From the NCBI RefSeq assembly GCF_004010195.1, contig NC_057718.1:91059353-91123352 (forward strand): a DNA stretch of 64,000 bases. The letters run 5' to 3'. This stretch comes from Chiloscyllium plagiosum (lineage: Eukaryota). The number at the start of each line of letters is the position of its first letter. The first letter of the stretch is position 1. A program made the position numbers and the translations under genes. The notes beneath the pieces are model-generated. The model was not told where the DNA came from, ran no database searches, and saw only the letters and a program-made list of their open reading frames with translations. Positions 1-64,000 of the stretch are shown here, piece by piece.

Positions 1-287
1 TTAGCACTGCTGCCTCACAGCGCCAGAGACCCAGGTTCAATTCCCACCTTAGGTGACTCTCTGTGTGGAGTTTGCACATTCTCCCCGTGTCTGCGTGGCT
101 TTCCTCCAGGTGCTCCGGTTTCCTCCCACAGTCCAAAAATGTGCAGGTTAGGTGAATTGGCCATGGCCCGTAGTGTTAGGTGAAGGGATAAATGTAGGGG
201 AATGGGTCTGGGTGTGTTGCCCTTCGGCAGGTCGGTGTGGACTTGGGCCGAAGGGTCTGTTTCCACACTGTAAGTAATCTAATCTAA
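1..287 (+). mobile_element. HE1-type tRNA-derived SINE (5' end cut by the window edge)
   Basis: A-box remnant TTAGCAC, B-box GGTTCAATTCC, central core TGTGTGGAGTTTGCAC...GGTGCTCCGGTTTCCTCCCACAGTCCAAA, CR1-like tail ending in TAATCTAATCT. Confidence 0.85.
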
Positions 288-344
288 AAAGAATGTGAGT
301 ACAAAGTTCATAAATCAAGGAAGTTTAGAACTTGGGAAAAAAAA

Positions 345-1145
345 ACACAGTTCTGGAGATGCTGGAGACCTGAAATAAAAATAAAGTGTTTTAGAAACCG
401 AGTCATCTGGCAGTGTCAGTGAAATGAGAAACAAAGTCAACATTTCATTTCAAAACGTCACTTCTTCAAAATTAAAGGGGGGCTATGAAAGGTGTTTTTT
501 AATTATGTTGACAAAGGGGGAGGAAGAGCAAATGGAACAGCTAGCAAGGGGTGCCAGAGTAAAAGGGAAAAGGAGTACTAATGGTAGTTGAGGAGAAATC
601 TAGATGCAGAATAGATGTTAATAGCAGAAAATAGGTCCCTGTTGAGAAAAAACATGACACTTGAGTTGGGGGTAACCAAAATCGAGGACTTTGTTTATGG
701 TCTGAAGTTGTTTGAATGCAATGTTGAGTCATGAAGGCTATAAAGTACCTAATTGCATGCTTTTCCTCCTGCTTTCATTGGGTTTCACTGGAGCCATTCA
801 GCAAACCTCAAACAGAAATGTTAGCACGAGAGCAAGATGGTGTATTGGAATGGAAAGCGACTGTAAGATCAGGGTCATTCTTACAGGCAGGGGGGTGCCT
901 GAGGAAGTAGCAGGGGCTCCAAAAGTTTGTGCTTTCAAATAAACTTGTTGGACTATAACCCAATGTTGTGTGATTTTTGACATTGTTCCACTAAGTGATC
1001 ACCCACTCTGCATTCTATCTTGCCACTGAAGAAGAGACCGCATTGTGAGCAGCAGGTGCACTAGACTAAATTGAAGGGTGTACAAGAAAATTGATGTTTC
1101 ACCTGGAAGGTGTGTTTGTGGCCTTGGAAATGGAGGACAGAGGAA
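345..1145 (-). mobile_element. Decayed Penelope-like retroelement 3' part (GIY-YIG endonuclease remnant plus terminal region)
   Basis: The minus strand gives QGHKHTFQVKHQFSCTPFNLV*CTCCSQCGL and LGTL*PS*LNI, resembling the PLE GIY-YIG region. The terminus resembles other PLE ends in this window. Confidence 0.7.
890..990 (+). mobile_element. Nested terminus of a second Penelope-like family with a decayed hammerhead-like motif
   Basis: CCTGAGGAAGTAGCAGGGGCTCCAAAAG followed by AAATAAACTTGTTGGACTATAACC...TGTTGTGTGATTTTT. A related scrap lies at about 22050-22090. Confidence 0.5.
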
Positions 1146-2200
1146 CTTTGAGTTCAAGAAGAGTTTCGGAACTGGTAGAAGTTAGAGAAATAAGGAAGGG
1201 AAAAACCATTAAGAAATTTGAAGAAGAGAATAAGAATTTTCAATGGCAGGGGGATGGAAGACCATGGGTCAATATAGCTTGTTGCGGACATGAATGAGAG
1301 ACTTTGTTTTGGAAAACTTACGGGCAGCACATACAATTTTTTAAATTGGAAACATTATACTTCATAGTCTTGCCATTTCTAAATTCTTTATCAAATGGAT
1401 CCAATTACAACACTTAACACTATTAATAGTTAACCTGGAGCTTTCCACCAAACTGAATATGTCAACATGATGGACTGCCATCATCTTGTTACTTGTGTTT
1501 TTCTGCTCATGTTTGTTGGTAAACATCAACTGGATCCAAACACCCCATACAATGCATGGCAACATCAGGTCATAAGTCATTATCGCTCAGCTAACTTGGA
1601 GTGCATATAACATGGGATCATTATTCTAGGAGTCAAGTAAAAGGTGAGAAGACTCTAAGTGGCAGAACTTGGATAGCAATATAAATATTGTCACATCTTT
1701 TGATTTATGGAATCATGAAATTTTAAAGCATTAATGGGCCCAATTTAGTTCACTACGTGGTGCATTTGTTCCCTTGAGTGACGAATCCACTCTGCCATTC
1801 CTTCACAAGCCTTTGTCCAGTCAGCCTTATCTAATCCTTCCTCAAACTTCATTTTTAAAGTGATTATTGTTTCTAGCAGGCTTTAAATATCCCGAGTATG
1901 GTCTACTTAAAACTATTTATATTTGTTCATTTGATGCTGATCTTAGTTGTTGCCTTCCAAGTACTACGTCACCAACCACTAAGTTTTTTTCCTTAATGTT
2001 TATCTTATAAAAGCTACTCGTAGGTTCGAGCAAATGACCTCTCTGTTCTAGTGAAGAGTCTTAGTTTCTCAGATCCCTGCCCCCCAAAAAAATAGGTTTT
2101 AATCCAGCCTCTTTTTAGAAATGAGAAGGCAAATGGATATATCAATATCTGAATCCTTAATTCTGCCTGATCTTTTGAAACTTTAGCAATTTGGTGATTT

Positions 2201-2222
2201 CCCCCCCCCCCCCCCCCCCCCC
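2201..2222. repeat. C22 homopolymer
   Basis: Run of 22 C read directly. Confidence 0.95.
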
Positions 2223-2321
2223 ACATCTTGTACACAGTAGGATCTCTGAGGAAGAGTCATCTAGACTTCAAACGTTAGCATGCTGTCTGACCCACTGTGA
2301 TCACCAGCATTTCTTGTTTTT

Positions 2322-2485
2322 AGCTGAAAAATGTGTTGCTGGAAAAGCGCAGCAGGTCAGGCAGCATCCAAGGAGCAGGAGAATCGACGTTTCAGGCATA
2401 AGCCCTTCTTCCTGAAGGGCTGCGCTTTTCCAGCAACACATTTTTCAGCTCTGATCTCCAGCATCTGCAGTTCTCACTTTCTCCT
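2322..2485 (+). mobile_element. Fold-back Penelope-derived mini-insertion, nested in another PLE terminus (about 2240-2320)
   Basis: Perfect 32-bp inverted arms at 2322-2353 and 2419-2450. Imperfect 15-bp direct repeats ATTTCTTGTTTTTAG (2309-2323) and ATTTGTTGTTGTTAG (2486-2500). Confidence 0.75.
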
Positions 2486-3099
2486 ATTTGTTGTTGTTAG
2501 TTTGTCTTATAACTAGCTGCATTAAATTTCATCCAATAACTATTTGCCCGACCCTTCAATGAATGATCTCACTGCCTGTTATATTTTAACAGTTGTGATG
2601 CTGTGTCCTGTATATCAGAGTGTAGGTCACTTTTATGCCTATATACTGAGAAGAGAGGTAATGTGAACATTGACCCCTGAGGCTAGCCTTGTTTATAGGG
2701 CTGCCAAGCATCCATTGCCTGCTCATCTGTTTTCTATCCACACTGTCACATACCTGTCAACATCATGCACCTTAATGTTATGAACCGGCTCCTTGTTCTC
2801 CAACCTGCCTGGTGCTTTTTAAAAATCCAAAACACGTGACCTGCTCTAAACTCTGTCACGAAGAAAGTTTGTTATCCCCTCAGAGGACTGTTAAGATTGT
2901 ACAAATTTTGGCCTTTTATAAAGTTTTGCTGGTTGTCCAAAATTAAACTTTGCTTTTGTAGGTGGTTAAATTATATCGTGTTTTACAGCTGTCAGAAGCC
3001 TAGCTATTACCAGTGTTAGGCTGACAGATCTAAAGTGAGTTGTTTAGTTGTTTTTGAACCTATGAAAGCAGTTCGACATACCAAAAATAAGAGGATAAC

Positions 3100-3960
3100 T
3101 CTAGGGGCTAATCATAGTAAAGAAATCAAGGTAATTGATATTTGTAGAGAAAAAATTTTGCAAATACACAAGGAACTGAACTCTGACAAATCTCCAGGAC
3201 CCGATGGCCAACATCCTACAGTTCGAAAAGAGATGGTTGTAGAGAGAGTGGTTGTGCTGGCTATGATTTCCCCAAGTGTCCTCAGTTCTAGAACGGTCAC
3301 AGCAGACTAGAATATGACTGAAATGTCATAGTGCTAATCTGAAGAGGAATTGTGAGGAAGCTAGCAATTACAGGCCAATTAGTCTGATAACAGTTTTGGG
3401 GAAAATATTGGAATCTATTATTAAAGAAAAGCAATAGACTTAGACAATCGTAATCTGAACAAAGACAGTGTGGTTCTATGAACGAGAGATCATGTTTGAC
3501 AAATTTTGTTAGGGCTTTTGCGGATGCAACTGTTGAGTAGATAAAAGGAGATGTGGTATACTGTTATTTCTGAAAGACATTTGATAAGGTGCCACACAAA
3601 AGGTTAATATGTACAATGGGTGCTCATTGAGTTCAGGGTAATACACTGATATTCATAATGATTGGATATTTAACAGGAAGAAAACAGTAGGGATATACGG
3701 GACATTTTCTGCTTGACAGGCTGTGACTGATGCATTACTGCAATGATCAGTGCTTGCATATTGGGTACTTGGAATCTATACTCATGACTTGAACACAGTG
3801 ATAGACAATATTGAATCTATGTTTGCTGACAATGCAAAGCTAGCTTTGGAATGCGGAGAATGCAACGTGATTGTACGGACAAGTTAATTGCTTGGGCTAC
3901 ATGATGATAAATGTAGTATAATATGGGAACTATGAACTAATTCACTTTTGGAGTAAGAAA
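3100..3960 (+). mobile_element. Old, degraded CR1-type LINE ORF2 (RT) fragment
   Basis: DKSPGPDG, NYRP.SL-like and F.K.FDKVPH-like remnants with many stops and frameshifts. Confidence 0.75.
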
Positions 3961-4424
3961 TAATAAAGGTCCTGACTTTTGTTCCCAGTTTGGGTGCATG
4001 CAGAGGCAGGAGGATTCCCAGCTCTGTGAACTTGACCTTTAAAAGTGGCCAGCTGCATTGCTCACATTCATCCAGGTGTTGTGGGATGGATTGGAGTTGG
4101 GATAGGCCACTCAGGAATACCAATTGGAGCAAGCTACCAAATGCCAAGGTGCGCTGAGAAGTCTACCATCAGTCCCTAGTGCTGTGTCCAAAATCTGACA
4201 TAAAAGAATAAAATATAAAACATTCCTCAGCTCTTATCCCTTACCCCCACAAACCCTCTCTTAACCCATCTATTAAAAATCCATAGCTTTACCCTTCCTA
4301 CCCCTCCTTTGCCTATTATGTCAACTCACTTAGCACCTAAGCACAAAGGAAATAAGGGTCTGTATTAGAAACAACACTCTGTCTCCATTGAGAAAAGCAC
4401 TCTCATTCATTCAAATAAAACATG

Positions 4425-4477
4425 GTTTGACACTCCTTGACAAGTTTGACACTCCTTGACAAGTTTGACACTTCTTG
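4425..4477. repeat. 19-bp tandem repeat (GTTTGACACTCCTTGACAA, about 2.8 copies)
   Basis: Read directly. Confidence 0.85.
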
Positions 4478-5811
4478 TGGTCTTTGTGAGTTTGACTCTG
4501 ACATCTTTACAGTTCCAAAGGTTTTGTGCCCAGTCTTCTCCACAAGTCACAAATCCAAAAGATGCCTGATACCTGGCATCTCCCCCGTCCTCCCCATCCA
4601 TGCAGTCTCCCTCCTAATTCCTCACCCATACACATACCCCTCTCTCATGCCCATCAAGGGTATCTGACCACTTTTTCAAAGTGGTACCTTCCCGACCACC
4701 ACACCAGGGACACCTGATACCCCCCCACCTCTGCCCCCCCAAAACGTGGTCTCCCAGGATCACACTCACAGGGGCATCTTACCTCTTTCAAAGGATTACC
4801 TTGTCTATCCAAATGAATCCACAAAGTTCAGACCTGCTCTTAACACATCTAATGTACACACTGTAGATTCCGCTGTACCAGAATGTATATCACACTTCAT
4901 TGGAGGAAGCTAACTACAGGTATACCCCTCCCCAACCCCCATCTGAAAGTAGAGTGTTCTGATGAAACCTTTCATAAGCTGAAATGGCATAAAGCGAAGA
5001 AGCATTAATTTATATGGGAAAAATTTCACCTTTTCTCATAAAAGTGAACATCCTCTTCGGATTTCTTTCCATTAGTGAAAACAGGTACTAATGTAGGTCT
5101 TTCATAAAAGTTGTGGCCTAAAGTGAACTTTTGAAAAGCGGGGGATACCTGTATTTGAATGGATAGCTGCCTCTTTAAAAGGCACGTGCATAAACCACAG
5201 TCTGACTTCACCCCCCATCCCCAGGAAATAGCTATGTTTTGGGTCAGGACTTACAATTTTAGGTCACTTCTGTTATTTTTGAGAAGGAGATTATTTTTGA
5301 GGTGTGAATGTGTAATTGTTGATGTGCAGAGGTACCTCACTGTACTTTTTTTTATCAAGCAACATGAAAATAGCACTCAGGTATAACAGGCAATAATAAA
5401 AGTACAGGGATACTAACCTTTGTTGCAAAGGAATGGAGAACAAGAATAAATGAATCTTGCTACAATTGTACAGACTGTTGGTGAGATCACACAACTGGAG
5501 TACTGAATGCAGTTTGTTCACCTTATTTAATTGCAATGAAGGAGGTAGAATAATGGTTTGTCATATTGATTCCCAGGCTGACGTACTGATGAGAGACTGT
5601 GTTAATTGGGCCAACATTATCTGGAATTTTGAAGAATAAGGGTGAAACATTGAAATATAAATAACTTTGAAAGGGCTTGATAAGGTCAACAAACTCTTGT
5701 CGGGGTAGCTAGAAGTAAATGGAGGAGCAGGTGTGAAGGGCTGAATGGTCTATTCCTGATCCTCACATTGTATTATGTTCAACCTCACACAGTGCCTTTT
5801 TATAATAACAG

Positions 5812-5923
5812 ATCTTCCTCGTCCGGAGATCATGCAGGACACAGAAGAAAATTATATCAATGCGTTTGCCTGAGTCAGGGTCTCGCTTTGTTCAAGATTT
5901 TCCAATAAAGGAGAGCCAGTATA
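5812..5923 (+). CDS. RIN2: RIN2 coding exon (SH2 domain; IFLVRRSCRTQKKIISMRLPESGSRFVQDFPIKESQY). First RIN2 exon visible in this window
   Basis: cag acceptor at 5809-5811, gtaagt donor at 5924, 112 nt, phase 0 to 1. The translation resembles RIN2 SH2 (IFLV..S...QKK..S.RLP.....F.IKES.Y) and joins the 19274 exon in frame. Confidence 0.93.
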
Positions 5924-8624
5924 GTAAGTACACTCCAATTTATTCTAATATCTTTGAAAGTATGGTCAAAATGTAAGATATTGTCATCAAAAGATGCACG
6001 TGAAGTACTGTGAAAATGTTCTTTTTCTGTATTGTGGCTTTTTGGAAATGTAATCATCTTTCATTGTTAAAATATTTGATTTTCTATCAAGAATGTGCAA
6101 CACAGAAACAGGACATTACTCCAACCAATTGATATCGGCTTATAATGCTCCACTCCAACCTCTTTTAGTCTTTCCTCATCTAATTCTATCAGCATAATCA
6201 GCGTCCCTGATATGTTTAATCTAGATCCCACTTTAATGTACCTTTACTATTTTTCTGAGTTAGTCCTTGATATAGTGAATTCCACTCTATCACCGTGGTC
6301 TTATTAACAAGAATTGCTATCTATTACAGGTAAATTGCTACAATCATGAGCCATCAGCATATGACTGTACTAATTAAAACCCAGTCCTCTTATACACTTC
6401 TCTTTACATAAAACACAGGCATTGGGGCAAAAAAGGGGTGTTAAGAATGGAAGGAAAGCAGGGACAACATTTACTGGTGCTTTATATGGTGCTGTGAAGT
6501 GGCATGAAATACTGATGGATCTGCTCCTGTAACATAAAGGATGAGACATCGGTCACATAGAACTGAAGAGTCCAATTCCCTTTTGGCTTTCTTGGTGACT
6601 ATTCTGTTTATGACTTCTGATGCAGCTCGCTCTCACAGGTAGATGAACTCTGTGTCTGTTTTATCAAATCCTTTCATAACTTTTAAGATTTCCATTAGAT
6701 TATTGCTCAGCCTTCTCCCTTCAAGCAAGAAAGAAATCATCCTGTCTGTCCTCTCCTGTTTGGTGTAAACTCATCATTTTGTTATCAGTTTCCTAAATGG
6801 AGGCTTATCTATCCCACACTATCTCATCCCTGAAGTGGCTCCATGTTGCCCCAGGCAACCAGATGCTTCACAATCGATCTGTCTAATATTGTAATACAGA
6901 TTTAAGAGCAACAGGTGAAGAAAGATCAGGATATCTGGAGAATGCCATTTTAGTTTCCTGACTGTGGATGAGTTGGTGGCTTGCTCAATCATGTTAAGCT
7001 CTACATGTTCCCAGTGTAAAGACTGTGCCTTTTCATTCTTCCATACTTTTATCAGGGGACTGGAAAGAGAAAAGTGCTGTTTTAATGACCAAGGAGTGGC
7101 TGGGGGATTGCTGCATCGTCTGACACTCATTGTAAAAGGATTTACACAGCTTCTTGTTCGAAAGCTGGTTAAAGTATAATTGCAGGAAAACTGGAACTGA
7201 AGTGTTGTGTACAGATGGAGTTTTGGTTGGTACAATTAGCAGATTGGTCTATGGACTAGTGAACAATTATTGATGGCAATGGTCTTCTGTTCACCAACAA
7301 CAGTCTGGTTCTCAGTTTAACAGCTTGTGACTTTGTACAAGATTGACTGCCACCAGCTCAGGAGCTCTCTGTCTGTCTCTCTGTTCTCTGCAGTAAAATT
7401 ATCTCTAAGCCTGAAGAAAACCAGTTTATCTTTCCTCCAGTAAATGATGTAAGCTGTGACTTTTACTTTGAGTCAGAGACCTTTTTATAAGCGAACCAGC
7501 CTCTCTATGCATCTTGAAAATCAGACCCTGGAGAAGGAAGAACATGATCAACACAGGATCCATCTCAGCTGAACTTGTGGACAGAGACAAAAGAACTGCT
7601 GTCCCTGCTTTCCTTCCACCCTTAACACCCTTTTCATTTCATGCCTGAGTTTTATCTAATGTGAAGTGCAGAAGGGCATTAGAGTTTTGGTTATTAGAGT
7701 TAAATGCCGATGGGTCACAATTGTTTCCTTGTAATAGACAGTAATTCTTGCTAATTGTAATTCTTGTTCAGTTCAGAAACCTGATCTATGCTTTCTGGTT
7801 CTGAAATATATGTAAATTGAGGAATTTTGTGTACTTTTTAAAATCTTTAGCTTTTGGGTTGACTCTGGGAACAGTGGGGCCTTATTTCTAGCACACTATC
7901 CCAGTGAAATGTAACACAAGCCGGAAAGGTATTTGGCCATATATTAAGGTTTTTTTTATGGTATCTCCTCCTATTGTTCAAAAGGATAATGCCATGTGAC
8001 ATATGGAGATGATCTTTCAGTTTGTGATCTTCCAAGTAACATACCCTGCTGACATAGAAACATACCACAGTTCCTTCTTGATTGCTGGGTCAGAATTCAA
8101 GAACTCCCTTTCTGATAGGATTATAAGGGTGTTTTCCACACAGGGATTGCAGCAACTCATGAAGAAAGCTCACCACAATCACCACTCCGGGCAACCAGCG
8201 ACGATCCATAAATGCTGCCTTTATCAGTAAAAGCTACACATCATCTCAAGAGTGAATTTTATCGAGTAATTTGTGTTTATTGACAACGTCCAGGAAACTT
8301 AGTCATGTGGCATCCAATCATCTATCACTGCTCATGTTTATCAGGCAATTGCTTGCATTTTATTTGTCCACTGTTTGCAAATGTTATTACACTTACCAGA
8401 TGTGGGTGTTTCCATATCTCAAACCCTGAACAAACCATTTGTCTGTTTAATAGTATGATGAACAGACGTAATTAGTAGAACAGACAGCTGTATGGACAAG
8501 CAATGTAAATAAAAAATACATCTGTGATGCTTCTCCCGTTATCAATCGCAAGGAATCTGCAGCAATTAAATAAATCCATCATTAATTTCAGTAATTTACA
8601 ACTGTCACAGCACAGAAACAGATA

Positions 8625-11600
8625 AGTGAGTATTTTTAAGTGTGGTCTTACAGTAAGCCTGCACTAATGAGTAGAGTGGGTTCTTTCTTGATTATATGTT
8701 TTATTGAGATATGTCTCTTGATTAAAATTACTTAAATAAGCCATAAGTGTTAAGCTAGCCTGGAGCAGTATTTTGCAGAGGAATAAGACAGTGCTATTTT
8801 CTGGGTCTGTAGATTGAAAGAAGCAAAAATGGCCTTTAGTAGAGTAATATGCTCTTGTTGGATGTGGGAGTTTAGGAAAAGATTACCGGTTACTGAGGAT
8901 TATATCTGCAATAAATGCCATTGGTTGCAAATCCTATCAGATTGAATGGATCGGTTGGAGAGACAATTAGAGGCAATGAGGAATTTACAAGAGCAAGGGG
9001 ATGTGATGGATGGCAGTTATAGGAAGGGAGAAAAGTTGCAGATACAGTCACGTAGATGTGTTAGCTCCAGGAAAGGTAAGAGTGTTGGCAGGAGTCTTCT
9101 GTGGCTATCCACATTTCAAACAAGTATGCTGTTCTGGAAAATGTAAGGGGTGATGGATTCTCAGGGGGACATAGCACGAACAGCCAAGTTTCTGGTATTG
9201 AGACTGGCTCTAATGCAATGAGGGGTACGCCGGGTTCCAAAACATCAACTGTGTTAGGAGACTCTCTTGTCCAAGGGACAGACAGACATTTCTGTGGCCA
9301 GCAATGAAACATCAGAATAGTGTATTGCCTCCCTGGTGCCAGGATCAAGGATGTCTTAGAGAGGGTGCAGAATGTTCTCAAGGGGAGGGGGCCCAGCTGG
9401 AGGTCATTGTCCACATTGGAACCAATGACATAGGAAGGGAAAAGGATGTCATTCTGAAGAGAGAATATAGAGTTAGGCAGGAATTAAAAAGAGAGATCCT
9501 TGAGAGTAGTCATATCTGGATTACTCCCAGTGCTACGAGCTAGTGAGGGTAAGAATAGGAGGATAGAGTAGATGAATGCATGGTTGAGGAGCTGGTGTAT
9601 GGGAGAAGAATTCACATTTTTGGATCATTGGAATCTCTTCTGGGGTAGAAGTGACCTGTACAAGAAGGACGAATTGCACCTGATTTGGAAGGGGACTAAT
9701 ATACTGGCAGGGAGATTTGCTAGAACTGCTTGTGAGGATTTAACTATTAAGGTGGATGGGTGGGATCCAGGGAGATAGTGAGGAAAGAGATCGATCTGAG
9801 ACAGTTGAGAAAAGAAGCAAGTCAAACAGTCAGGCTGGCAGGGACAAAGCAGCGAACAAGATAGGATTGATGAATTAAACTGCATTTATTTCAATGCAAG
9901 AGGCCTAACAGGGAGGGCAGATGAACTCAGGACATGGTTAGGAACATGGGACTGGGATATCATGACAATTACAGAAATGTGGCTCAGGGATGGACAGAAT
10001 TGGCAGCTTAATGCTCCAGGAAGGGCAGAAAAGGAGGCAAGAGAGGAGGGGGGACTTGCGTTTTTGATAAGGGATAGCATTACAGCTGTATCGTGGGAGG
10101 ATATTCCCAGAAATACATCCAGGGAAGTTACTTGGCTTGAACTGAGAACTAAGAAAGGGATGATCACCTTATTGGGATTGTATTATAGACTCCATAATAG
10201 TCAGATGGAAATTGAGGAACAAGTTTGTAAGGAGATCACAGTTATCCTTAAGAATGATAGAGTGGTCATGGTAGAGGATTTTAACTTTCCAAACATAGAC
10301 TAGGACTGCCATAGTGTTACGGGCTTAGGTGGAGAGGAATTTGTTGTGTGTGTGTACAGGAAAATTTTCTGATTCAGTATGTGGATGTACCTACTAGAGA
10401 AGGTGCAAAACTTGACCTACTATTGGGAAATAAGGCAGGGCTGGTGACTGAAGTATCAGTGGGGGAGTATTTTTGGGCCAGCGACTATAATTCTATTAGT
10501 TTTAAAATCGTGGTGGAAAAGGATAGACCAGATCTAAAAGTTGAAGTTCTAAATTGGAGGAAGGCTAACTTTGACGGTATTAGGCAAGAACTTTCAAAAG
10601 CTGATTGGGGGCAGATGTTCGCAGGTAAAGGGATGGCTGGAAAATGGGAAACCTTCAAAAATGAGATAACCAGGGTCCAGAGACAATATGTTCCTCTTAG
10701 GGGGAAAGGAAAGGCTGGTAGATATAGGGAATGCTGGATGACTAAAGAAATGGAGGGTTTGGTTAAGAAAAAGAAGGAAGTATATGTCAAGTATAGACAA
10801 GATAGATCATATGACTCCTTAGAAGAATATAAAGGCAGTAGGAGTATATTTAAGAGGGAAATCAGGAGGGCAAAAAGGAGACATGAGATAGCATTGGAAA
10901 ATAGAGTTAAGGAGAATCCAAAGGGTTTTTACAAATACATTGAGGACAAAAGGGTAACGAGAAAGAGAATGGGGCCCCTCAAAGATCAGCAAGCTGGCCT
11001 TCGTGAGGAGCCGCAGCAGATGGGGGAGATTCTAAATGAGTATTTTGCATCACTGTTTACTGTGGAAAAGGACATGGAAGATATAGAATGTAGGGAAATA
11101 GTGATATCTAGAAAAATTGTCCATATTACAGAGGAGGAAGTGCTGAATGTCTTGAAACACAAAAAAAGTGGATAATGATCAGGTGTACCTGAGAACTCTG
11201 TGGGAAGCTAGGGAAGTGGTTTCTGGGCCCCTTGTTGAGAGATTTGTATCATCGATAGTCACAGGTGAGATGCTGGAAGACTGGAGGTTGGCTGACGTAG
11301 TGCCACTGTTTAAGAAGGGTGGTAAGGACAATCCAGGGAACTATAGACCAGTGAGCCTGATGTCGGTGGTTGGCAAGTTGTTGGAGGGAATCCTGAGGGA
11401 CAGGATGTACAGGAAAGGCAAGGACTGATTAGGGATAGTCAATATGGCTTTGTGCGTGGGAAATCATGTCTCACAAACTTGATTGAGTTCTTTGAAGAAG
11501 TAACAAAGAGGATTGATGAGGGCAGAGCAGTAGATGTGATCTACATGGACTTCAGTAAGGCGTTCGACAAGGTTCCCCATGGGAGACTGGTTAGCAAGGT

Positions 11601-13390
11601 TAGATCTCATGGAATACAGGGAGAAGTAACCGTGTGGATACAGAACTGGCTCAAAGGTAGAAGACAGAGGGTTGTGGTGGAGGGTTGTTTTTCAGACTGG
11701 AGGCCTGTGACCAGTGGAGTGCCACAAGAATCAGTGCAGGGTCCACTACTTTTCGTCATTTATATACAGAGGAGCCTCGATTATCTGAGCGAGATGGGTG
11801 GGCACTATTTTGTTCAGATCACTGAATATTCCTTTAATTGATTCAGTGCCTTTCCTCTGGGGCTCGGAGTTTTCTGTAAAGTCTGCTCCCTGTTCAGGAG
11901 ATAAGGCAGCATCACCGCGCACGAGCCCCTGCACCCCATCCACCCCACCAACCCTAACCTCATCAAACACCACCCCCCACCCCCCATGCGGCCCCCAGTG
12001 TGACCCGCCCCCTCTCCGGGGCAGCCAGACTCGACACCAACAACAAGACTGTTGCTGCTGCTACTGCCTTTTAGGGGGTGAGTCTCCAAATACCGCACTC
12101 ACGCAACTTTTTACTGCAACTTTTTGACAGGTTCCACCTTTACCCAGTACAGGACAACGTTCTGGGGAAGGAGGGGGTTTAGGATACACACCTGTGTAGA
12201 ACTCCAGGCAAAGTGTGGAAAGAGAGGGAGAGAGTGTGGGAGGTCAGTCATTTATAGATGGTGCCTGCTGTCCCATCAGTCCAGGACTGTTCTTGGCAGC
12301 ACTTTTAATCACTGTAAACAAAAGATGCGATCAGTGTCGGACACACCTCTATGATTTAATGTTTCTGTCGGGACCTCTAGATCTCCTTTGGATAATCCAA
12401 TTTTCGGATAATTGGTATTCAGTAAATGATTTGGATGTGAGCATAAGAAGTATAGTTAGTAAGTTAATAAGTTTGCAGATGACACCAAAATTGGAGGTGT
12501 CGTTGACAGTGAAGAAGGTTACCTCAGATTACAATGGGATCTTGACCAGATGGGCCAATGGGCTAAGAAGTGGCAGGTGTAGTTTAATTTAGATAAATGT
12601 GAGGTGCTGCATTTTGGGAAAGCAAATCATAGCAGGACTTATACACTTAATGGTAAAGTCCTAGGGAGTGCTGCTGAACAAAGGAACCTTGGAGTGCAGC
12701 TTCATAGCTCCTTGAAAGTGGAGTCACTGGTAGATAGGATAGTGAAGAAGGCATTTGGCATGCTTCCCTTTATTGGCCAGAGTATTGAGTACAGGAGTTG
12801 GGAGGTCATGTTGCGGCTGTACAGGACATTGATTAGGCCACGTTTGGAATACTGTGTGCAATTCTGATCTCCTTCCTATCAGAAGGATGTTGTGAAACTT
12901 GAAAGGATTCAGAAAAAATTTAAAAGGATGTTGCCAGGGTTGAAGGATTTGAGTTATGGGGAGAGATTGAATAGGCAAGGGCTGTTTTCCCTGGAGCATC
13001 GGAGGCTGAGGGCTGACCTTATAGAGGATTATAAAGTCATGAGGGGCAAGGATATGATAAATAGACAAAGTCTCTTCACTGGGGTGGGGGTGGGGGGGAG
13101 GAGTCCAGATCTAGAGGGCATAGGTTTAGGGTGAGAGGGGAAAGATATGAAAGAGACCTAAGGGGCACCTTTTTCACGCAGAGGATGCTACATGTATGGA
13201 ATGAGCCACCAGAGGAAGTGGTGAAGGCTGGTACAATTGCAACATTTAAAAGGCATCTGGTTGGATATAAGAATAGTAAAGATTTAGAGGGATATGGACC
13301 GGGTGCTAGCAGGCGGGACAAGATTGGGTTGGGATATCTGGTCGGCATGGACAAATTGAACCAAAGGGACTGTTTCCATGCTGTACATCT
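8625..13390 (+). mobile_element. Near full-length decayed CR1 (HER1-like) LINE. ORF1 has a Cys-rich N-terminus, coiled coil and SGNH/GDSL esterase-like domain; ORF2 has APE endonuclease and RT. Interrupted at 11767-12422
   Basis: ORF1 remnants from ATG near 8829: ICSCWMW..., LGDSLVQG, IVHIGTNDIG, DELHL. ORF2: YFNARGL, ITEMWL, DFNFPNID, NYRPVSL, YMDFSKAFDKVPH, GVPQ, FADDTK, LEYCVQF and a CR1 3' tail. Many stops and frameshifts. Confidence 0.93.
11767..12422. mobile_element. Non-autonomous Tc1/mariner (Tigger/pogo-like) element inserted at TA within the CR1 RT
   Basis: CR1 LFVIYI|NDLD is split. The left end reads TA|CAGAGGAGCCTCGATTATC. The right end has repeated GGATAAT motifs, then TA, then CR1 resumes. 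The right TIR is partly deleted. Confidence 0.72.
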
Positions 13391-14784
13391 CTTTGCACCA
13401 TTTTATGATGACAATTCAGCGCATGTGTGATAAAAATAATAAGTAAAAATATTTTAAATCATACCTAATTTAATACATTGGTTCTCACATCCCAATACTG
13501 ATGCTCAGCTGCTTTAGTGTTTTACACGTCTGAAAAAACAGTTCAATTGACATTGTGTGCCTATGTACAATGATGTATACCTGTTTGGGATTTCATTTCT
13601 TCGGAAAAAGGAGAATGTTGTGTTAAGACTCACAGCCGATATGTGCCTTTAAGCATCTTAACCATATTATGGTTAATTTCATGGAAGTTGACCTAATGAT
13701 TTTAAGCTTACAGCCCCCATCTTACTGAATTATGTCCTCTTGCATGACTTACTAAAGGAATTGTGCTCCAGTACACGCAAGTTGCTTGACTTGAACCCAG
13801 ACACACAGATGCCTGTGATTGTAATGTACATGTGTAGATACCAGGCACTCTAACAAAAGCTAATTGAACCGTTCAGTACTATGTGACCCACATCTCATCC
13901 TTAAGTTACAGGAGCTACTGAATAGTGTGACAGTGGCTGCGCCATCAGTATTTCATGCCACCTCACATCGTGGCTACAGCACTATATAAAACACCAGTAA
14001 ATGCTTAGAAGAGAGTCTCATTTGAAGGTTAGACATCCCTGGGTCATAAGATGCCTACCCACAATAAATTTACATGATTATGGAACATCACCCGAATAAG
14101 CAAAAGGCAGACCTGCGCTGTCAACTTCAAGTTCAAGAGCTTTCAATCTGTAAAACCCGTATTGCTTTCGCAAAAAGAAACAATGTTTCAGCCTGCTGCA
14201 ACATAAAAGATAAGATGCTGCGTCAAAAGGCTTTTTGTGGGTTTGGGAGTAAAATTGTTGGCTAAACAGCTTCTTACAATCTTAAAATTAACATTGACAG
14301 TCACTGTTGGCTTAACTACTGTGCCTTCCCGTTCAAACTAAAAATTGATTTTCCAACCTAGAGCTCCTTACCTTTGTACAGTGGTCGGTTGGCTCTGCCA
14401 TTTTGTGTCCTTTAATTCAGTGCCAGAGGCAGTGTGATGCCAGTATCCCTTATTTGGTGAAAACATACCCCTAGTGGTCATAATCTGCCATTACATCCTT
14501 TAAAGAAACAGTCTTGCACTTAATAAAACCTCTTTAAGAGCCCAACAATGATGATTTTATGAATGACAGCAAGACATTTTCAGGAAGAATAACTGAGAAC
14601 TACATACACATTTCTCCATCTGGGCATATATTCACTAGATTGAGATATGGCGTCAAACCTCCAAAATGTAATATTGAAATTTGAATGAATTAATCTTGTT
14701 ATCTGTTTTTATATGTCCGAATAATGATTAAATTGGCACTTGTTGCCTATGCACAGTGATGTATAGCTCTTTGGGATTTCACGT

Positions 14785-16075
14785 AGAGTCATTGAGTCAC
14801 AGCACGGAAAAAGACCCTTCAGTCTGACTCGTCCCTGACCAAGTTCCCCAGTCTCAGCTAGTCCAACTTGCCCGCATTTTCCCCATATCCCCCTAAACCT
14901 TTCAAGTTCAAATGGCTTTTCAATGCTTGAACACTACCTGCACCCTTCCTTTCATAGTTTATTACATGTACAAACCACCCTCTGTGTGGAAGAAGTTGCC
15001 CCTCAGGTCCATTTTAAATCTTTTTCCTTTCACATTAAAAATATGGTCCAAGTTTTGAACTCCCCCACTCAACAGAAAAGACCTTCTGTATTCACCTTAT
15101 CCATGCCCCTCATGATTTTATAAACTTCTGTAAGGTCGCCTCTCAACCTCCTATGCTCCAGTGATAAATGTCACAGTTTCTCCTTATAAATTCCAGTTAC
15201 AGGAACATCTGGTAAATCTTTTCTGAATCTTCTCCAACTTAATAATATTCTTTCTATAGCAAGGAGACCTGTACACAGTACTCCAAAAGTGGCCTCACCA
15301 ATGTCCTATACAGCTTCAACATGAAGTCTCAACTCCTATACTCAATGGTCTAAGAAATGACGCCAAGCGTGCTAAACACCTCTTAAGCACACTGTCTATC
15401 TGTGACACAAATTTCAAAGAACTTTATACCTGAACTCCTAGGTGTGTCTGTTCCACAAGACTACCCAGAGCCCTATGTTGAATGTATAAATCCCACCCTT
15501 GTTCATTTTACTAAAATGCAATACCTTGCATTTATCCAGTTTAACCTCCATTGCCACTCATCAGCCCATTGGCCCAATTGTTCAAGAGCTCTTTGTAATC
15601 TTAGGTATCCTTCTCTGTCCACTATACCGTCAACTTTTGTGTAATCCACAAACTTAGTAACATGCCTTCTAAATTCTCATCCAAATAATTTATTTAAAGG
15701 CAAACAACAATGGACCCAGCACCGATCCTTGCGGAACACCACTGGTCACAGGCCTCTGGTCCAAAAAACAACCCTCCGTCACCACTGTCTGTCTCCTACC
15801 ATCAAGCCAATTTTTAATCTAATTAGCAAGCTCTTTGAATTCCATGTGATCTAACCTTACTGATCAGTCTACCATGCGGAACCTTGTCAAAAGCTTTACT
15901 AATGCCCATGTCAACAATGTTTACTGCTCTGCCTTCATCAATTTCTTTTGGTTACATCCTCAAAAAAATATATCCCTAATCAGTCCTTGCTTCTTCAAAT
16001 GCACGAAAATCCTGTCTCTCAGGATCCCCTCCAATAGCTTGCCCACCATTGATGTCAGACTCACCAGTCGATAGT
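14785..16075 (-). mobile_element. CR1 LINE 3' fragment (RT C-terminal part plus tail), degraded
   Basis: Reverse complement resembles the 11300-13390 CR1 region. Confidence 0.85.
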
Positions 16076-16784
16076 CCATACTCCTTGAAAAAAGGAGATT
16101 GTTGTGTTATATCTCGCAGCAGAAGTGTGATATACCATTAAGAGACATGCTCATGATGTCATCATGGCTACGTGTCAGGTGCCTCAAGGGTTTGTATAAC
16201 TCTGTCTCCACCTTTTGAGCTTCATTCTCTTGCAGCATGACATACTGAGGGACTTATGCTCATCATATCTTGCTTAGCTTGATCCTATACAAGTCCAAAA
16301 TTATAATGCGTATATGGAGATATTGGGTGCTGTATCTAAAGCTCATTGAACTGTTCAGTCTTACATGACCTACATCTTGCCCTTGCTATGGGAGCTACTA
16401 GAACTATCACAGTCTGATAGTGGCATATCCAGTAGGTCAAACCATCTCATGTCAGCTTCATGGAGGTGAGAGCCTATTCTCAAAGAATTAAGTACTGAAA
16501 TTAATCTCCAGGTCTTTCTCAGGCTTACAGGAACTACCCCTCCCTGCAATTTGTTTCCTTCCATCCTTGCAGTTTGTTTGCTCACCCCTTCTTTGTTCCA
16601 ATCTGTGTTTTTTTAATTCTGTCATTCCCCCAATTTTGTAATTTTCTGTCTATCACTGATGTTCCCTCTCCAGTTTGAGATTCTCTCCCTCCCTCAGTTT
16701 GGATTGCCTTCCCTTCATTCCTGCCGCCATCAGTTTGTATTTTTCTCTTTCTTTTCCTGACTTGCTCTCTGAGGACCCGATGTG

Positions 16785-18185
16785 AATATTGAGTCACAAT
16801 TAATTAGAATGGACGGCTTTGAGGTATGTAGGGAGGAGGTGTTGGAAATTCTGGAAAGGGTGAAAATAGATAAGTCCCCTGGGCCTGATGGCATTTATCC
16901 TAGGATTCTCTGGGAAGCAAGGCAGGAGATTGCAGAGCCATTGGCCTTGATTTTTATGTCCTCGTTGTCTACAGAAGTAGTGCCAGAAGACTGGAGGCTA
17001 GCAAATGTGGTTCCCTTGTTCAAAAAGGGGAGTAGGGATAACCCTAGTAACTATAGGCCGGTGAGTCTCACTTCTGTTGTGGGCAAAATCTTAGAGAGAA
17101 TTGTAAGAGATAGGATTTATGAACATCTGGATAGGAATAATGTGATCAAGGATAGTCAGCAAGGTTTTGTGAAGGGCANNNNNNNNNNNNNNNNNNNNNN
17201 NNNNNNNNNNNNNNNNNNNNNNNNNNNNNNNNNNNNNNNNNNNNNNNNNNNNNNNNNNNNNNNNNNNNNNNNNNNNNNNNNNNNNNNNNNNNNNNNNNNN
17301 NNNNNNNNNNNNNNNNNNNNNNNNNNNNNNNNNNNNNNNNNNNNNNNNNNNNNNNNNNNNNNNNNNNNNNNNNNNNNNNNNNNNNNNNNNNNNNNNNNNN
17401 NNNNNNNNNNNNNNNNNNNNNNNNNNNNNNNNNNNNNNNNNNNNNNNNNNNNNNNNNNNNNNNNNNNNNNNNNNNNNNNNNNNNNNNNNNNNNNNNNNNN
17501 NNNNNNNNNNNNNNNNNNNNNNNNNNNNNNNNNNNNNNNNNNNNNNNNNNNNNNNNNNNNNNNNNNNNNNNNNNNNNNNNNNNNNNNNNNNNNNNNNNNN
17601 NNNNNNNNNNNNNNNNNNNNNNNNNNNNNNNNNNNNNNNNNNNNNNNNNNNNNNNNNNNNNNNNNNNNNNNNNNNNNNNNNNNNNNNNNNNNNNNNNNNN
17701 NNNNNNNNNNNNNNNNNNNNNNNNNNNNNNNNNNNNNNNNNNNNNNNNNNNNNNNNNNNNNNNNNNNNNNNNNNNNNNNNNNNNNNNNNNNNNNNNNNNN
17801 NNNNNNNNNNNNNNNNNNNNNNNNNNNNNNNNNNNNNNNNNNNNNNNNNNNNNNNNNNNNNNNNNNNNNNNNNNNNNNNNNNNNNNNNNNNNNNNNNNNN
17901 NNNNNNNNNNNNNNNNNNNNNNNNNNNNNNNNNNNNNNNNNNNNNAATTAAGGGTTGGTAGGTATAGGACAGATGTTAGGGGTAGGTTCTTTACTCAGCG
18001 AGTCGTGAGTTCATGGAATGCCCTGCCAGTAGCAGTGGTGGACTCTCCCTCTTTATGGGCACTTAAACGGGCATTGGATAGGCATACGGAGGATAGTGGG
18101 CTAGTGTAGGTTAGCTGGGCTTGGATCGGCGCAACATCGAGGGCCAAAGGGCCTGTACTGCGCTGTATTTTTCTATGTTCTATGA
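16785..18185 (+). mobile_element. Relatively young CR1 RT fragment spanning an assembly gap
   Basis: Open frame DKSPGPDGIYPRILWEAR...NYRPVSLTSVVGK up to the Ns. A CR1 3' end with (TATGTTC)-type tail follows the gap. Confidence 0.88.
17179..17945. other. Assembly gap (767 N)
   Basis: Run of N read directly. Confidence 0.99.
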
Positions 18186-18774
18186 CCCAAGAATTTCTAG
18201 GCAATTTTTGTTGGCCCCTGAAGCTACAACGTTAACACGTGACAAGGAAGCAGCACGTCCTGACGAACAGGAGAGCCAGCAGGGCTTGGTTGCCAGCGCA
18301 TCAGCAGGAATGTTGTATTTGCAGAAACAATGCAAACAAGAATTGTCTGTCTGAATTGTTCGCAACAGTGATCAGGAAAATTCCCGTTTCCCCTAAAGTC
18401 TTTTCCAAAGCGAGGTGGCTACAAACCTTAAATTTCACTGCATTTATGGCTGTTCCCAGTTTGTTTGCTGATGTTGGAACACAGCTTTGTGTAACTTTCA
18501 AGTAATGACACTCACCAAAAAAGAATGTCAATATTGGCAACATGTGTGTGGTTTGTTAAAAGACTGTTAGCAGACTAACCTTATATTTACCAAGTGGGTG
18601 GCTCAATTGCTCATGATGAAGGGAATCATGTTAGATTTTCAAGATGGCTGAGCAATTAAACCCAGGGACTGTAATGAAAATGGCTTGTGTTCCTATAAAG
18701 CCTGTAAATACTGCCTTAAATAACTTGTTTTTTTGGTTTAGTGCTATTCAGAAAGGTAGACATTCTCACAAACT

Positions 18775-19002
18775 CTTACAAGAACATAAGGACTTAGGAG
18801 TAAGCCATTCGAGCCTGCTCCGCCATTCAATAAGATCATGGCTGATCTTTCCACGGCCTCAGCTCCGCTTACCCGCCCTCTCACCGTATCCCTTAATTCC
18901 TTTATTGTTCAAAAAAAAACTATCTTAGCTTTAAAAACATTTACTAAAGTAGCATCAACTACTTCCCTGGGCAGGGAATTCCATAGATTCACAACCCTCT
19001 TG
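18775..19002 (-). mobile_element. CR1 3'-end fragment
   Basis: AGAACATAAG tail, then GCCATTC...AATAAGATCATGGCTGATC and GAATTCCATAGATTCACAACCCTC, typical CR1 3' antisense. Confidence 0.75.
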
Positions 19003-19273
19003 GTTGCAGCAAGTATAGGCCAAGTTCATTTTTGCATGCTTAGCGGATCAGCACAGCTGTTTCAGTTTAGAGAGAGGAATCATGTCTGCTGTATGCTGTC
19101 TCGGAACAGACATATTGCATTTTTTTTATTAATAGGGAGACTGTCATGATACTTTGGTTAATTTACTGCACAGCTTTAACAGAATCCCATATGCTGTTTG
19201 ATGGCTTTTCTCATAATGCTGTTTCTCCTTTGTAATAAGTTACCTGCTTACTAATTTTCTGTTTCTTGCGCAG

Positions 19274-19346
19274 CTTTCTCGCTTGAAGGATCCTGCTTGA
19301 GTTTCGCAGATTTGTTCAGGCTCATCGCTTTCTACTGTATCAGCAG
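19274..19346 (+). CDS. RIN2: RIN2 coding exon (SH2; TFSLEGSCLSFADLFRLIAFYCISR)
   Basis: Pyrimidine tract plus cag acceptor, gtgaga donor, 73 nt. Nearly identical to the RIN2 motif FSLEGS..SFADLFRLIAFYCISR. Confidence 0.96.
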
Positions 19347-21764
19347 GTGAGAGGAGTGAACAAATCTAAATGCCAATCTGCAGGCATGCCCTATTGTTAG
19401 AGGTTCGAAGAGGTTTCTTTTAGTGTGTTTGCTCCCACATCCACTTGAGGACTCACACCCATGCACCTTTTTTCTGTTATCCTAGACCATTTCCTGTTGA
19501 GTCAATACAGGAAACACTTGATTAACTAGTTGGGTGATTCTGCATAGAGAATATTTTTCAATCACATTCCCCAGCGTGAGTTAGAGTTTGTGGAGGGAGG
19601 AGCGGACGGTGTCGGGAATACTAATTCTCATAAAGCACGCTGTTTCTTTTTCACTGAACACCTGGTGTATAATTAGATCCTGCAGCTATGCTAATGATTC
19701 TGGTCGTGACTCAACTTGAAACAACTTCCTTGCTGCTGCCTCACAAAAAGCTGCTTGTTATTCAGCAAGGTTGCTATTGATCCAAAACATGAAAATAAAA
19801 AATAAAAACTAAATCCACAGCAGGTTAGCCAGTGCTGAAATGCTAGGCCTGTACTTCAGGTGACAATTGCTCAGTAGAGGTTAGACTTTCGTTGCAAATC
19901 CTGTTTTGCTACAGTCAAGCATCAATCTGGGAGACGGTACTCATACTCTAAGGTATGCAGAAAGGGCAGACTTTCAATCCAATGTCTTTGAGGAGGAGAT
20001 AGGCAGAAATATATCTTTACTGAAGTAAAAATTGCAATTCATTTTATCAACAGCAAACTTAAGTTCTGAACTCCTAGGTTTACCAATTTTTTTTTGTTTT
20101 GCCAAGAAACCCAGTGAGATCAGAGACACCGAGGTTCTGCTGAATTTAATGGCAGAACTTCTTTTTTTCTCTCTCTTATTTCCTGCCTTGCAACTGGCTA
20201 AGTGAACATCTGGGTCAACTGTTGGAAACCAGCAGTGGGAGGCTGTAGTGAGGAGCATTTGGAGTCCATCCTGGCAGTCAAGGTGAGGAGGGAGGATTGC
20301 CAGTCAAAACTTTGGACAGTTTGGTGGTGAGGAGTCCTGCCCCTCAGTGGAGGGGTACTAAAGATACTTGCCTTGAGGACTTGACAGCCCACACCACCCT
20401 TTCACGGTCAGGTTTCCCAATCCCTGGGAAATGCAATCATTATTTCCAATTGCAATTGCGGGCCCAACGTGGAGCTACTGATGAAGAGACTCTCTCCTTC
20501 ATGGCAGGGCAATCTTCTTGACCTCTGGAAACACACCACTATAAAAACTGCAGCGGGCACACACAGGAGGATTGAGACAGCTTCCTGCTCTGTTTTGAGT
20601 TTTAACCCCTTCCCATATATCATCAGGGTATTAATACTGAGGCCCTTGTATTGCAATGAAACTTTAGGAACAGAAGGCAACTGAACCATTCATTTACTGA
20701 AACATGCTACTGTTCAGCCAGATGAAGGACTGTCTTTCAGCTCAGACTTGGCTGGTCATCCACATATCTGCCTACAAAAGAATAAAGCCACATAGCGTGC
20801 AAGGGAAGGAACTGTATTACCTTCTAGCTTATTGGTAATTGGTGACTTTACTTACAACATCTTCACAGCAGAAAGGGGTTTTGAAAATATTGACACAGAT
20901 ATGTGTCTGTTGACATACTGTTCGTCAGCTGTGGGATGCCATTACCCAGGTCACGTACTGTCAGGTGAAGTGAATAAATATGAATTTTACTAGATCTATG
21001 AGAGTCTGATCTTACTGAGAACTGGGTCTGCCAATCAAGAGCATCACTGATGGCGTGACATCAACACTTAAATCTGTGTCCCAGGGAGTTCTGGAGGCTA
21101 GATCACTGAAAGTACTTAGAGTAGGTTGATAGACTTTGGAAATATCAGCGATTTGACAGCAGTGCTGAGCTGGCACACATGAGTTAATGAGCCATGGTCT
21201 TGTTGAATGAGCAAGGCAGACTTGAGAAGCTGCATGGCTTGCGTGTGCTCCTATTTCTTGCGTTCTCTGTCTCCGTTCCCTGCACAGTTTACAAAGTGTA
21301 GTGTGACTCGTCAATAACTTAATTTTGCAGCTGAGTAGCGTGTTGGCACACTGGCCAGTCTGCCACAGGCATTTGGGACTTGCCCTTCCTAACAGCCTGG
21401 TCATTAGGTAAATCCAGGATGGCAACATTATTAATTTAGTGGTATGTGGTATGAATGGCCAATTGCAATAATTCTTTCAACCCCCATTCATTCACCAATT
21501 TAATTCAAGTTGGCAAGTCAATATTTTAGACTTTGTTGAGGTGGACTCTGCCTCGTAACTCTATGTTGGAGTATAAAGGAATGCAGAAGTATTATTATGA
21601 GAGAATTTCTTTTGTCGCTCTACCTAATCATTACATCACAAATCTTTCTTGGGGACTTTCCAAGTTTTCTGCACCCAAAATATTCCCTTCTCCTTGACTG
21701 GCTTACTCATATAGATTCAATATTGTTTCATTAAATTCTGTCTTTTTTCCCCCTCTCTCAAAAG

Positions 21765-21856
21765 GGATGTGCTGCCTTTCCCTTTAAAGTTGCCTCATGG
21801 AATCACAGCTGCCAAGACTGAGACTGAGCTGGAAGCAATTGCATTCCTGGGTCTAG
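21765..21856 (+). CDS. RIN2: RIN2 coding exon (end of SH2; DVLPFPLKLPHGITAAKTETELEAIAFLGL)
   Basis: Pyrimidine tract plus aag acceptor, gtgagt donor, 92 nt. Matches RDVLPF.LKLP. Confidence 0.95.
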
Positions 21857-22264
21857 GTGAGTACACTTCAGGTCTACTGGATTCACCTTGAAGCACAGGA
21901 CCGTGTTTTCATCTAAAATACTCGCCCATTAGTGATCAAACTGTCTTTTGTCACACTTTTTGGACTTTGCCCGTTTCCTACTCTGAATCAAATCAGCTTG
22001 GCTTGCATTCGCTGCTGGTGATTTGTATAAGGTAAAACTCTTTGATCCAAGTCAAAAAATCACACGACACCAGCACCTCCACATCACAACTCTCATCCAA
22101 TTTTATAGTTTGTCTCTGGAATTTAGTTCCTATTCCTAAAACAGTCTTTTAAATGAAATAGTGATCTGCCTGCCCTTTACAGGGTTAACTGCTCTGTTAT
22201 GATGCACGCGAGATGGAAACTAAAGTCCATCTGTTTTCAACTTTATGGCATTCTTTTGTTTCAG

Positions 22265-23287
22265 AGTTCTGGAGTTCTCCTGTGTACAAGAGAGCAGGCA
22301 AGAGTTCTGCACCTCCTACGAGTCCTCTCGACGCAGGCAGCCCGAGCACAGAAACGAAGCAGACCCCGCATTTAAATGGAGTGCATTCCATTCAAACACG
22401 GACGCCTTCAGAGCTGGAGTGCAGCCAGACCAATGGTGCTCTGTGCTTTATAAACCCGCTGTTCCTGGAGGTGCACAGCAAAGACATTAACGGCAGCCTC
22501 CAAGGGCAGGCTCCCAAATCCAGAGAGACGGGCCGGCCCTACTCCGCCCCGGCTCGGCCTCCCCCTCCTCGGCTGCCCGCGAGTATGGACCAGAGCCCGG
22601 GTCCGGCCGCCGACCGGGAGGGAAGGGGGGGCCCTTGCAAACAGCCCGGGGCCAAAGCGGCTCCCATCCCGCCGCCCCGCATCAAGAAACAAGCCGGCGG
22701 TGCTGAGGCGGTGGACAAGGCTGCAGCCCCGAAACCAGCAGCTCCCGGGCCGGAGGAGGCTGCAGGCCAGGGCCGGCAGCGGCTCAGCGACCTCAGCATG
22801 TCCACCACCTCCACCGAGTCCGACTCCAGCAGCATGGAGGTGAAACGGGACTGCCCTTCCAGCCTGGAGGGGGACACCAACAGCAGCCTGGAGGAGGAGG
22901 AGGAGGAGGAGGACTCCGAGGCGGACAGCGACCAGGAGGTGCTGCCGCCCCCATGCACCCCCAGGAAGAAGAGGCACCCTTCCTTCGTCTTCCCCAGGAT
23001 CGTCAAGACCCACATCCAGAAAGTGAGCGGCGTCTTCAGCTCGTTCATGACCCCCGAGAAGAGAATGGTCAAGAGGATCGCCGAGATGTCCCAGGACAAG
23101 CGCACCTACTTCGGCTGCCTGATCCAGGACTACATCAGCTTCTTCAAGGAGAACAAAGACTGCCACGTCTCCAGCACCGACATGCTCCTCACCGTCCGCC
23201 AGTTCATGACCCAGGTTAAAAGCTACCTGCTCCAGAGCTCGGAGCTGGACCCGCCAATAGAATCCCTCATCCCAGAAGACGAAATAG
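22265..23287 (+). CDS. RIN2: RIN2 large coding exon (proline-rich region, acidic tract, RIN-homology helical region)
   Basis: tttcag acceptor, gtgagc donor, 1023 nt. Contains RIN2-specific strings NGVHSI.TRTPSELECSQTNGALCFINPLFL, PIPPPR.KKQA, RQRLSD, KVSGVFSSFMTPEKRM and SSELDPPIESLIPED. Confidence 0.97.
22891..22911 (+). repeat. (GAG)7 encoding poly-Glu in RIN2
   Basis: Read directly, in frame (SSLEEEEEEEDSE). Confidence 0.9.
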
Positions 23288-24139
23288 GTGAGCTGCCCTC
23301 CCTTATGATCTCGGAAAATTTGCCCTCTTTCCCCCACCCTCCGTGCCCGCGTTGCTTCGACTTCTGGAGGGGTCATTCGGGAGTTTCGTTTCACGAATTG
23401 ACCTGGTGTTGTGTGATTTTTTTTTTAAAACTGAGGTTTAGTTGGTGAAGGGGCAACGCCAGTTTCCCCTTTTGTGCCTCTTGTGAATGTCTCAGAGTCT
23501 GGCTTTTAAGGAGATGGGGGGAAAGGTATTGATAGGTGTGTTCTGCATTAATGTTGGTGTGTGGAGAGTTTGAAATGCTGCAGGCGGTTTTTAAGAGGCA
23601 CTTGCTGAGGGGGAAAATATGGCTCTGCATAACTTTAGCCTGTCACAGCTCAGTGGGAAGTCAGTTCTCTCAGCTTCAGAAAGCCAAGCTCAATGGCATA
23701 GTGAATTCACAGCTACAGTGTTGTAAAACCTTTTCACATAAACCACTTATATGTGGCACTAGGGAGATGAAATATTTTCAATCAGAGGATGGTGAATCTT
23801 TCACCCACAGGGCTGTGGGAGCTCAGTCTTTTGAGTATATTTAAGGTAGAGGCTGCTAGATTTCTGATGGTGAAGAGGGTTGTGGTAAGTGGCATTGAAA
23901 TGTTCAAACAGCCATGGTTGCAATAAATAGTGGAGAGGACTTGATGGGCTGAATGGCCTACTTCAATTTCCTGTGTCCCTAATACTGCAAAAATAGCATG
24001 CAATTATTGCTGGTCTTTCCCTCTTTGTGAACAAAATTTCTCAAATATTTATTCTTGAAAGCAAGACTTATTAGGCAGACATGTAGAATTAGTTAGTCTA
24101 CTCTTGTTTCTGCAATATTTATGTTCTGAGTTATGTTCA

Positions 24140-24960
24140 TAAAGTCATAGAGATGTACAGCTCAGAAATAGAACCCTCAGTTCAGCTTGTCCATGCCGAG
24201 CAGATATTGTAACTTCATCTAGTCCCATTTGCCAGAACTTGGCCCATATCACTCTAAACCCTTCCTTTTTATATACCCATCCAAATGCCTTTCAAATGTT
24301 GTATTGTACCAGTATCCACCACTTCCTCTGATAGATCATTCCATACATGCACCATCCTCTGGGTGAAAATGTTGTCCCTTAGGTCTCTTTTATATCTTTA
24401 TCCTCTCACTCTAAACCTATGCCCTCTAGTTCTGGACTCCCCAACCCCAGGGGGTGGCATGGTGGCTCAGTGGTTAGCACTGCTGCTTCGCAGCACCAGG
24501 GACCCAGGTTCGATTCCAGCCTTGGGTGACTGTGCAAACTCCACACAGACATTCTCCCTGTGTCTGCGTGGGGTTCCTCTAGGTGCTCCGGTTTCCTCCC
24601 ACAGTCCAAAGATGTGCAGTTCAGGTGAATTGGCCATGCTAAATTGCCCATTGTGTTAGGTGCATTAGTAGGGAGCAGCGGAATGGGTCTGGGTGGGTTA
24701 CTCTTCGGAAGGACAGTGTGGACTTGTTGGGCCGAAGGGCCTGTTTCCGCAATGTAGCACATCTAATCTCATCTAAAACCATCTCTATTTATCCTATCCA
24801 TGCCCCTCAAGATGTTATCAACCTCTATAAAGTCAGCCCTCTGCTTCTGATGCTCCAGGGAAAACAGCCCCAGCCTGTCCAGCCTCTCCCTACAGCTCAA
24901 ACCTTCCAACCCTGGCAACATCGTTGTAAATCTTTTCTGAACCCTTTCAAGTTTCACAGT
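24140..24960 (-). mobile_element. CR1 3' fragment interrupted by an HE1 SINE
   Basis: Antisense LERVQKRFT.MLPGL...LGLFSLE and CR1 tail CATAGAGATGTACAGC. Confidence 0.85.
24451..24776 (+). mobile_element. Full-length HE1-type SINE
   Basis: GGTGGCTCAGTGGTTAGC A-box, GGTTCGATTCC B-box, core and TCTAATCT tail. Confidence 0.88.
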
Positions 24961-25065
24961 TAAAAGGTTTTTTTAGTATCACACCTCTATTCTCATTTCA
25001 TGTTCATTTGGTTCTCATTTGAAAGCTTTGTGTAAGTAACCTCTAAAACTATAAAGGAACGTTCA

Positions 25066-25289
25066 GAATCGAACCCAGGTCCCTGGTGCTGTGAGGCAGC
25101 AGCGCTAACCACTGAGCCACCATGCCGCCCCCTGCGGCTGGGGAGTCCAGAACAAGAAGGCATAGATTTAGGGTGAGAGGGGAAAGATATAAAAGGGATG
25201 TAAGGGACAACTTTTTCGCCCAGAGGATGGTGCATGTATAGAATGACCTATCAGAGGAAGTGGTGGATGCTGGTACAATTACAACATTT
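25066..25289 (-). repeat. Inverted local duplicate of the CR1/HE1 junction at 24294-24516
   Basis: Reverse complement reproduces the same CR1-SINE breakpoint and shared variants. Confidence 0.8.
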
Positions 25290-26785
25290 TTCTTTGAGTG
25301 CGGTTATGCAGAGTTTTTTTTTAGTCCTTAGGATGTGAATGAAAGGGCGCTTTTGTGTTTAAACCAAAGATCAGTCACCATTGTGGGGAAAGTAGTCAAT
25401 ATTCATATAATTTGTCATCAGTCAGGATTAGTTCAAGTGAAATAAGTGTTTTTATAGGATTTCATTTTTGAAAAACAAAAATCAGCCATGAATAGATGGT
25501 CAGTCAACCCTTGAAGTACCAACATCTTATGCAATGAGCTATCTGAACAGGAAGTTATTCAGTCAAAAGTGTAAATAACACTTTGTTTCGATAAATTGCC
25601 AAACTGAGCCAAGTCCTTCCAGTGCAGACACACTGATAATGTTAATGGAACAGTGTGATGGATGGTCAACACAGAGTGGTCTGCAGTTACTGGACATAAA
25701 TTCAGATCTCAGCTCGTGAGTTGTTTCAAATATATTGCAGGCAAGTGCCAAAGGCAAACCACCTCTCTATCTGCATAGAGGGAGGAAAGATTGAAAGAAG
25801 AATTGTTTGCAAGAATTATGCATTTAAGTTGCTCCTTATGACAAATCATCGTAGCCTTAATGAATGCCTCAGTCAAAGGTAGAAATTAAAGTTTAAAGGC
25901 CGAGCGGAAGGAAAATTGTCAACATCTATGACTTGGCTCATATTGCTTATCGAGCAGTAATCTGCATTCTTTATGTTTGGAGAAAGGCAGACGTTGACTG
26001 TAGTTTGTTTTATTTTGTTCAACTGCTAAAATCTCCCATTTTAAGGCTTTGTTTTATACGCCCACCTCTTGGCTCTTGACTCTACTCTGCTTTAATAACT
26101 TTGAATAAGCCACAAGGATTTGGACGAAACTAAATGGCTGACTGAGCAAGTTTGTCATATGCTGGACAGATTTAGCCATCTTTCGAACAGGAAACTAAGC
26201 AGTCTGATCAGAACGGTAATTTATTTCGCATTTGGGTATCAAATTGCAGGATGGCGCCGTTTAAGATGCTAAGGTAACTTTGAAAGATCCCAGAGTTCCA
26301 TGGGGGAAGAAAAGAATCAGGAGTCTGAAAAGAAAACAGAAAAAGCTGACCCATGAGTTAAACCACTTTAATGTTTCAAGGAGCAACTCATAAACACAAC
26401 TGAGCTAAAGCTGGCTGAACTAATTCTGATGAAAGGTCCACGCCTAAAACATTTGCTCTTAACTTTTCTAGCCTTTTAAAATTTATTGTTAATTAACGTA
26501 CTTAGCATAATGATGTTTGGACTTGGCCGTGCACTTTCAGCACCTTCTGTTGTCATTGCAGAATCGAGAGAGAATATGGATAAAGTTAAACAAAGAGTCA
26601 GCAAAAGTGGAAATGAATTCCAAACTGCAGTTTTCACTTTCTAAAAATAACCAGGGAAAGATGATCTTCAGCCAAGTGATGATGTCATTTGGTTTTGGCT
26701 CTTCTGATGTTTTGCAGAAACTTAAAAAACTGAATTACTCAATAATCTTCGAGAACTGCCAGAACTAGCAAGTAAATAAAGCTAG

Positions 26786-26866
26786 AGCCGAGAGTGTGGT
26801 GCTGGAAAAGCACAGCACCACGCTCTCGACTCTAATCTCCAGCATCTGCAATCCTCACTTTCGCCT
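26786..26866 (+). mobile_element. 81-bp fold-back Penelope-derived insertion with a perfect 15-bp TSD
   Basis: AGTAAATAAAGCTAG occurs at 26771-26785 and 26867-26881. Internal inverted arms GAGAGTGTGGTGCTG and CAGCACCACGCTCTC. Family tail CTCCAGCATCTGCA.TCCTCACTTT. Confidence 0.8.
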
Positions 26867-27639
26867 AGTAAATAAAGCTAGTTAACCTTTAAGCTGCTGC
26901 GCAACTTTACTGCTCTGCTAAGTCTTGGGTTAGGGAGCCATAATTCTGACATCAGCTAGTCAGGGTAGATTTGTTTGTCGTCCACTGAAGATTCATAGAA
27001 GGGTCTTAATGCAAAGTTTCATTTGCCTTAGTTAGAACTGTTTTAGTTACTAGGGAGAAAGATGAATCTTGATCACTGCCAACATGAGACTCAGATGAAT
27101 GTAAGAACATTTCCTCACCTTCCTGTCAGTCAGTCTCTGAGTCCATGGCACTGTGGGCCTGAGCAGTTATCCAGGCTGCATGTTTCCAAAACTGCTGTTA
27201 TCTCGGTCTCTGGAAGAAGCAGTTTGCTTGAAATATCTTTTTGTAGAATTTTTTGGGGGGGCAGCTGACAATATTGATTCTCTGATTGATGCTGATCCAT
27301 AACACAGCTTTCAAATTTAATCCAGTTTTTAATTTTACCTTGCTATTACAAAGCATTCGCCCTGGATTTATTTGTTGTCTCAGTGGCCCTTCCCTATGCC
27401 TAGGAGGTGGGTATGATGGTTTGATGGCTCATCTTCTGAGCTGTCCTGGGATGTGGCACTAAATTGGTTTTCACTGTACCCACTTCTGTGATGTGTGTGT
27501 CTGTACCTGTATATGTAACTTTTCCTACCATAGAAATTGTTTTTGAGGCAGCTTTGTAGTTGAAGAAAATCAGTGGCAAATCAAATGTTGATAAACATTC
27601 ACTGCAGTGATATGATTTACATTGTAAAAATTGTAACTT

Positions 27640-28335
27640 ATCCTAATCTCTATTGCCTGTATCCTAAATCTCACCAAGTGTCATTCTCCCACAAGCACTG
27701 TACTTAGCCTACTATGGTTCCTAAATACTTTCATTTTAAAATTCCTATTCTTGTATTTAAATCCTACTTATGGCCTCATCCTCTTTATCGCTGTGACTGC
27801 TTCTTGCTGTACAATTGTAGTGGTTGTAATGAGGTCAGACAGATAGACCTCATAGATTGAATTCCCTGATTGGGGCTGTTAGCTGGTCCAATCTGGGAGC
27901 TCCGGCTGACAGATATAAACAGGAGCATCAGAGGTCCTGTTCACTCTGGGAGCCGGCTCTGAGCTAGCTGGGTCAGTGTCATGTACTACACATATTTAAA
28001 CAAAGGGTTACTTGGTGAAGGGATGCTGACATCTGTGAAGTTATTTCAACAGTCCTGTGGGTAGTCTGTGTTTCTTCAGCACTGGCTTGTTGCCCATCCC
28101 TCACATCCGTCTTCTCTCCGTGTTGTGACTGCACCTTTAGCAGTCTAGGCCCCAAGTTCCAGATTCCCTCTTAAACTTTTTCACTTACTCTTCTCCTTTA
28201 GGACAGCTCTTTAGAACCCATCGGTGCTGACTTCTCCCTTCTGGCCTCTGTCGGTTTTAGTCTGACTCTTCCCTGAAGCACTTTGGTTGCAGTTACTTTA
28301 CATTATAAGTGCTATAAAAGTGCAAGTTGTTGTTG
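27640..28335 (+). mobile_element. L2-type LINE 3' fragment, split by a solo LTR
   Basis: FKI.ILVFKS...GL.P-like RT C-terminal remnant and tail AAGTGCTATA...GCAAGTTGTTGTTG. Confidence 0.6.
27816..28048 (+). mobile_element. Solo LTR (233 bp), probably Gypsy-type
   Basis: TG...CA termini, 5-bp flanks ACAAT and ACAGT, internal CCAAT and TATAAA, and a poly(A)-signal-like TAAACAAA. Confidence 0.65.
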
Positions 28336-28854
28336 CATGCATGGCACTCAGTTCCAAACAGCACCGGCTCCTTTTTAAAAGTTATTTGTCACCGCAGAGT
28401 AGGAAAACTTCCGAATTGAAGTTTTTATAGATTGATTTAGTCGAGTTAAATACGTTTGTGTCTGTGTTGTGAAGAACGTGTGATGACTTTTCAAGCTATT
28501 CATTTTCAGTCTAAGCTACATAGTCTATCAATAATTTGATAAAGCAGTCACAATCGTTTAGTTTAAACTGCTGGTGTTTATTAATAATTCTATATCATGG
28601 TTCACACACGTGGCATTCCAGTCATGACTCTGCAACATTATTTCAATAAAGCTGAAATGTCAGCTCTCTGTATGGCAACAAAATTGGCACTGTTCAGAGT
28701 TGCTTTGAGTTAGTAAGCTGCGCTGCCACAGATAGCAAAGTGTCTGAGGATAGCAAAGGTGGAAACTGTTCAGTCTTTTCCTTTGGGCAGCTAGTATGGC
28801 ATCTAGGTCTCACTGCTGTCTCTCAGTGCTGTAAGGATGCAGGCTCAGTAGAGT

Positions 28855-29100
28855 AATCCAGCACAGAAACAGATCCTTCGGCCCAACTCATCCGTGCTGA
28901 CCAGATTTCCTGAACTGAATTAATTCCACTTGCCTTTGCTTGGCCCATATCCCTTTAAACCTTTCTTGTTCAAATGTCCTTGAAATGTTGTAATTGTATT
29001 TGCCTCTACCACTTCCTCGGGCAGCTTGTTCCATTCATCCATTCATGTGCTACTCTCTGCGTGGAAAGGATACCCCTCAGGCCCCTTTTAAATCTTTCAG
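28855..29100 (-). mobile_element. CR1 3'-end fragment
   Basis: Antisense CR1 tail motifs CAGCACAGAAACAG..CCTTCGGCCCAAC and CCACCACTTCCTC. Confidence 0.75.
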
Positions 29101-29248
29101 ACTCTCCGTTTGGTAGCTGTCATTTAGCTCAGTGACTAACCAACTCAGATTCTCCAAGGCCATCCTGTAACTGTGCCTTTCTGGATGCGTTTGCCCTGGA
29201 TTTGTTTCTTGTCTCAGTGGCCCTTCTGTGGGCCCAGGAGGTGGGTGT

Positions 29249-30083
29249 AGAACATAGAACAGTACAGCACAGAACAGGCCCTTCAGCCCACGATGTTATG
29301 CCGACCATTGATCCTCATGTGAGGTAAACCTCCTGCGAACCCTCTCCAAAGCATCCACATCTTTCCTATAGTAGGGCGACGTAAGGTAAACCTAATGTAT
29401 GAACCCTCAAATTTCTGTGATCATATGCATGTCCAGCAGTCTCTTAAATATCCCCAATGACCTCGTTTCCACAACTGCTGCCAGCAACATATTCCATGCT
29501 CTCCCAACTCTCTGCGTAAAGAACCCGCCTCTGACATCCCCTCTATACTTTCTAAGGGATCTATGTACCTGCACACCAAGATCCCGCTGTTCCTCCACTT
29601 TGCCAAGAATCCTGTCTTTAATCCTGTACTCAACTTTCAAGTTCAACCTTCCAAAATGCATCTCTTCGCATTTATCCAGGTTGGACTCCATCTGCTACCT
29701 CTCAGCCCATCTCTGCATCCTGTCAATGTCACACTGCAGCCTACAACAGTTCTCTATACTGTCAACGACACCTCCAACCTTTGTGCCGTCTGCAAACTTG
29801 CTGATCCATCCTTCAATCCCCTCATCCAAGTCATTAATAAAAATTACAAAGAGTAGAGGCCCAAGAACAGAAACTGTGCAACACCACTCAGCACTGACTT
29901 CCAGGCAGAATACTTTCCTTCCATTATCACTCGCTGTCTTCTGTCAACCAGCCAATTCTGTATCCAGATAGCTAAATTTCCCTGTATCCCGTTCCTCCTG
30001 ACCTTCTGAACGAGCCTACCATGGGGAACCTTATCAAATGCCTTGCTGAAGTCCATATACACCACATCCAACGCTCGACCCTC
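29249..30083 (-). mobile_element. Internally deleted CR1 fragment
   Basis: Antisense YMDFSKAFDKVPHGRL, KFADGTK, KCEEMHFGR and an AGAACATAGAAC tail. Several internal jumps relative to the full CR1. Confidence 0.85.
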
Positions 30084-30171
30084 ATGGTTCAATGGCTCAT
30101 CTCCTGAGCTGTCCTGGGATGTGGCAGGGTGGGGATGGGGGTGAGACTGAGATGAGCTGTGCTGTCCAACT

Positions 30172-30357
30172 AGGAGAAAGTGAGGACTGCAGATGCTGGA
30201 GATCAGAGTTGAGAGTGTGTTGCTGGAAAAGCACAGCAGGTCAGGCAGCATCCGAGGAGCAGGAGAATCAATGCCCTTCATCAGGATGAAACGTCGATTC
30301 TCCTGCTCCTTGGATGCTGCCTGACCTGCTGTGCTTTTCCAGCAACACACACTCGAC
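30172..30357 (-). mobile_element. Fold-back Penelope-derived mini-insertion
   Basis: About 58-bp near-perfect inverted arms around a broken hammerhead-like centre. Same family as 2322 and 39379. Confidence 0.75.
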
Positions 30358-30794
30358 TATACTGCTCAACTGCCCACCACCAACACATGCCCTGACCACC
30401 ACCTCACCTCTCAACAAATGGGGTTCAGAGAAAACAGAGGCCAGGGTCTCGCAATAAATATTGACCTCGCCCGTGATGTCCACATTTCTTGCATGAATAA
30501 AAGTGATGCTACATCTTCTCAGCCTGCTGTCTTCCTCTGCAACAAATGAAGTCTTTGTGGCCTAGGGAAAAGAAAGGTAAAATCACTATAATCCTATGAG
30601 ACTCTGAGGACTATCATTAGAGAGAGAGGACTGGTGATAGTTTAAATTGAGTGTTGCCATGCCTCAGCCAAGAATCCTTCATGATAGTAATCACTGTTGT
30701 AAATAACAAGCAATCTAAACACTGGGAATTCCAAACAGCAGTAGGAAAATGACCAGACCATCTAATTTAAGTAGTGTTTGAGGGATAAGCATTG

Positions 30795-31130
30795 GCCTGG
30801 TGGCTCAGTGGTTAACACTGCTGCCTCACAGCACCAAGGGTCAGGGTTTGCTTCCACCCTTGGGCAACTGTCTGTGTGGAGTTTACACATTCTCCCTGTG
30901 TCTGCATGGGTTTCCTCCCTGTGTCTGCAGTCCAAAGGCATGCAGATTAGGTGGATTGACCATGCTACATTGTGTCCCCTAGTGTCCAGGGGTGTGCAGG
31001 CTAGGTGGGTTAGCCATGGGAAATGCAGGGTTACAGGGATAGAATTGATTGGGTTGGATGCTGTTCAGAGGGGCTGTGTGGACTCAGTGGGCCGAATGAC
31101 CTGCTTCCACACTGCAGTGATTCCATGATT
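30795..31130 (+). mobile_element. Older HE1-type SINE
   Basis: GGTGGCTCAGTGGTTAACACTGCTGCCTCACAGC head, core and degenerate tail. Confidence 0.75.
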
Positions 31131-31719
31131 CAGTGAAACCAGGAGGTCAGCAGTAGCATAGGATCTTTTACAGGTAACTGAGGAGGCAGGTCATTTAACA
31201 TCTGATCTTAAAGTCACTATCTCTGATAGCTCAGAGCTCCTTCAGTACTTACTGAACTGTCAGTCTGGATATTGGACTTGAACTGACCTTGTGACTCAGA
31301 ACCACCGAGTTGACTGTGATACTGAACTGAGGTCCCCATTTAGAATCACTTCATATCCACTAGCTAAGGCTTTAATAATGTTTATGTGTTCATGTTATAA
31401 AATTTCAAACTCTGACAATATTCTGCACACACGTCCTGGTTGTTAATGAAAGGGAAGTATTCGTGTCCTCACACCATGTTATCAAAGGAGAAAAGTTTTC
31501 CTAAAAGTTTGCAGAGTAGAAAGTTTACAATCAATAGCAGTTGCTTTTTCTCTTCATAATATTGTTTTTGTTTTTAAACGTGGACAGATGTATGACATGC
31601 GTTAACGTGATTCCTTTGCTGTGAAACATTTTGTGGTCTATTATTTCCCAACCCAAACTTGAACTTCATTTGATTTTGAAACTTTTTTTTTAAACCTTTC
31701 CTTTCATTATCTTTTCCAG

Positions 31720-32025
31720 ATGTTGTTTTGGAGAAAGCAATGCACAAATGCATTCTGAAGCCCCTGAAGTCTTACATTTACGCAACTTTGAAACAATTCC
31801 ATGTCTCCGACGGCTCCTGGAAGCAGCTGAAAGAGAATCTGCTCTCTGTTAAACAAAAAGTGCCTCAGGAACTAGGAGTGGATGCCTCTGTCCCCGATAC
31901 TGTCACCTTGGATAAAATAAGGCACAAGTTTCATAATATGCACAAGGCGTACTCTCCTGAGAAGAAGGTGTGTCTATTGCTAAGGGTCTGCAAAGTTATC
32001 TACAGTGTTATGGAAAACAACTCAG
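31720..32025 (+). CDS. RIN2: RIN2 coding exon (helical bundle and start of VPS9; DVVLEKAMHKCILKPLK...YSPEKKV.LLLRVCK.IY.VMENNS)
   Basis: Long pyrimidine tract plus cag, gtacag donor, 306 nt, in frame. Confidence 0.96.
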
Positions 32026-32179
32026 GTACAGTATTATTTTACTAAGCTGTGCATTAAAACATCAGTTAATGTATGCCTTTAACATGCTAGGCCAAGGTCA
32101 ATTAAGGACAAGTGGCATAGAATTGTGAAAGACAGGTAATGCCTAACCAAATGAATAAGCTTGACTCTGCAATAAAGGG

Positions 32180-32480
32180 AAAATATTGCAGATTCTGAGG
32201 AAGGGTCATTGAACCCAATATGTTAATTCTGATTCCTCTCCACAGTTGCTGCCAGACCTGTCTGTGGTTTCCAGCATCCACAGTTCTTTCGGCATTTACT
32301 CGAGATACTGCAAGGGACGCTGGGAAGCTTGATGAAAACTCAGAGAATGCTCTAGAAACTCAGCAGGTCTGTCAGCATCTGCGGAGAGAGAAACAGCATT
32401 AACCTTTCGAGTCCCAGTATGATGCTTTATCAGGACTTCTTTAGAGTTCTGAAGGAAATTATATTGCATGTTGACATTCC
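32180..32480. mobile_element. Cluster of decayed Penelope-like termini in both orientations
   Basis: CTGAGGAAGGGTCATTGAACCC... followed by CTCCACAG.TGCTGCCAGACCTG, and an opposite-orientation copy AAACTCAGCAGGTCTG.CAGCATCTG.GGAGAGAGAAACAG. Confidence 0.6.
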
Positions 32481-34586
32481 AAGGGTGGTGTCCAAGTAAA
32501 TTGTCGCAAGGGAGGCACAGGACTTTGTTATAGGAGTGCAACACCAGGTCGCACAAAAATAGGGAATGTCACTTACTATTCAAAGAGCTGCAGGCAATTT
32601 TGGACATTTTGATGCCAGATAGAAGTTGACAGGGACAGCAATGATATAATACCATTTGGGAAGAGAGAATGAGAAGGGGGCATGTTGGTCAAATGCTAAG
32701 TAAATCAAAGAGTAAAGAGACCTTCAAGTTGAGGTAGACAAATATGAGAAGGGCAGTATAATGAAGTTCTTACAAATTCAGGGTCAGCTTTGTATTTCCG
32801 GGGGGTGACAGCATTACTAGTCCATCTTATTGGGTCTGATTTAGGGATGTGTCCTAATAATGGGACATCGCGCTTCTCTCAATTTCCCTCGCGTGCACAG
32901 CTCCAATGTTTTCTTTAGTGAGGTGAATGGAGAATTGTTTTATTTCCCAAACCGTAAGTGAGCTGAGTGACACAAAGCAAAGCACGCGTTTATTAGTGGT
33001 TCTTGCTTCCCTCAGAAAATTTGAAGGAGAATTAACAAACTGTATGCTGGCTGTTGGGCCTGGGGTTAGAGCATTGATCATTATTATAGCAGCAGTCAGA
33101 CTTTCCTATGTTTCCAGTGGCAACGAAACAAAAGCAGAATATCATGAATGATGGAAATATGAAGTGATCATGAAAAAACACGCTGGAAACACTTAGCAGA
33201 CCTGGCAGCAGCTGTGCAGAGGGAGACTGAATCAAAGTTTCAGGTTTCACGTTGAAATGGCCTTTCATCAGAGGCCACCATGACCTAAAACATTGGGTCA
33301 CCTGTACAGGAGATAATAGGAGCTAACCAGGCACTTAACTGGGCAGCAGCATGCCTTCTCTCAGATCAGGGGTTTATGTAAGGACAGGGTTTGGATCTCA
33401 GTGCGCACCTTCTTCCTGAGGGCCTTGGACCAAGGGGCCCACCTCCTGGATGCAGTGGACGCTTAAAGGCTTCCACTGGCAGACCGGGCAGCAAGGCCAT
33501 TCATATTCCCTACCATGGACTTAATCAGAACAATGGCGGGAAGGCCCTTCCACTGGTAAAGTGGTGGAGACGTTAAATTGCACCTGCTAATGCTCTTTCT
33601 CTATACAGTGCTCCCTGACCTGTTGAGTGTTTCCAGCACATCTTTTTTGTCAAATCCTCATACGATTGCTATCTGTCAATGTCATTGCAAATCTCCTCAA
33701 GTTTATGGTCATAAGACAGAAGAGCAGAATTAGGCCATTCAGCCCATCGAGTCTGCTCTGCCATTCAATCATGGCTGATGTTTCTCAAAAGGGTCATCCT
33801 TTCACTATGTCCTCACGTTCTAGTCTCTCCTACTAGTGAAACCATCTGTTCCATGACCATTCTATCCAAGCCTCTCAGTATTCTGTCAGTTTCAATCAGG
33901 TCCCTTGTTCATCCTTCTAAAGTCCATTGAGTACAAACCCAGAGTTTAAACTAAATATAATGGTTAAATATAACACAATCCCATGATAGATCCTAATCCA
34001 AAGCATGAAAAGAGAAGTCAGGGAGCACTTATTTTCTGTGTGGCAGGTTGTTAAGGTTTGAGAAGCTGCTAGAGTAAGGTTTCATAAATGGTTCTATCAA
34101 GCAATTGGACAAATACCTGTAATATATAAAATGGGATGGAATAGTTCTCTCAGTAAGAAACCACCTCCTATATCAATAAATTATTGGTGTTGATATAATT
34201 AAGTTCTAGCAATCAAATTGTATAGTTCCATGTAAAATTCTATCCCTGGTTTTCCTGGCGTGGAGGACATGGAGATTTGAGTAAAGGCTGTTAGCACCAA
34301 ATGTAAACTATTATAGTTGGGGTATTCCATTTGCACAATCAAACCTGAAGTCAGTGGGAATTGGGGGAGGGGGGAAATCTCCACTGGATCAGGTCCTACC
34401 TAGCACATGACTGTGGTGTTGGAGGTCAGACATCTCAGCCCCAGGGCATTGCTGCAGGAATTCCTCAGCATTGTTTCCCAAGCCTAACTGCTTCTTCAGC
34501 TACCTCACCATGACCTTGAGTTCCTTCACAAGGTCTGAAGTGGGGACATTTGCTGATATTTGCACAGGAGTCAATTACAGTCAGGT

Positions 34587-34810
34587 AAAATCAAAATACC
34601 GCAGATGCTGGAGATCTGAAATAAAGACCAAGCAGTGGAGAGAATTTGTGGAGGGAGAAACAGTGTTAGCATAGAGTTCCAGTGATTCATCTTCGGAACC
34701 CATCGATGAAGAGGAAGAAGAAGTCATATTAGATTTCACAGTAACTCTGTTTCTCTCTCCACAGATGCTGCCAAGCCTGCTGGGTTTCTCTAGCATTTTG
34801 TTTTTAATCA
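34587..34810. mobile_element. Head-to-head decayed Penelope-like termini
   Basis: GCAGATGCTGGAGATCTGAAATAAA...GGAGAAACAG and the inverted CTGTTTCTCTCTCCACAGATGCTGCC. Confidence 0.6.
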
Positions 34811-35106
34811 CTGTTGCTCATAAAAGGAGAGAATTCATTTTTACATCAAACAAGGAACTGTTACTAAGGCTTGACCAACTTAACCAGCTGTCCCTTTTTG
34901 TGAAGAAGCATTTCCCAGTTTGAAGCAATACTCTGGTGTGCCACTGACACACCTTTGAGCACCCCCGATGTGATTGAGGTGACAAACAGAAACATATTCC
35001 CATAACAAGCGGAAATCATGATTTCATCCTGAAAGTACAGTGCATGCTATCACAAGAAGTAGATGAAAATCTTGGCTCTAATGAATCTATTGAATTGTAC
35101 CCACAG

Positions 35107-35238
35107 GAAGGTTATATGGGGCTGATGACTTCCTGCCTATGCTGACCTATATAGTAGCCCAGTGTGACATGCCAGAGTTGGAGATTGAGATTGAATACAT
35201 GATGGAATTGTTGGACCCATCACTACTGCATGGAGAAG
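35107..35238 (+). CDS. RIN2: RIN2 coding exon (VPS9 core; GRLYGADDFLPMLTYIVAQCDMPELEIEIEYMMELLDPSLLHGE)
   Basis: cag acceptor, gtacaa donor, 132 nt. Carries the VPS9 GADDFLP motif. Confidence 0.96.
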
Positions 35239-35679
35239 GTACAAAGCAGCGTTATTATTCATGTTTTTGGAACACTGCTAACTGAATGGTTCACAATGAC
35301 TCATTCATTTGACTCTACCTCTTTCAATGAAGTGGCAGCAAATCCTGTACAAAGGTTTATTTTGATGGTGACTGGTTGAATTATTCCACTCCCCGGGTCA
35401 CACAGTGGATTGGCACAACTACACTGTGCCAGGAGTAGGACAGAGTTTGCTTCCGCAGTTACCTGAATGACCCATTCTGGTGCTGTTGGAATGAGCTGTT
35501 CTGCTTTCTCGAGGGAATGGGGGAATTGAAGCAGGTCAGCTTTTTTGTTTAATCATTTATTAAAAGTGGATGCCATCGTTACAGGTTTCCTCCTGTCTTC
35601 ATTTTTAAACTGTGCAGAGCAGGGGTGGCCATGACAGGGGGGTCATCAGGAATGGAAAGTGTAGAGAAGGAAGTTTATT

Positions 35680-36225
35680 AGACTCATAGAGATGTACAGC
35701 ACGCAAACAGACCCTTCGGTCCAACTTGTGCATGCCGACCCGATATCCTAAACAAATCTAGTCCTATTTGCCAGCACTTGGCCCATTTTCCCTCTAAACC
35801 TTTCCTATTCATGTACTCATAAAGATGCCTTTTAAATGTTGTAATTGTACCAGCCTCCACCACTTCCTCTGGCAGTTTATTCCATACATTCACCACCCTC
35901 TGTGTGAAAAAGTTGCCCTTTAGGTTCTTTGTAAAACTTTTCTCCTCTCCCCCTAAACCTATGTCCTCAAGTTCTGGACTCCCCCACCCAGGGGAAAAAA
36001 AAACAAGTCTACAAAAAAAAAATCATGCTCCTCATGATTTTATAAATCTCTATAAGGTCACCCCTCAGCCTTTGATGTTCCAGGGAAAACAGCCCCAACC
36101 TATTCAGCCTCTCCCCAAAGCTCAAGCCCTCCAACCCTGGCAACATCCTTGTCAATGTTTTCTGAACCCTTTCAAGTTTCGCAACATCTTTCCGATAGGA
36201 AGGAGACCAGAATTGGACACAATTA
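35680..36225 (-). mobile_element. CR1 3' fragment
   Basis: Antisense CVQFWSPSYRKDVAKLERVQK..RMLPGL and VWNKLPEEVVEAG. Confidence 0.88.
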
Positions 36226-37605
36226 CAAAAGTAGGAAGAAGTTATTATTGAAGACATATTTTAGTGGAGTCAGGAATACGTTGTCCTGTATAAACCAAAA
36301 CAAGCTAAATCAGTTTATATCTCATTAAACTTGTTTTATTATTTACTTGAAAACAATAATAGGTTTGACGAGAATAAATGTTGAAATGAAAAACTAATTT
36401 TATTTTGCACGTGAATTGACTAACACAATTAACATCAAAATGAGTAAATTAATACAATGAAATATTTGGTATACATCCCTGGCTCTTAACTGGTATTTTG
36501 CTGGGAATGATTTTGTATTGGAACACTGTGTTTAATACGTCTGGTTACTGGAATTTTTATTGTTTAGATACAGGGAGTTCTCCTTCCTTCCCATTCTTGT
36601 CTGTACGCCAGTACATTGTCATTTATCTTACTTCCCAGTTAAATTCACGTAAATGAGAATTGGTGCCAAGTTCCAAACAAACTAATTAATTTTGAAATTA
36701 TTTGTGGACAAGTTCATGTACATGCAGTTCGCAGGTATAAAATCGTGACTCTTCCTGACTTGAGAAGTGAGGTGATTTGGATCTGATGGTGTTAGCCTGC
36801 CTATAAAATGCTACCTATCTCTACAGAAGCCCAAGCCTGTTTGTCAGATTACAAGCTATGGTTCTAACTTGTCAGTAAATGGATTCCACTTGAAAATCTG
36901 ATGGGTAATCCAAAAAAAGAAGTAAGGTCTAAATCCAGCCCCATGTATGAAACCTGGGAAATGATCTGAACCATTAAACTCTGTCAAGATATTGCCAGCA
37001 CATCCAATCAGTGGATGAAGTAGGTCAGAGGAATGACTGAGACTCTGCATATAACGGGCTAAATTGTAGTTGAAACAATGCATTGCACTTTGAAACAGTT
37101 TGAATATTGATTGTTAGATCATTGACATTAATAGAAGTCTCAAGCAGCCAATCGCAGAACGACCAATCAGATCCCTAGAAATTCAAGCAAATGTAGCAGC
37201 CTTTGAAAAGAGGGAGGATGCAAGTTAACAAGTCACATCAGGAGTCTCCGGTCTTAGTGGTTTCTTCCCAAAACAACCTGGCTTTTCTCTTTTTGGATGC
37301 TGACTGTTTTGTTGTCAGTTGCCAGCTTTGCCTGTTTTTAATTAGTTTGTTTTAATTGATCAATCCAAGAACCATTTCTTAACAAACCCCAGCGTCAAAT
37401 AATCTAACAACTTTCCCTTGACATTTGCCAGCATTACTCTCGTTGAGTCCCTCACCACCAATATCCTGTGGGGTCACCATGGACCTGAAGCTTAACTGGA
37501 CTAGCCAGCTAAATACTGAGGCGACAAGGACAGCTCGGAGGTCGGGAATCCTGTAGCGAGTAATTTGCCTCTCGATTCCCCACAATCTGTCCATCACCTA
37601 CAAGG

Positions 37606-38145
37606 GTCGAGAGCGTGGGGCTGGAAAAACACATCAGATCAGGCAGCATCGGAGCAGGAGAATCAACGTTTCGGTCATAAGCCCTTCATCAGGAATGAGG
37701 CTTGTGGGCCAAGGGGGTGCTGAGAGGTAAATGGATGGGGTTGGGGGGAGGTAGCTGGGAAAGCGATAGGTGGATGAAGGTGAGGGAGAAGGTGATAGGT
37801 CAGTGGAGGCAGTGATGGATGGGTCCGGAGGGCGGGGCCGAGTTGGAGGCTTGGGCTGGGATAATGTGGGGGGAGGGGAAATGAGGAAGCTGTTAAAATC
37901 CACATTTATCCCGTGTGGTTGCAGGGTCCCACGGCAGAATATGAGGTGTTCCTCCTCCAGGCGTCAGGTGGTAACGATTTGGCAGTGGAAGAGGCCCAGG
38001 ACCTGCATGGCCTTGACAGAGCTGGAGGGGGAGTTGAAGTGTTCAGCCACAGGGCGGTGAGGTTGGTGGGTGTGGGTGTCCCAGCGATGTTCTCTGAAAC
38101 GATCTGCAAGCAATGTCCTGTCTCCCCGATGTAGAGGAGACCACA
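37606..38145 (-). mobile_element. Penelope-like element 3' fragment with GIY-YIG endonuclease pseudo-ORF and a hammerhead-bearing terminus
   Basis: The minus strand reads CGLLYIGETG, frameshift, LADRFREH...PVAEHFNSP...MQVLGL.HC...*RLEEEHLIF..GTLQPHGINVDF, followed by the terminal repeat. Confidence 0.85.
37661..37696 (-). ncRNA. Candidate minimal type I hammerhead ribozyme (PLE-associated)
   Basis: Minus strand AUUC-CUGAUGA-A-GGGC(UUAU)GACC-GAAACGUU-GAUU. The core boxes are intact and helix III is the palindrome ACGU. Stem II has one mismatch and stem I is weak. Confidence 0.6.
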
Positions 38146-39099
38146 CCATCTATAGGACACAATTTAGGAGTTTGACGAAGTACTCCCCGCTTACCAGGTT
38201 CTGTGCAACTCTGTCAACACTCAAGAAGTTTGTCACTAACTAAGGAAAAGCAGCGTGCTTTTTTTGAAACCCTATCATATGACCTTAAGCATCTACTCCT
38301 TCCACTGCTACTGTACAATACCACAGCGGTTGCACCGTGACATACATGATGCACTGCAGCAGCTTGCCAGGATTTTTCAAAGGCACCTTGCACACCCATG
38401 ATATTCATTGCTTAGAAAAACAGGGATAACAGTTGGTTGACTGCCCACAGCCAGTATGTCCTCTTTCAACTCACGTAGCATCCTGACTTGGAACTATACC
38501 AGTGCTTATACACTGCAGGGTCAAACCCAAATCCCAACAGCACTGTCCAGTCACTCTCAACCCCATGCAGTGTGTTAGTTCAAGAAGATAGTTTTCCACC
38601 ATCATCCCAAGGGCAAGGAATATCCACTTTGCCAGTGGTGCCCACGTCCCAGGGATAAAAAAATCGTCTGCAATTGTAAGGTAACAGTTATTGAAGAAGG
38701 AAAGCTGCTTTCGAACCTTTGTTCCAGTGCACACCACTGCCCCTCATCTCTACTCAGACCCACCCACCCCATCCCCAAAACCTTTAGCATGGCTGAGGTG
38801 AAAATGATGATAGCTGGTCATTTTTAAGCAGAGGTTCCTGTACACCAAATGTGCCATTATACTCAAAAGGAAATTCAACAAGATTTGAAATTTATATTTA
38901 TGCTTAGCATCTAAAAGCTTTGATCAAACTCTGTCATCTGTTATAGTATTGCATTAATTGACTCAATGACTAGCTTTGTTTGACAGTGCTCTTTGGGGTG
39001 CAAGTTGTTGGTTGTATATTGGCTGCTGGCCATACCTAAACCCTAGCCATCGCCTAGATCCTGTTCATATAAATCCTCCTGTTGCTTTGCTCTGTCTAG

Positions 39100-39266
39100 G
39101 TGGCTATTATCTGACCAGTGTCTATGGAGCCCTCTCACTAATAAAGAATTTCCAAGAGGACCAGGCGGCCAAGTTATTGAGCTCACAAACCAGGAATACT
39201 CTAAACCAGTGGCACAAGAGAAGGACCGCAGACAGCAGAACAGCTCCTTCAGTTGAAGACTTCCAA
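39100..39266 (+). CDS. RIN2: RIN2 coding exon (VPS9 C-terminal part; GGYYLTSVYGALSLIKNFQE...WHKRRT...PSVEDFQ)
   Basis: tag acceptor, gtacgt donor, 167 nt. Carries the VPS9 YYLT motif. Confidence 0.96.
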
Positions 39267-39378
39267 GTACGTCACTTTGGGCAAAATGCATGATGGATAT
39301 TGATTGGAGTGCATTTTACAAATTAAATCCATAGCACAAAGTTCTTTTAGTTTTGAAAGAAACAAGTATTCCAGAACA

Positions 39379-39597
39379 GAGAGTGGTGCTGGAAAGGCAC
39401 AGCCGGTCAGGCAGCATCTGAGGAGCAGGAGAATCGACATTTCAGGCATAAAAACCCTTCATCTGGAAACCCTTCCTGATCAAGGGTTTATGCCTGAAAT
39501 GTCGATTTTCCTGCTCCTCGGATGCTGCCTGACCGGCTGTGCTTTTCCGGTATCACACTCTCAACTCTGATCCAGCATCTGCAGTCCTCACTTTCTC
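39379..39597 (+). mobile_element. Fold-back Penelope-derived insertion with a 16-bp TSD
   Basis: About 90-bp inverted arms. Flanks CAAGTATTCCAGAACA (39363-39378) and CAAGTACTCCATAACA (39598-39613). Confidence 0.8.
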
Positions 39598-40209
39598 CAA
39601 GTACTCCATAACACCCTGTCATTTTACTGAGATGACTTACCATGTGTATGTCTCATGTGATTTATTCCAGTTTACATTGTTTTATCACACATTGATGTTC
39701 TCCAGTCTTTTCCAACACTGCACACCCAACTCCATGTATTGAAATTTGGGAAGAGCAGCCTTTAACATTTAGTGAATTCATAAATGTTAAATGGAACGCT
39801 ATGGTATAGATTGAGCATGTTAATAGATCTCCTAGCTATACTATTTAAAGAAGCTGAAAACATATACCTTATGGAATAGTCCTTGTGGATTCAATGATCC
39901 AATGGAACTTGGATTACTATAGTCCACCTACTTGTTATCAAATAGTTTAACTGGACACAAAGGATTTGGATGTGGAAGTGGGACAATTCTCAATACGGAT
40001 GACTACCAGGTAACCTGTACAGTAGTCTTTTCATGCTTCAAGGTATTTGCTAATAGAGTGTTTCACTTGTGAAGTTTGTAGCTACAATCAAATCCAAAGT
40101 GGTTTATAAGCAATCAAATATAGTTTTCGATAAGCTGCAACCTTATACCTACAAAGTGCCATTCAATAACGACTCCCTTTCTTTTCTCCTTTTATCCCGA
40201 TCTGTACAG

Positions 40210-40545
40210 AACTACCTGCGCGTGGCCTTCAACAACACGACAAGTGGCTGCACAGCCAAGACCTTACTGGTAAGACCATTTACGACAACAGAGGAGCTGT
40301 GTGACCTCTGTGCTGCCAAATTCCAAGTTCAGGACACTGAGAACTACAGCCTCTTCCTCCTTATTAATGACACCTGGCAGCAGTTGGCTCCTGATACCTT
40401 CCCGCAGAAAATCAAGGCAGAGTTGCATAGTAGGCCTCAGTCCCAGATGTTTTACTTTGTCTACAAGCGCCTTCACAATGACCTTCCCAGCAATGCCCTT
40501 GAGCACAGCAACGCGGCTTCGGAAGAATGCAGCGTCACATCTTAA
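40210..40545 (+). CDS. RIN2: RIN2 last coding exon (Ras-association domain; NYLRVAF...SGCTAKTLLVRP...WQQLAPDTFPQKIKAELHSRPQ) ending in TAA
   Basis: Pyrimidine tract plus cag acceptor, 336 nt to stop. The eight exons sum to 2241 nt (747 codons) with no internal stop. Confidence 0.96.
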   Translation, partial: NYLRVAFNNTTSGCTAKTLLVRPFTTTEELCDLCAAKFQVQDTENYSLFLLINDTWQQLAPDTFPQKIKAELHSRPQSQMFYFVYKRLHNDLPSNALEHSNAASEECSVTS

Positions 40546-43500
40546 ATGATGAGGCCTATTCCCTCCTTTGCTATCGTCGGGCATCTTGGACGTTGTTTCA
40601 GCTTTATTTTAATTAACTTTTATAGCATGCCAGGGATGTGTATTCTTACAACCCAGTAAACCTTCATAGGTAAACCATTGCTGATGCGCTTGGAGCTGGG
40701 TATGTGTGTGTATGTGTAACACCTTGCCCAAGGCACAGCTGGTTATTGGGGTTTTGCATTGTATTGCAACAGATATTCACTCTGTGCGTGACAAAGTCCA
40801 GTCAGATGCAATGCATCAGTGAGAACTGTCACAGTAGCTGGATGATTTGCATCCTACTCTTAAAAGACTAAAACAGTGGGAATAAAATCAGTTTGGGCGC
40901 AGGCTGCATAAATGGTTTTATGTTTATAGGAAGACTGTGTTTCTGTGGATCCCAGAGACATTAATTTGGTAGCAGTTGCTGGTTAACTGAAATTTTTTTT
41001 TAAAAGTTATTTTTTTAAGCCAGAAATGATTATTCTTGTAAACATCTGGGCATATAATTGAAACAAGTGTTGGATTTTTTTTTTAGGTTTTTTTTAATTA
41101 TTCACACACTATGTTGATCAATTATTTTTTATTTTGAGCATCAGGTATTTGCTTGATAAATGAAATTGTTTGTCCGAATCATTTACAACACCGCCGTTGT
41201 ACTGTTGTGTAATATACTGCTGCAATGTTTCCTGGTCAGCAGCACCATCTGTGCCCTTTTAGTCAGCTCCAAATGAGATGCAACACCTCCGAGTCAAATA
41301 TTCAGTGATGTGGACTGTGTAGGCATATTCATCAGTGTCCAAACCCACACAATCTTTTCATACGCAAATAATGCGGCCAGTTCTAGGCACCACCTATTAA
41401 TAAGGATGGCCCGGCCTCCAAGAGAGCGTGGAAGACATTTGCTGGAAGGTTACAAGGGATGTGGGAGTTTAACTTTGTGAAGGGACTAGAGACACTGCAA
41501 TCATTCTTTTTCAAGCAGGAAAGGTTAAAGAGGGAAATTGATGGGAGGTGCTCGAGAACGCAAAGGGCTGATGAGAAGAGAGCACATCGAGAGGCAGAGC
41601 GGTTTAGTAAACAGGCCCCACAGTTAAACTTGGTGAGAGGACACCGAGGCAACATGAAGGCACAAGAAATTACTCAGCAAGTTGTTCTGATCTGGAATCA
41701 ACTGGTTAATCGAGTGAAGCAAAGAGATCCAACAGAAACTGGATGACAAGGAAACTGGAAAGATTTTACAGGACAAATAGGAGAGGAATGGGACCAATTG
41801 GGTAGCTCTTTAAAAGGGCTAGTGCAGGCTGAATGACCTCATCCCTCCTGTGAAATTCTACAATTTTGTGAAATAGTTTGAAGAGATCCAGTGGTGTAGG
41901 AAATGGTGAAATAGTGGGAGTTAAGGAATGTTGTTGAACTAGAATTGTGCTCTGTATCCAGCGTGCACAGTGTCTGAGTGGGGAGAACTTGTTCAATGAA
42001 GCTGAATACTCAACATAATGAGTTTTGCACTTCTGAGAATTATCTGTCCCTCCCCTTATTGAGGACCAAATAAAAGTTATTGTTCTGGCCTCCCAGTGCA
42101 GGAAAGAGCTCTAGTGTTATAGTTAAAAGTGGGCAATGGAAAGTTGAAAGAGAGGGAGAGACAGCAAGCAGTAGTAAAGGGAAATGAAGAGACATTGGAT
42201 TATAGCAAGGGCGAATGTGGAGTGGCCTGGTCGTATTGAAGGTAAACCTGACCGTATAATTCTTGGTTTAGTCACCATTTCATCATCAATTAAATCCAAC
42301 CACCCATTCTCAATTGAGCTGTCAGATGGTGAGCAGGCTTGGAAAGAAATATTGATTTTTTTTTTTACTGTGTTTGTGTTTAGTTGCTACAACGTTGTGT
42401 TTACATTACTGTATCTTCACTGCACTCAATTGTCACTTAAACATTCCATGCTAGCTTTTATTACAGTGAGATTACCTTGTAACTAATCCACTTGATGCCC
42501 TGTGGAACATAGCATCTCTGTCACTCCTTGCATTTTGCATCTGTAATTTTGAGGGCCCACTTTGGCAAGCTGTCCTTTGATGGTTTTGCATGAATATTTT
42601 CTGAAATGCCACGGAAGCACTCCAGCTTTTCAGGTCTTTGTTGTCGGAGCAGTGCTTTTTAATCCGCTGAGATTTGTGTTGGAATCCAGTCCAGGATTGG
42701 GCTGCTCTCCCTCACTGGGCACTCCGGCTCCAACAATTACATGATTTTAAGGCAGTGGCTCAATTGCACAAAACTGCGAACAGATTGCAATTACGCTGAT
42801 GGTCTCACTGGAGTAGCATTGAGGATGGTGAATGGGAATTGAAAGTCTTCACACTGGCGCGACACAGGCACTGTTCTGACACTTGAATCGGAACGCAGAG
42901 CAGTTTTCAAAGTCCTCTCTGCTGGGGCATTCAACAGGAGCAGAGTCTCTGAAGTAAATTGTCCAGCCTGAGCGGCACCTGTTCCAGACAAGCCCAGGGC
43001 TAAATTCTAGTACCAGTGGTGGCAGCAGGAAAATCAGGAGCAGGTGCAAGTCTGTAACAACTGAGATGTCAGGACTTTATCAAATAATGAGTAGGAGGAC
43101 TTGCCTGAAGTGTAGATCCTTTGAGTGGAGTGGGTTATGTGCAGGGAGGAAGTGAGCGAAACACGTACTTTAAAATAAAGTGGCCCACATTGGAGATCTT
43201 TGCAGTCCAAAGGATCCTTTGCCACTGTGATTTTGAGAACCATCATCCCTCAGTGCCACCCATTTCTGATCGATTGCCCCTGCACGTTGGCCCACACAGC
43301 AAGCACAGCCTCTGCTTGGAGAGACAGCGGGTCAGCCGTGCCCCCACCAAACCCATTAAATGTGGGTCAGGATGACTTATCCCTTCTGCGCATGCCAGCA
43401 GGCTATGCCCCTTCAGAAAGTCACTGGGCAGCATAAAAAGGCTTATAGCTTGCCAACTGTTCTTTTCACCTGATCACAGAATACTCAGTCCCCAGGCACA

Positions 43501-43739
43501 TGGGTTAGAAAATGGAGCCTATTGTGCTAGGAGAGGTTTGTACGCTACCTGAACTGAGTGCCCTTTGAAAGCATTTCTGGCATTAAAACCTTCTGAATGG
43601 CTATAAACAATGCAGGGAACACCCATTGGCCAGTTTCTCGTCTCTATATCTTAGATTTATAATAATGATGGGGAGATCTGAAGAAAAGACAATGAAGCAA
43701 ATTGAAGCTGAGGGGAAATAGAAAGCCACTGAACAACGT

Positions 43740-44410
43740 GGGGTGGGGGTGGAAACTGATCTTCTCCAGAGATATCTTGAGGTGGATAAGGCAGTCAAGA
43801 AAGCATAGAGCACACTTGCCTTCATCAGCTGGGGTATCAAATATAAAAGTTGGCAAGTTATGTTTCAGCTTTAGTACAAAACTTCAGTTAGGCCACATTT
43901 GGAATATTGCATGCAATTCTGGTCAGCAACTACCAGAAGGATGTGGATGCTTTGGAGAGGGTGCAGAGAAGGATGTTGTCTCATCTGGAGGGTTTTAGTT
44001 ATGAGGGGACGTTGGATAAACTTAGATTATTTTCCCTGGAAAGACAGAGACTGTGAGGGGCGAACTCATAGAGGTCTACAAAATTATGGGAGGCAGAAAT
44101 AAGTCAGAGTTTTTTCCCCAAGGGTGGAAAGGTCAACTACAGGAGGGCGCAGATTCAGGGTGAGAGGAGGAAAGTTGAGGGGACAAATACAAAGGAAAAT
44201 GTTTCACCCAGAGGGTGGTGGGTGCCTGGAATGCACTGCCAGTGGAGGTGGTGGACGCAGGCATGTTAGCAATGTTTACCGCGTAACTTGATAAATACAT
44301 GAACGAGAAGCAAACAGAGGGCAACACCTAGTGGGTCTAAATAACGTTTAGGAATCGGTGCAAGCTTGGCGGACCAGAGGGCCTGTTCCTGTGCTGTGTT
44401 GTATTGCATT
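43740..44410 (+). mobile_element. CR1 3' fragment
   Basis: LEYCMQFWS, FTQRVVGAWNALP-type sequence and CR1 tail GGCCTGTTCCTGTGCTGT. Confidence 0.8.
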
Positions 44411-45485
44411 ATATTGGCATGAAGTGGCCAGTCCACATCCAGCCCAAGAACAGTGTCAGTGCAATCTGTGTTTGGTTTTTTTTTAATCTATTAAACTGTA
44501 GATTTGTCATTGCACCAAAGATGAACCTCCAAATGCAACATGGTTTAAATCCAGACTCTAAACTGAGGGAAGTCTTGGGACCTATGAGACTTTTCACAGA
44601 GACCACATATGCCAGTGTAAACAATCCAGCCCTGAATTGCATGTTTCGGGTTTTGTTTTTCCTGTCTCTCCGGCCTCTTGAGAACCACTGCATTGGTGTC
44701 TTGATTTCAATTTTTGAATTTAAATCCCCTGGTCTTTCTTAATTCCAGAAAATAGCTTACTTAAAATGATGTTGCTGATTTGGTTGACATAGTCATCCCT
44801 CTTAGAAAATGCAGCTGTCTGGCCCAGTAAGATGCTGCATTCCTCAGTGTGAGGACCATCCTGATGTTGCTAGTGGCTGTGATATTGACAAAACCGTAGT
44901 TGCGGTGAGTTCGTGCTTTTCTCATATGAGCTGCATTTGATATTGTTCTGGGTTCCTTTAGAAACTGCCTGTTGTGGAGTGGCAAAATAACTTTGGCAGG
45001 GGTCAAGGTTCCAAATGACGTCCTTTGAGTTTCACTGTATCATTCCACAATTCCAAGCCATAAGCCACGTCCTGGTTTCATGCTCCAGTACTTGTTCGAA
45101 AACGCCTCTGTATTACATGATGCAATAGCATATTCACAACCACTGGTAAACCAAATCCTCTGTTGTAGTGATGCAGATGAACCACATTCTCTGCATTAAC
45201 TTGTGCAGAGCAAAAATTGCCAATTACCAGTCTTAAGAACAGGTTATACTACTGCGTATAATGGGAACAAATTGTACCCTGGGAATTGCTTACATACAAT
45301 TTACATGTGAGTAGATTGCCTTTTTAATGATATGGCATTTGTGATTTTTGTATGTAGTTTAGAACAGTATTAAGAATTTGTATACTGGTATGGCAGTAAT
45401 ATTTTGGGTCCACTCCAAGATACCACTATACTTTATTAGCTTACTGCCTGTACTCTGTACAATTGAAACATTGTATGTCGCACGT

Positions 45486-45491
45486 AATAAA
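45486..45491 (+). promoter_or_regulatory. Candidate distal polyadenylation signal of RIN2
   Basis: AATAAA preceded by U-rich and TGTA-containing sequence and followed by T/GT-rich sequence. A more proximal AATAAA lies at about 40881. Usage cannot be determined from DNA. Confidence 0.35.
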
Positions 45492-45699
45492 AATCAACTT
45501 TTCAGTAATATATTTGTGAATTATTCAAAACTTGTCGTAAATTTTATTTATCATTTCTTTGCGCTGATGTATGGAGCAGTTTCGTCAGTACAGTTCCATG
45601 GGGTGAATATTTCTATTTCTTACCTAAGTATCATTTTCAGGGAGTTTTGTGGAGGATTTCTAGCCAAAGTCCACGGCATATTTTCTCACACAATTTCCC

Positions 45700-46400
45700 T
45701 CAAATTATGTATTCTGACTCCTGGGCTTCACATCATGGCTGCCATATTTAAACGCGAGTTACACACAACTTCAAAGGCCGCAGGTCAGGAACTGCCCTCC
45801 CTAATCTACTACTCTGCCAATTTGTGAACAATGTTACAGAAAGGTGGCACCTCGCTTCAGAGAAAAGGATGTAGAGGTGCTTGGGACTGGGTGATGGAGG
45901 GAAGGGCCATCCTTTTTCCTGCACAGCACCAGACACAGCCAGCCCAGACCCAGAGAGCAGCCCTGGTCAGTGAAATGCACAAGAGTGCAGGAAGAAAATT
46001 ATTACAAGGGTAAGTTGCACCATCTCTTTTCTCACACTCAATCTAACCCTGCCACTGCGCAGTAGCATCATCAAGGCTCATGGTCTATTGCTCTCATCAT
46101 TGCATGTAGCATCTCAACTCAATGGTTCTCACCCATTTCATTCTCCTAAACAACTAATCCTTCCTGTGCTCCCTACTAGCTCAACTGGGACACCTCATCA
46201 CCACTAATGCTTCTATATCACCACGAACAGTTCGTTCTTGCACTTCCATGTCATTCTCCTTTTGTCTTATTATAGAAAAAAGTGCCCCTTACCTGGGCTG
46301 AAAGGGGCAAGACAGGCAGTGATGTGGCTGCTTATTGTTAGTAATGGGATATTATTTGCCACCAATACTATTGATAGGATAGCAAAATCCCATCCCCAGA
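45700..46400 (+). mobile_element. PIF/Harbinger remnant (Myb/SANT-like gene fragment with intron)
   Basis: KVAPRFREKDVEVL, DWVMEGRAILFP and QECRKKI followed by a gtaagt donor. After a tag acceptor near 46275 it reads ..AERGKTG. Confidence 0.6.
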
Positions 46401-46438
46401 CTTTCCACTAGACTGCATGAACAGCCTCCTGAGCAATC

Positions 46439-46474
46439 GTTCTGAAGAAGGGCCACTGGACTTGAAATATTAAC
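46439..46474 (+). ncRNA. Candidate minimal hammerhead-like motif in a PLE terminus
   Basis: GUU-CUGAAGA-AGGGCC(ACU)GGACUU-GAAAUAUU-AAC. The core boxes are intact, stem I is 3 bp and helix III is the palindrome AUAU. PLE tail CAAGATGCTGCCAGACCTGC follows. Confidence 0.45.
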
Positions 46475-47987
46475 TCTACTTTCTCTCCAAGATGCTGCCA
46501 GACCTGCTATTTCTTTTTTGCTTCTGATGAGCCCCTTGGATGTTTACTGCTCAAGTGCCCCAGTACTGACTGGAGAGCTCATCCCCCTCCTCTTGGTGCG
46601 GACAGCCAGGACTAATTGCGGTTGTAAAGTCTTGGAGGACTAAACATAGAGAATGTTCCCTAAGCCTTCAAGTCTATGCCAGTCAAAACTAACTATTCTA
46701 ATCCTATTTTCCAGCTGTGGGACTGGCTGTGGACCATTCCCCAGATCCTGGTCACACCGAGTGCCTGACTGACCAGGGCCAACAATCTGAACCAATAGTG
46801 GATGATGAGTGTTAAATATGTATTCATGCATGTATGCAGGAGAGATATCCCAAAAAGACTTGCAGCTCAAATGTCGTTGCAATCATAAAGATTTCGTATT
46901 ATTTTTACAGAGAACAAGCTTCCAACTGACTATTCTGACAGGTAATAATTTCCTGTAATCGAAAGGTTTATTCACCCCATCTACACCCTAATCTGTGAGT
47001 GCATGACTGTATCATCAAATCATATTCAAACTGACACAGGGGAGTATAACCCAATCATATTCAAACTACTGCATGTGATTGTATTAACCAATCATATCAT
47101 TGTATGTTTACATCTCAAGCTGTTGGTACATACTTTGTGATTCCAGGAAACTTGCACTGTTTGATTTCCCCCTTTCAGTCCCTCATAGTTCCTCTATTGT
47201 CTGTTTCCCTTTGACTCTAATTACCGTTTGAAATGGCCTGGAGAGATATTCAGTTCAAGGACGGTTAGGAATATGCAGCAAACACAGGAATGAAAAAGCT
47301 TGTTGAGAAACATCAAATTAGATTTATTTAATATTGTGACTTGTACCCAGGGTACAGTGAAAAGTGGATAATGTCACCAAGTTCTTCCACCATCTTGGAT
47401 TACTGAATGAATGGTAAAACGCAGAATACATTTATTTTAAATTGATCTACTAACACCGAAACAGCTTCAAAGGTTCGTCTTTCTCTCTCTGTAGACTTCA
47501 CCCTCTCTGATGGTCATCACCATCCAACATCCCCAGAGTCCTGGTAACGTGCCCCTTTTCTGCCGCCACTAGTGCCAATTGCTTCCACATCCGTTGCCTA
47601 CAAGCTGCGTGGGTCCTGCTGCCTTCTCCAATGTTGACATTGACTGGCGGCTCCTGGCTCCGAGTCGATCGACGGTGTCCTGGCTCGTCTTCTGGTGTGG
47701 AAACCGGAGATGGAACAGGGATGGAGATACGGAGGGCCGCATGCCTCCAGTAGGAAAACATCAGGATAATGCCCCAGGGCAACCAAAATCATAAATAAAA
47801 ACTAACAAAGCTACTGAACTGACAAGGCAATGATGAAACCATGTGGATGTGGCTGGACCCATCCATGAGTAGCCAAGCCCCATGCTCAGGATCTGAACAC
47901 TGCCATCCCCCTTGTTGCCATCTTGGAGAGAATGTTATTTATGAATGGAAGTTCTTTTCTCAATAGAGTGAAAGCTGATTTTTTTAA

Positions 47988-49210
47988 AGTCATAGAGCCA
48001 TACAGCACAGAAAAAGACACTTCAGTCTGACCAGTCCATACAGACCATTGTCCCACCTGTCTGCGTTTGGCTCATATCCCTCCAAACCTTTCCTATTCAT
48101 GAATTTATCCAAATGTCTTTTAAACATTGTAACTGTACTCAAATCCATCACTTATAGAGTCATAGAGATGTATGGCACGGAAACAAAACCTCCGGTCCAA
48201 CTCGTCGACGCCGACCAGATACTTAAACTAACCTTGTCCCATTTGTCAGCATTTGACACATATCCCTCTAAACCCTTCCTATTCATATACCCATCCAGAT
48301 GCCTTTTAAATATTGTAATTTATGTCTCCTCCACTTCCTCTGGCAGGTCATTCCATACACGCACCACCCTCTGTGTGAAAAAGTTGATCCTTAGATCCCT
48401 TTTAATCTTTCCCTCTCACCCTAAACCTATGCCCTCTAGTTCTGAACTCCACTACTCCTGGGAAAAGACCTTGTCTATTTCCCCTATCCACGTCCCTCAT
48501 GATTTTTTAAACCTCTTCTCTAGCAGTTCATTCCATACACAAATCACTTAGTGTAAAATAGTTGCCTCTCTTGTCCTTTTAAAATTTTACTCCTCTCAGC
48601 TTAAATTTATGAACCCTAGTCTTGAAATGCCCCACCCTAGAGAGTGGGATGGTGACTCAGTGGTTAGCACTGCTGCCTCACAGCGCCAGGAACCTGGGTT
48701 CAATTCCACTCTCGGGCAACATTCTGTGTGAGAGTTTGCACGTTCTCCCCATGTCTGTGCAGGTTTCCTCCGGGTGCTCTTGTTTCCTCCCACAGTCCAA
48801 AGATGTGCAGGTCAGGTGGATTGGCCATGTTAAATTACGGATAGTGTTCAGGGATATGTGGGTTAATCATGGGAAAAGCAGGGATAGGGTAGGGAGATGG
48901 GTCTGGGTGGGATGCTGTTTGGATCAGTGCGGACTAGTTGGGCCAAATGGCCTGTTTCCACACTGTTGGGATTCTCAGGAAAATACGCCTTAACTAAGGT
49001 TCTCATGACTTTCAAAACCTCAATGACACCCCTCAACCTCCTATGCTCCAGTGAAAAAAAGGTCCCAGCCTTTCCAGTCTATTTTTATATCTCAAACCCT
49101 CCATTCTCAACAACATTCCAGTAATGTTTTTTTGATCGCTCTCTAGTTTAATAATATCCTTCCTATAACAGGGCAACAAGATCCCCACACAGTGCTCCTG
49201 AAGAGGCCTC
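47988..49210 (-). mobile_element. Nested CR1 3' fragments (at least two copies) with an HE1 insertion
   Basis: Two CR1 tails (near 47990 and 48155) and the antisense RT C-terminus. Confidence 0.8.
48641..48975 (+). mobile_element. HE1-type SINE
   Basis: A-box, B-box (GGTTCAATTCC), core and tail. Confidence 0.82.
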
Positions 49211-50089
49211 AGCATTGAAGATTTGTGCTCCAGAATTCATTAGGAATAGAACTGCACTTTTTTCTGCCATGTAGGTTCTCAACAAGTTGGCATGGTGGGT
49301 GATGGGGGAAAGGGTGCCAAGTGGAATTGGGAACTTCCACTTGGCAAAGGGACATTAGAGGCTTCAGGGAATGGATAGTGAGGCATAGCTTGATGTGTGG
49401 ATTATATGGGGCCATGGGAGATCAGTACAGGGTTATAGGCTGGCATGGAGATTGAAGGGGTGAGAGCAGGAGTGTCTTATCATTTAATTTTTATTTTTTT
49501 TAAACTTTGAACATAAAGCTGAGTCCTGATTCACACTTTCCAGCTGACCTTCAGAACCTGCAGGCTCCTCTTTGTTCTGTGGGTGGTTCAGTCACAGTAA
49601 TCCGCTCTCTTTCCCCCCCCCCCGCCCTCCAATTACCCTAGACTGAAACTGTTTATAAAGGTCGGGTTTGTGGAGCTGGTATTTCTCCCACCTCTGTGCA
49701 CCCTTATCCAGATATGACGACTGGGGCCGTGGAGTCATTTAGCACAACAACTTTCATCATAACTTAATCAGTAGAAAGTTTCCAGGCAAGTATTACACTA
49801 AAACAGTTAAACAAAAATAAAAGTCTATGGAGGATGTGTTTAAAGAAACAGTCGGTCGTTCCGGGAAGTGGATGCCTTTGTTTGTCCAGCCATGGGCAAC
49901 ATGATGCTAAAACTTTGGTAAATCCTTCAGTGAATCTGGTAATGTGGCTGCATTGATTTCCTGTTCATTCTTGGTGCCATTTTGAGAAATTGTTGGCTGG
50001 TACTTCTCTGGAAAGTAACTCAGCCACATGCACGCAACTGGCTTACTGAAGTCCGACAGTGCGTGTTGTGAAGAAGTCATCATTTTATT

Positions 50090-50390
50090 AGAGTATAGAA
50101 CAGGAACAGGCCTTTCAGTCCACCATGTCTGTGCCGACAATGATGCCATTCGAAATTAATTGCAAATGCCTGCACATGGTCCATGTGCCTCTATTCTCTG
50201 CCTGTTCATGTGTCTGTCTAAATGCCTCTGAAATGTTGCTATTGTATCTGCTTCTAAAACCTCCCCTGGCAGTGTGTTCCAGGCACATACAGTGTGAAAA
50301 AAACAACTTGCCTCACATGTCTCCTTTAAAAGTACCCTTTCTCACTTTAAACCCACACCGCCTAGTATATGATATTTCCACTCTGGGAAA
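50090..50390 (-). mobile_element. CR1 3'-end fragment
   Basis: Antisense CR1 tail motifs. Confidence 0.7.
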
Positions 50391-51004
50391 AATACGCCAT
50401 CAATTATGGTCCACTGATTTACACATGTTAACAAAGCAACTCTCCCAGCAATAAAAACAAAAACCATTTAGTGATTCTATGTTGTGTACACGCTCTGAAA
50501 ATTTCAAGCAACTTTGCATAAGTTCAAAAAGTGCTCAGAAGATCAAAAAGGCTCCTGTTTTGGCTGTGTAGGAGAGAACACCACTTTTCACAATCTAAAA
50601 GACCATAAGAGACAGGAGTGGAAGTAAGGCCATTCGGCCCATCTTGTCCAATCTGACACTCAATCATGGCTGATGGGCCTTTCAACGCCACTTACCTGCA
50701 CTCTTCGCGTATCCCTTAATTCCTTTTAACCTGTTGACATCCCAAATATTGAAGTCAATTAATTATTTTGAAAGATAGTTAACCATGGCAAATACTGGAG
50801 CCAACTTGTTTGCAGTATTGTCCCGTAAACAGGAAGAAGATAAATGATTATTTAATCTGTTTTGACGATGTTCGTTGAGGGATCAAGATTGATCAGAGTA
50901 TCAGGGAAATGTCAAAACAATGACGGTGCATTTTCTCATCTGTAAAATGTTATATGTAGAATGAAATACTAAACTCTTGGTGCTGTACTGAAGTGTCTAC
51001 TTAA

Positions 51005-51345
51005 ATTACTGAATTGAATTGAATTAAATTTATTGTGATGTGTACCGGGGCACAGTGTAAAGCTTTGTCTTGCGAGCAATACAGGCAGATCACAGAGTTA
51101 AGTAGCATAGATAAGGAAATAATAGGTAAACAGCGGCAAAAACAGAAACACAGGTACAGGCGAATGTTAAGAGTTTGTGAGTCCATTCAGTATTCTAACA
51201 ACAGCAGGGTAGAAACTGTTTTGAAACCGGCTGGTGTGTTCAGGCTTCTGTACCTTCTCCCCAGTGGTAGAAGTTGTAGAAAAGCATTGCCAGGGTGGGA
51301 TGGATCTTTGAGAATGCTGTTGGCCTTTTCTTGACAGTGGGCCTG
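51005..51345 (-). mobile_element. LINE 3'-end fragment with a (TGAAT)n tail (non-CR1 family)
   Basis: TGAATTGAATTGAATTAAATTTATTG microsatellite end and antisense LPLGRRYRSL-like RT C-terminus. Confidence 0.55.
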
Positions 51346-51404
51346 AAATCCTGAAGGAATTCCAAGGCGGAAGTAATTTTCTGAGGCAAGTGATACAAGA
51401 AGCT

Positions 51405-51915
51405 CAAGAAGGAAGGATGTTGCTAGACTTGAAAGGGTTCAGAAAAGCTTTACAAGGATGTTGCCAGGGTTGGAGGATTTGAGCTACAGGGAGAGGCTGA
51501 ATAGGCTGGGGCTGTTTTCCCTGGAGCGTTGGATGCTGAGGGGTGACATTATAGAGGTTTATAAAATCACGAGGCATGGATAGGATAAATAGATAAAGTA
51601 TTTTCCCTTGGGGGAGGGGGGTACAGATCTAGAGGGCATAGGTTTAGGGTGAGAGGGAAAAATATAAAAGGGACATGAGGGGCAACTTTTTCACGCAGAG
51701 GGTGGTACGTGTATGGAATGAGCTGCCAGAGGAAGTGGTGGAGGCTGGTACAATTACAGCATTTAGAAGGCATCTGGATGGGTATATGAATAGGAAAGGT
51801 TTAGAAGGATATGGGCCGGGTGCTGGCAAATAAGACTAGATTAGGTTCGGATGTCTGGTCGGCATGGACAAGTTAGACCGAAGTGTCTGTTTCAGTGCTA
51901 TGACTTTATGACTAT
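51405..51915 (+). mobile_element. CR1 3' fragment
   Basis: RVQK.FTRMLPGLEDLSYRERLNRLGLFSLE...WNELPEEVVEAG and a TATGACT tail. Confidence 0.88.
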
Positions 51916-52039
51916 AAATGGAGAAACAGATTCAGCATCTGAGCTTTTATAGCATGCCTTAATACACCCGACAGCAGAGTTGTCTCCTTCACCATGTACA
52001 AAAGACAAAAGCTAAAGGAAACCAGTGGTTAGACATGGT

Positions 52040-53000
52040 GTGCAATGATGAGGAGTGCCAGCAGAAGGGGTTAATGGGAGAGCGGCTGTAGGAACCCTCA
52101 TTTCGGGCGATGTGCATGTCTGCGCATTCCCGTAGAAGTGTCAGGTACCTTCTCCCCCCCCACTCCCACCTGCCGCACAGGCTCAGTTTGCCTGTTCTGA
52201 GCTGCCTTTTCCTGCTGTGAGAAAAAGGGAGTGAATGAGTGAGGTGACAGCAGGTGGGAACAGCGGTCAGTGCTGGTGACAGTGGGGGACAGGTGGTGAG
52301 ATGTACAGTTCAGGTTGAGGAGCCAGCACAGGGGGCTTGTGGGGTTAGTGGTGTGACAGACTAGGAGGTGGCGGGCGAGAACGAGTGAGGAAAGATGTTG
52401 CAGGCAATAGTGAGAGGGGTGGAGCATACGTCTTTGTGGGAGATGAGTACATTAGCAGGCACAGAGCGAGAGTGAAGTTGCAAACAGAACAGCGTGGAAC
52501 TTGCCCTGACCAAGTGGTGAAGGTTGTTGACCTTCTTTCTGCATTGGTGACCGTTTCTCTGCCCCCCTGGGGTCAGCACTGACCTGGTTGGCAACCTCAG
52601 ACCAGTCTTCTAGCCTCCTACCCTCCAAGAAAAGGAACTCTACTCCTCTGGACCACCCTGTCCTCCGGGTCCCTGTCAGAGAGTTGTGGCGCCATCTTCC
52701 CCCTTCTCTAACATGTCCATCCTTGACCAAGCAGAGCAGTCTTGGAATACCAGCGCTCATCCAGGGACTTGGCAGCCATTTAAAGATGGCACAGGGAGTG
52801 TTAATGTATCAGTGGCAACCCACTGACTGGGGAGTTTGCGTGGGAGTGGCCTGTGGTAAAACAGGATTGGAAATGGATGTGAGCATCTCCACAGCGGCAT
52901 GGTGGCTAATTAATGAGGTGGGTTGGATTAAGATGCAGTGAGAAAATGCACTCAGTCTCACGATGAGAAGCCCTCCAAAGAAACCTGATACAACTTGGAC
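52040..53000 (-). mobile_element. PIF/Harbinger remnant (Myb/SANT-like gene fragment with intron)
   Basis: Minus strand MAPQLSDRDPE..VVQRS, WSEVANQVSA and RNGHQCRKKVNNL, then an intron-like segment and EKAAQNR. Confidence 0.65.
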
Positions 53001-54249
53001 TTAGACAAAAGAATGTACGATTCAGCCTTCCCGATGACTGTGTAAACGGCTTACCCAAAATCCATGCTTAATGACAGCTTCTTGTTGAGCTCATAGCAAG
53101 TGCTTTTTAATGACTCATTAAGAAATGCCACCCAGGTTCTTTGAAGCAGATGTGTTTGTATCTGCTTCCTTCATTTCTTTGGTTTGAGTCGGCCTATATT
53201 AAAAAGTCATGTTGAAAATTGATCCCAGTTATATGTGTTCCCTTTTCTGACATTTATTAAAAATAATGTATTAAAGCAGTGATATTGTTTTACCTACTGT
53301 TAAAGTCCATTTGCAAGTTATTTCTAACTGCCTATCTTATAATAATTGTCAGTTACTGAAGAGAATATGTGACAGCAGTTCTTGTTATCAGCATCAAAGA
53401 CTTGCAGTTCATATGTCACATCAAAGGATCATTGAATAATATTGTTCCCATTCTCAAAAATATTTGCATTCTGATAGGCTCCCTTCACTGTGCCAGTAAT
53501 GTGAGTAATTGTTATTTAGAGTCATACAACTCAGAAATAGACCCTTAGGTCCAATTCATCCGCGCTAATCAGACACCCCATTCATTAATACAAAAACAAC
53601 TTGCATTTATATGACACCTTTTAATGCAGATAAAGAATGGGCCAGTCATGTCAGAGAGGTGCTATTAAGAAAGCTACAATTGCCAAGTGCTAACGAGTTT
53701 TTCAAATAAAGCTTAATCAAAGAAAGAGCTTTTAAAGGGGTGCTCAAAATACAGTGAAACAGTGTTGAGTCAAATTCAATGACATTGATCTCCTGTTGTA
53801 TTGAAGCTGTCAGTCATTCTCAGAGCTGTAAAACAAATTCTGTTGTACAATGGCTGGAATAAATTGAAGTTCTGTGTTGGTGATTCTGGATTAGCTGAAC
53901 TTGTGTAAACTTGTCATATGACTGTGCTGACCATGCAGAACGGCATTTGTGCCACACAGAGCGCAAAGTCATGAAAGGTGGAAATTCCAGCAGAGTGGAC
54001 CATGGAAACTAATGCAGAGGTGGGAAATGAAGAAAGCAGGCACAATCGCATCTGCTCTATGGGACTAAGGAGGAAGCACTTGTAAATGCAGTCTCCTGTT
54101 TAACTGAGGAATCCTGTAACCCTGAAGCCGGCCCATTCTCTAGCCTTTGCTCTTAGCTGAAGCTAGAAAGCTCATAGAGATTTTTCAGCATAGCCCAGGG
54201 TTTCATGCTTCAGCCCCAAAAACTGAAAATGTGTTTGACTGTATTAATA

Positions 54250-54560
54250 GGGAACGTGACAGCCTAATGGTATTATCACTGGACTGCCAATGCAGAGAAC
54301 ATGGGAATGTTCTGAGGACCCAGGTTTGCCACGGCAAATAGTGGAACTTGAATTCAATAAAAAATCTAGAATTAAGACGCAATTGTTGGAAAAAACAGTC
54401 TGATTCATTGATGCCCTTTAGGGAAGGAAACTGCCATCTTACCTGGTCTGACCTGCAAGTGACTCAAGACAGCAATGTAGTTGACTTTTAACTGCCTTCT
54501 GGATGGGCAATAAATGCTGGCCTAGTCAGTGACTCCCCTATCCCGTGAATGAATAAAAAA
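54250..54560 (+). mobile_element. SINE of a second family sharing its tail with the 37380-38665 LINE family
   Basis: Degenerate tRNA-like head, central CCCTTTAGGGAAGGAAA...CTTACCTGGTCTG and tail GGGCAATAAATGCTGGCC...GAATGAATAAAAAA. Confidence 0.6.
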
Positions 54561-55589
54561 AGGACCATCCAAAGCAGTACTCTAACCACAGAACAATGAC
54601 TGTGCTTTTGCAACCTAACTCTCAACATTTTTCAATACCTTTTACGAGGTCAGGCTTATCTTAAGCAGAAAAGTTTTAGCAGGTGAAACCCATAATTTAT
54701 TGGAATTTGGAAGAATGAGGGGTTGCAGTGGTAGTGTCCCTACCCTTGGATTGGGAGGCCCAGGTTCAAGTCCCACCTGCTCCAGAGGCATGTAATAACA
54801 TCTCTGAACAGGACTTTTTTTTTAGAAAAAGAGAACGAGGGATATTTATAATGAAGTAGATAAGATTGTGAGGAGATAAGGCAGTGCAGATACCCAGATA
54901 ACGTTTCTTCTTTAAAGTGAAGTCCAAAATGAGGGGATGTATTTTAAGAATAAAACAGAGATGAGAATTTTTATTATCTTTCAAACAGTTGTTTGAGTAT
55001 GGAATTCCCTTTCGCAGAAGTTGGTGGAAGCTCAGTCTTTGAAATTACTCAAGGTCAAGTTAGATAGGTGTTTAGGTTGACAGGGAATCCAGGGCTTATG
55101 GGGTGCAAGAGAAAGCTGAGCTGAGACCAAAACAGCATCAGCATGATCATACTGAATGGCGGAACCAGCTTGAATGGCCAAATGGCCTACTCCTAACTTC
55201 TATGTTCCGATGGGACACTACTGAGCTCGGTAGAGGGTAGGCCAGGAGGTGGTTTATAAGGATCAGAGTTTTGAATTAAAGTCTCAATAAGGACTGGGTG
55301 ATGAATGACGGACTTGGGACTTCCGATTTACAAGAAGCCGTAAAAACTTTGAGCCTTAGCTATGTGGCACCAGGATCCTTCCAACAGATCTTAATTTCAC
55401 TGGGAGTACAGGATAGGATTCACATGCATGGGAAACCCCAATGCAGCAGGGCTATTTGAGTGCTCAGATCAAATAGGTCCTGTTTTTGGCTGGAGCAAGT
55501 TCTGCTGTTTGCTGTGTGAGATTTTCAATTGTTAAGAGATGCGAGTATGCATAAAAAGTGACTCAAACGCTTTAAGTGTCCTTACATAA

Positions 55590-56600
55590 AACTGGAAAAA
55601 TCACAAAACAAACTCAGCAGGTTAGCCGAGAGAGAAGCAGTTAAAATGTTTTATAGCTGTGGCCTTTCACCAGAGTGGTAAGAAACTTTTCGAGATGCGA
55701 TAGGTTTTGAGTAAGATGTGTGTGAGGCAAGGATGAAACAAAGGTCCACTGTAGGGTCAGAACCTGGAGACAGTGAAATGACAAAAATGTTCATCATACA
55801 GAGCCAAAAAGAGTGGGGATGGAGCAAGAAAAGAAACAGTTGTGTCTGAACAAGTGAGCTGCTAACTGAAAAATTAAAAAACTGGAACACGCAGAGAGAA
55901 GCAAACAAAATACGTGATGGAGTTGATGGTCTGAAATTGTTGAACTCATTATCAAGTCCAGAATGCTGTAAAGCATTAAATTGAAAGTTTATGTTAAGCC
56001 CTATTGGAGAATTAAAATGATAGGCCATTGGAAGCATAAGCTGTAAACATAATGAAGGGATTCCACAAAGCATCAGCCAATCTGCACTTTGCTTTCCCGG
56101 TGTAGAGATGACCACATTGTCAGCAGCAAATACAGGATGATAAATCGAAAGAAGTACATGTAAATCATATTGTTTCAGTTGAAAATAGTGTTCGGGGCCT
56201 TGGATGGTGAGGAGGCTGTGAGAAGCTATTTCTGCCAAGGCCGAGGTGAGATGTTTCCTGTCTCTATGCATCAGCCTTGGAAGTAGAAATCTGTTCACCT
56301 TGCTACTGATTAAGGGTATGGGCCGCAATGTTTTGGGTTTAAAGAGTGGAGAATGAAATTTGGCCAGGAAAGCATTGGAATGGTCACATTTGGAAGGTGA
56401 CAAAGGGTTTAAGCAACAAAAAGACAAGAGTCGGATCAAGATTTGGAAAAAGATGGTCTCCGTGATTGGTAGGTGGAATGGGACAACAAGATGAACCACA
56501 GTTGGTGTGCTGATTCGGAAGGTTAATGAGAGAGGAGGTGCAGCAGTCAGAATTACTGCTTGGAAGAAGCTAGCAATGTACATTTTCAGAAGTTGTTTGG
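55590..56600 (-). mobile_element. Old Penelope-like element remnant (GIY-YIG region plus terminus)
   Basis: IQGPEHYFQLKQ, MAYHFNSP and ALQHSGLDNEFNNFR match the PLE motifs at 345-1145 and 37606-38145. Confidence 0.7.
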
Positions 56601-57604
56601 AGAATGTCACAAAGCCCAACAGGAATTGACTTTTAGTGACTCTCCCTCAACAGTTTCTGTGACTAAAATGCACCAGTCCCTAATTTATCCTAATGATATA
56701 ATGTCGAAAAACAACATAATAAGTGTTTAACTGACCCTCAGATAGCCAATGCCTTGCTCTCTCTTTATCACGTATCTGTTAGAACTCAAATAGTATTGAA
56801 GGATAGGAGGCAGGAATGTAATTTTGTCTGCAAAAACCTTTATTTACAGGTTGTGTGTCGGGTACCTCCAACAAGGGCTCCTTATACTGCCTGCTTATTG
56901 AGATATTTTTAAGATTGCCCTATTCAGAGATGTTGATACCTCTAAAGCTGGTGGGACTGAACCTAGGCTTCCTGGTTTGGAGATAAGGACACTATCATCT
57001 GTTTGTATATACTATGTATATTGAGTACAGATGAGTCCCCAACCAAAACCTGAATTCAATTAACACACAATTGATATATAATCAAGGTTTGGGTTCAATT
57101 CCCACTTGTTCCAGAGGTATTTTATAACATTTCTGAACAGATTTATTAAAGATATCTATGCAATCAACAGATGTCCTTTTCTTGCTACTAAAACATAAAC
57201 TTTATTTGTCTCACATTTTTACAAAACTAGGCAACCCAACATTCTGGACAAAGAGGTGGCCCTCCTCCCACGACCCTAACAAACTTTCCATTTAGTAAAA
57301 CAATCTGGAAATTTCTTCCTTGAATCAATCCATTTAATTTTTGAGATTTCTTTTTGTCCCAACATTTGGTTCAACCTGGCAAGATCAAAGCACTACCTTT
57401 TCCCTTTCACACTTTCATTGTGGAATAATGAAGATATTACAGAATGACTATCTGAATAACATTCAATATTTTCAGTGCTCACATTGTACAGGATATAACT
57501 TCAGCTGTTTCCCAGATACAATCTCCAGATCCACTTCCTCCACAAGTGCCATTTTTCAGCAGCTAAAGTATATTTAACACCTAATTTTTGTCTATAGATT
57601 TTTG

Positions 57605-58170
57605 AGGGTAGGAGTTGGGACATTATGTTAAGGCTGTACAGGATGTTGGTAAGGCCACTCCTGGAGTACTGTATCCAGTTCTGATTTCTCTGTTATAGGA
57701 AGGATATTATTAAACTGGAGAGAGTTCAGAAAAGATTTACCAGGATGTTGCTGGGAATGAAAGATCTGAAGTATAAGGAGAGGCTGGATAGATTGGGACT
57801 CTTTTCTCAGGGATGTGAGAGGTTGAGGAGTGACCTTATAGAGATTTATAAAATCATGAGGGATATAGATAAGGTGAATGGCGTGTGTCATTTCCCTAGG
57901 GGGCATATTTTTAAGGTGAGAAGAGATGTGAAAAAGACATGAGGGGCAATTTCTTCACACAGAGAATGGTTTGCGTGTGGAATGAACATCCAGAGGAAGT
58001 GGTGGAGGCCGGTACAGTTAAAATATTTAAAAGATATTTGGCGAAGTTCATGAATAAGAAGTGTTTGGAGGGATATGGGCCAAGCGCAGGCAGGTGGGAC
58101 GAGTTTAATTTGGGAACATGGTTGGCACGGACTGATTGGACCAAATGATCTGTTTCCGTGCTGTATGAGT
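57605..58170 (+). mobile_element. CR1 3' fragment
   Basis: LVRPLLEYCIQF...LERVQKRFTRML...FTQRMVCVWNEHPEEVVEAG. Confidence 0.88.
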
Positions 58171-59259
58171 CGACTTTATTACCCAAGCTAAAGGGCAACA
58201 TTTCCCCATTTTCACATGTCAGAAATATTGTGAGACCAGCTAGAATAGAACACCAAAGAGGAAGGTTAACATGTGAAGCATCACTAAAGCTTCATGTTCT
58301 TAGGTTCATGTCCTTCAGTGACCCAAACTGCTCATTATTTAGCTGTAGATTTTCTGTTTTATTTTTCTTTCAACCATTCTCTACCTTGGAGTGTTTTATC
58401 AAAATACTTAACTTCAGCAGACCAAAACTAGGTTGCATATGCAAAGCTTACTAATTAAGCTTGGTAATATGTCTCTTTAAATAGAGCATCATGTTTCTGT
58501 GATGACCTATACAATTAACCAGGATGGGGATAGCAGCTTCTAAAAAGGGCTGTTAATTTGAAGTTATACTAAATCAATGTCTCTTGATCTCTAAACCAAC
58601 AGAGTTAAAAACCCCACAAGACTGACTCCCAATTTAAAATTCTACTCTAATCGCATTAATCACACAGGATGGAATTTTATAGACCCCTGAACATTGTGAG
58701 CTATGGTGAGGAATCTGGAAGAATCACATGAGGCATTTCTCATCATTCAGAGCAACTAGTTGCATTTTCCAACCAGGTTCCAGACTGTCAGAAATCTGTG
58801 GCATCATTTTCACATTTTCCGACATGTTCCTGAAATGCCCATGAGTGAGCCGGGTAGATTCAAAATTCTGGTGCTCGGCCAGATGCACAGTGGCCTTTTG
58901 ACAATGGCACAGCTGCAAGGAATGCTGGTCTTTCGGCAGCTTTCTGTTGAGCGCCAAATTGTTCCAGGAGCAACACATGGTAAGATGGGGCTGGAATGGG
59001 ACTTGACAGATGCAGAGGGTTAATGTGACTGGTTTGGTAAGAAACGACAAGAGAGTCATTAGGTCTCGTGCAAAACAGCCTCCAAGAAACTTGTCACAAC
59101 TTGAAATTAGCCAAAAATAACATGAGATTCAGCTCAGAGGGTTGTGAACCTTGGCCTATTTCGCAAAGGAAAATAAATAAAAATAAGGAGAATGTAAAAC
59201 AACCTCTGCTTACAGACAGACGAGGAGAGCAATAAAATAATTAAATGCACCTCTCCATG

Positions 59260-59700
59260 TTGTGCATGACACTATTTTCAGTAAAGTATATCTTCCCAAA
59301 CATTACCACACCCTGGATTCAGACCAAGGCACATCTGTTTAATCTCTACAGCTTTTCTTCTGCTTCTGCTGTCTCTGTATGTGGTTTCAGTAACATTTCC
59401 CTCTTTAAACGATTCCTTTCCAGATAAAAACCCCTTCATACTTATTGGCCTACACTCCCCTGAATATGTAGGCCAAAACATATTGAAGATCACTTTTCTA
59501 GCAGTGGGAGAGTCCACTCTAACTCTGTATCACCCACTATCTGATCGAACCCCCTAGCTACTAATCTTGCCTTAAGCTTATAAATACCAACTGCAAATAT
59601 TGTTTTCTGTACAAACTTAATTTTGCAACAGAGATGGTAAACCCTAACCCAACATTTTAGAACAAATTCCAAATTCTCTCCAAGTATCGAATCACTCATC
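59260..59700 (-). mobile_element. Ty1/Copia-type reverse transcriptase remnant
   Basis: Minus strand YKLKARLVARGFDQ (59547-59573), then VDSPTARK, ECRPISMKGFLSG (degenerate D.K.AFL.G) and REMLLKPHTE...EKL*RLNRC, in the Copia RT motif order. Confidence 0.72.
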
Positions 59701-61821
59701 TCTCCCTTTGTTTTGACTCACCTATCTGTTTGAACTCAATTTTATTAGCTACCACTATGACCATGCTGAATTTGACTTTTAGTTCAATCATGTCAGCACT
59801 CCATGCCCTAGTTGATTATCTAATCTATTTAGACTGTGGTTTCTACTTTTTTAATAATTCATTTGTGGGATGTGGGCGTCGCTGGCTGTGCCAGCATTTA
59901 TTGCCCGTCCCTAGTTGCCCTTGAGAAGGTGGTGGTGAGCTGCCTTCTTGAACCGCTGCAGTCCACGTGTTGTGGGTAGACCCACAATGCCATTATGGAT
60001 GGAATTCCAGGATGTTGCCTCAGCGCTTTCAATGTTATGTCTGTAGGTGCTAATTATTGGAGGCTCTTTCTATTGCTTATGAACATTTTTTGACATGAGT
60101 CACTCACTTATGCTTCAATTTCTTGCTTGTCCCTCTTTTACAGTGCGATGGCCTCGCTGTATGTGGCTGCAAACAGCTGGATGTTGCAAAGCCAAGTTTG
60201 AGTCTACCAAAGGGTTGGTAATGAGAAACCTACAAGGCAATGTGGGTTCCTATGACAGAAATGTTAAGGGCCACAAGGACCTCAGCAGCCATTGCATCAC
60301 CTTGCATTATTACGGGTTTGAAGCTGGAAAGTGCATCAACTGACAAAGACCGAGTATGGTACACTTTAGTGATTGTTTACAAAGTAGTACGCTTGTCAAA
60401 TCAGTCACTGAAACCCAGGGACAAGGAAGAGGGAGACAAAACCACATGTGTTTTGGGATTAGCCTGGCTAACTCAAATGTCTTTAATTAAAAACAAATGC
60501 TACACAGAACCGGAAAAGTTCTTCCTTCATTTTGGAGAAATGCAGGAATGTTGTTATTTTCAGGCCAGTTAAGTGTGGTTTGTTTGCGGGTTTTCTTTTA
60601 CCATATGACAAACAAGTTAGATGTGCAAGAGGCAAAATAGACTGGTATTAGGCTCATGATAGGGGAACACATTTAAGTCCATTGTGCTGTTGTGCAGAAA
60701 CCCTGTGCGTCAATACAGAACAGCCCCAGGAGTTTAATCAACACATCACTGACTCAAAGTACAGCTGTTCTGCTGCATGAGTCACAGTTTTAGGCACCAT
60801 CACTGAGTGCAGGCTTAGTGTGTTTGTACGCTTAACCATAGTATTTTAACTTTAAAATATGTCCACAAACAACAGGGTTCAGCTTCAATTATTTGGAATG
60901 TCTACTATTTAATCTTTCCCCATTCTGTAGAAACAAAACTGCTTGCTGTCATTAGGTTAAGTGACTTTGCTCTCAGAGCCCAGCTCTCTATTAGTATTGG
61001 CTAATGGTGATGTTTTAGGGGTAGGAAGGCTGTTGGAGACAGAGAAATCAATTGCAGCCTGGGTGGAATTCTTCATTTGTGTAAACAGGAAGATAATCCT
61101 GGCCTCAGTGCAATCAAGCGGATTTATTGGATTTCAGTCCTGACTCATGGGTGCAGTGCTGTGGAAACACAATTCTTTGAAAGGTTTTAAAGAGTGGGAA
61201 CAGTGCATCAGAAGCACCCCATTTTCTGCAGCTGCTTCCCCTTAGTAAAACCTGAAAATATATTTTCTTTTACGGGCTCTATCATAATCGCTAGTCAAGG
61301 ACCTGTGTGGAGATTGCTCAGCTGATGCTCTCTACATTAAGCGTATGTAATTATCAAATCATACTTTTCTTGAGTATCTTATGGTAATGGGCCGGAGGAG
61401 TGGCAGGGGTGGGGTGACCCAGCTCTTCTGCTTTTTCGAGGAGGTGGATTGAGATTGGCAGGTTCATCATCGCCCTGTGCCTGCCTCCAGTTTAACTTCA
61501 TCCTTAAATCTAAAAGATCTCAGGCTGGTTTCCCTGAGACTGCAAGAAACCTGACAGTCAAAGGGAGACAAGGACCGTCCCATCCTTTATTGGGAGCTAG
61601 AGGGAACGTAACCACTTTCCCTTGCCTCCATGTGATGGGAATCTGATGATGATGCAATGAATCAACCCACAAAATGAATCCCGTGTTCAGTCGGGCACAA
61701 GATTCCTTGGGTCCACTGAGCCTTTCTTAGGTGGCTGGAGATTAGATAAAACCATTCTATGCAATTGGAGAATGGGAGTCAGGGGCAGTGCGTGTATGGA
61801 GTGAACCAACATGAGGGTCAT

Positions 61822-62158
61822 ATAATCCCCACATTGTGGAAACAGGCCCTTCGGCCCAACAAGTCCACACCAACCCTCCGAAGTTTTCCATTTCCCTACC
61901 CTGTTAGTCTGCATTTACCCCTGACTAATGCACCTAATCTACACATCCCTGAACACTATGGGCAACTTACTGTGGTCAATCCACCCTAACCTGCGCATCT
62001 TTGGACCGTGGGAGGAAACCAGAGCACCTGGAGGAAACCCACGCAGACATGGGGAGAATGTGCAAACTCCAGACAGACAGTCGCCCAAGTCTGGAATCGA
62101 ACCCAGGTCCCTGGCGCTGTGAGGCAGCAGCACTAACCACTGAGCCACCATGCTGCCC
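61822..62158 (-). mobile_element. Full-length HE1-type SINE
   Basis: Reverse complement gives GGGCAGCATGGTGGCTCAGTGGTTAG...GGTTCGATTCC, core and tail. Confidence 0.9.
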
Positions 62159-64000
62159 TCAGGTCTTCCTGTGATTAAAGGTCACCTGACTGAAACAGGA
62201 ATCACACTCATTGTCAGCTGAGAACAGGAATAGGGGACTAGAGGGTGGCAGGAGGCCTTCATTCTCCTCACCAGGAATTGATGAAATGGCTCCTGATGAC
62301 ACACCAAGAAGTCAGGGAATTGGATAAGCCTTCACAGTTCTGAGGAGCAGTGTGGGAGCTTGGGGCGGATTCATCCAAAGTTTCTTTGTTTGACCCCCAA
62401 TGAGGACTCTCGCTTTTCCTGGCCATGATGAAATGGTAAAAACAAGCCTTTGAAAAGATAACCTTCTGGTTCCAGATCAACTTGCAGCAGATTTTTTCGG
62501 GCTGGAAAGTCATGAGAGCCTCTGCATGTAGCAGTTGGGTCCAGTTGGGATCTGGTAGAATCATTGGGCTAAATCTTCATATTTAAAGTAAGATCAGACT
62601 GCAGACCAGTGGGCAAATCTCCTGTTGTCATGCCAACCCTGCAATATCATTGTATAATTGTAGGAGTGGCTATGTCTCATAGTGCTCAGATCCAAAAGCA
62701 GTAAGTCCTCATTTTAAGTCACTTTGCTTTGCGTGATTTCACTTTAAAGTTGTACAGTCTTTAAGGGCCAGCATTCCTAATTTTCTTCGTCATTTTCAAT
62801 TCAGCATCCGTGTTGATTTCTTTCCTTTCTGCTTACATTGGTGTGATGTCAGGTCCCATGACCCATCTACACTATTCAGTAGCAAATACGATAATAGATC
62901 ATTGTGCTCAAGGGGACTGCATTCATTTTAAACTCAAAAACGATGTTCTCAAGTAAGGATATCCAAACCAATTTTGTGTTAGAAGGAGGATGTTGAAGTC
63001 TATGGACTGCACATTTCTCTGAAGAATGGCCCATTTCTTCAATCTGTGAAGGGAATTCCTGCTGAGAAAGCTCTGTGAGAAAGAGAGGTATTTGGTACCG
63101 AACACAGGTAAAATTAATTCCCTTGTTTTGGGGTGTATCTAGGTGAAAAATACAGGCTAAGTACAGAAGATTGTCCCTGCAATATTCCGACCCCATTTTG
63201 GAGTCGTCAAGTCTGACCCTTATAGCAGGTGAAGTTAGGAGGCCGTTTTAAGTTGACGGAGCTTAAATTCGAGGTATCAATCACACAAAGGTGTCTCTCC
63301 ATGACAATGCTTTAGGGATGTTTCAAAGCATAACTGAAGAGGTCAGATATCCACATCATATGATCACAAATTGGAAAAAACATCCATTTAGGAAAGCATT
63401 AAATTCATGCAGTGAGATTTTCCCAGGACTGGACAATAATGAGATAGTGGAAAAATACGACTAGAAAGAAAAATTTAGATTCCCAATGTTGAGAAAAAGA
63501 TTTCTGAGTTTTCCTTTAAGGATTTAGCAGCGAATTCTGAATCTTGCTCAGGTGCAGAGACAGTCTTATGTCCATGCAGTTGGATCTCATTATTAGCTCA
63601 TCTCACCTCGTTTCTACACAGCTCCCAATTCTCCACCCCTTTATTCAGAAGCTAGATGATGCCAATTCCCAATATGGAGGTCAAAGTGGTTTCTGCCACC
63701 ACAGATCACTGTTTTCTTCTCTGGGCTTTCACCTACTACCCGGTCATCATCATTTCCCTACCTGCACCATGGATACATTCTCTTCTACCCTTCATCCATG
63801 CAAGTGGGCATCGCCAAATACCAGCCTTACCACATCGTCAAGGCTGCTTTGACCCACACACTATAGCAGTCATTCAGGAATTCACTTTGGAGCTTATGGA
63901 CACATATCACCTTGCATGCCTCTGCCAGCTCACTTTGGCCGGAGGGACAGACAGACAGACATCTTGGGTATCTTCACAAGGTGCCTCTTAGCTTGATTTT

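Follow-up and report, generated by a model that had tools for sequence, protein, structure and literature searches.

The window, a 64,000-nucleotide stretch of Chiloscyllium plagiosum DNA, holds a RIN2-like gene on its plus strand, within and beyond which lie repeats carrying hammerhead-ribozyme motifs. Coding exons are mapped at 5812-5925, 19273-19347, about 21757-21870, 22264-23286, 31719-32027, 35103-35240, 39099-39266 and 40207-40545; one further exon, upstream of the window, precedes those mapped (5812..40545). The coding exons contain the Pfam RIN1, VPS9 and RA domains, and the protein they encode is 100% identical to one named ras and Rab interactor 2-like.

The original prediction placed about ten minimal hammerhead-like motifs in the termini of Penelope-like elements (PLEs), scattered through the RIN2 introns. 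A CUGA-N-GA-like box followed by a hairpin is present at all ten named coordinates, and eight of them (899, 2246, 2412, 32195, 33271, 37692, 39476 with its mate, and 46442) share homology with repeat families that carry hammerheads, scoring against natural young copies above 200 shuffles. The other two, at 26426..26460 (plus strand; G12>A, without a recognisable tail) and 55645..55675 (minus strand; A6>G and G12>A), scored under the shuffle maximum (positions 26426 and 55673/55675) and had no BLAST match in 1.76 Mb of genomic loci; they are treated as unconfirmed look-alikes. As to location, eight named sites are intronic, whereas 46442 and 55675 lie 5.9 and 15.1 kb beyond the stop codon. Judged by homology, the motifs are mostly real, and the confirmed sites would be decayed 3'-end fragments of three PLE families.

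Hammerhead-bearing copies in the window

The best preserved minimal hammerhead of the window (37661..37696, minus strand) belongs to a 5'-truncated family A copy at 37600..38180 on the same strand, in which a C-terminal GIY-YIG remnant (about 37866-38176), directly upstream of the motif, is followed by a 3' UTR, the hammerhead and a short tail (tblastn with PLE proteins, E 2e-15; translation; profile match, E 4e-27). Its C3 is at 37692, both boxes are intact, stem II has one G.A mismatch, and the GUU site gives a predicted cut between 37665 and 37664. Both boxes also survive at 33271 and at 46442, and nowhere else in the window, in agreement with the prediction that most copies carry a mutated core while those at 37661 and 46442 keep both. 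The copy at 46442..46520, past the RIN2 stop codon, is a plus-strand family D stub with a weak stem II and TA instead of CG at 15.2/16.2. That at 33177..33273 (minus) is an old family D-like stub with C at 16.2, in which a first GAAAC is followed by CU and a second GAAAC lies close by; the extended stem proposed at about 33231-33273 depends on this second GAAAC.

The remaining copies have lost part of the core. A family B stub at 899..996 (plus), broken by G12>A, sits between pieces of an older GIY-YIG remnant (796-1141, minus). The weakest confirmed site, a plus-strand family D-like stub at 2246..2325 with an internal deletion and G12>C, scored 43 against a null maximum of 35.5, yet has 14 BLAST matches in the same 1.76 Mb. 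A family A inverted pair covers 2294..2488 (both strands); its minus arm, at 2412, keeps stem II and GAAAC-GUC (2385-2411) without C3-U4, the point of the inversion junction. Another family A inverted pair, at 39378..39601 (both strands), has a target-site duplication of about 14 bp and carries G8>C in the plus arm and U4>A in the minus arm. Two family D stubs occupy 32195..32439, a plus copy at 32195 without the GAAA box and a minus copy at about 32432. Several copies or tails were absent from the original prediction (near 470, 26774-26875, 30164-30364, 32325-32439, 33594-33645 and 34592-34805), among them a family A palindrome made of tail only, which shows a 15-bp target-site duplication (26774..26875, both strands), a family A palindrome (30164..30364, both strands) in which the minus arm has its first box at 30284 and lost the second by a 13-nt deletion while the plus arm lacks the first, and an old inverted pair of family D whose cores are destroyed (34592..34805, both strands).

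The intronic position of eight named sites, together with the conserved intronic hammerheads described for amniotes in the available part of PMC6155905, might suggest a domesticated ribozyme cutting RIN2 pre-mRNA. This is extremely improbable: the core is broken at all five sense-strand intronic named sites (899, 2246, 26426, 32195 and 39476), the best-preserved intronic copy, at 37692, is antisense to RIN2, and family A density in the window is in keeping with the genome average (10 arms expected; 8 arms scoring over 15 seen from family A insertions). Because no intact core stands at a named sense-strand intronic site, an effect on RIN2 is unlikely, and the window copies are likely inert.

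The Rfam scan gave no hammerhead at the gathering threshold or at E<=10, either in the window or in seven loci with young copies, and a strict descriptor matched the window three times (mean 0.8, maximum 3 in 50 shuffles), which is not above chance. The same descriptor, applied to 870,523 random genomic bases, gave 96 matches versus 8-17 in five shuffles. Genome-wide, exact intact-core matches to three family patterns number 58,809, 15,205 and 2,566 (controls, 0), and two families, for which Rfam has no annotation, reach roughly 220 arms per Mb.

Architecture of the motif and its link to Penelope-like elements

The families were compared in an anchored pair table of nine natural copies taken as family representatives, which replaces a MAFFT-based alignment. 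The CUGANGA and GAAA boxes, with an NUH site, are invariant in all nine, and G10.1 is constant as well; an extra nucleotide (A or U) follows A9 in every representative, and the 10.1-11.1 pair is GC in eight and GU in one. Around this core the stems are rewritten: helix I, 3-4 bp long, differs among families A to D, its pairs reading CG/UA/AU, CG/AU/CG, AU/CG/GC or UA/UA/GC/AU. Two A subfamilies have a U.U mismatch in it, and the single F copy lacks the helix. The commonest subfamilies have a weak helix I, in which a U.U mismatch stands between two pairs and one pair. Positions 15.2/16.2 are palindromic without a loop 3, being CG in A, C, D, E and F and GC in B, a difference that reads as real covariation of the palindrome. 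Between families, stems I and II and the 15.2/16.2 pair covary, with a score of 0.36 versus 0.18 for shuffled alignments (none of 500 reached it) and above all slid controls; since MAFFT misaligned family B by one column, this test undercounts. MFE cofolds of monomers yielded no hammerhead dimer and are uninformative for helices so short. Loop II in family A contains a candidate start codon (ATG, GTG or TTG).

By its sequence the motif matches the minimal hammerhead architecture of Cervera and de la Peña (2014; PMC4209133). In the available parts of that article, the minimal hammerheads of metazoan PLE pLTRs share with the shark copies the type I core, the extra nucleotide between 9 and 10.1, G10.1-C11.1 and a palindromic 15.2/16.2 without loop 3, occur as many families per genome, and are mostly solo truncated copies, with opposite-strand pairs; they are known from fish Xena, Poseidon and Neptune elements. 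Helix II is shorter here (4-5 bp versus 7-8 bp in Schistosoma) and copy number is higher, the 58,809 exact cores of one subfamily group comparing with about 4,000 in coelacanth and 9,000 in Xenopus. No shark is named in the accessible portions of its text and supplementary file 2. The kind of motif being already published in 2014, the finding adds host and scale only.

In the literature searched we found nothing specific on shark PLE hammerheads or on 5' clustering of PLE copies; Lunse et al. (2017), Repbase/Dfam and supplementary material to PMC4209133 (file 1) and to a 2026 preprint may cover sharks.

Coding sequence ties family A to PLEs. The closest proteins show RVT_1 matches and weak GIY-YIG matches, and this genome (G000) holds 95,607 first-look GIY-YIG domain candidates. 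Among loci picked by an N-terminal RT piece, 13 of 20 have a hammerhead on the same strand some 2.7 kb downstream, with an assembly gap in between. In one tandem copy (L222) the order is GIY-YIG end, hammerhead and the next unit's Met 161 nt after C3, and the 60 residues beginning with this Met align to positions 1-60 in a full-length PLE protein (E 2e-11). An RT with a C-terminal GIY-YIG in a single ORF, flanked by a motif-bearing repeat, can thus be traced for family A in pieces, with assembly gaps. Long "ORFs" of 500-1000 aa from genome searches were rejected because they proved to be assembly gaps; the searches thus gave no intact element, and no gap-free full-length element was recovered among the loci examined. 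For family B, GIY-YIG or thumb matches lie upstream on the motif strand in two of 30 loci (L228 and L232, with L231 the same place as L232), and for family C, RT matches lie beside the motif in L182 and L184; the association with PLEs is thus shown for A and weaker for B and C. For family D no upstream coding sequence was found, and none of 30 copies share upstream sequence; its putative assignment to PLEs rests on a tail homologous to that of family A. With these grades, the expectation of three or more shark PLE families, each with its own minimal type I hammerhead and copies on both strands, was upheld by the family comparison. Family A translations contain a CX2-5CxxC linker between RT and endonuclease, a Neptune clade feature according to the available part of PMC8557442, and the putative Neptune label rests on this linker rather than on a tree.

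Another close described system is the hammerhead of PAc, an Anolis carolinensis Poseidon element (Frangieh et al. 2024, PMC11167929). The available part of that study describes the same core at a pLTR-ORF junction, two 3' end points bounding the tail, insertions from uncut RNA and an ATT-type target preference resembling the GAT(T) of the shark target-site duplications. PAc differs in that its ORF starts in stem II, whereas the shark Met matching PLE N-termini lies 161 nt after C3, and from family A also in the Neptune-type linker.

Copy ends, decay and the origin of the stubs

The 5' ends of the copies concentrate on helix I's front edge rather than on the cut site, which suggests that most RNA templates had not been cut and had their end at that edge. 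Arms starting at the cut site (+26 to +30) number 10 of 142 in family A and none of 49 in family B, a 9-nt upstream continuation is present in only 16,754 of the 58,809 perfect cores, and 109 of the 142 sampled family A arms lack element sequence beyond 25 nt upstream. The 3' ends of young copies (n=60) form two clusters about 35 nt apart, 30 at +88 to +95 and 18 at +123 to +126. Inverted arms are frequent (64/142 in A, 32/49 in B), and target-site duplications are common, with GAT(T) inside them. In the accessible parts of the relevant sources, PLE insertions likewise show 5' truncation, partial tandems, head-to-head palindromes, an optional 30-40 bp tail, target-site duplications and microhomology junctions (Arkhipova et al. 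2013, PMC3846280; Craig et al. 2021, PMC8557442); no report of a truncation peak at the hammerhead was found in these parts, nor a description of 5'-end clustering for PAc in the available part of PMC11167929.

The missing upstream sequence, in most family A arms and in all 30 family D copies, would also be expected if the 90-130 nt units were a separate non-autonomous family, SINE-like or retrozyme-like, using PLE proteins. Non-LTR retrozymes with a pLTR-related type I hammerhead are traced back to pLTRs, and reported in one chondrichthyan genome, in the available part of Li et al. (2026, 10.64898/2026.07.22.740005). They form head-to-tail arrays, whereas the shark copies are dispersed monomers or inverted pairs: no head-to-tail hammerhead array or tandem array of the short unit was seen in the window repeat scan, and one partial tandem, with 334 nt spacing, occurs in L160. 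Moreover, the 5' ends spread over -10 to +9 and further, the centres of inverted pairs vary from copy to copy, and long GIY-YIG copies carry the same subfamily letters, which makes a separate family improbable.

It is very probable instead that the confirmed sites are decayed 3' fragments of several PLE families with a minimal type I hammerhead motif in their terminal repeat; the candidate ribozyme of active elements would likely cleave only as a dimer or with an element protein, and the window copies are likely inert. Under truncation from PLEs, reverse transcription would begin internally, at either tail site of the RNA, as shown in vitro for PAc, usually copying 90-130 nt of uncut RNA; microhomology would join the product to the target, often creating a mirror arm. 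Inserted copies would then decay, fastest at CpG, with selection acting on the ribozyme in source elements and not on the host copies in the window.

The decay is visible in family A arms covering 15.2/16.2 (n=116), of which 70 have CG, 23 CA, 11 TG and 2 TA; in sampled arms CpG columns stand at 84% and the core at 96%. Among arms that include C3, 48 of 78 in family A and 15 of 32 in family B retain all 11 core positions. In the window, much of the stem described as variable but paired reflects decay after insertion, mostly at CpG; differences between copies of one family there are due to decay and not to compensation. Of the two helix III palindromes proposed, ACGU and AUAU, the palindromic 15.2/16.2 stands, and the AUAU of 46442 finds its simplest explanation in double CpG decay. 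In long copies, mismatches amount to 10/329 in the core versus 106/1574 in the tail for family A (p 0.011) and 6/110 versus 42/505 for family B (p 0.43); this somewhat better preservation of the core is in line with selection in source lineages, and some selection may also have acted after insertion.

Whether elements keep the motif for cleavage is a separate matter. The rarity of starts at the cut site is in line with a protein-binding, promoter or primer signal that cleaves rarely or never in vivo, as are the low activity in the available part of PMC4209133 and, in that of PMC11167929, the normal insertion of PAc catalytic mutants in vitro and the lack of RNA-seq reads ending at the cut site. 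We consider this rather unlikely, given that the catalytic positions are all invariant across families with rewritten stems and that the PAc hammerhead, of the same architecture, undergoes protein-assisted cleavage; it is compatible with truncation from PLEs as the origin of the copies. In a single-cell poly(A) run (X19, about 2% read), 1,857 reads matched a young copy (90% likeness) and showed no position at which many of them started or stopped, and a second run gave 0, the library being poorly suited.

Two ideas on the RNA 5' end were rejected. Copies that start at -4 have a G just before them in 58 of the first 100 matches, versus 16 of 100 for -3 starts (hand count), but it is not the cap-templated sign of a capped end: in 7 of 11 unique-flank copies it lies within the target-site duplication and is therefore target sequence. 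A spliced leader was dismissed as 26 A and 5 B unique-flank hotspot copies share no common flank.

A possible transcription start and function of the hammerhead

We tentatively propose, at somewhat under even chances, that transcription of these PLEs starts from an initiator-like CA on helix I's front edge, making the hammerhead the first structure of the RNA, and that internal reverse transcription from the nearby tail reaches the RNA 5' end within 90-130 nt and runs off it, giving rise to stubs and hairpins headed by the hammerhead in large numbers. If so, the stubs would map, as fossils, where PLE transcription started and which templates stayed uncut, and cleavage would be a switch removing a capped leader 133 nt before the ORF, not a maker of template ends. 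The junction statistics from tens of thousands of young copies bear on the function of the PLE hammerhead, and equally on the origin of PLE stubs and palindromes.

Hammerhead-like sites in the window and its host gene

A CUGA-N-GA-like box with a hairpin is present at all ten coordinates of the original prediction. Each site was aligned to young natural copies and compared with 200 shuffles, and eight (899, 2246, 2412, 32195, 33271, 37692, 39476 and 46442) were confirmed as homologues; 26426 and 55673/55675, which scored below the shuffle maximum and gave no BLAST match across 1.76 Mb of fetched loci, are unconfirmed. Profile searches found additional, previously unlisted copies in the window. 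A strict minimal-hammerhead descriptor matched the window only three times, where shuffled versions averaged 0.8 and reached 3 at most, so that the window by itself is no proof of the case; in a genome-wide sample of 90 evenly spaced 10-kb stretches (870,523 bases), the same descriptor gave 96 matches versus 8–17 in shuffled sequence. The proposed Rfam scan returned no hammerhead match in the window or in seven loci with young copies. Exact patterns matched the genome 37,526 and 58,809 times for family A (two overlapping patterns), 15,205 times for family B and 2,566 times for family D, with no match for the reversed control patterns; the window's family A density equals the genome average. 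At least three rarer hammerhead variants (E, F and G types) occur at loci L111, L146, L158 and L212 besides the four main families.

The host gene is RIN2-like (Pfam RIN1, VPS9 and RA), a 100% identical database protein being labelled bamboo shark Chiloscyllium plagiosum. Its coding exons start upstream of the window and end at 40545 on the plus strand, which places eight named sites in introns, as predicted, and 46442 and 55675 beyond the stop codon. The core is broken in all five named sense-strand intronic sites; among the intronic copies, the antisense 37692 alone combines both boxes with a normal cut site. Two near-perfect 200-bp Penelope-like element (PLE) palindromes, at 30164–30364 and 39378–39601, score below threshold as Rfam microRNA precursors; as part of a transcribed RIN2 intron, each would fold into a long hairpin. 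Translation and a repeat scan also revealed many LINE-type reverse transcriptase (RT) remnants and 3′ ends (9800–11850, 16770–18110, 24140–24960, 35680–36220 and 47980–49210), and a 767-base assembly gap lies at 17179–17945.

Penelope-like origin

The copy at 37692 forms a PLE 3′ end, with a C-terminal GIY-YIG remnant at ~37866–38176 on the same strand. The nearest database proteins to this domain, for which a first look gave 95,607 candidates in the shark genome, come from sharks and rays, with Pfam RVT_1 and weak GIY-YIG matches. Of 20 loci selected for an N-terminal RT piece, 13 carry a same-strand hammerhead ~2.7 kb downstream of it, across an assembly gap. A partial tandem at locus L222 runs from the endonuclease end through the 3′ UTR and the hammerhead to a Met 161 nt past C3 (the conserved C of the first box), and the first 60 residues from that Met match residues 1–60 of a full-length PLE protein. 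These observations uphold the predicted PLE origin for family A; the coding links of families B and C are weaker, and family D is joined to PLEs through its tail only. The CX2-5CxxC linker of family A, a Neptune clade feature in the consulted part of PMC8557442, points to that clade by motif rather than by tree.

At L222:5820–6170 (minus), the frame is open from hammerhead loop II through the tail to the ORF Met, and family A loop II carries ATG, GTG or TTG there. This recalls PAc, the Poseidon element of Anolis carolinensis, whose ORF starts in stem II according to the sections of PMC11167929 consulted. Two perfect family A cores, spaced 334 nt apart, form a natural partial tandem at L160:2235–2593 (minus). 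In the window, an older minus-strand GIY-YIG remnant (796–1141) is split by a family B copy (899–996), with a weak family D-like end further down that strand (~348–470).

The shark copies resemble the PLE hammerheads of fish, coelacanth, Xenopus and reptiles in architecture, in the many families per genome, in solo truncation and in opposite-strand pairs, as far as the consulted portion of Cervera and de la Peña (2014, PMC4209133) describes them; its text and searchable supplement, to the same extent, contain no sharks. They also share the inverted pairs and tails that, with palindromic junctions, are standard PLE traits in excerpts of PMC3846280 and PMC8557442. The literature searched contained no paper on shark PLE hammerheads, and part of a 2026 preprint (Li et al.) describes related retrozymes in one chondrichthyan. 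Apart from its two unconfirmed sites, the original catch is correct, and of a known kind: the motif class was already described, and the shark is a further host.

Covariation between families and decay within them

In nine natural representatives aligned on both boxes, every core position is constant, and helix I, helix II and the 15.2/16.2 pair of palindromic helix III are rewritten between families (15.2/16.2 is CG in A, C, D, E and F, and GC in B). The covariation score was 0.36 versus 0.18 for shuffled alignments (0/500) and above all slid controls, in an automatic alignment that shifts family B by one column and whose related rows are not independent. The proposed stem covariation holds between families and was overstated within the window, changes within a family being mostly decay. 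The 15.2/16.2 pair reads CG in 70, CA in 23, TG in 11 and TA in 2 of 116 family A arms (single copies or halves of inverted pairs) selected by tail. The AUAU at 46442, originally taken as a helix III palindrome, fits CpG loss instead, as does GCCU at 2412. All 11 core positions are intact in 48 of 78 family A arms covering C3, likewise selected by tail, and in 15 of 32 from family B. Mismatches in core versus tail were 3.0% versus 6.7% in long family A copies (p 0.011) and 5.5% versus 8.3% in long family B copies (p 0.43). We read the lower core mismatch as constraint in the source lineages; some selection after insertion is also compatible with it.

Copy ends and the RNA template

The 3′ ends of 48 of 60 young copies gather at ~+90 and ~+125 from C3, two clusters that make up the PLE tail signature. 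The 5′ ends gather at the ribozyme front: with each insertion counted once, 56/113 (family A) and 20/34 (family B) begin between −10 and +9, at per-base rates of 0.042 and 0.041, versus 0.003–0.006 on either side. Only 10/142 family A arms and 0/49 family B arms begin at the cut site. Among 58,809 perfect family A cores, the match is lost before −3 in 9,978, before −4 in 9,692 and before −5 in 4,482, and only 16,754 match to −9, point mutations explaining part of this loss. Reads and contigs have loose ends at −4 in three runs, and none of 30 family D copies share upstream sequence. All nine family C copies reach further upstream, so the clustering is not universal. Genome-wide, families A, B and D show it at the leading edge of helix I, no more than ~10 nt from C3 (L101–L190, L283–L312). 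In copies beginning at −4 (L283–L312), GAT(T), which matches the element's ATT, is often inside the target-site duplication, reflecting target preference and microhomology.

PAc reverse transcription begins in vitro at the tail, inside uncut RNA (PMC11167929, in part), and by analogy shark PLE reverse transcription would start likewise. Cleavage by the shark hammerheads is predicted from their family. The stop at helix I may have two sources. Stalling, together with microhomology to GAT(T) targets, is one possibility; an RNA 5′ end at a CA resembling the initiator consensus is another. The Penelope repeat has an internal promoter, according to the part of PMC2377424 consulted; a cap-derived G, tried as a sign of such an RNA end, gave no support for it. 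Tentatively, and at somewhat less than even confidence, the stubs may represent a map of PLE transcription start and uncut templates.
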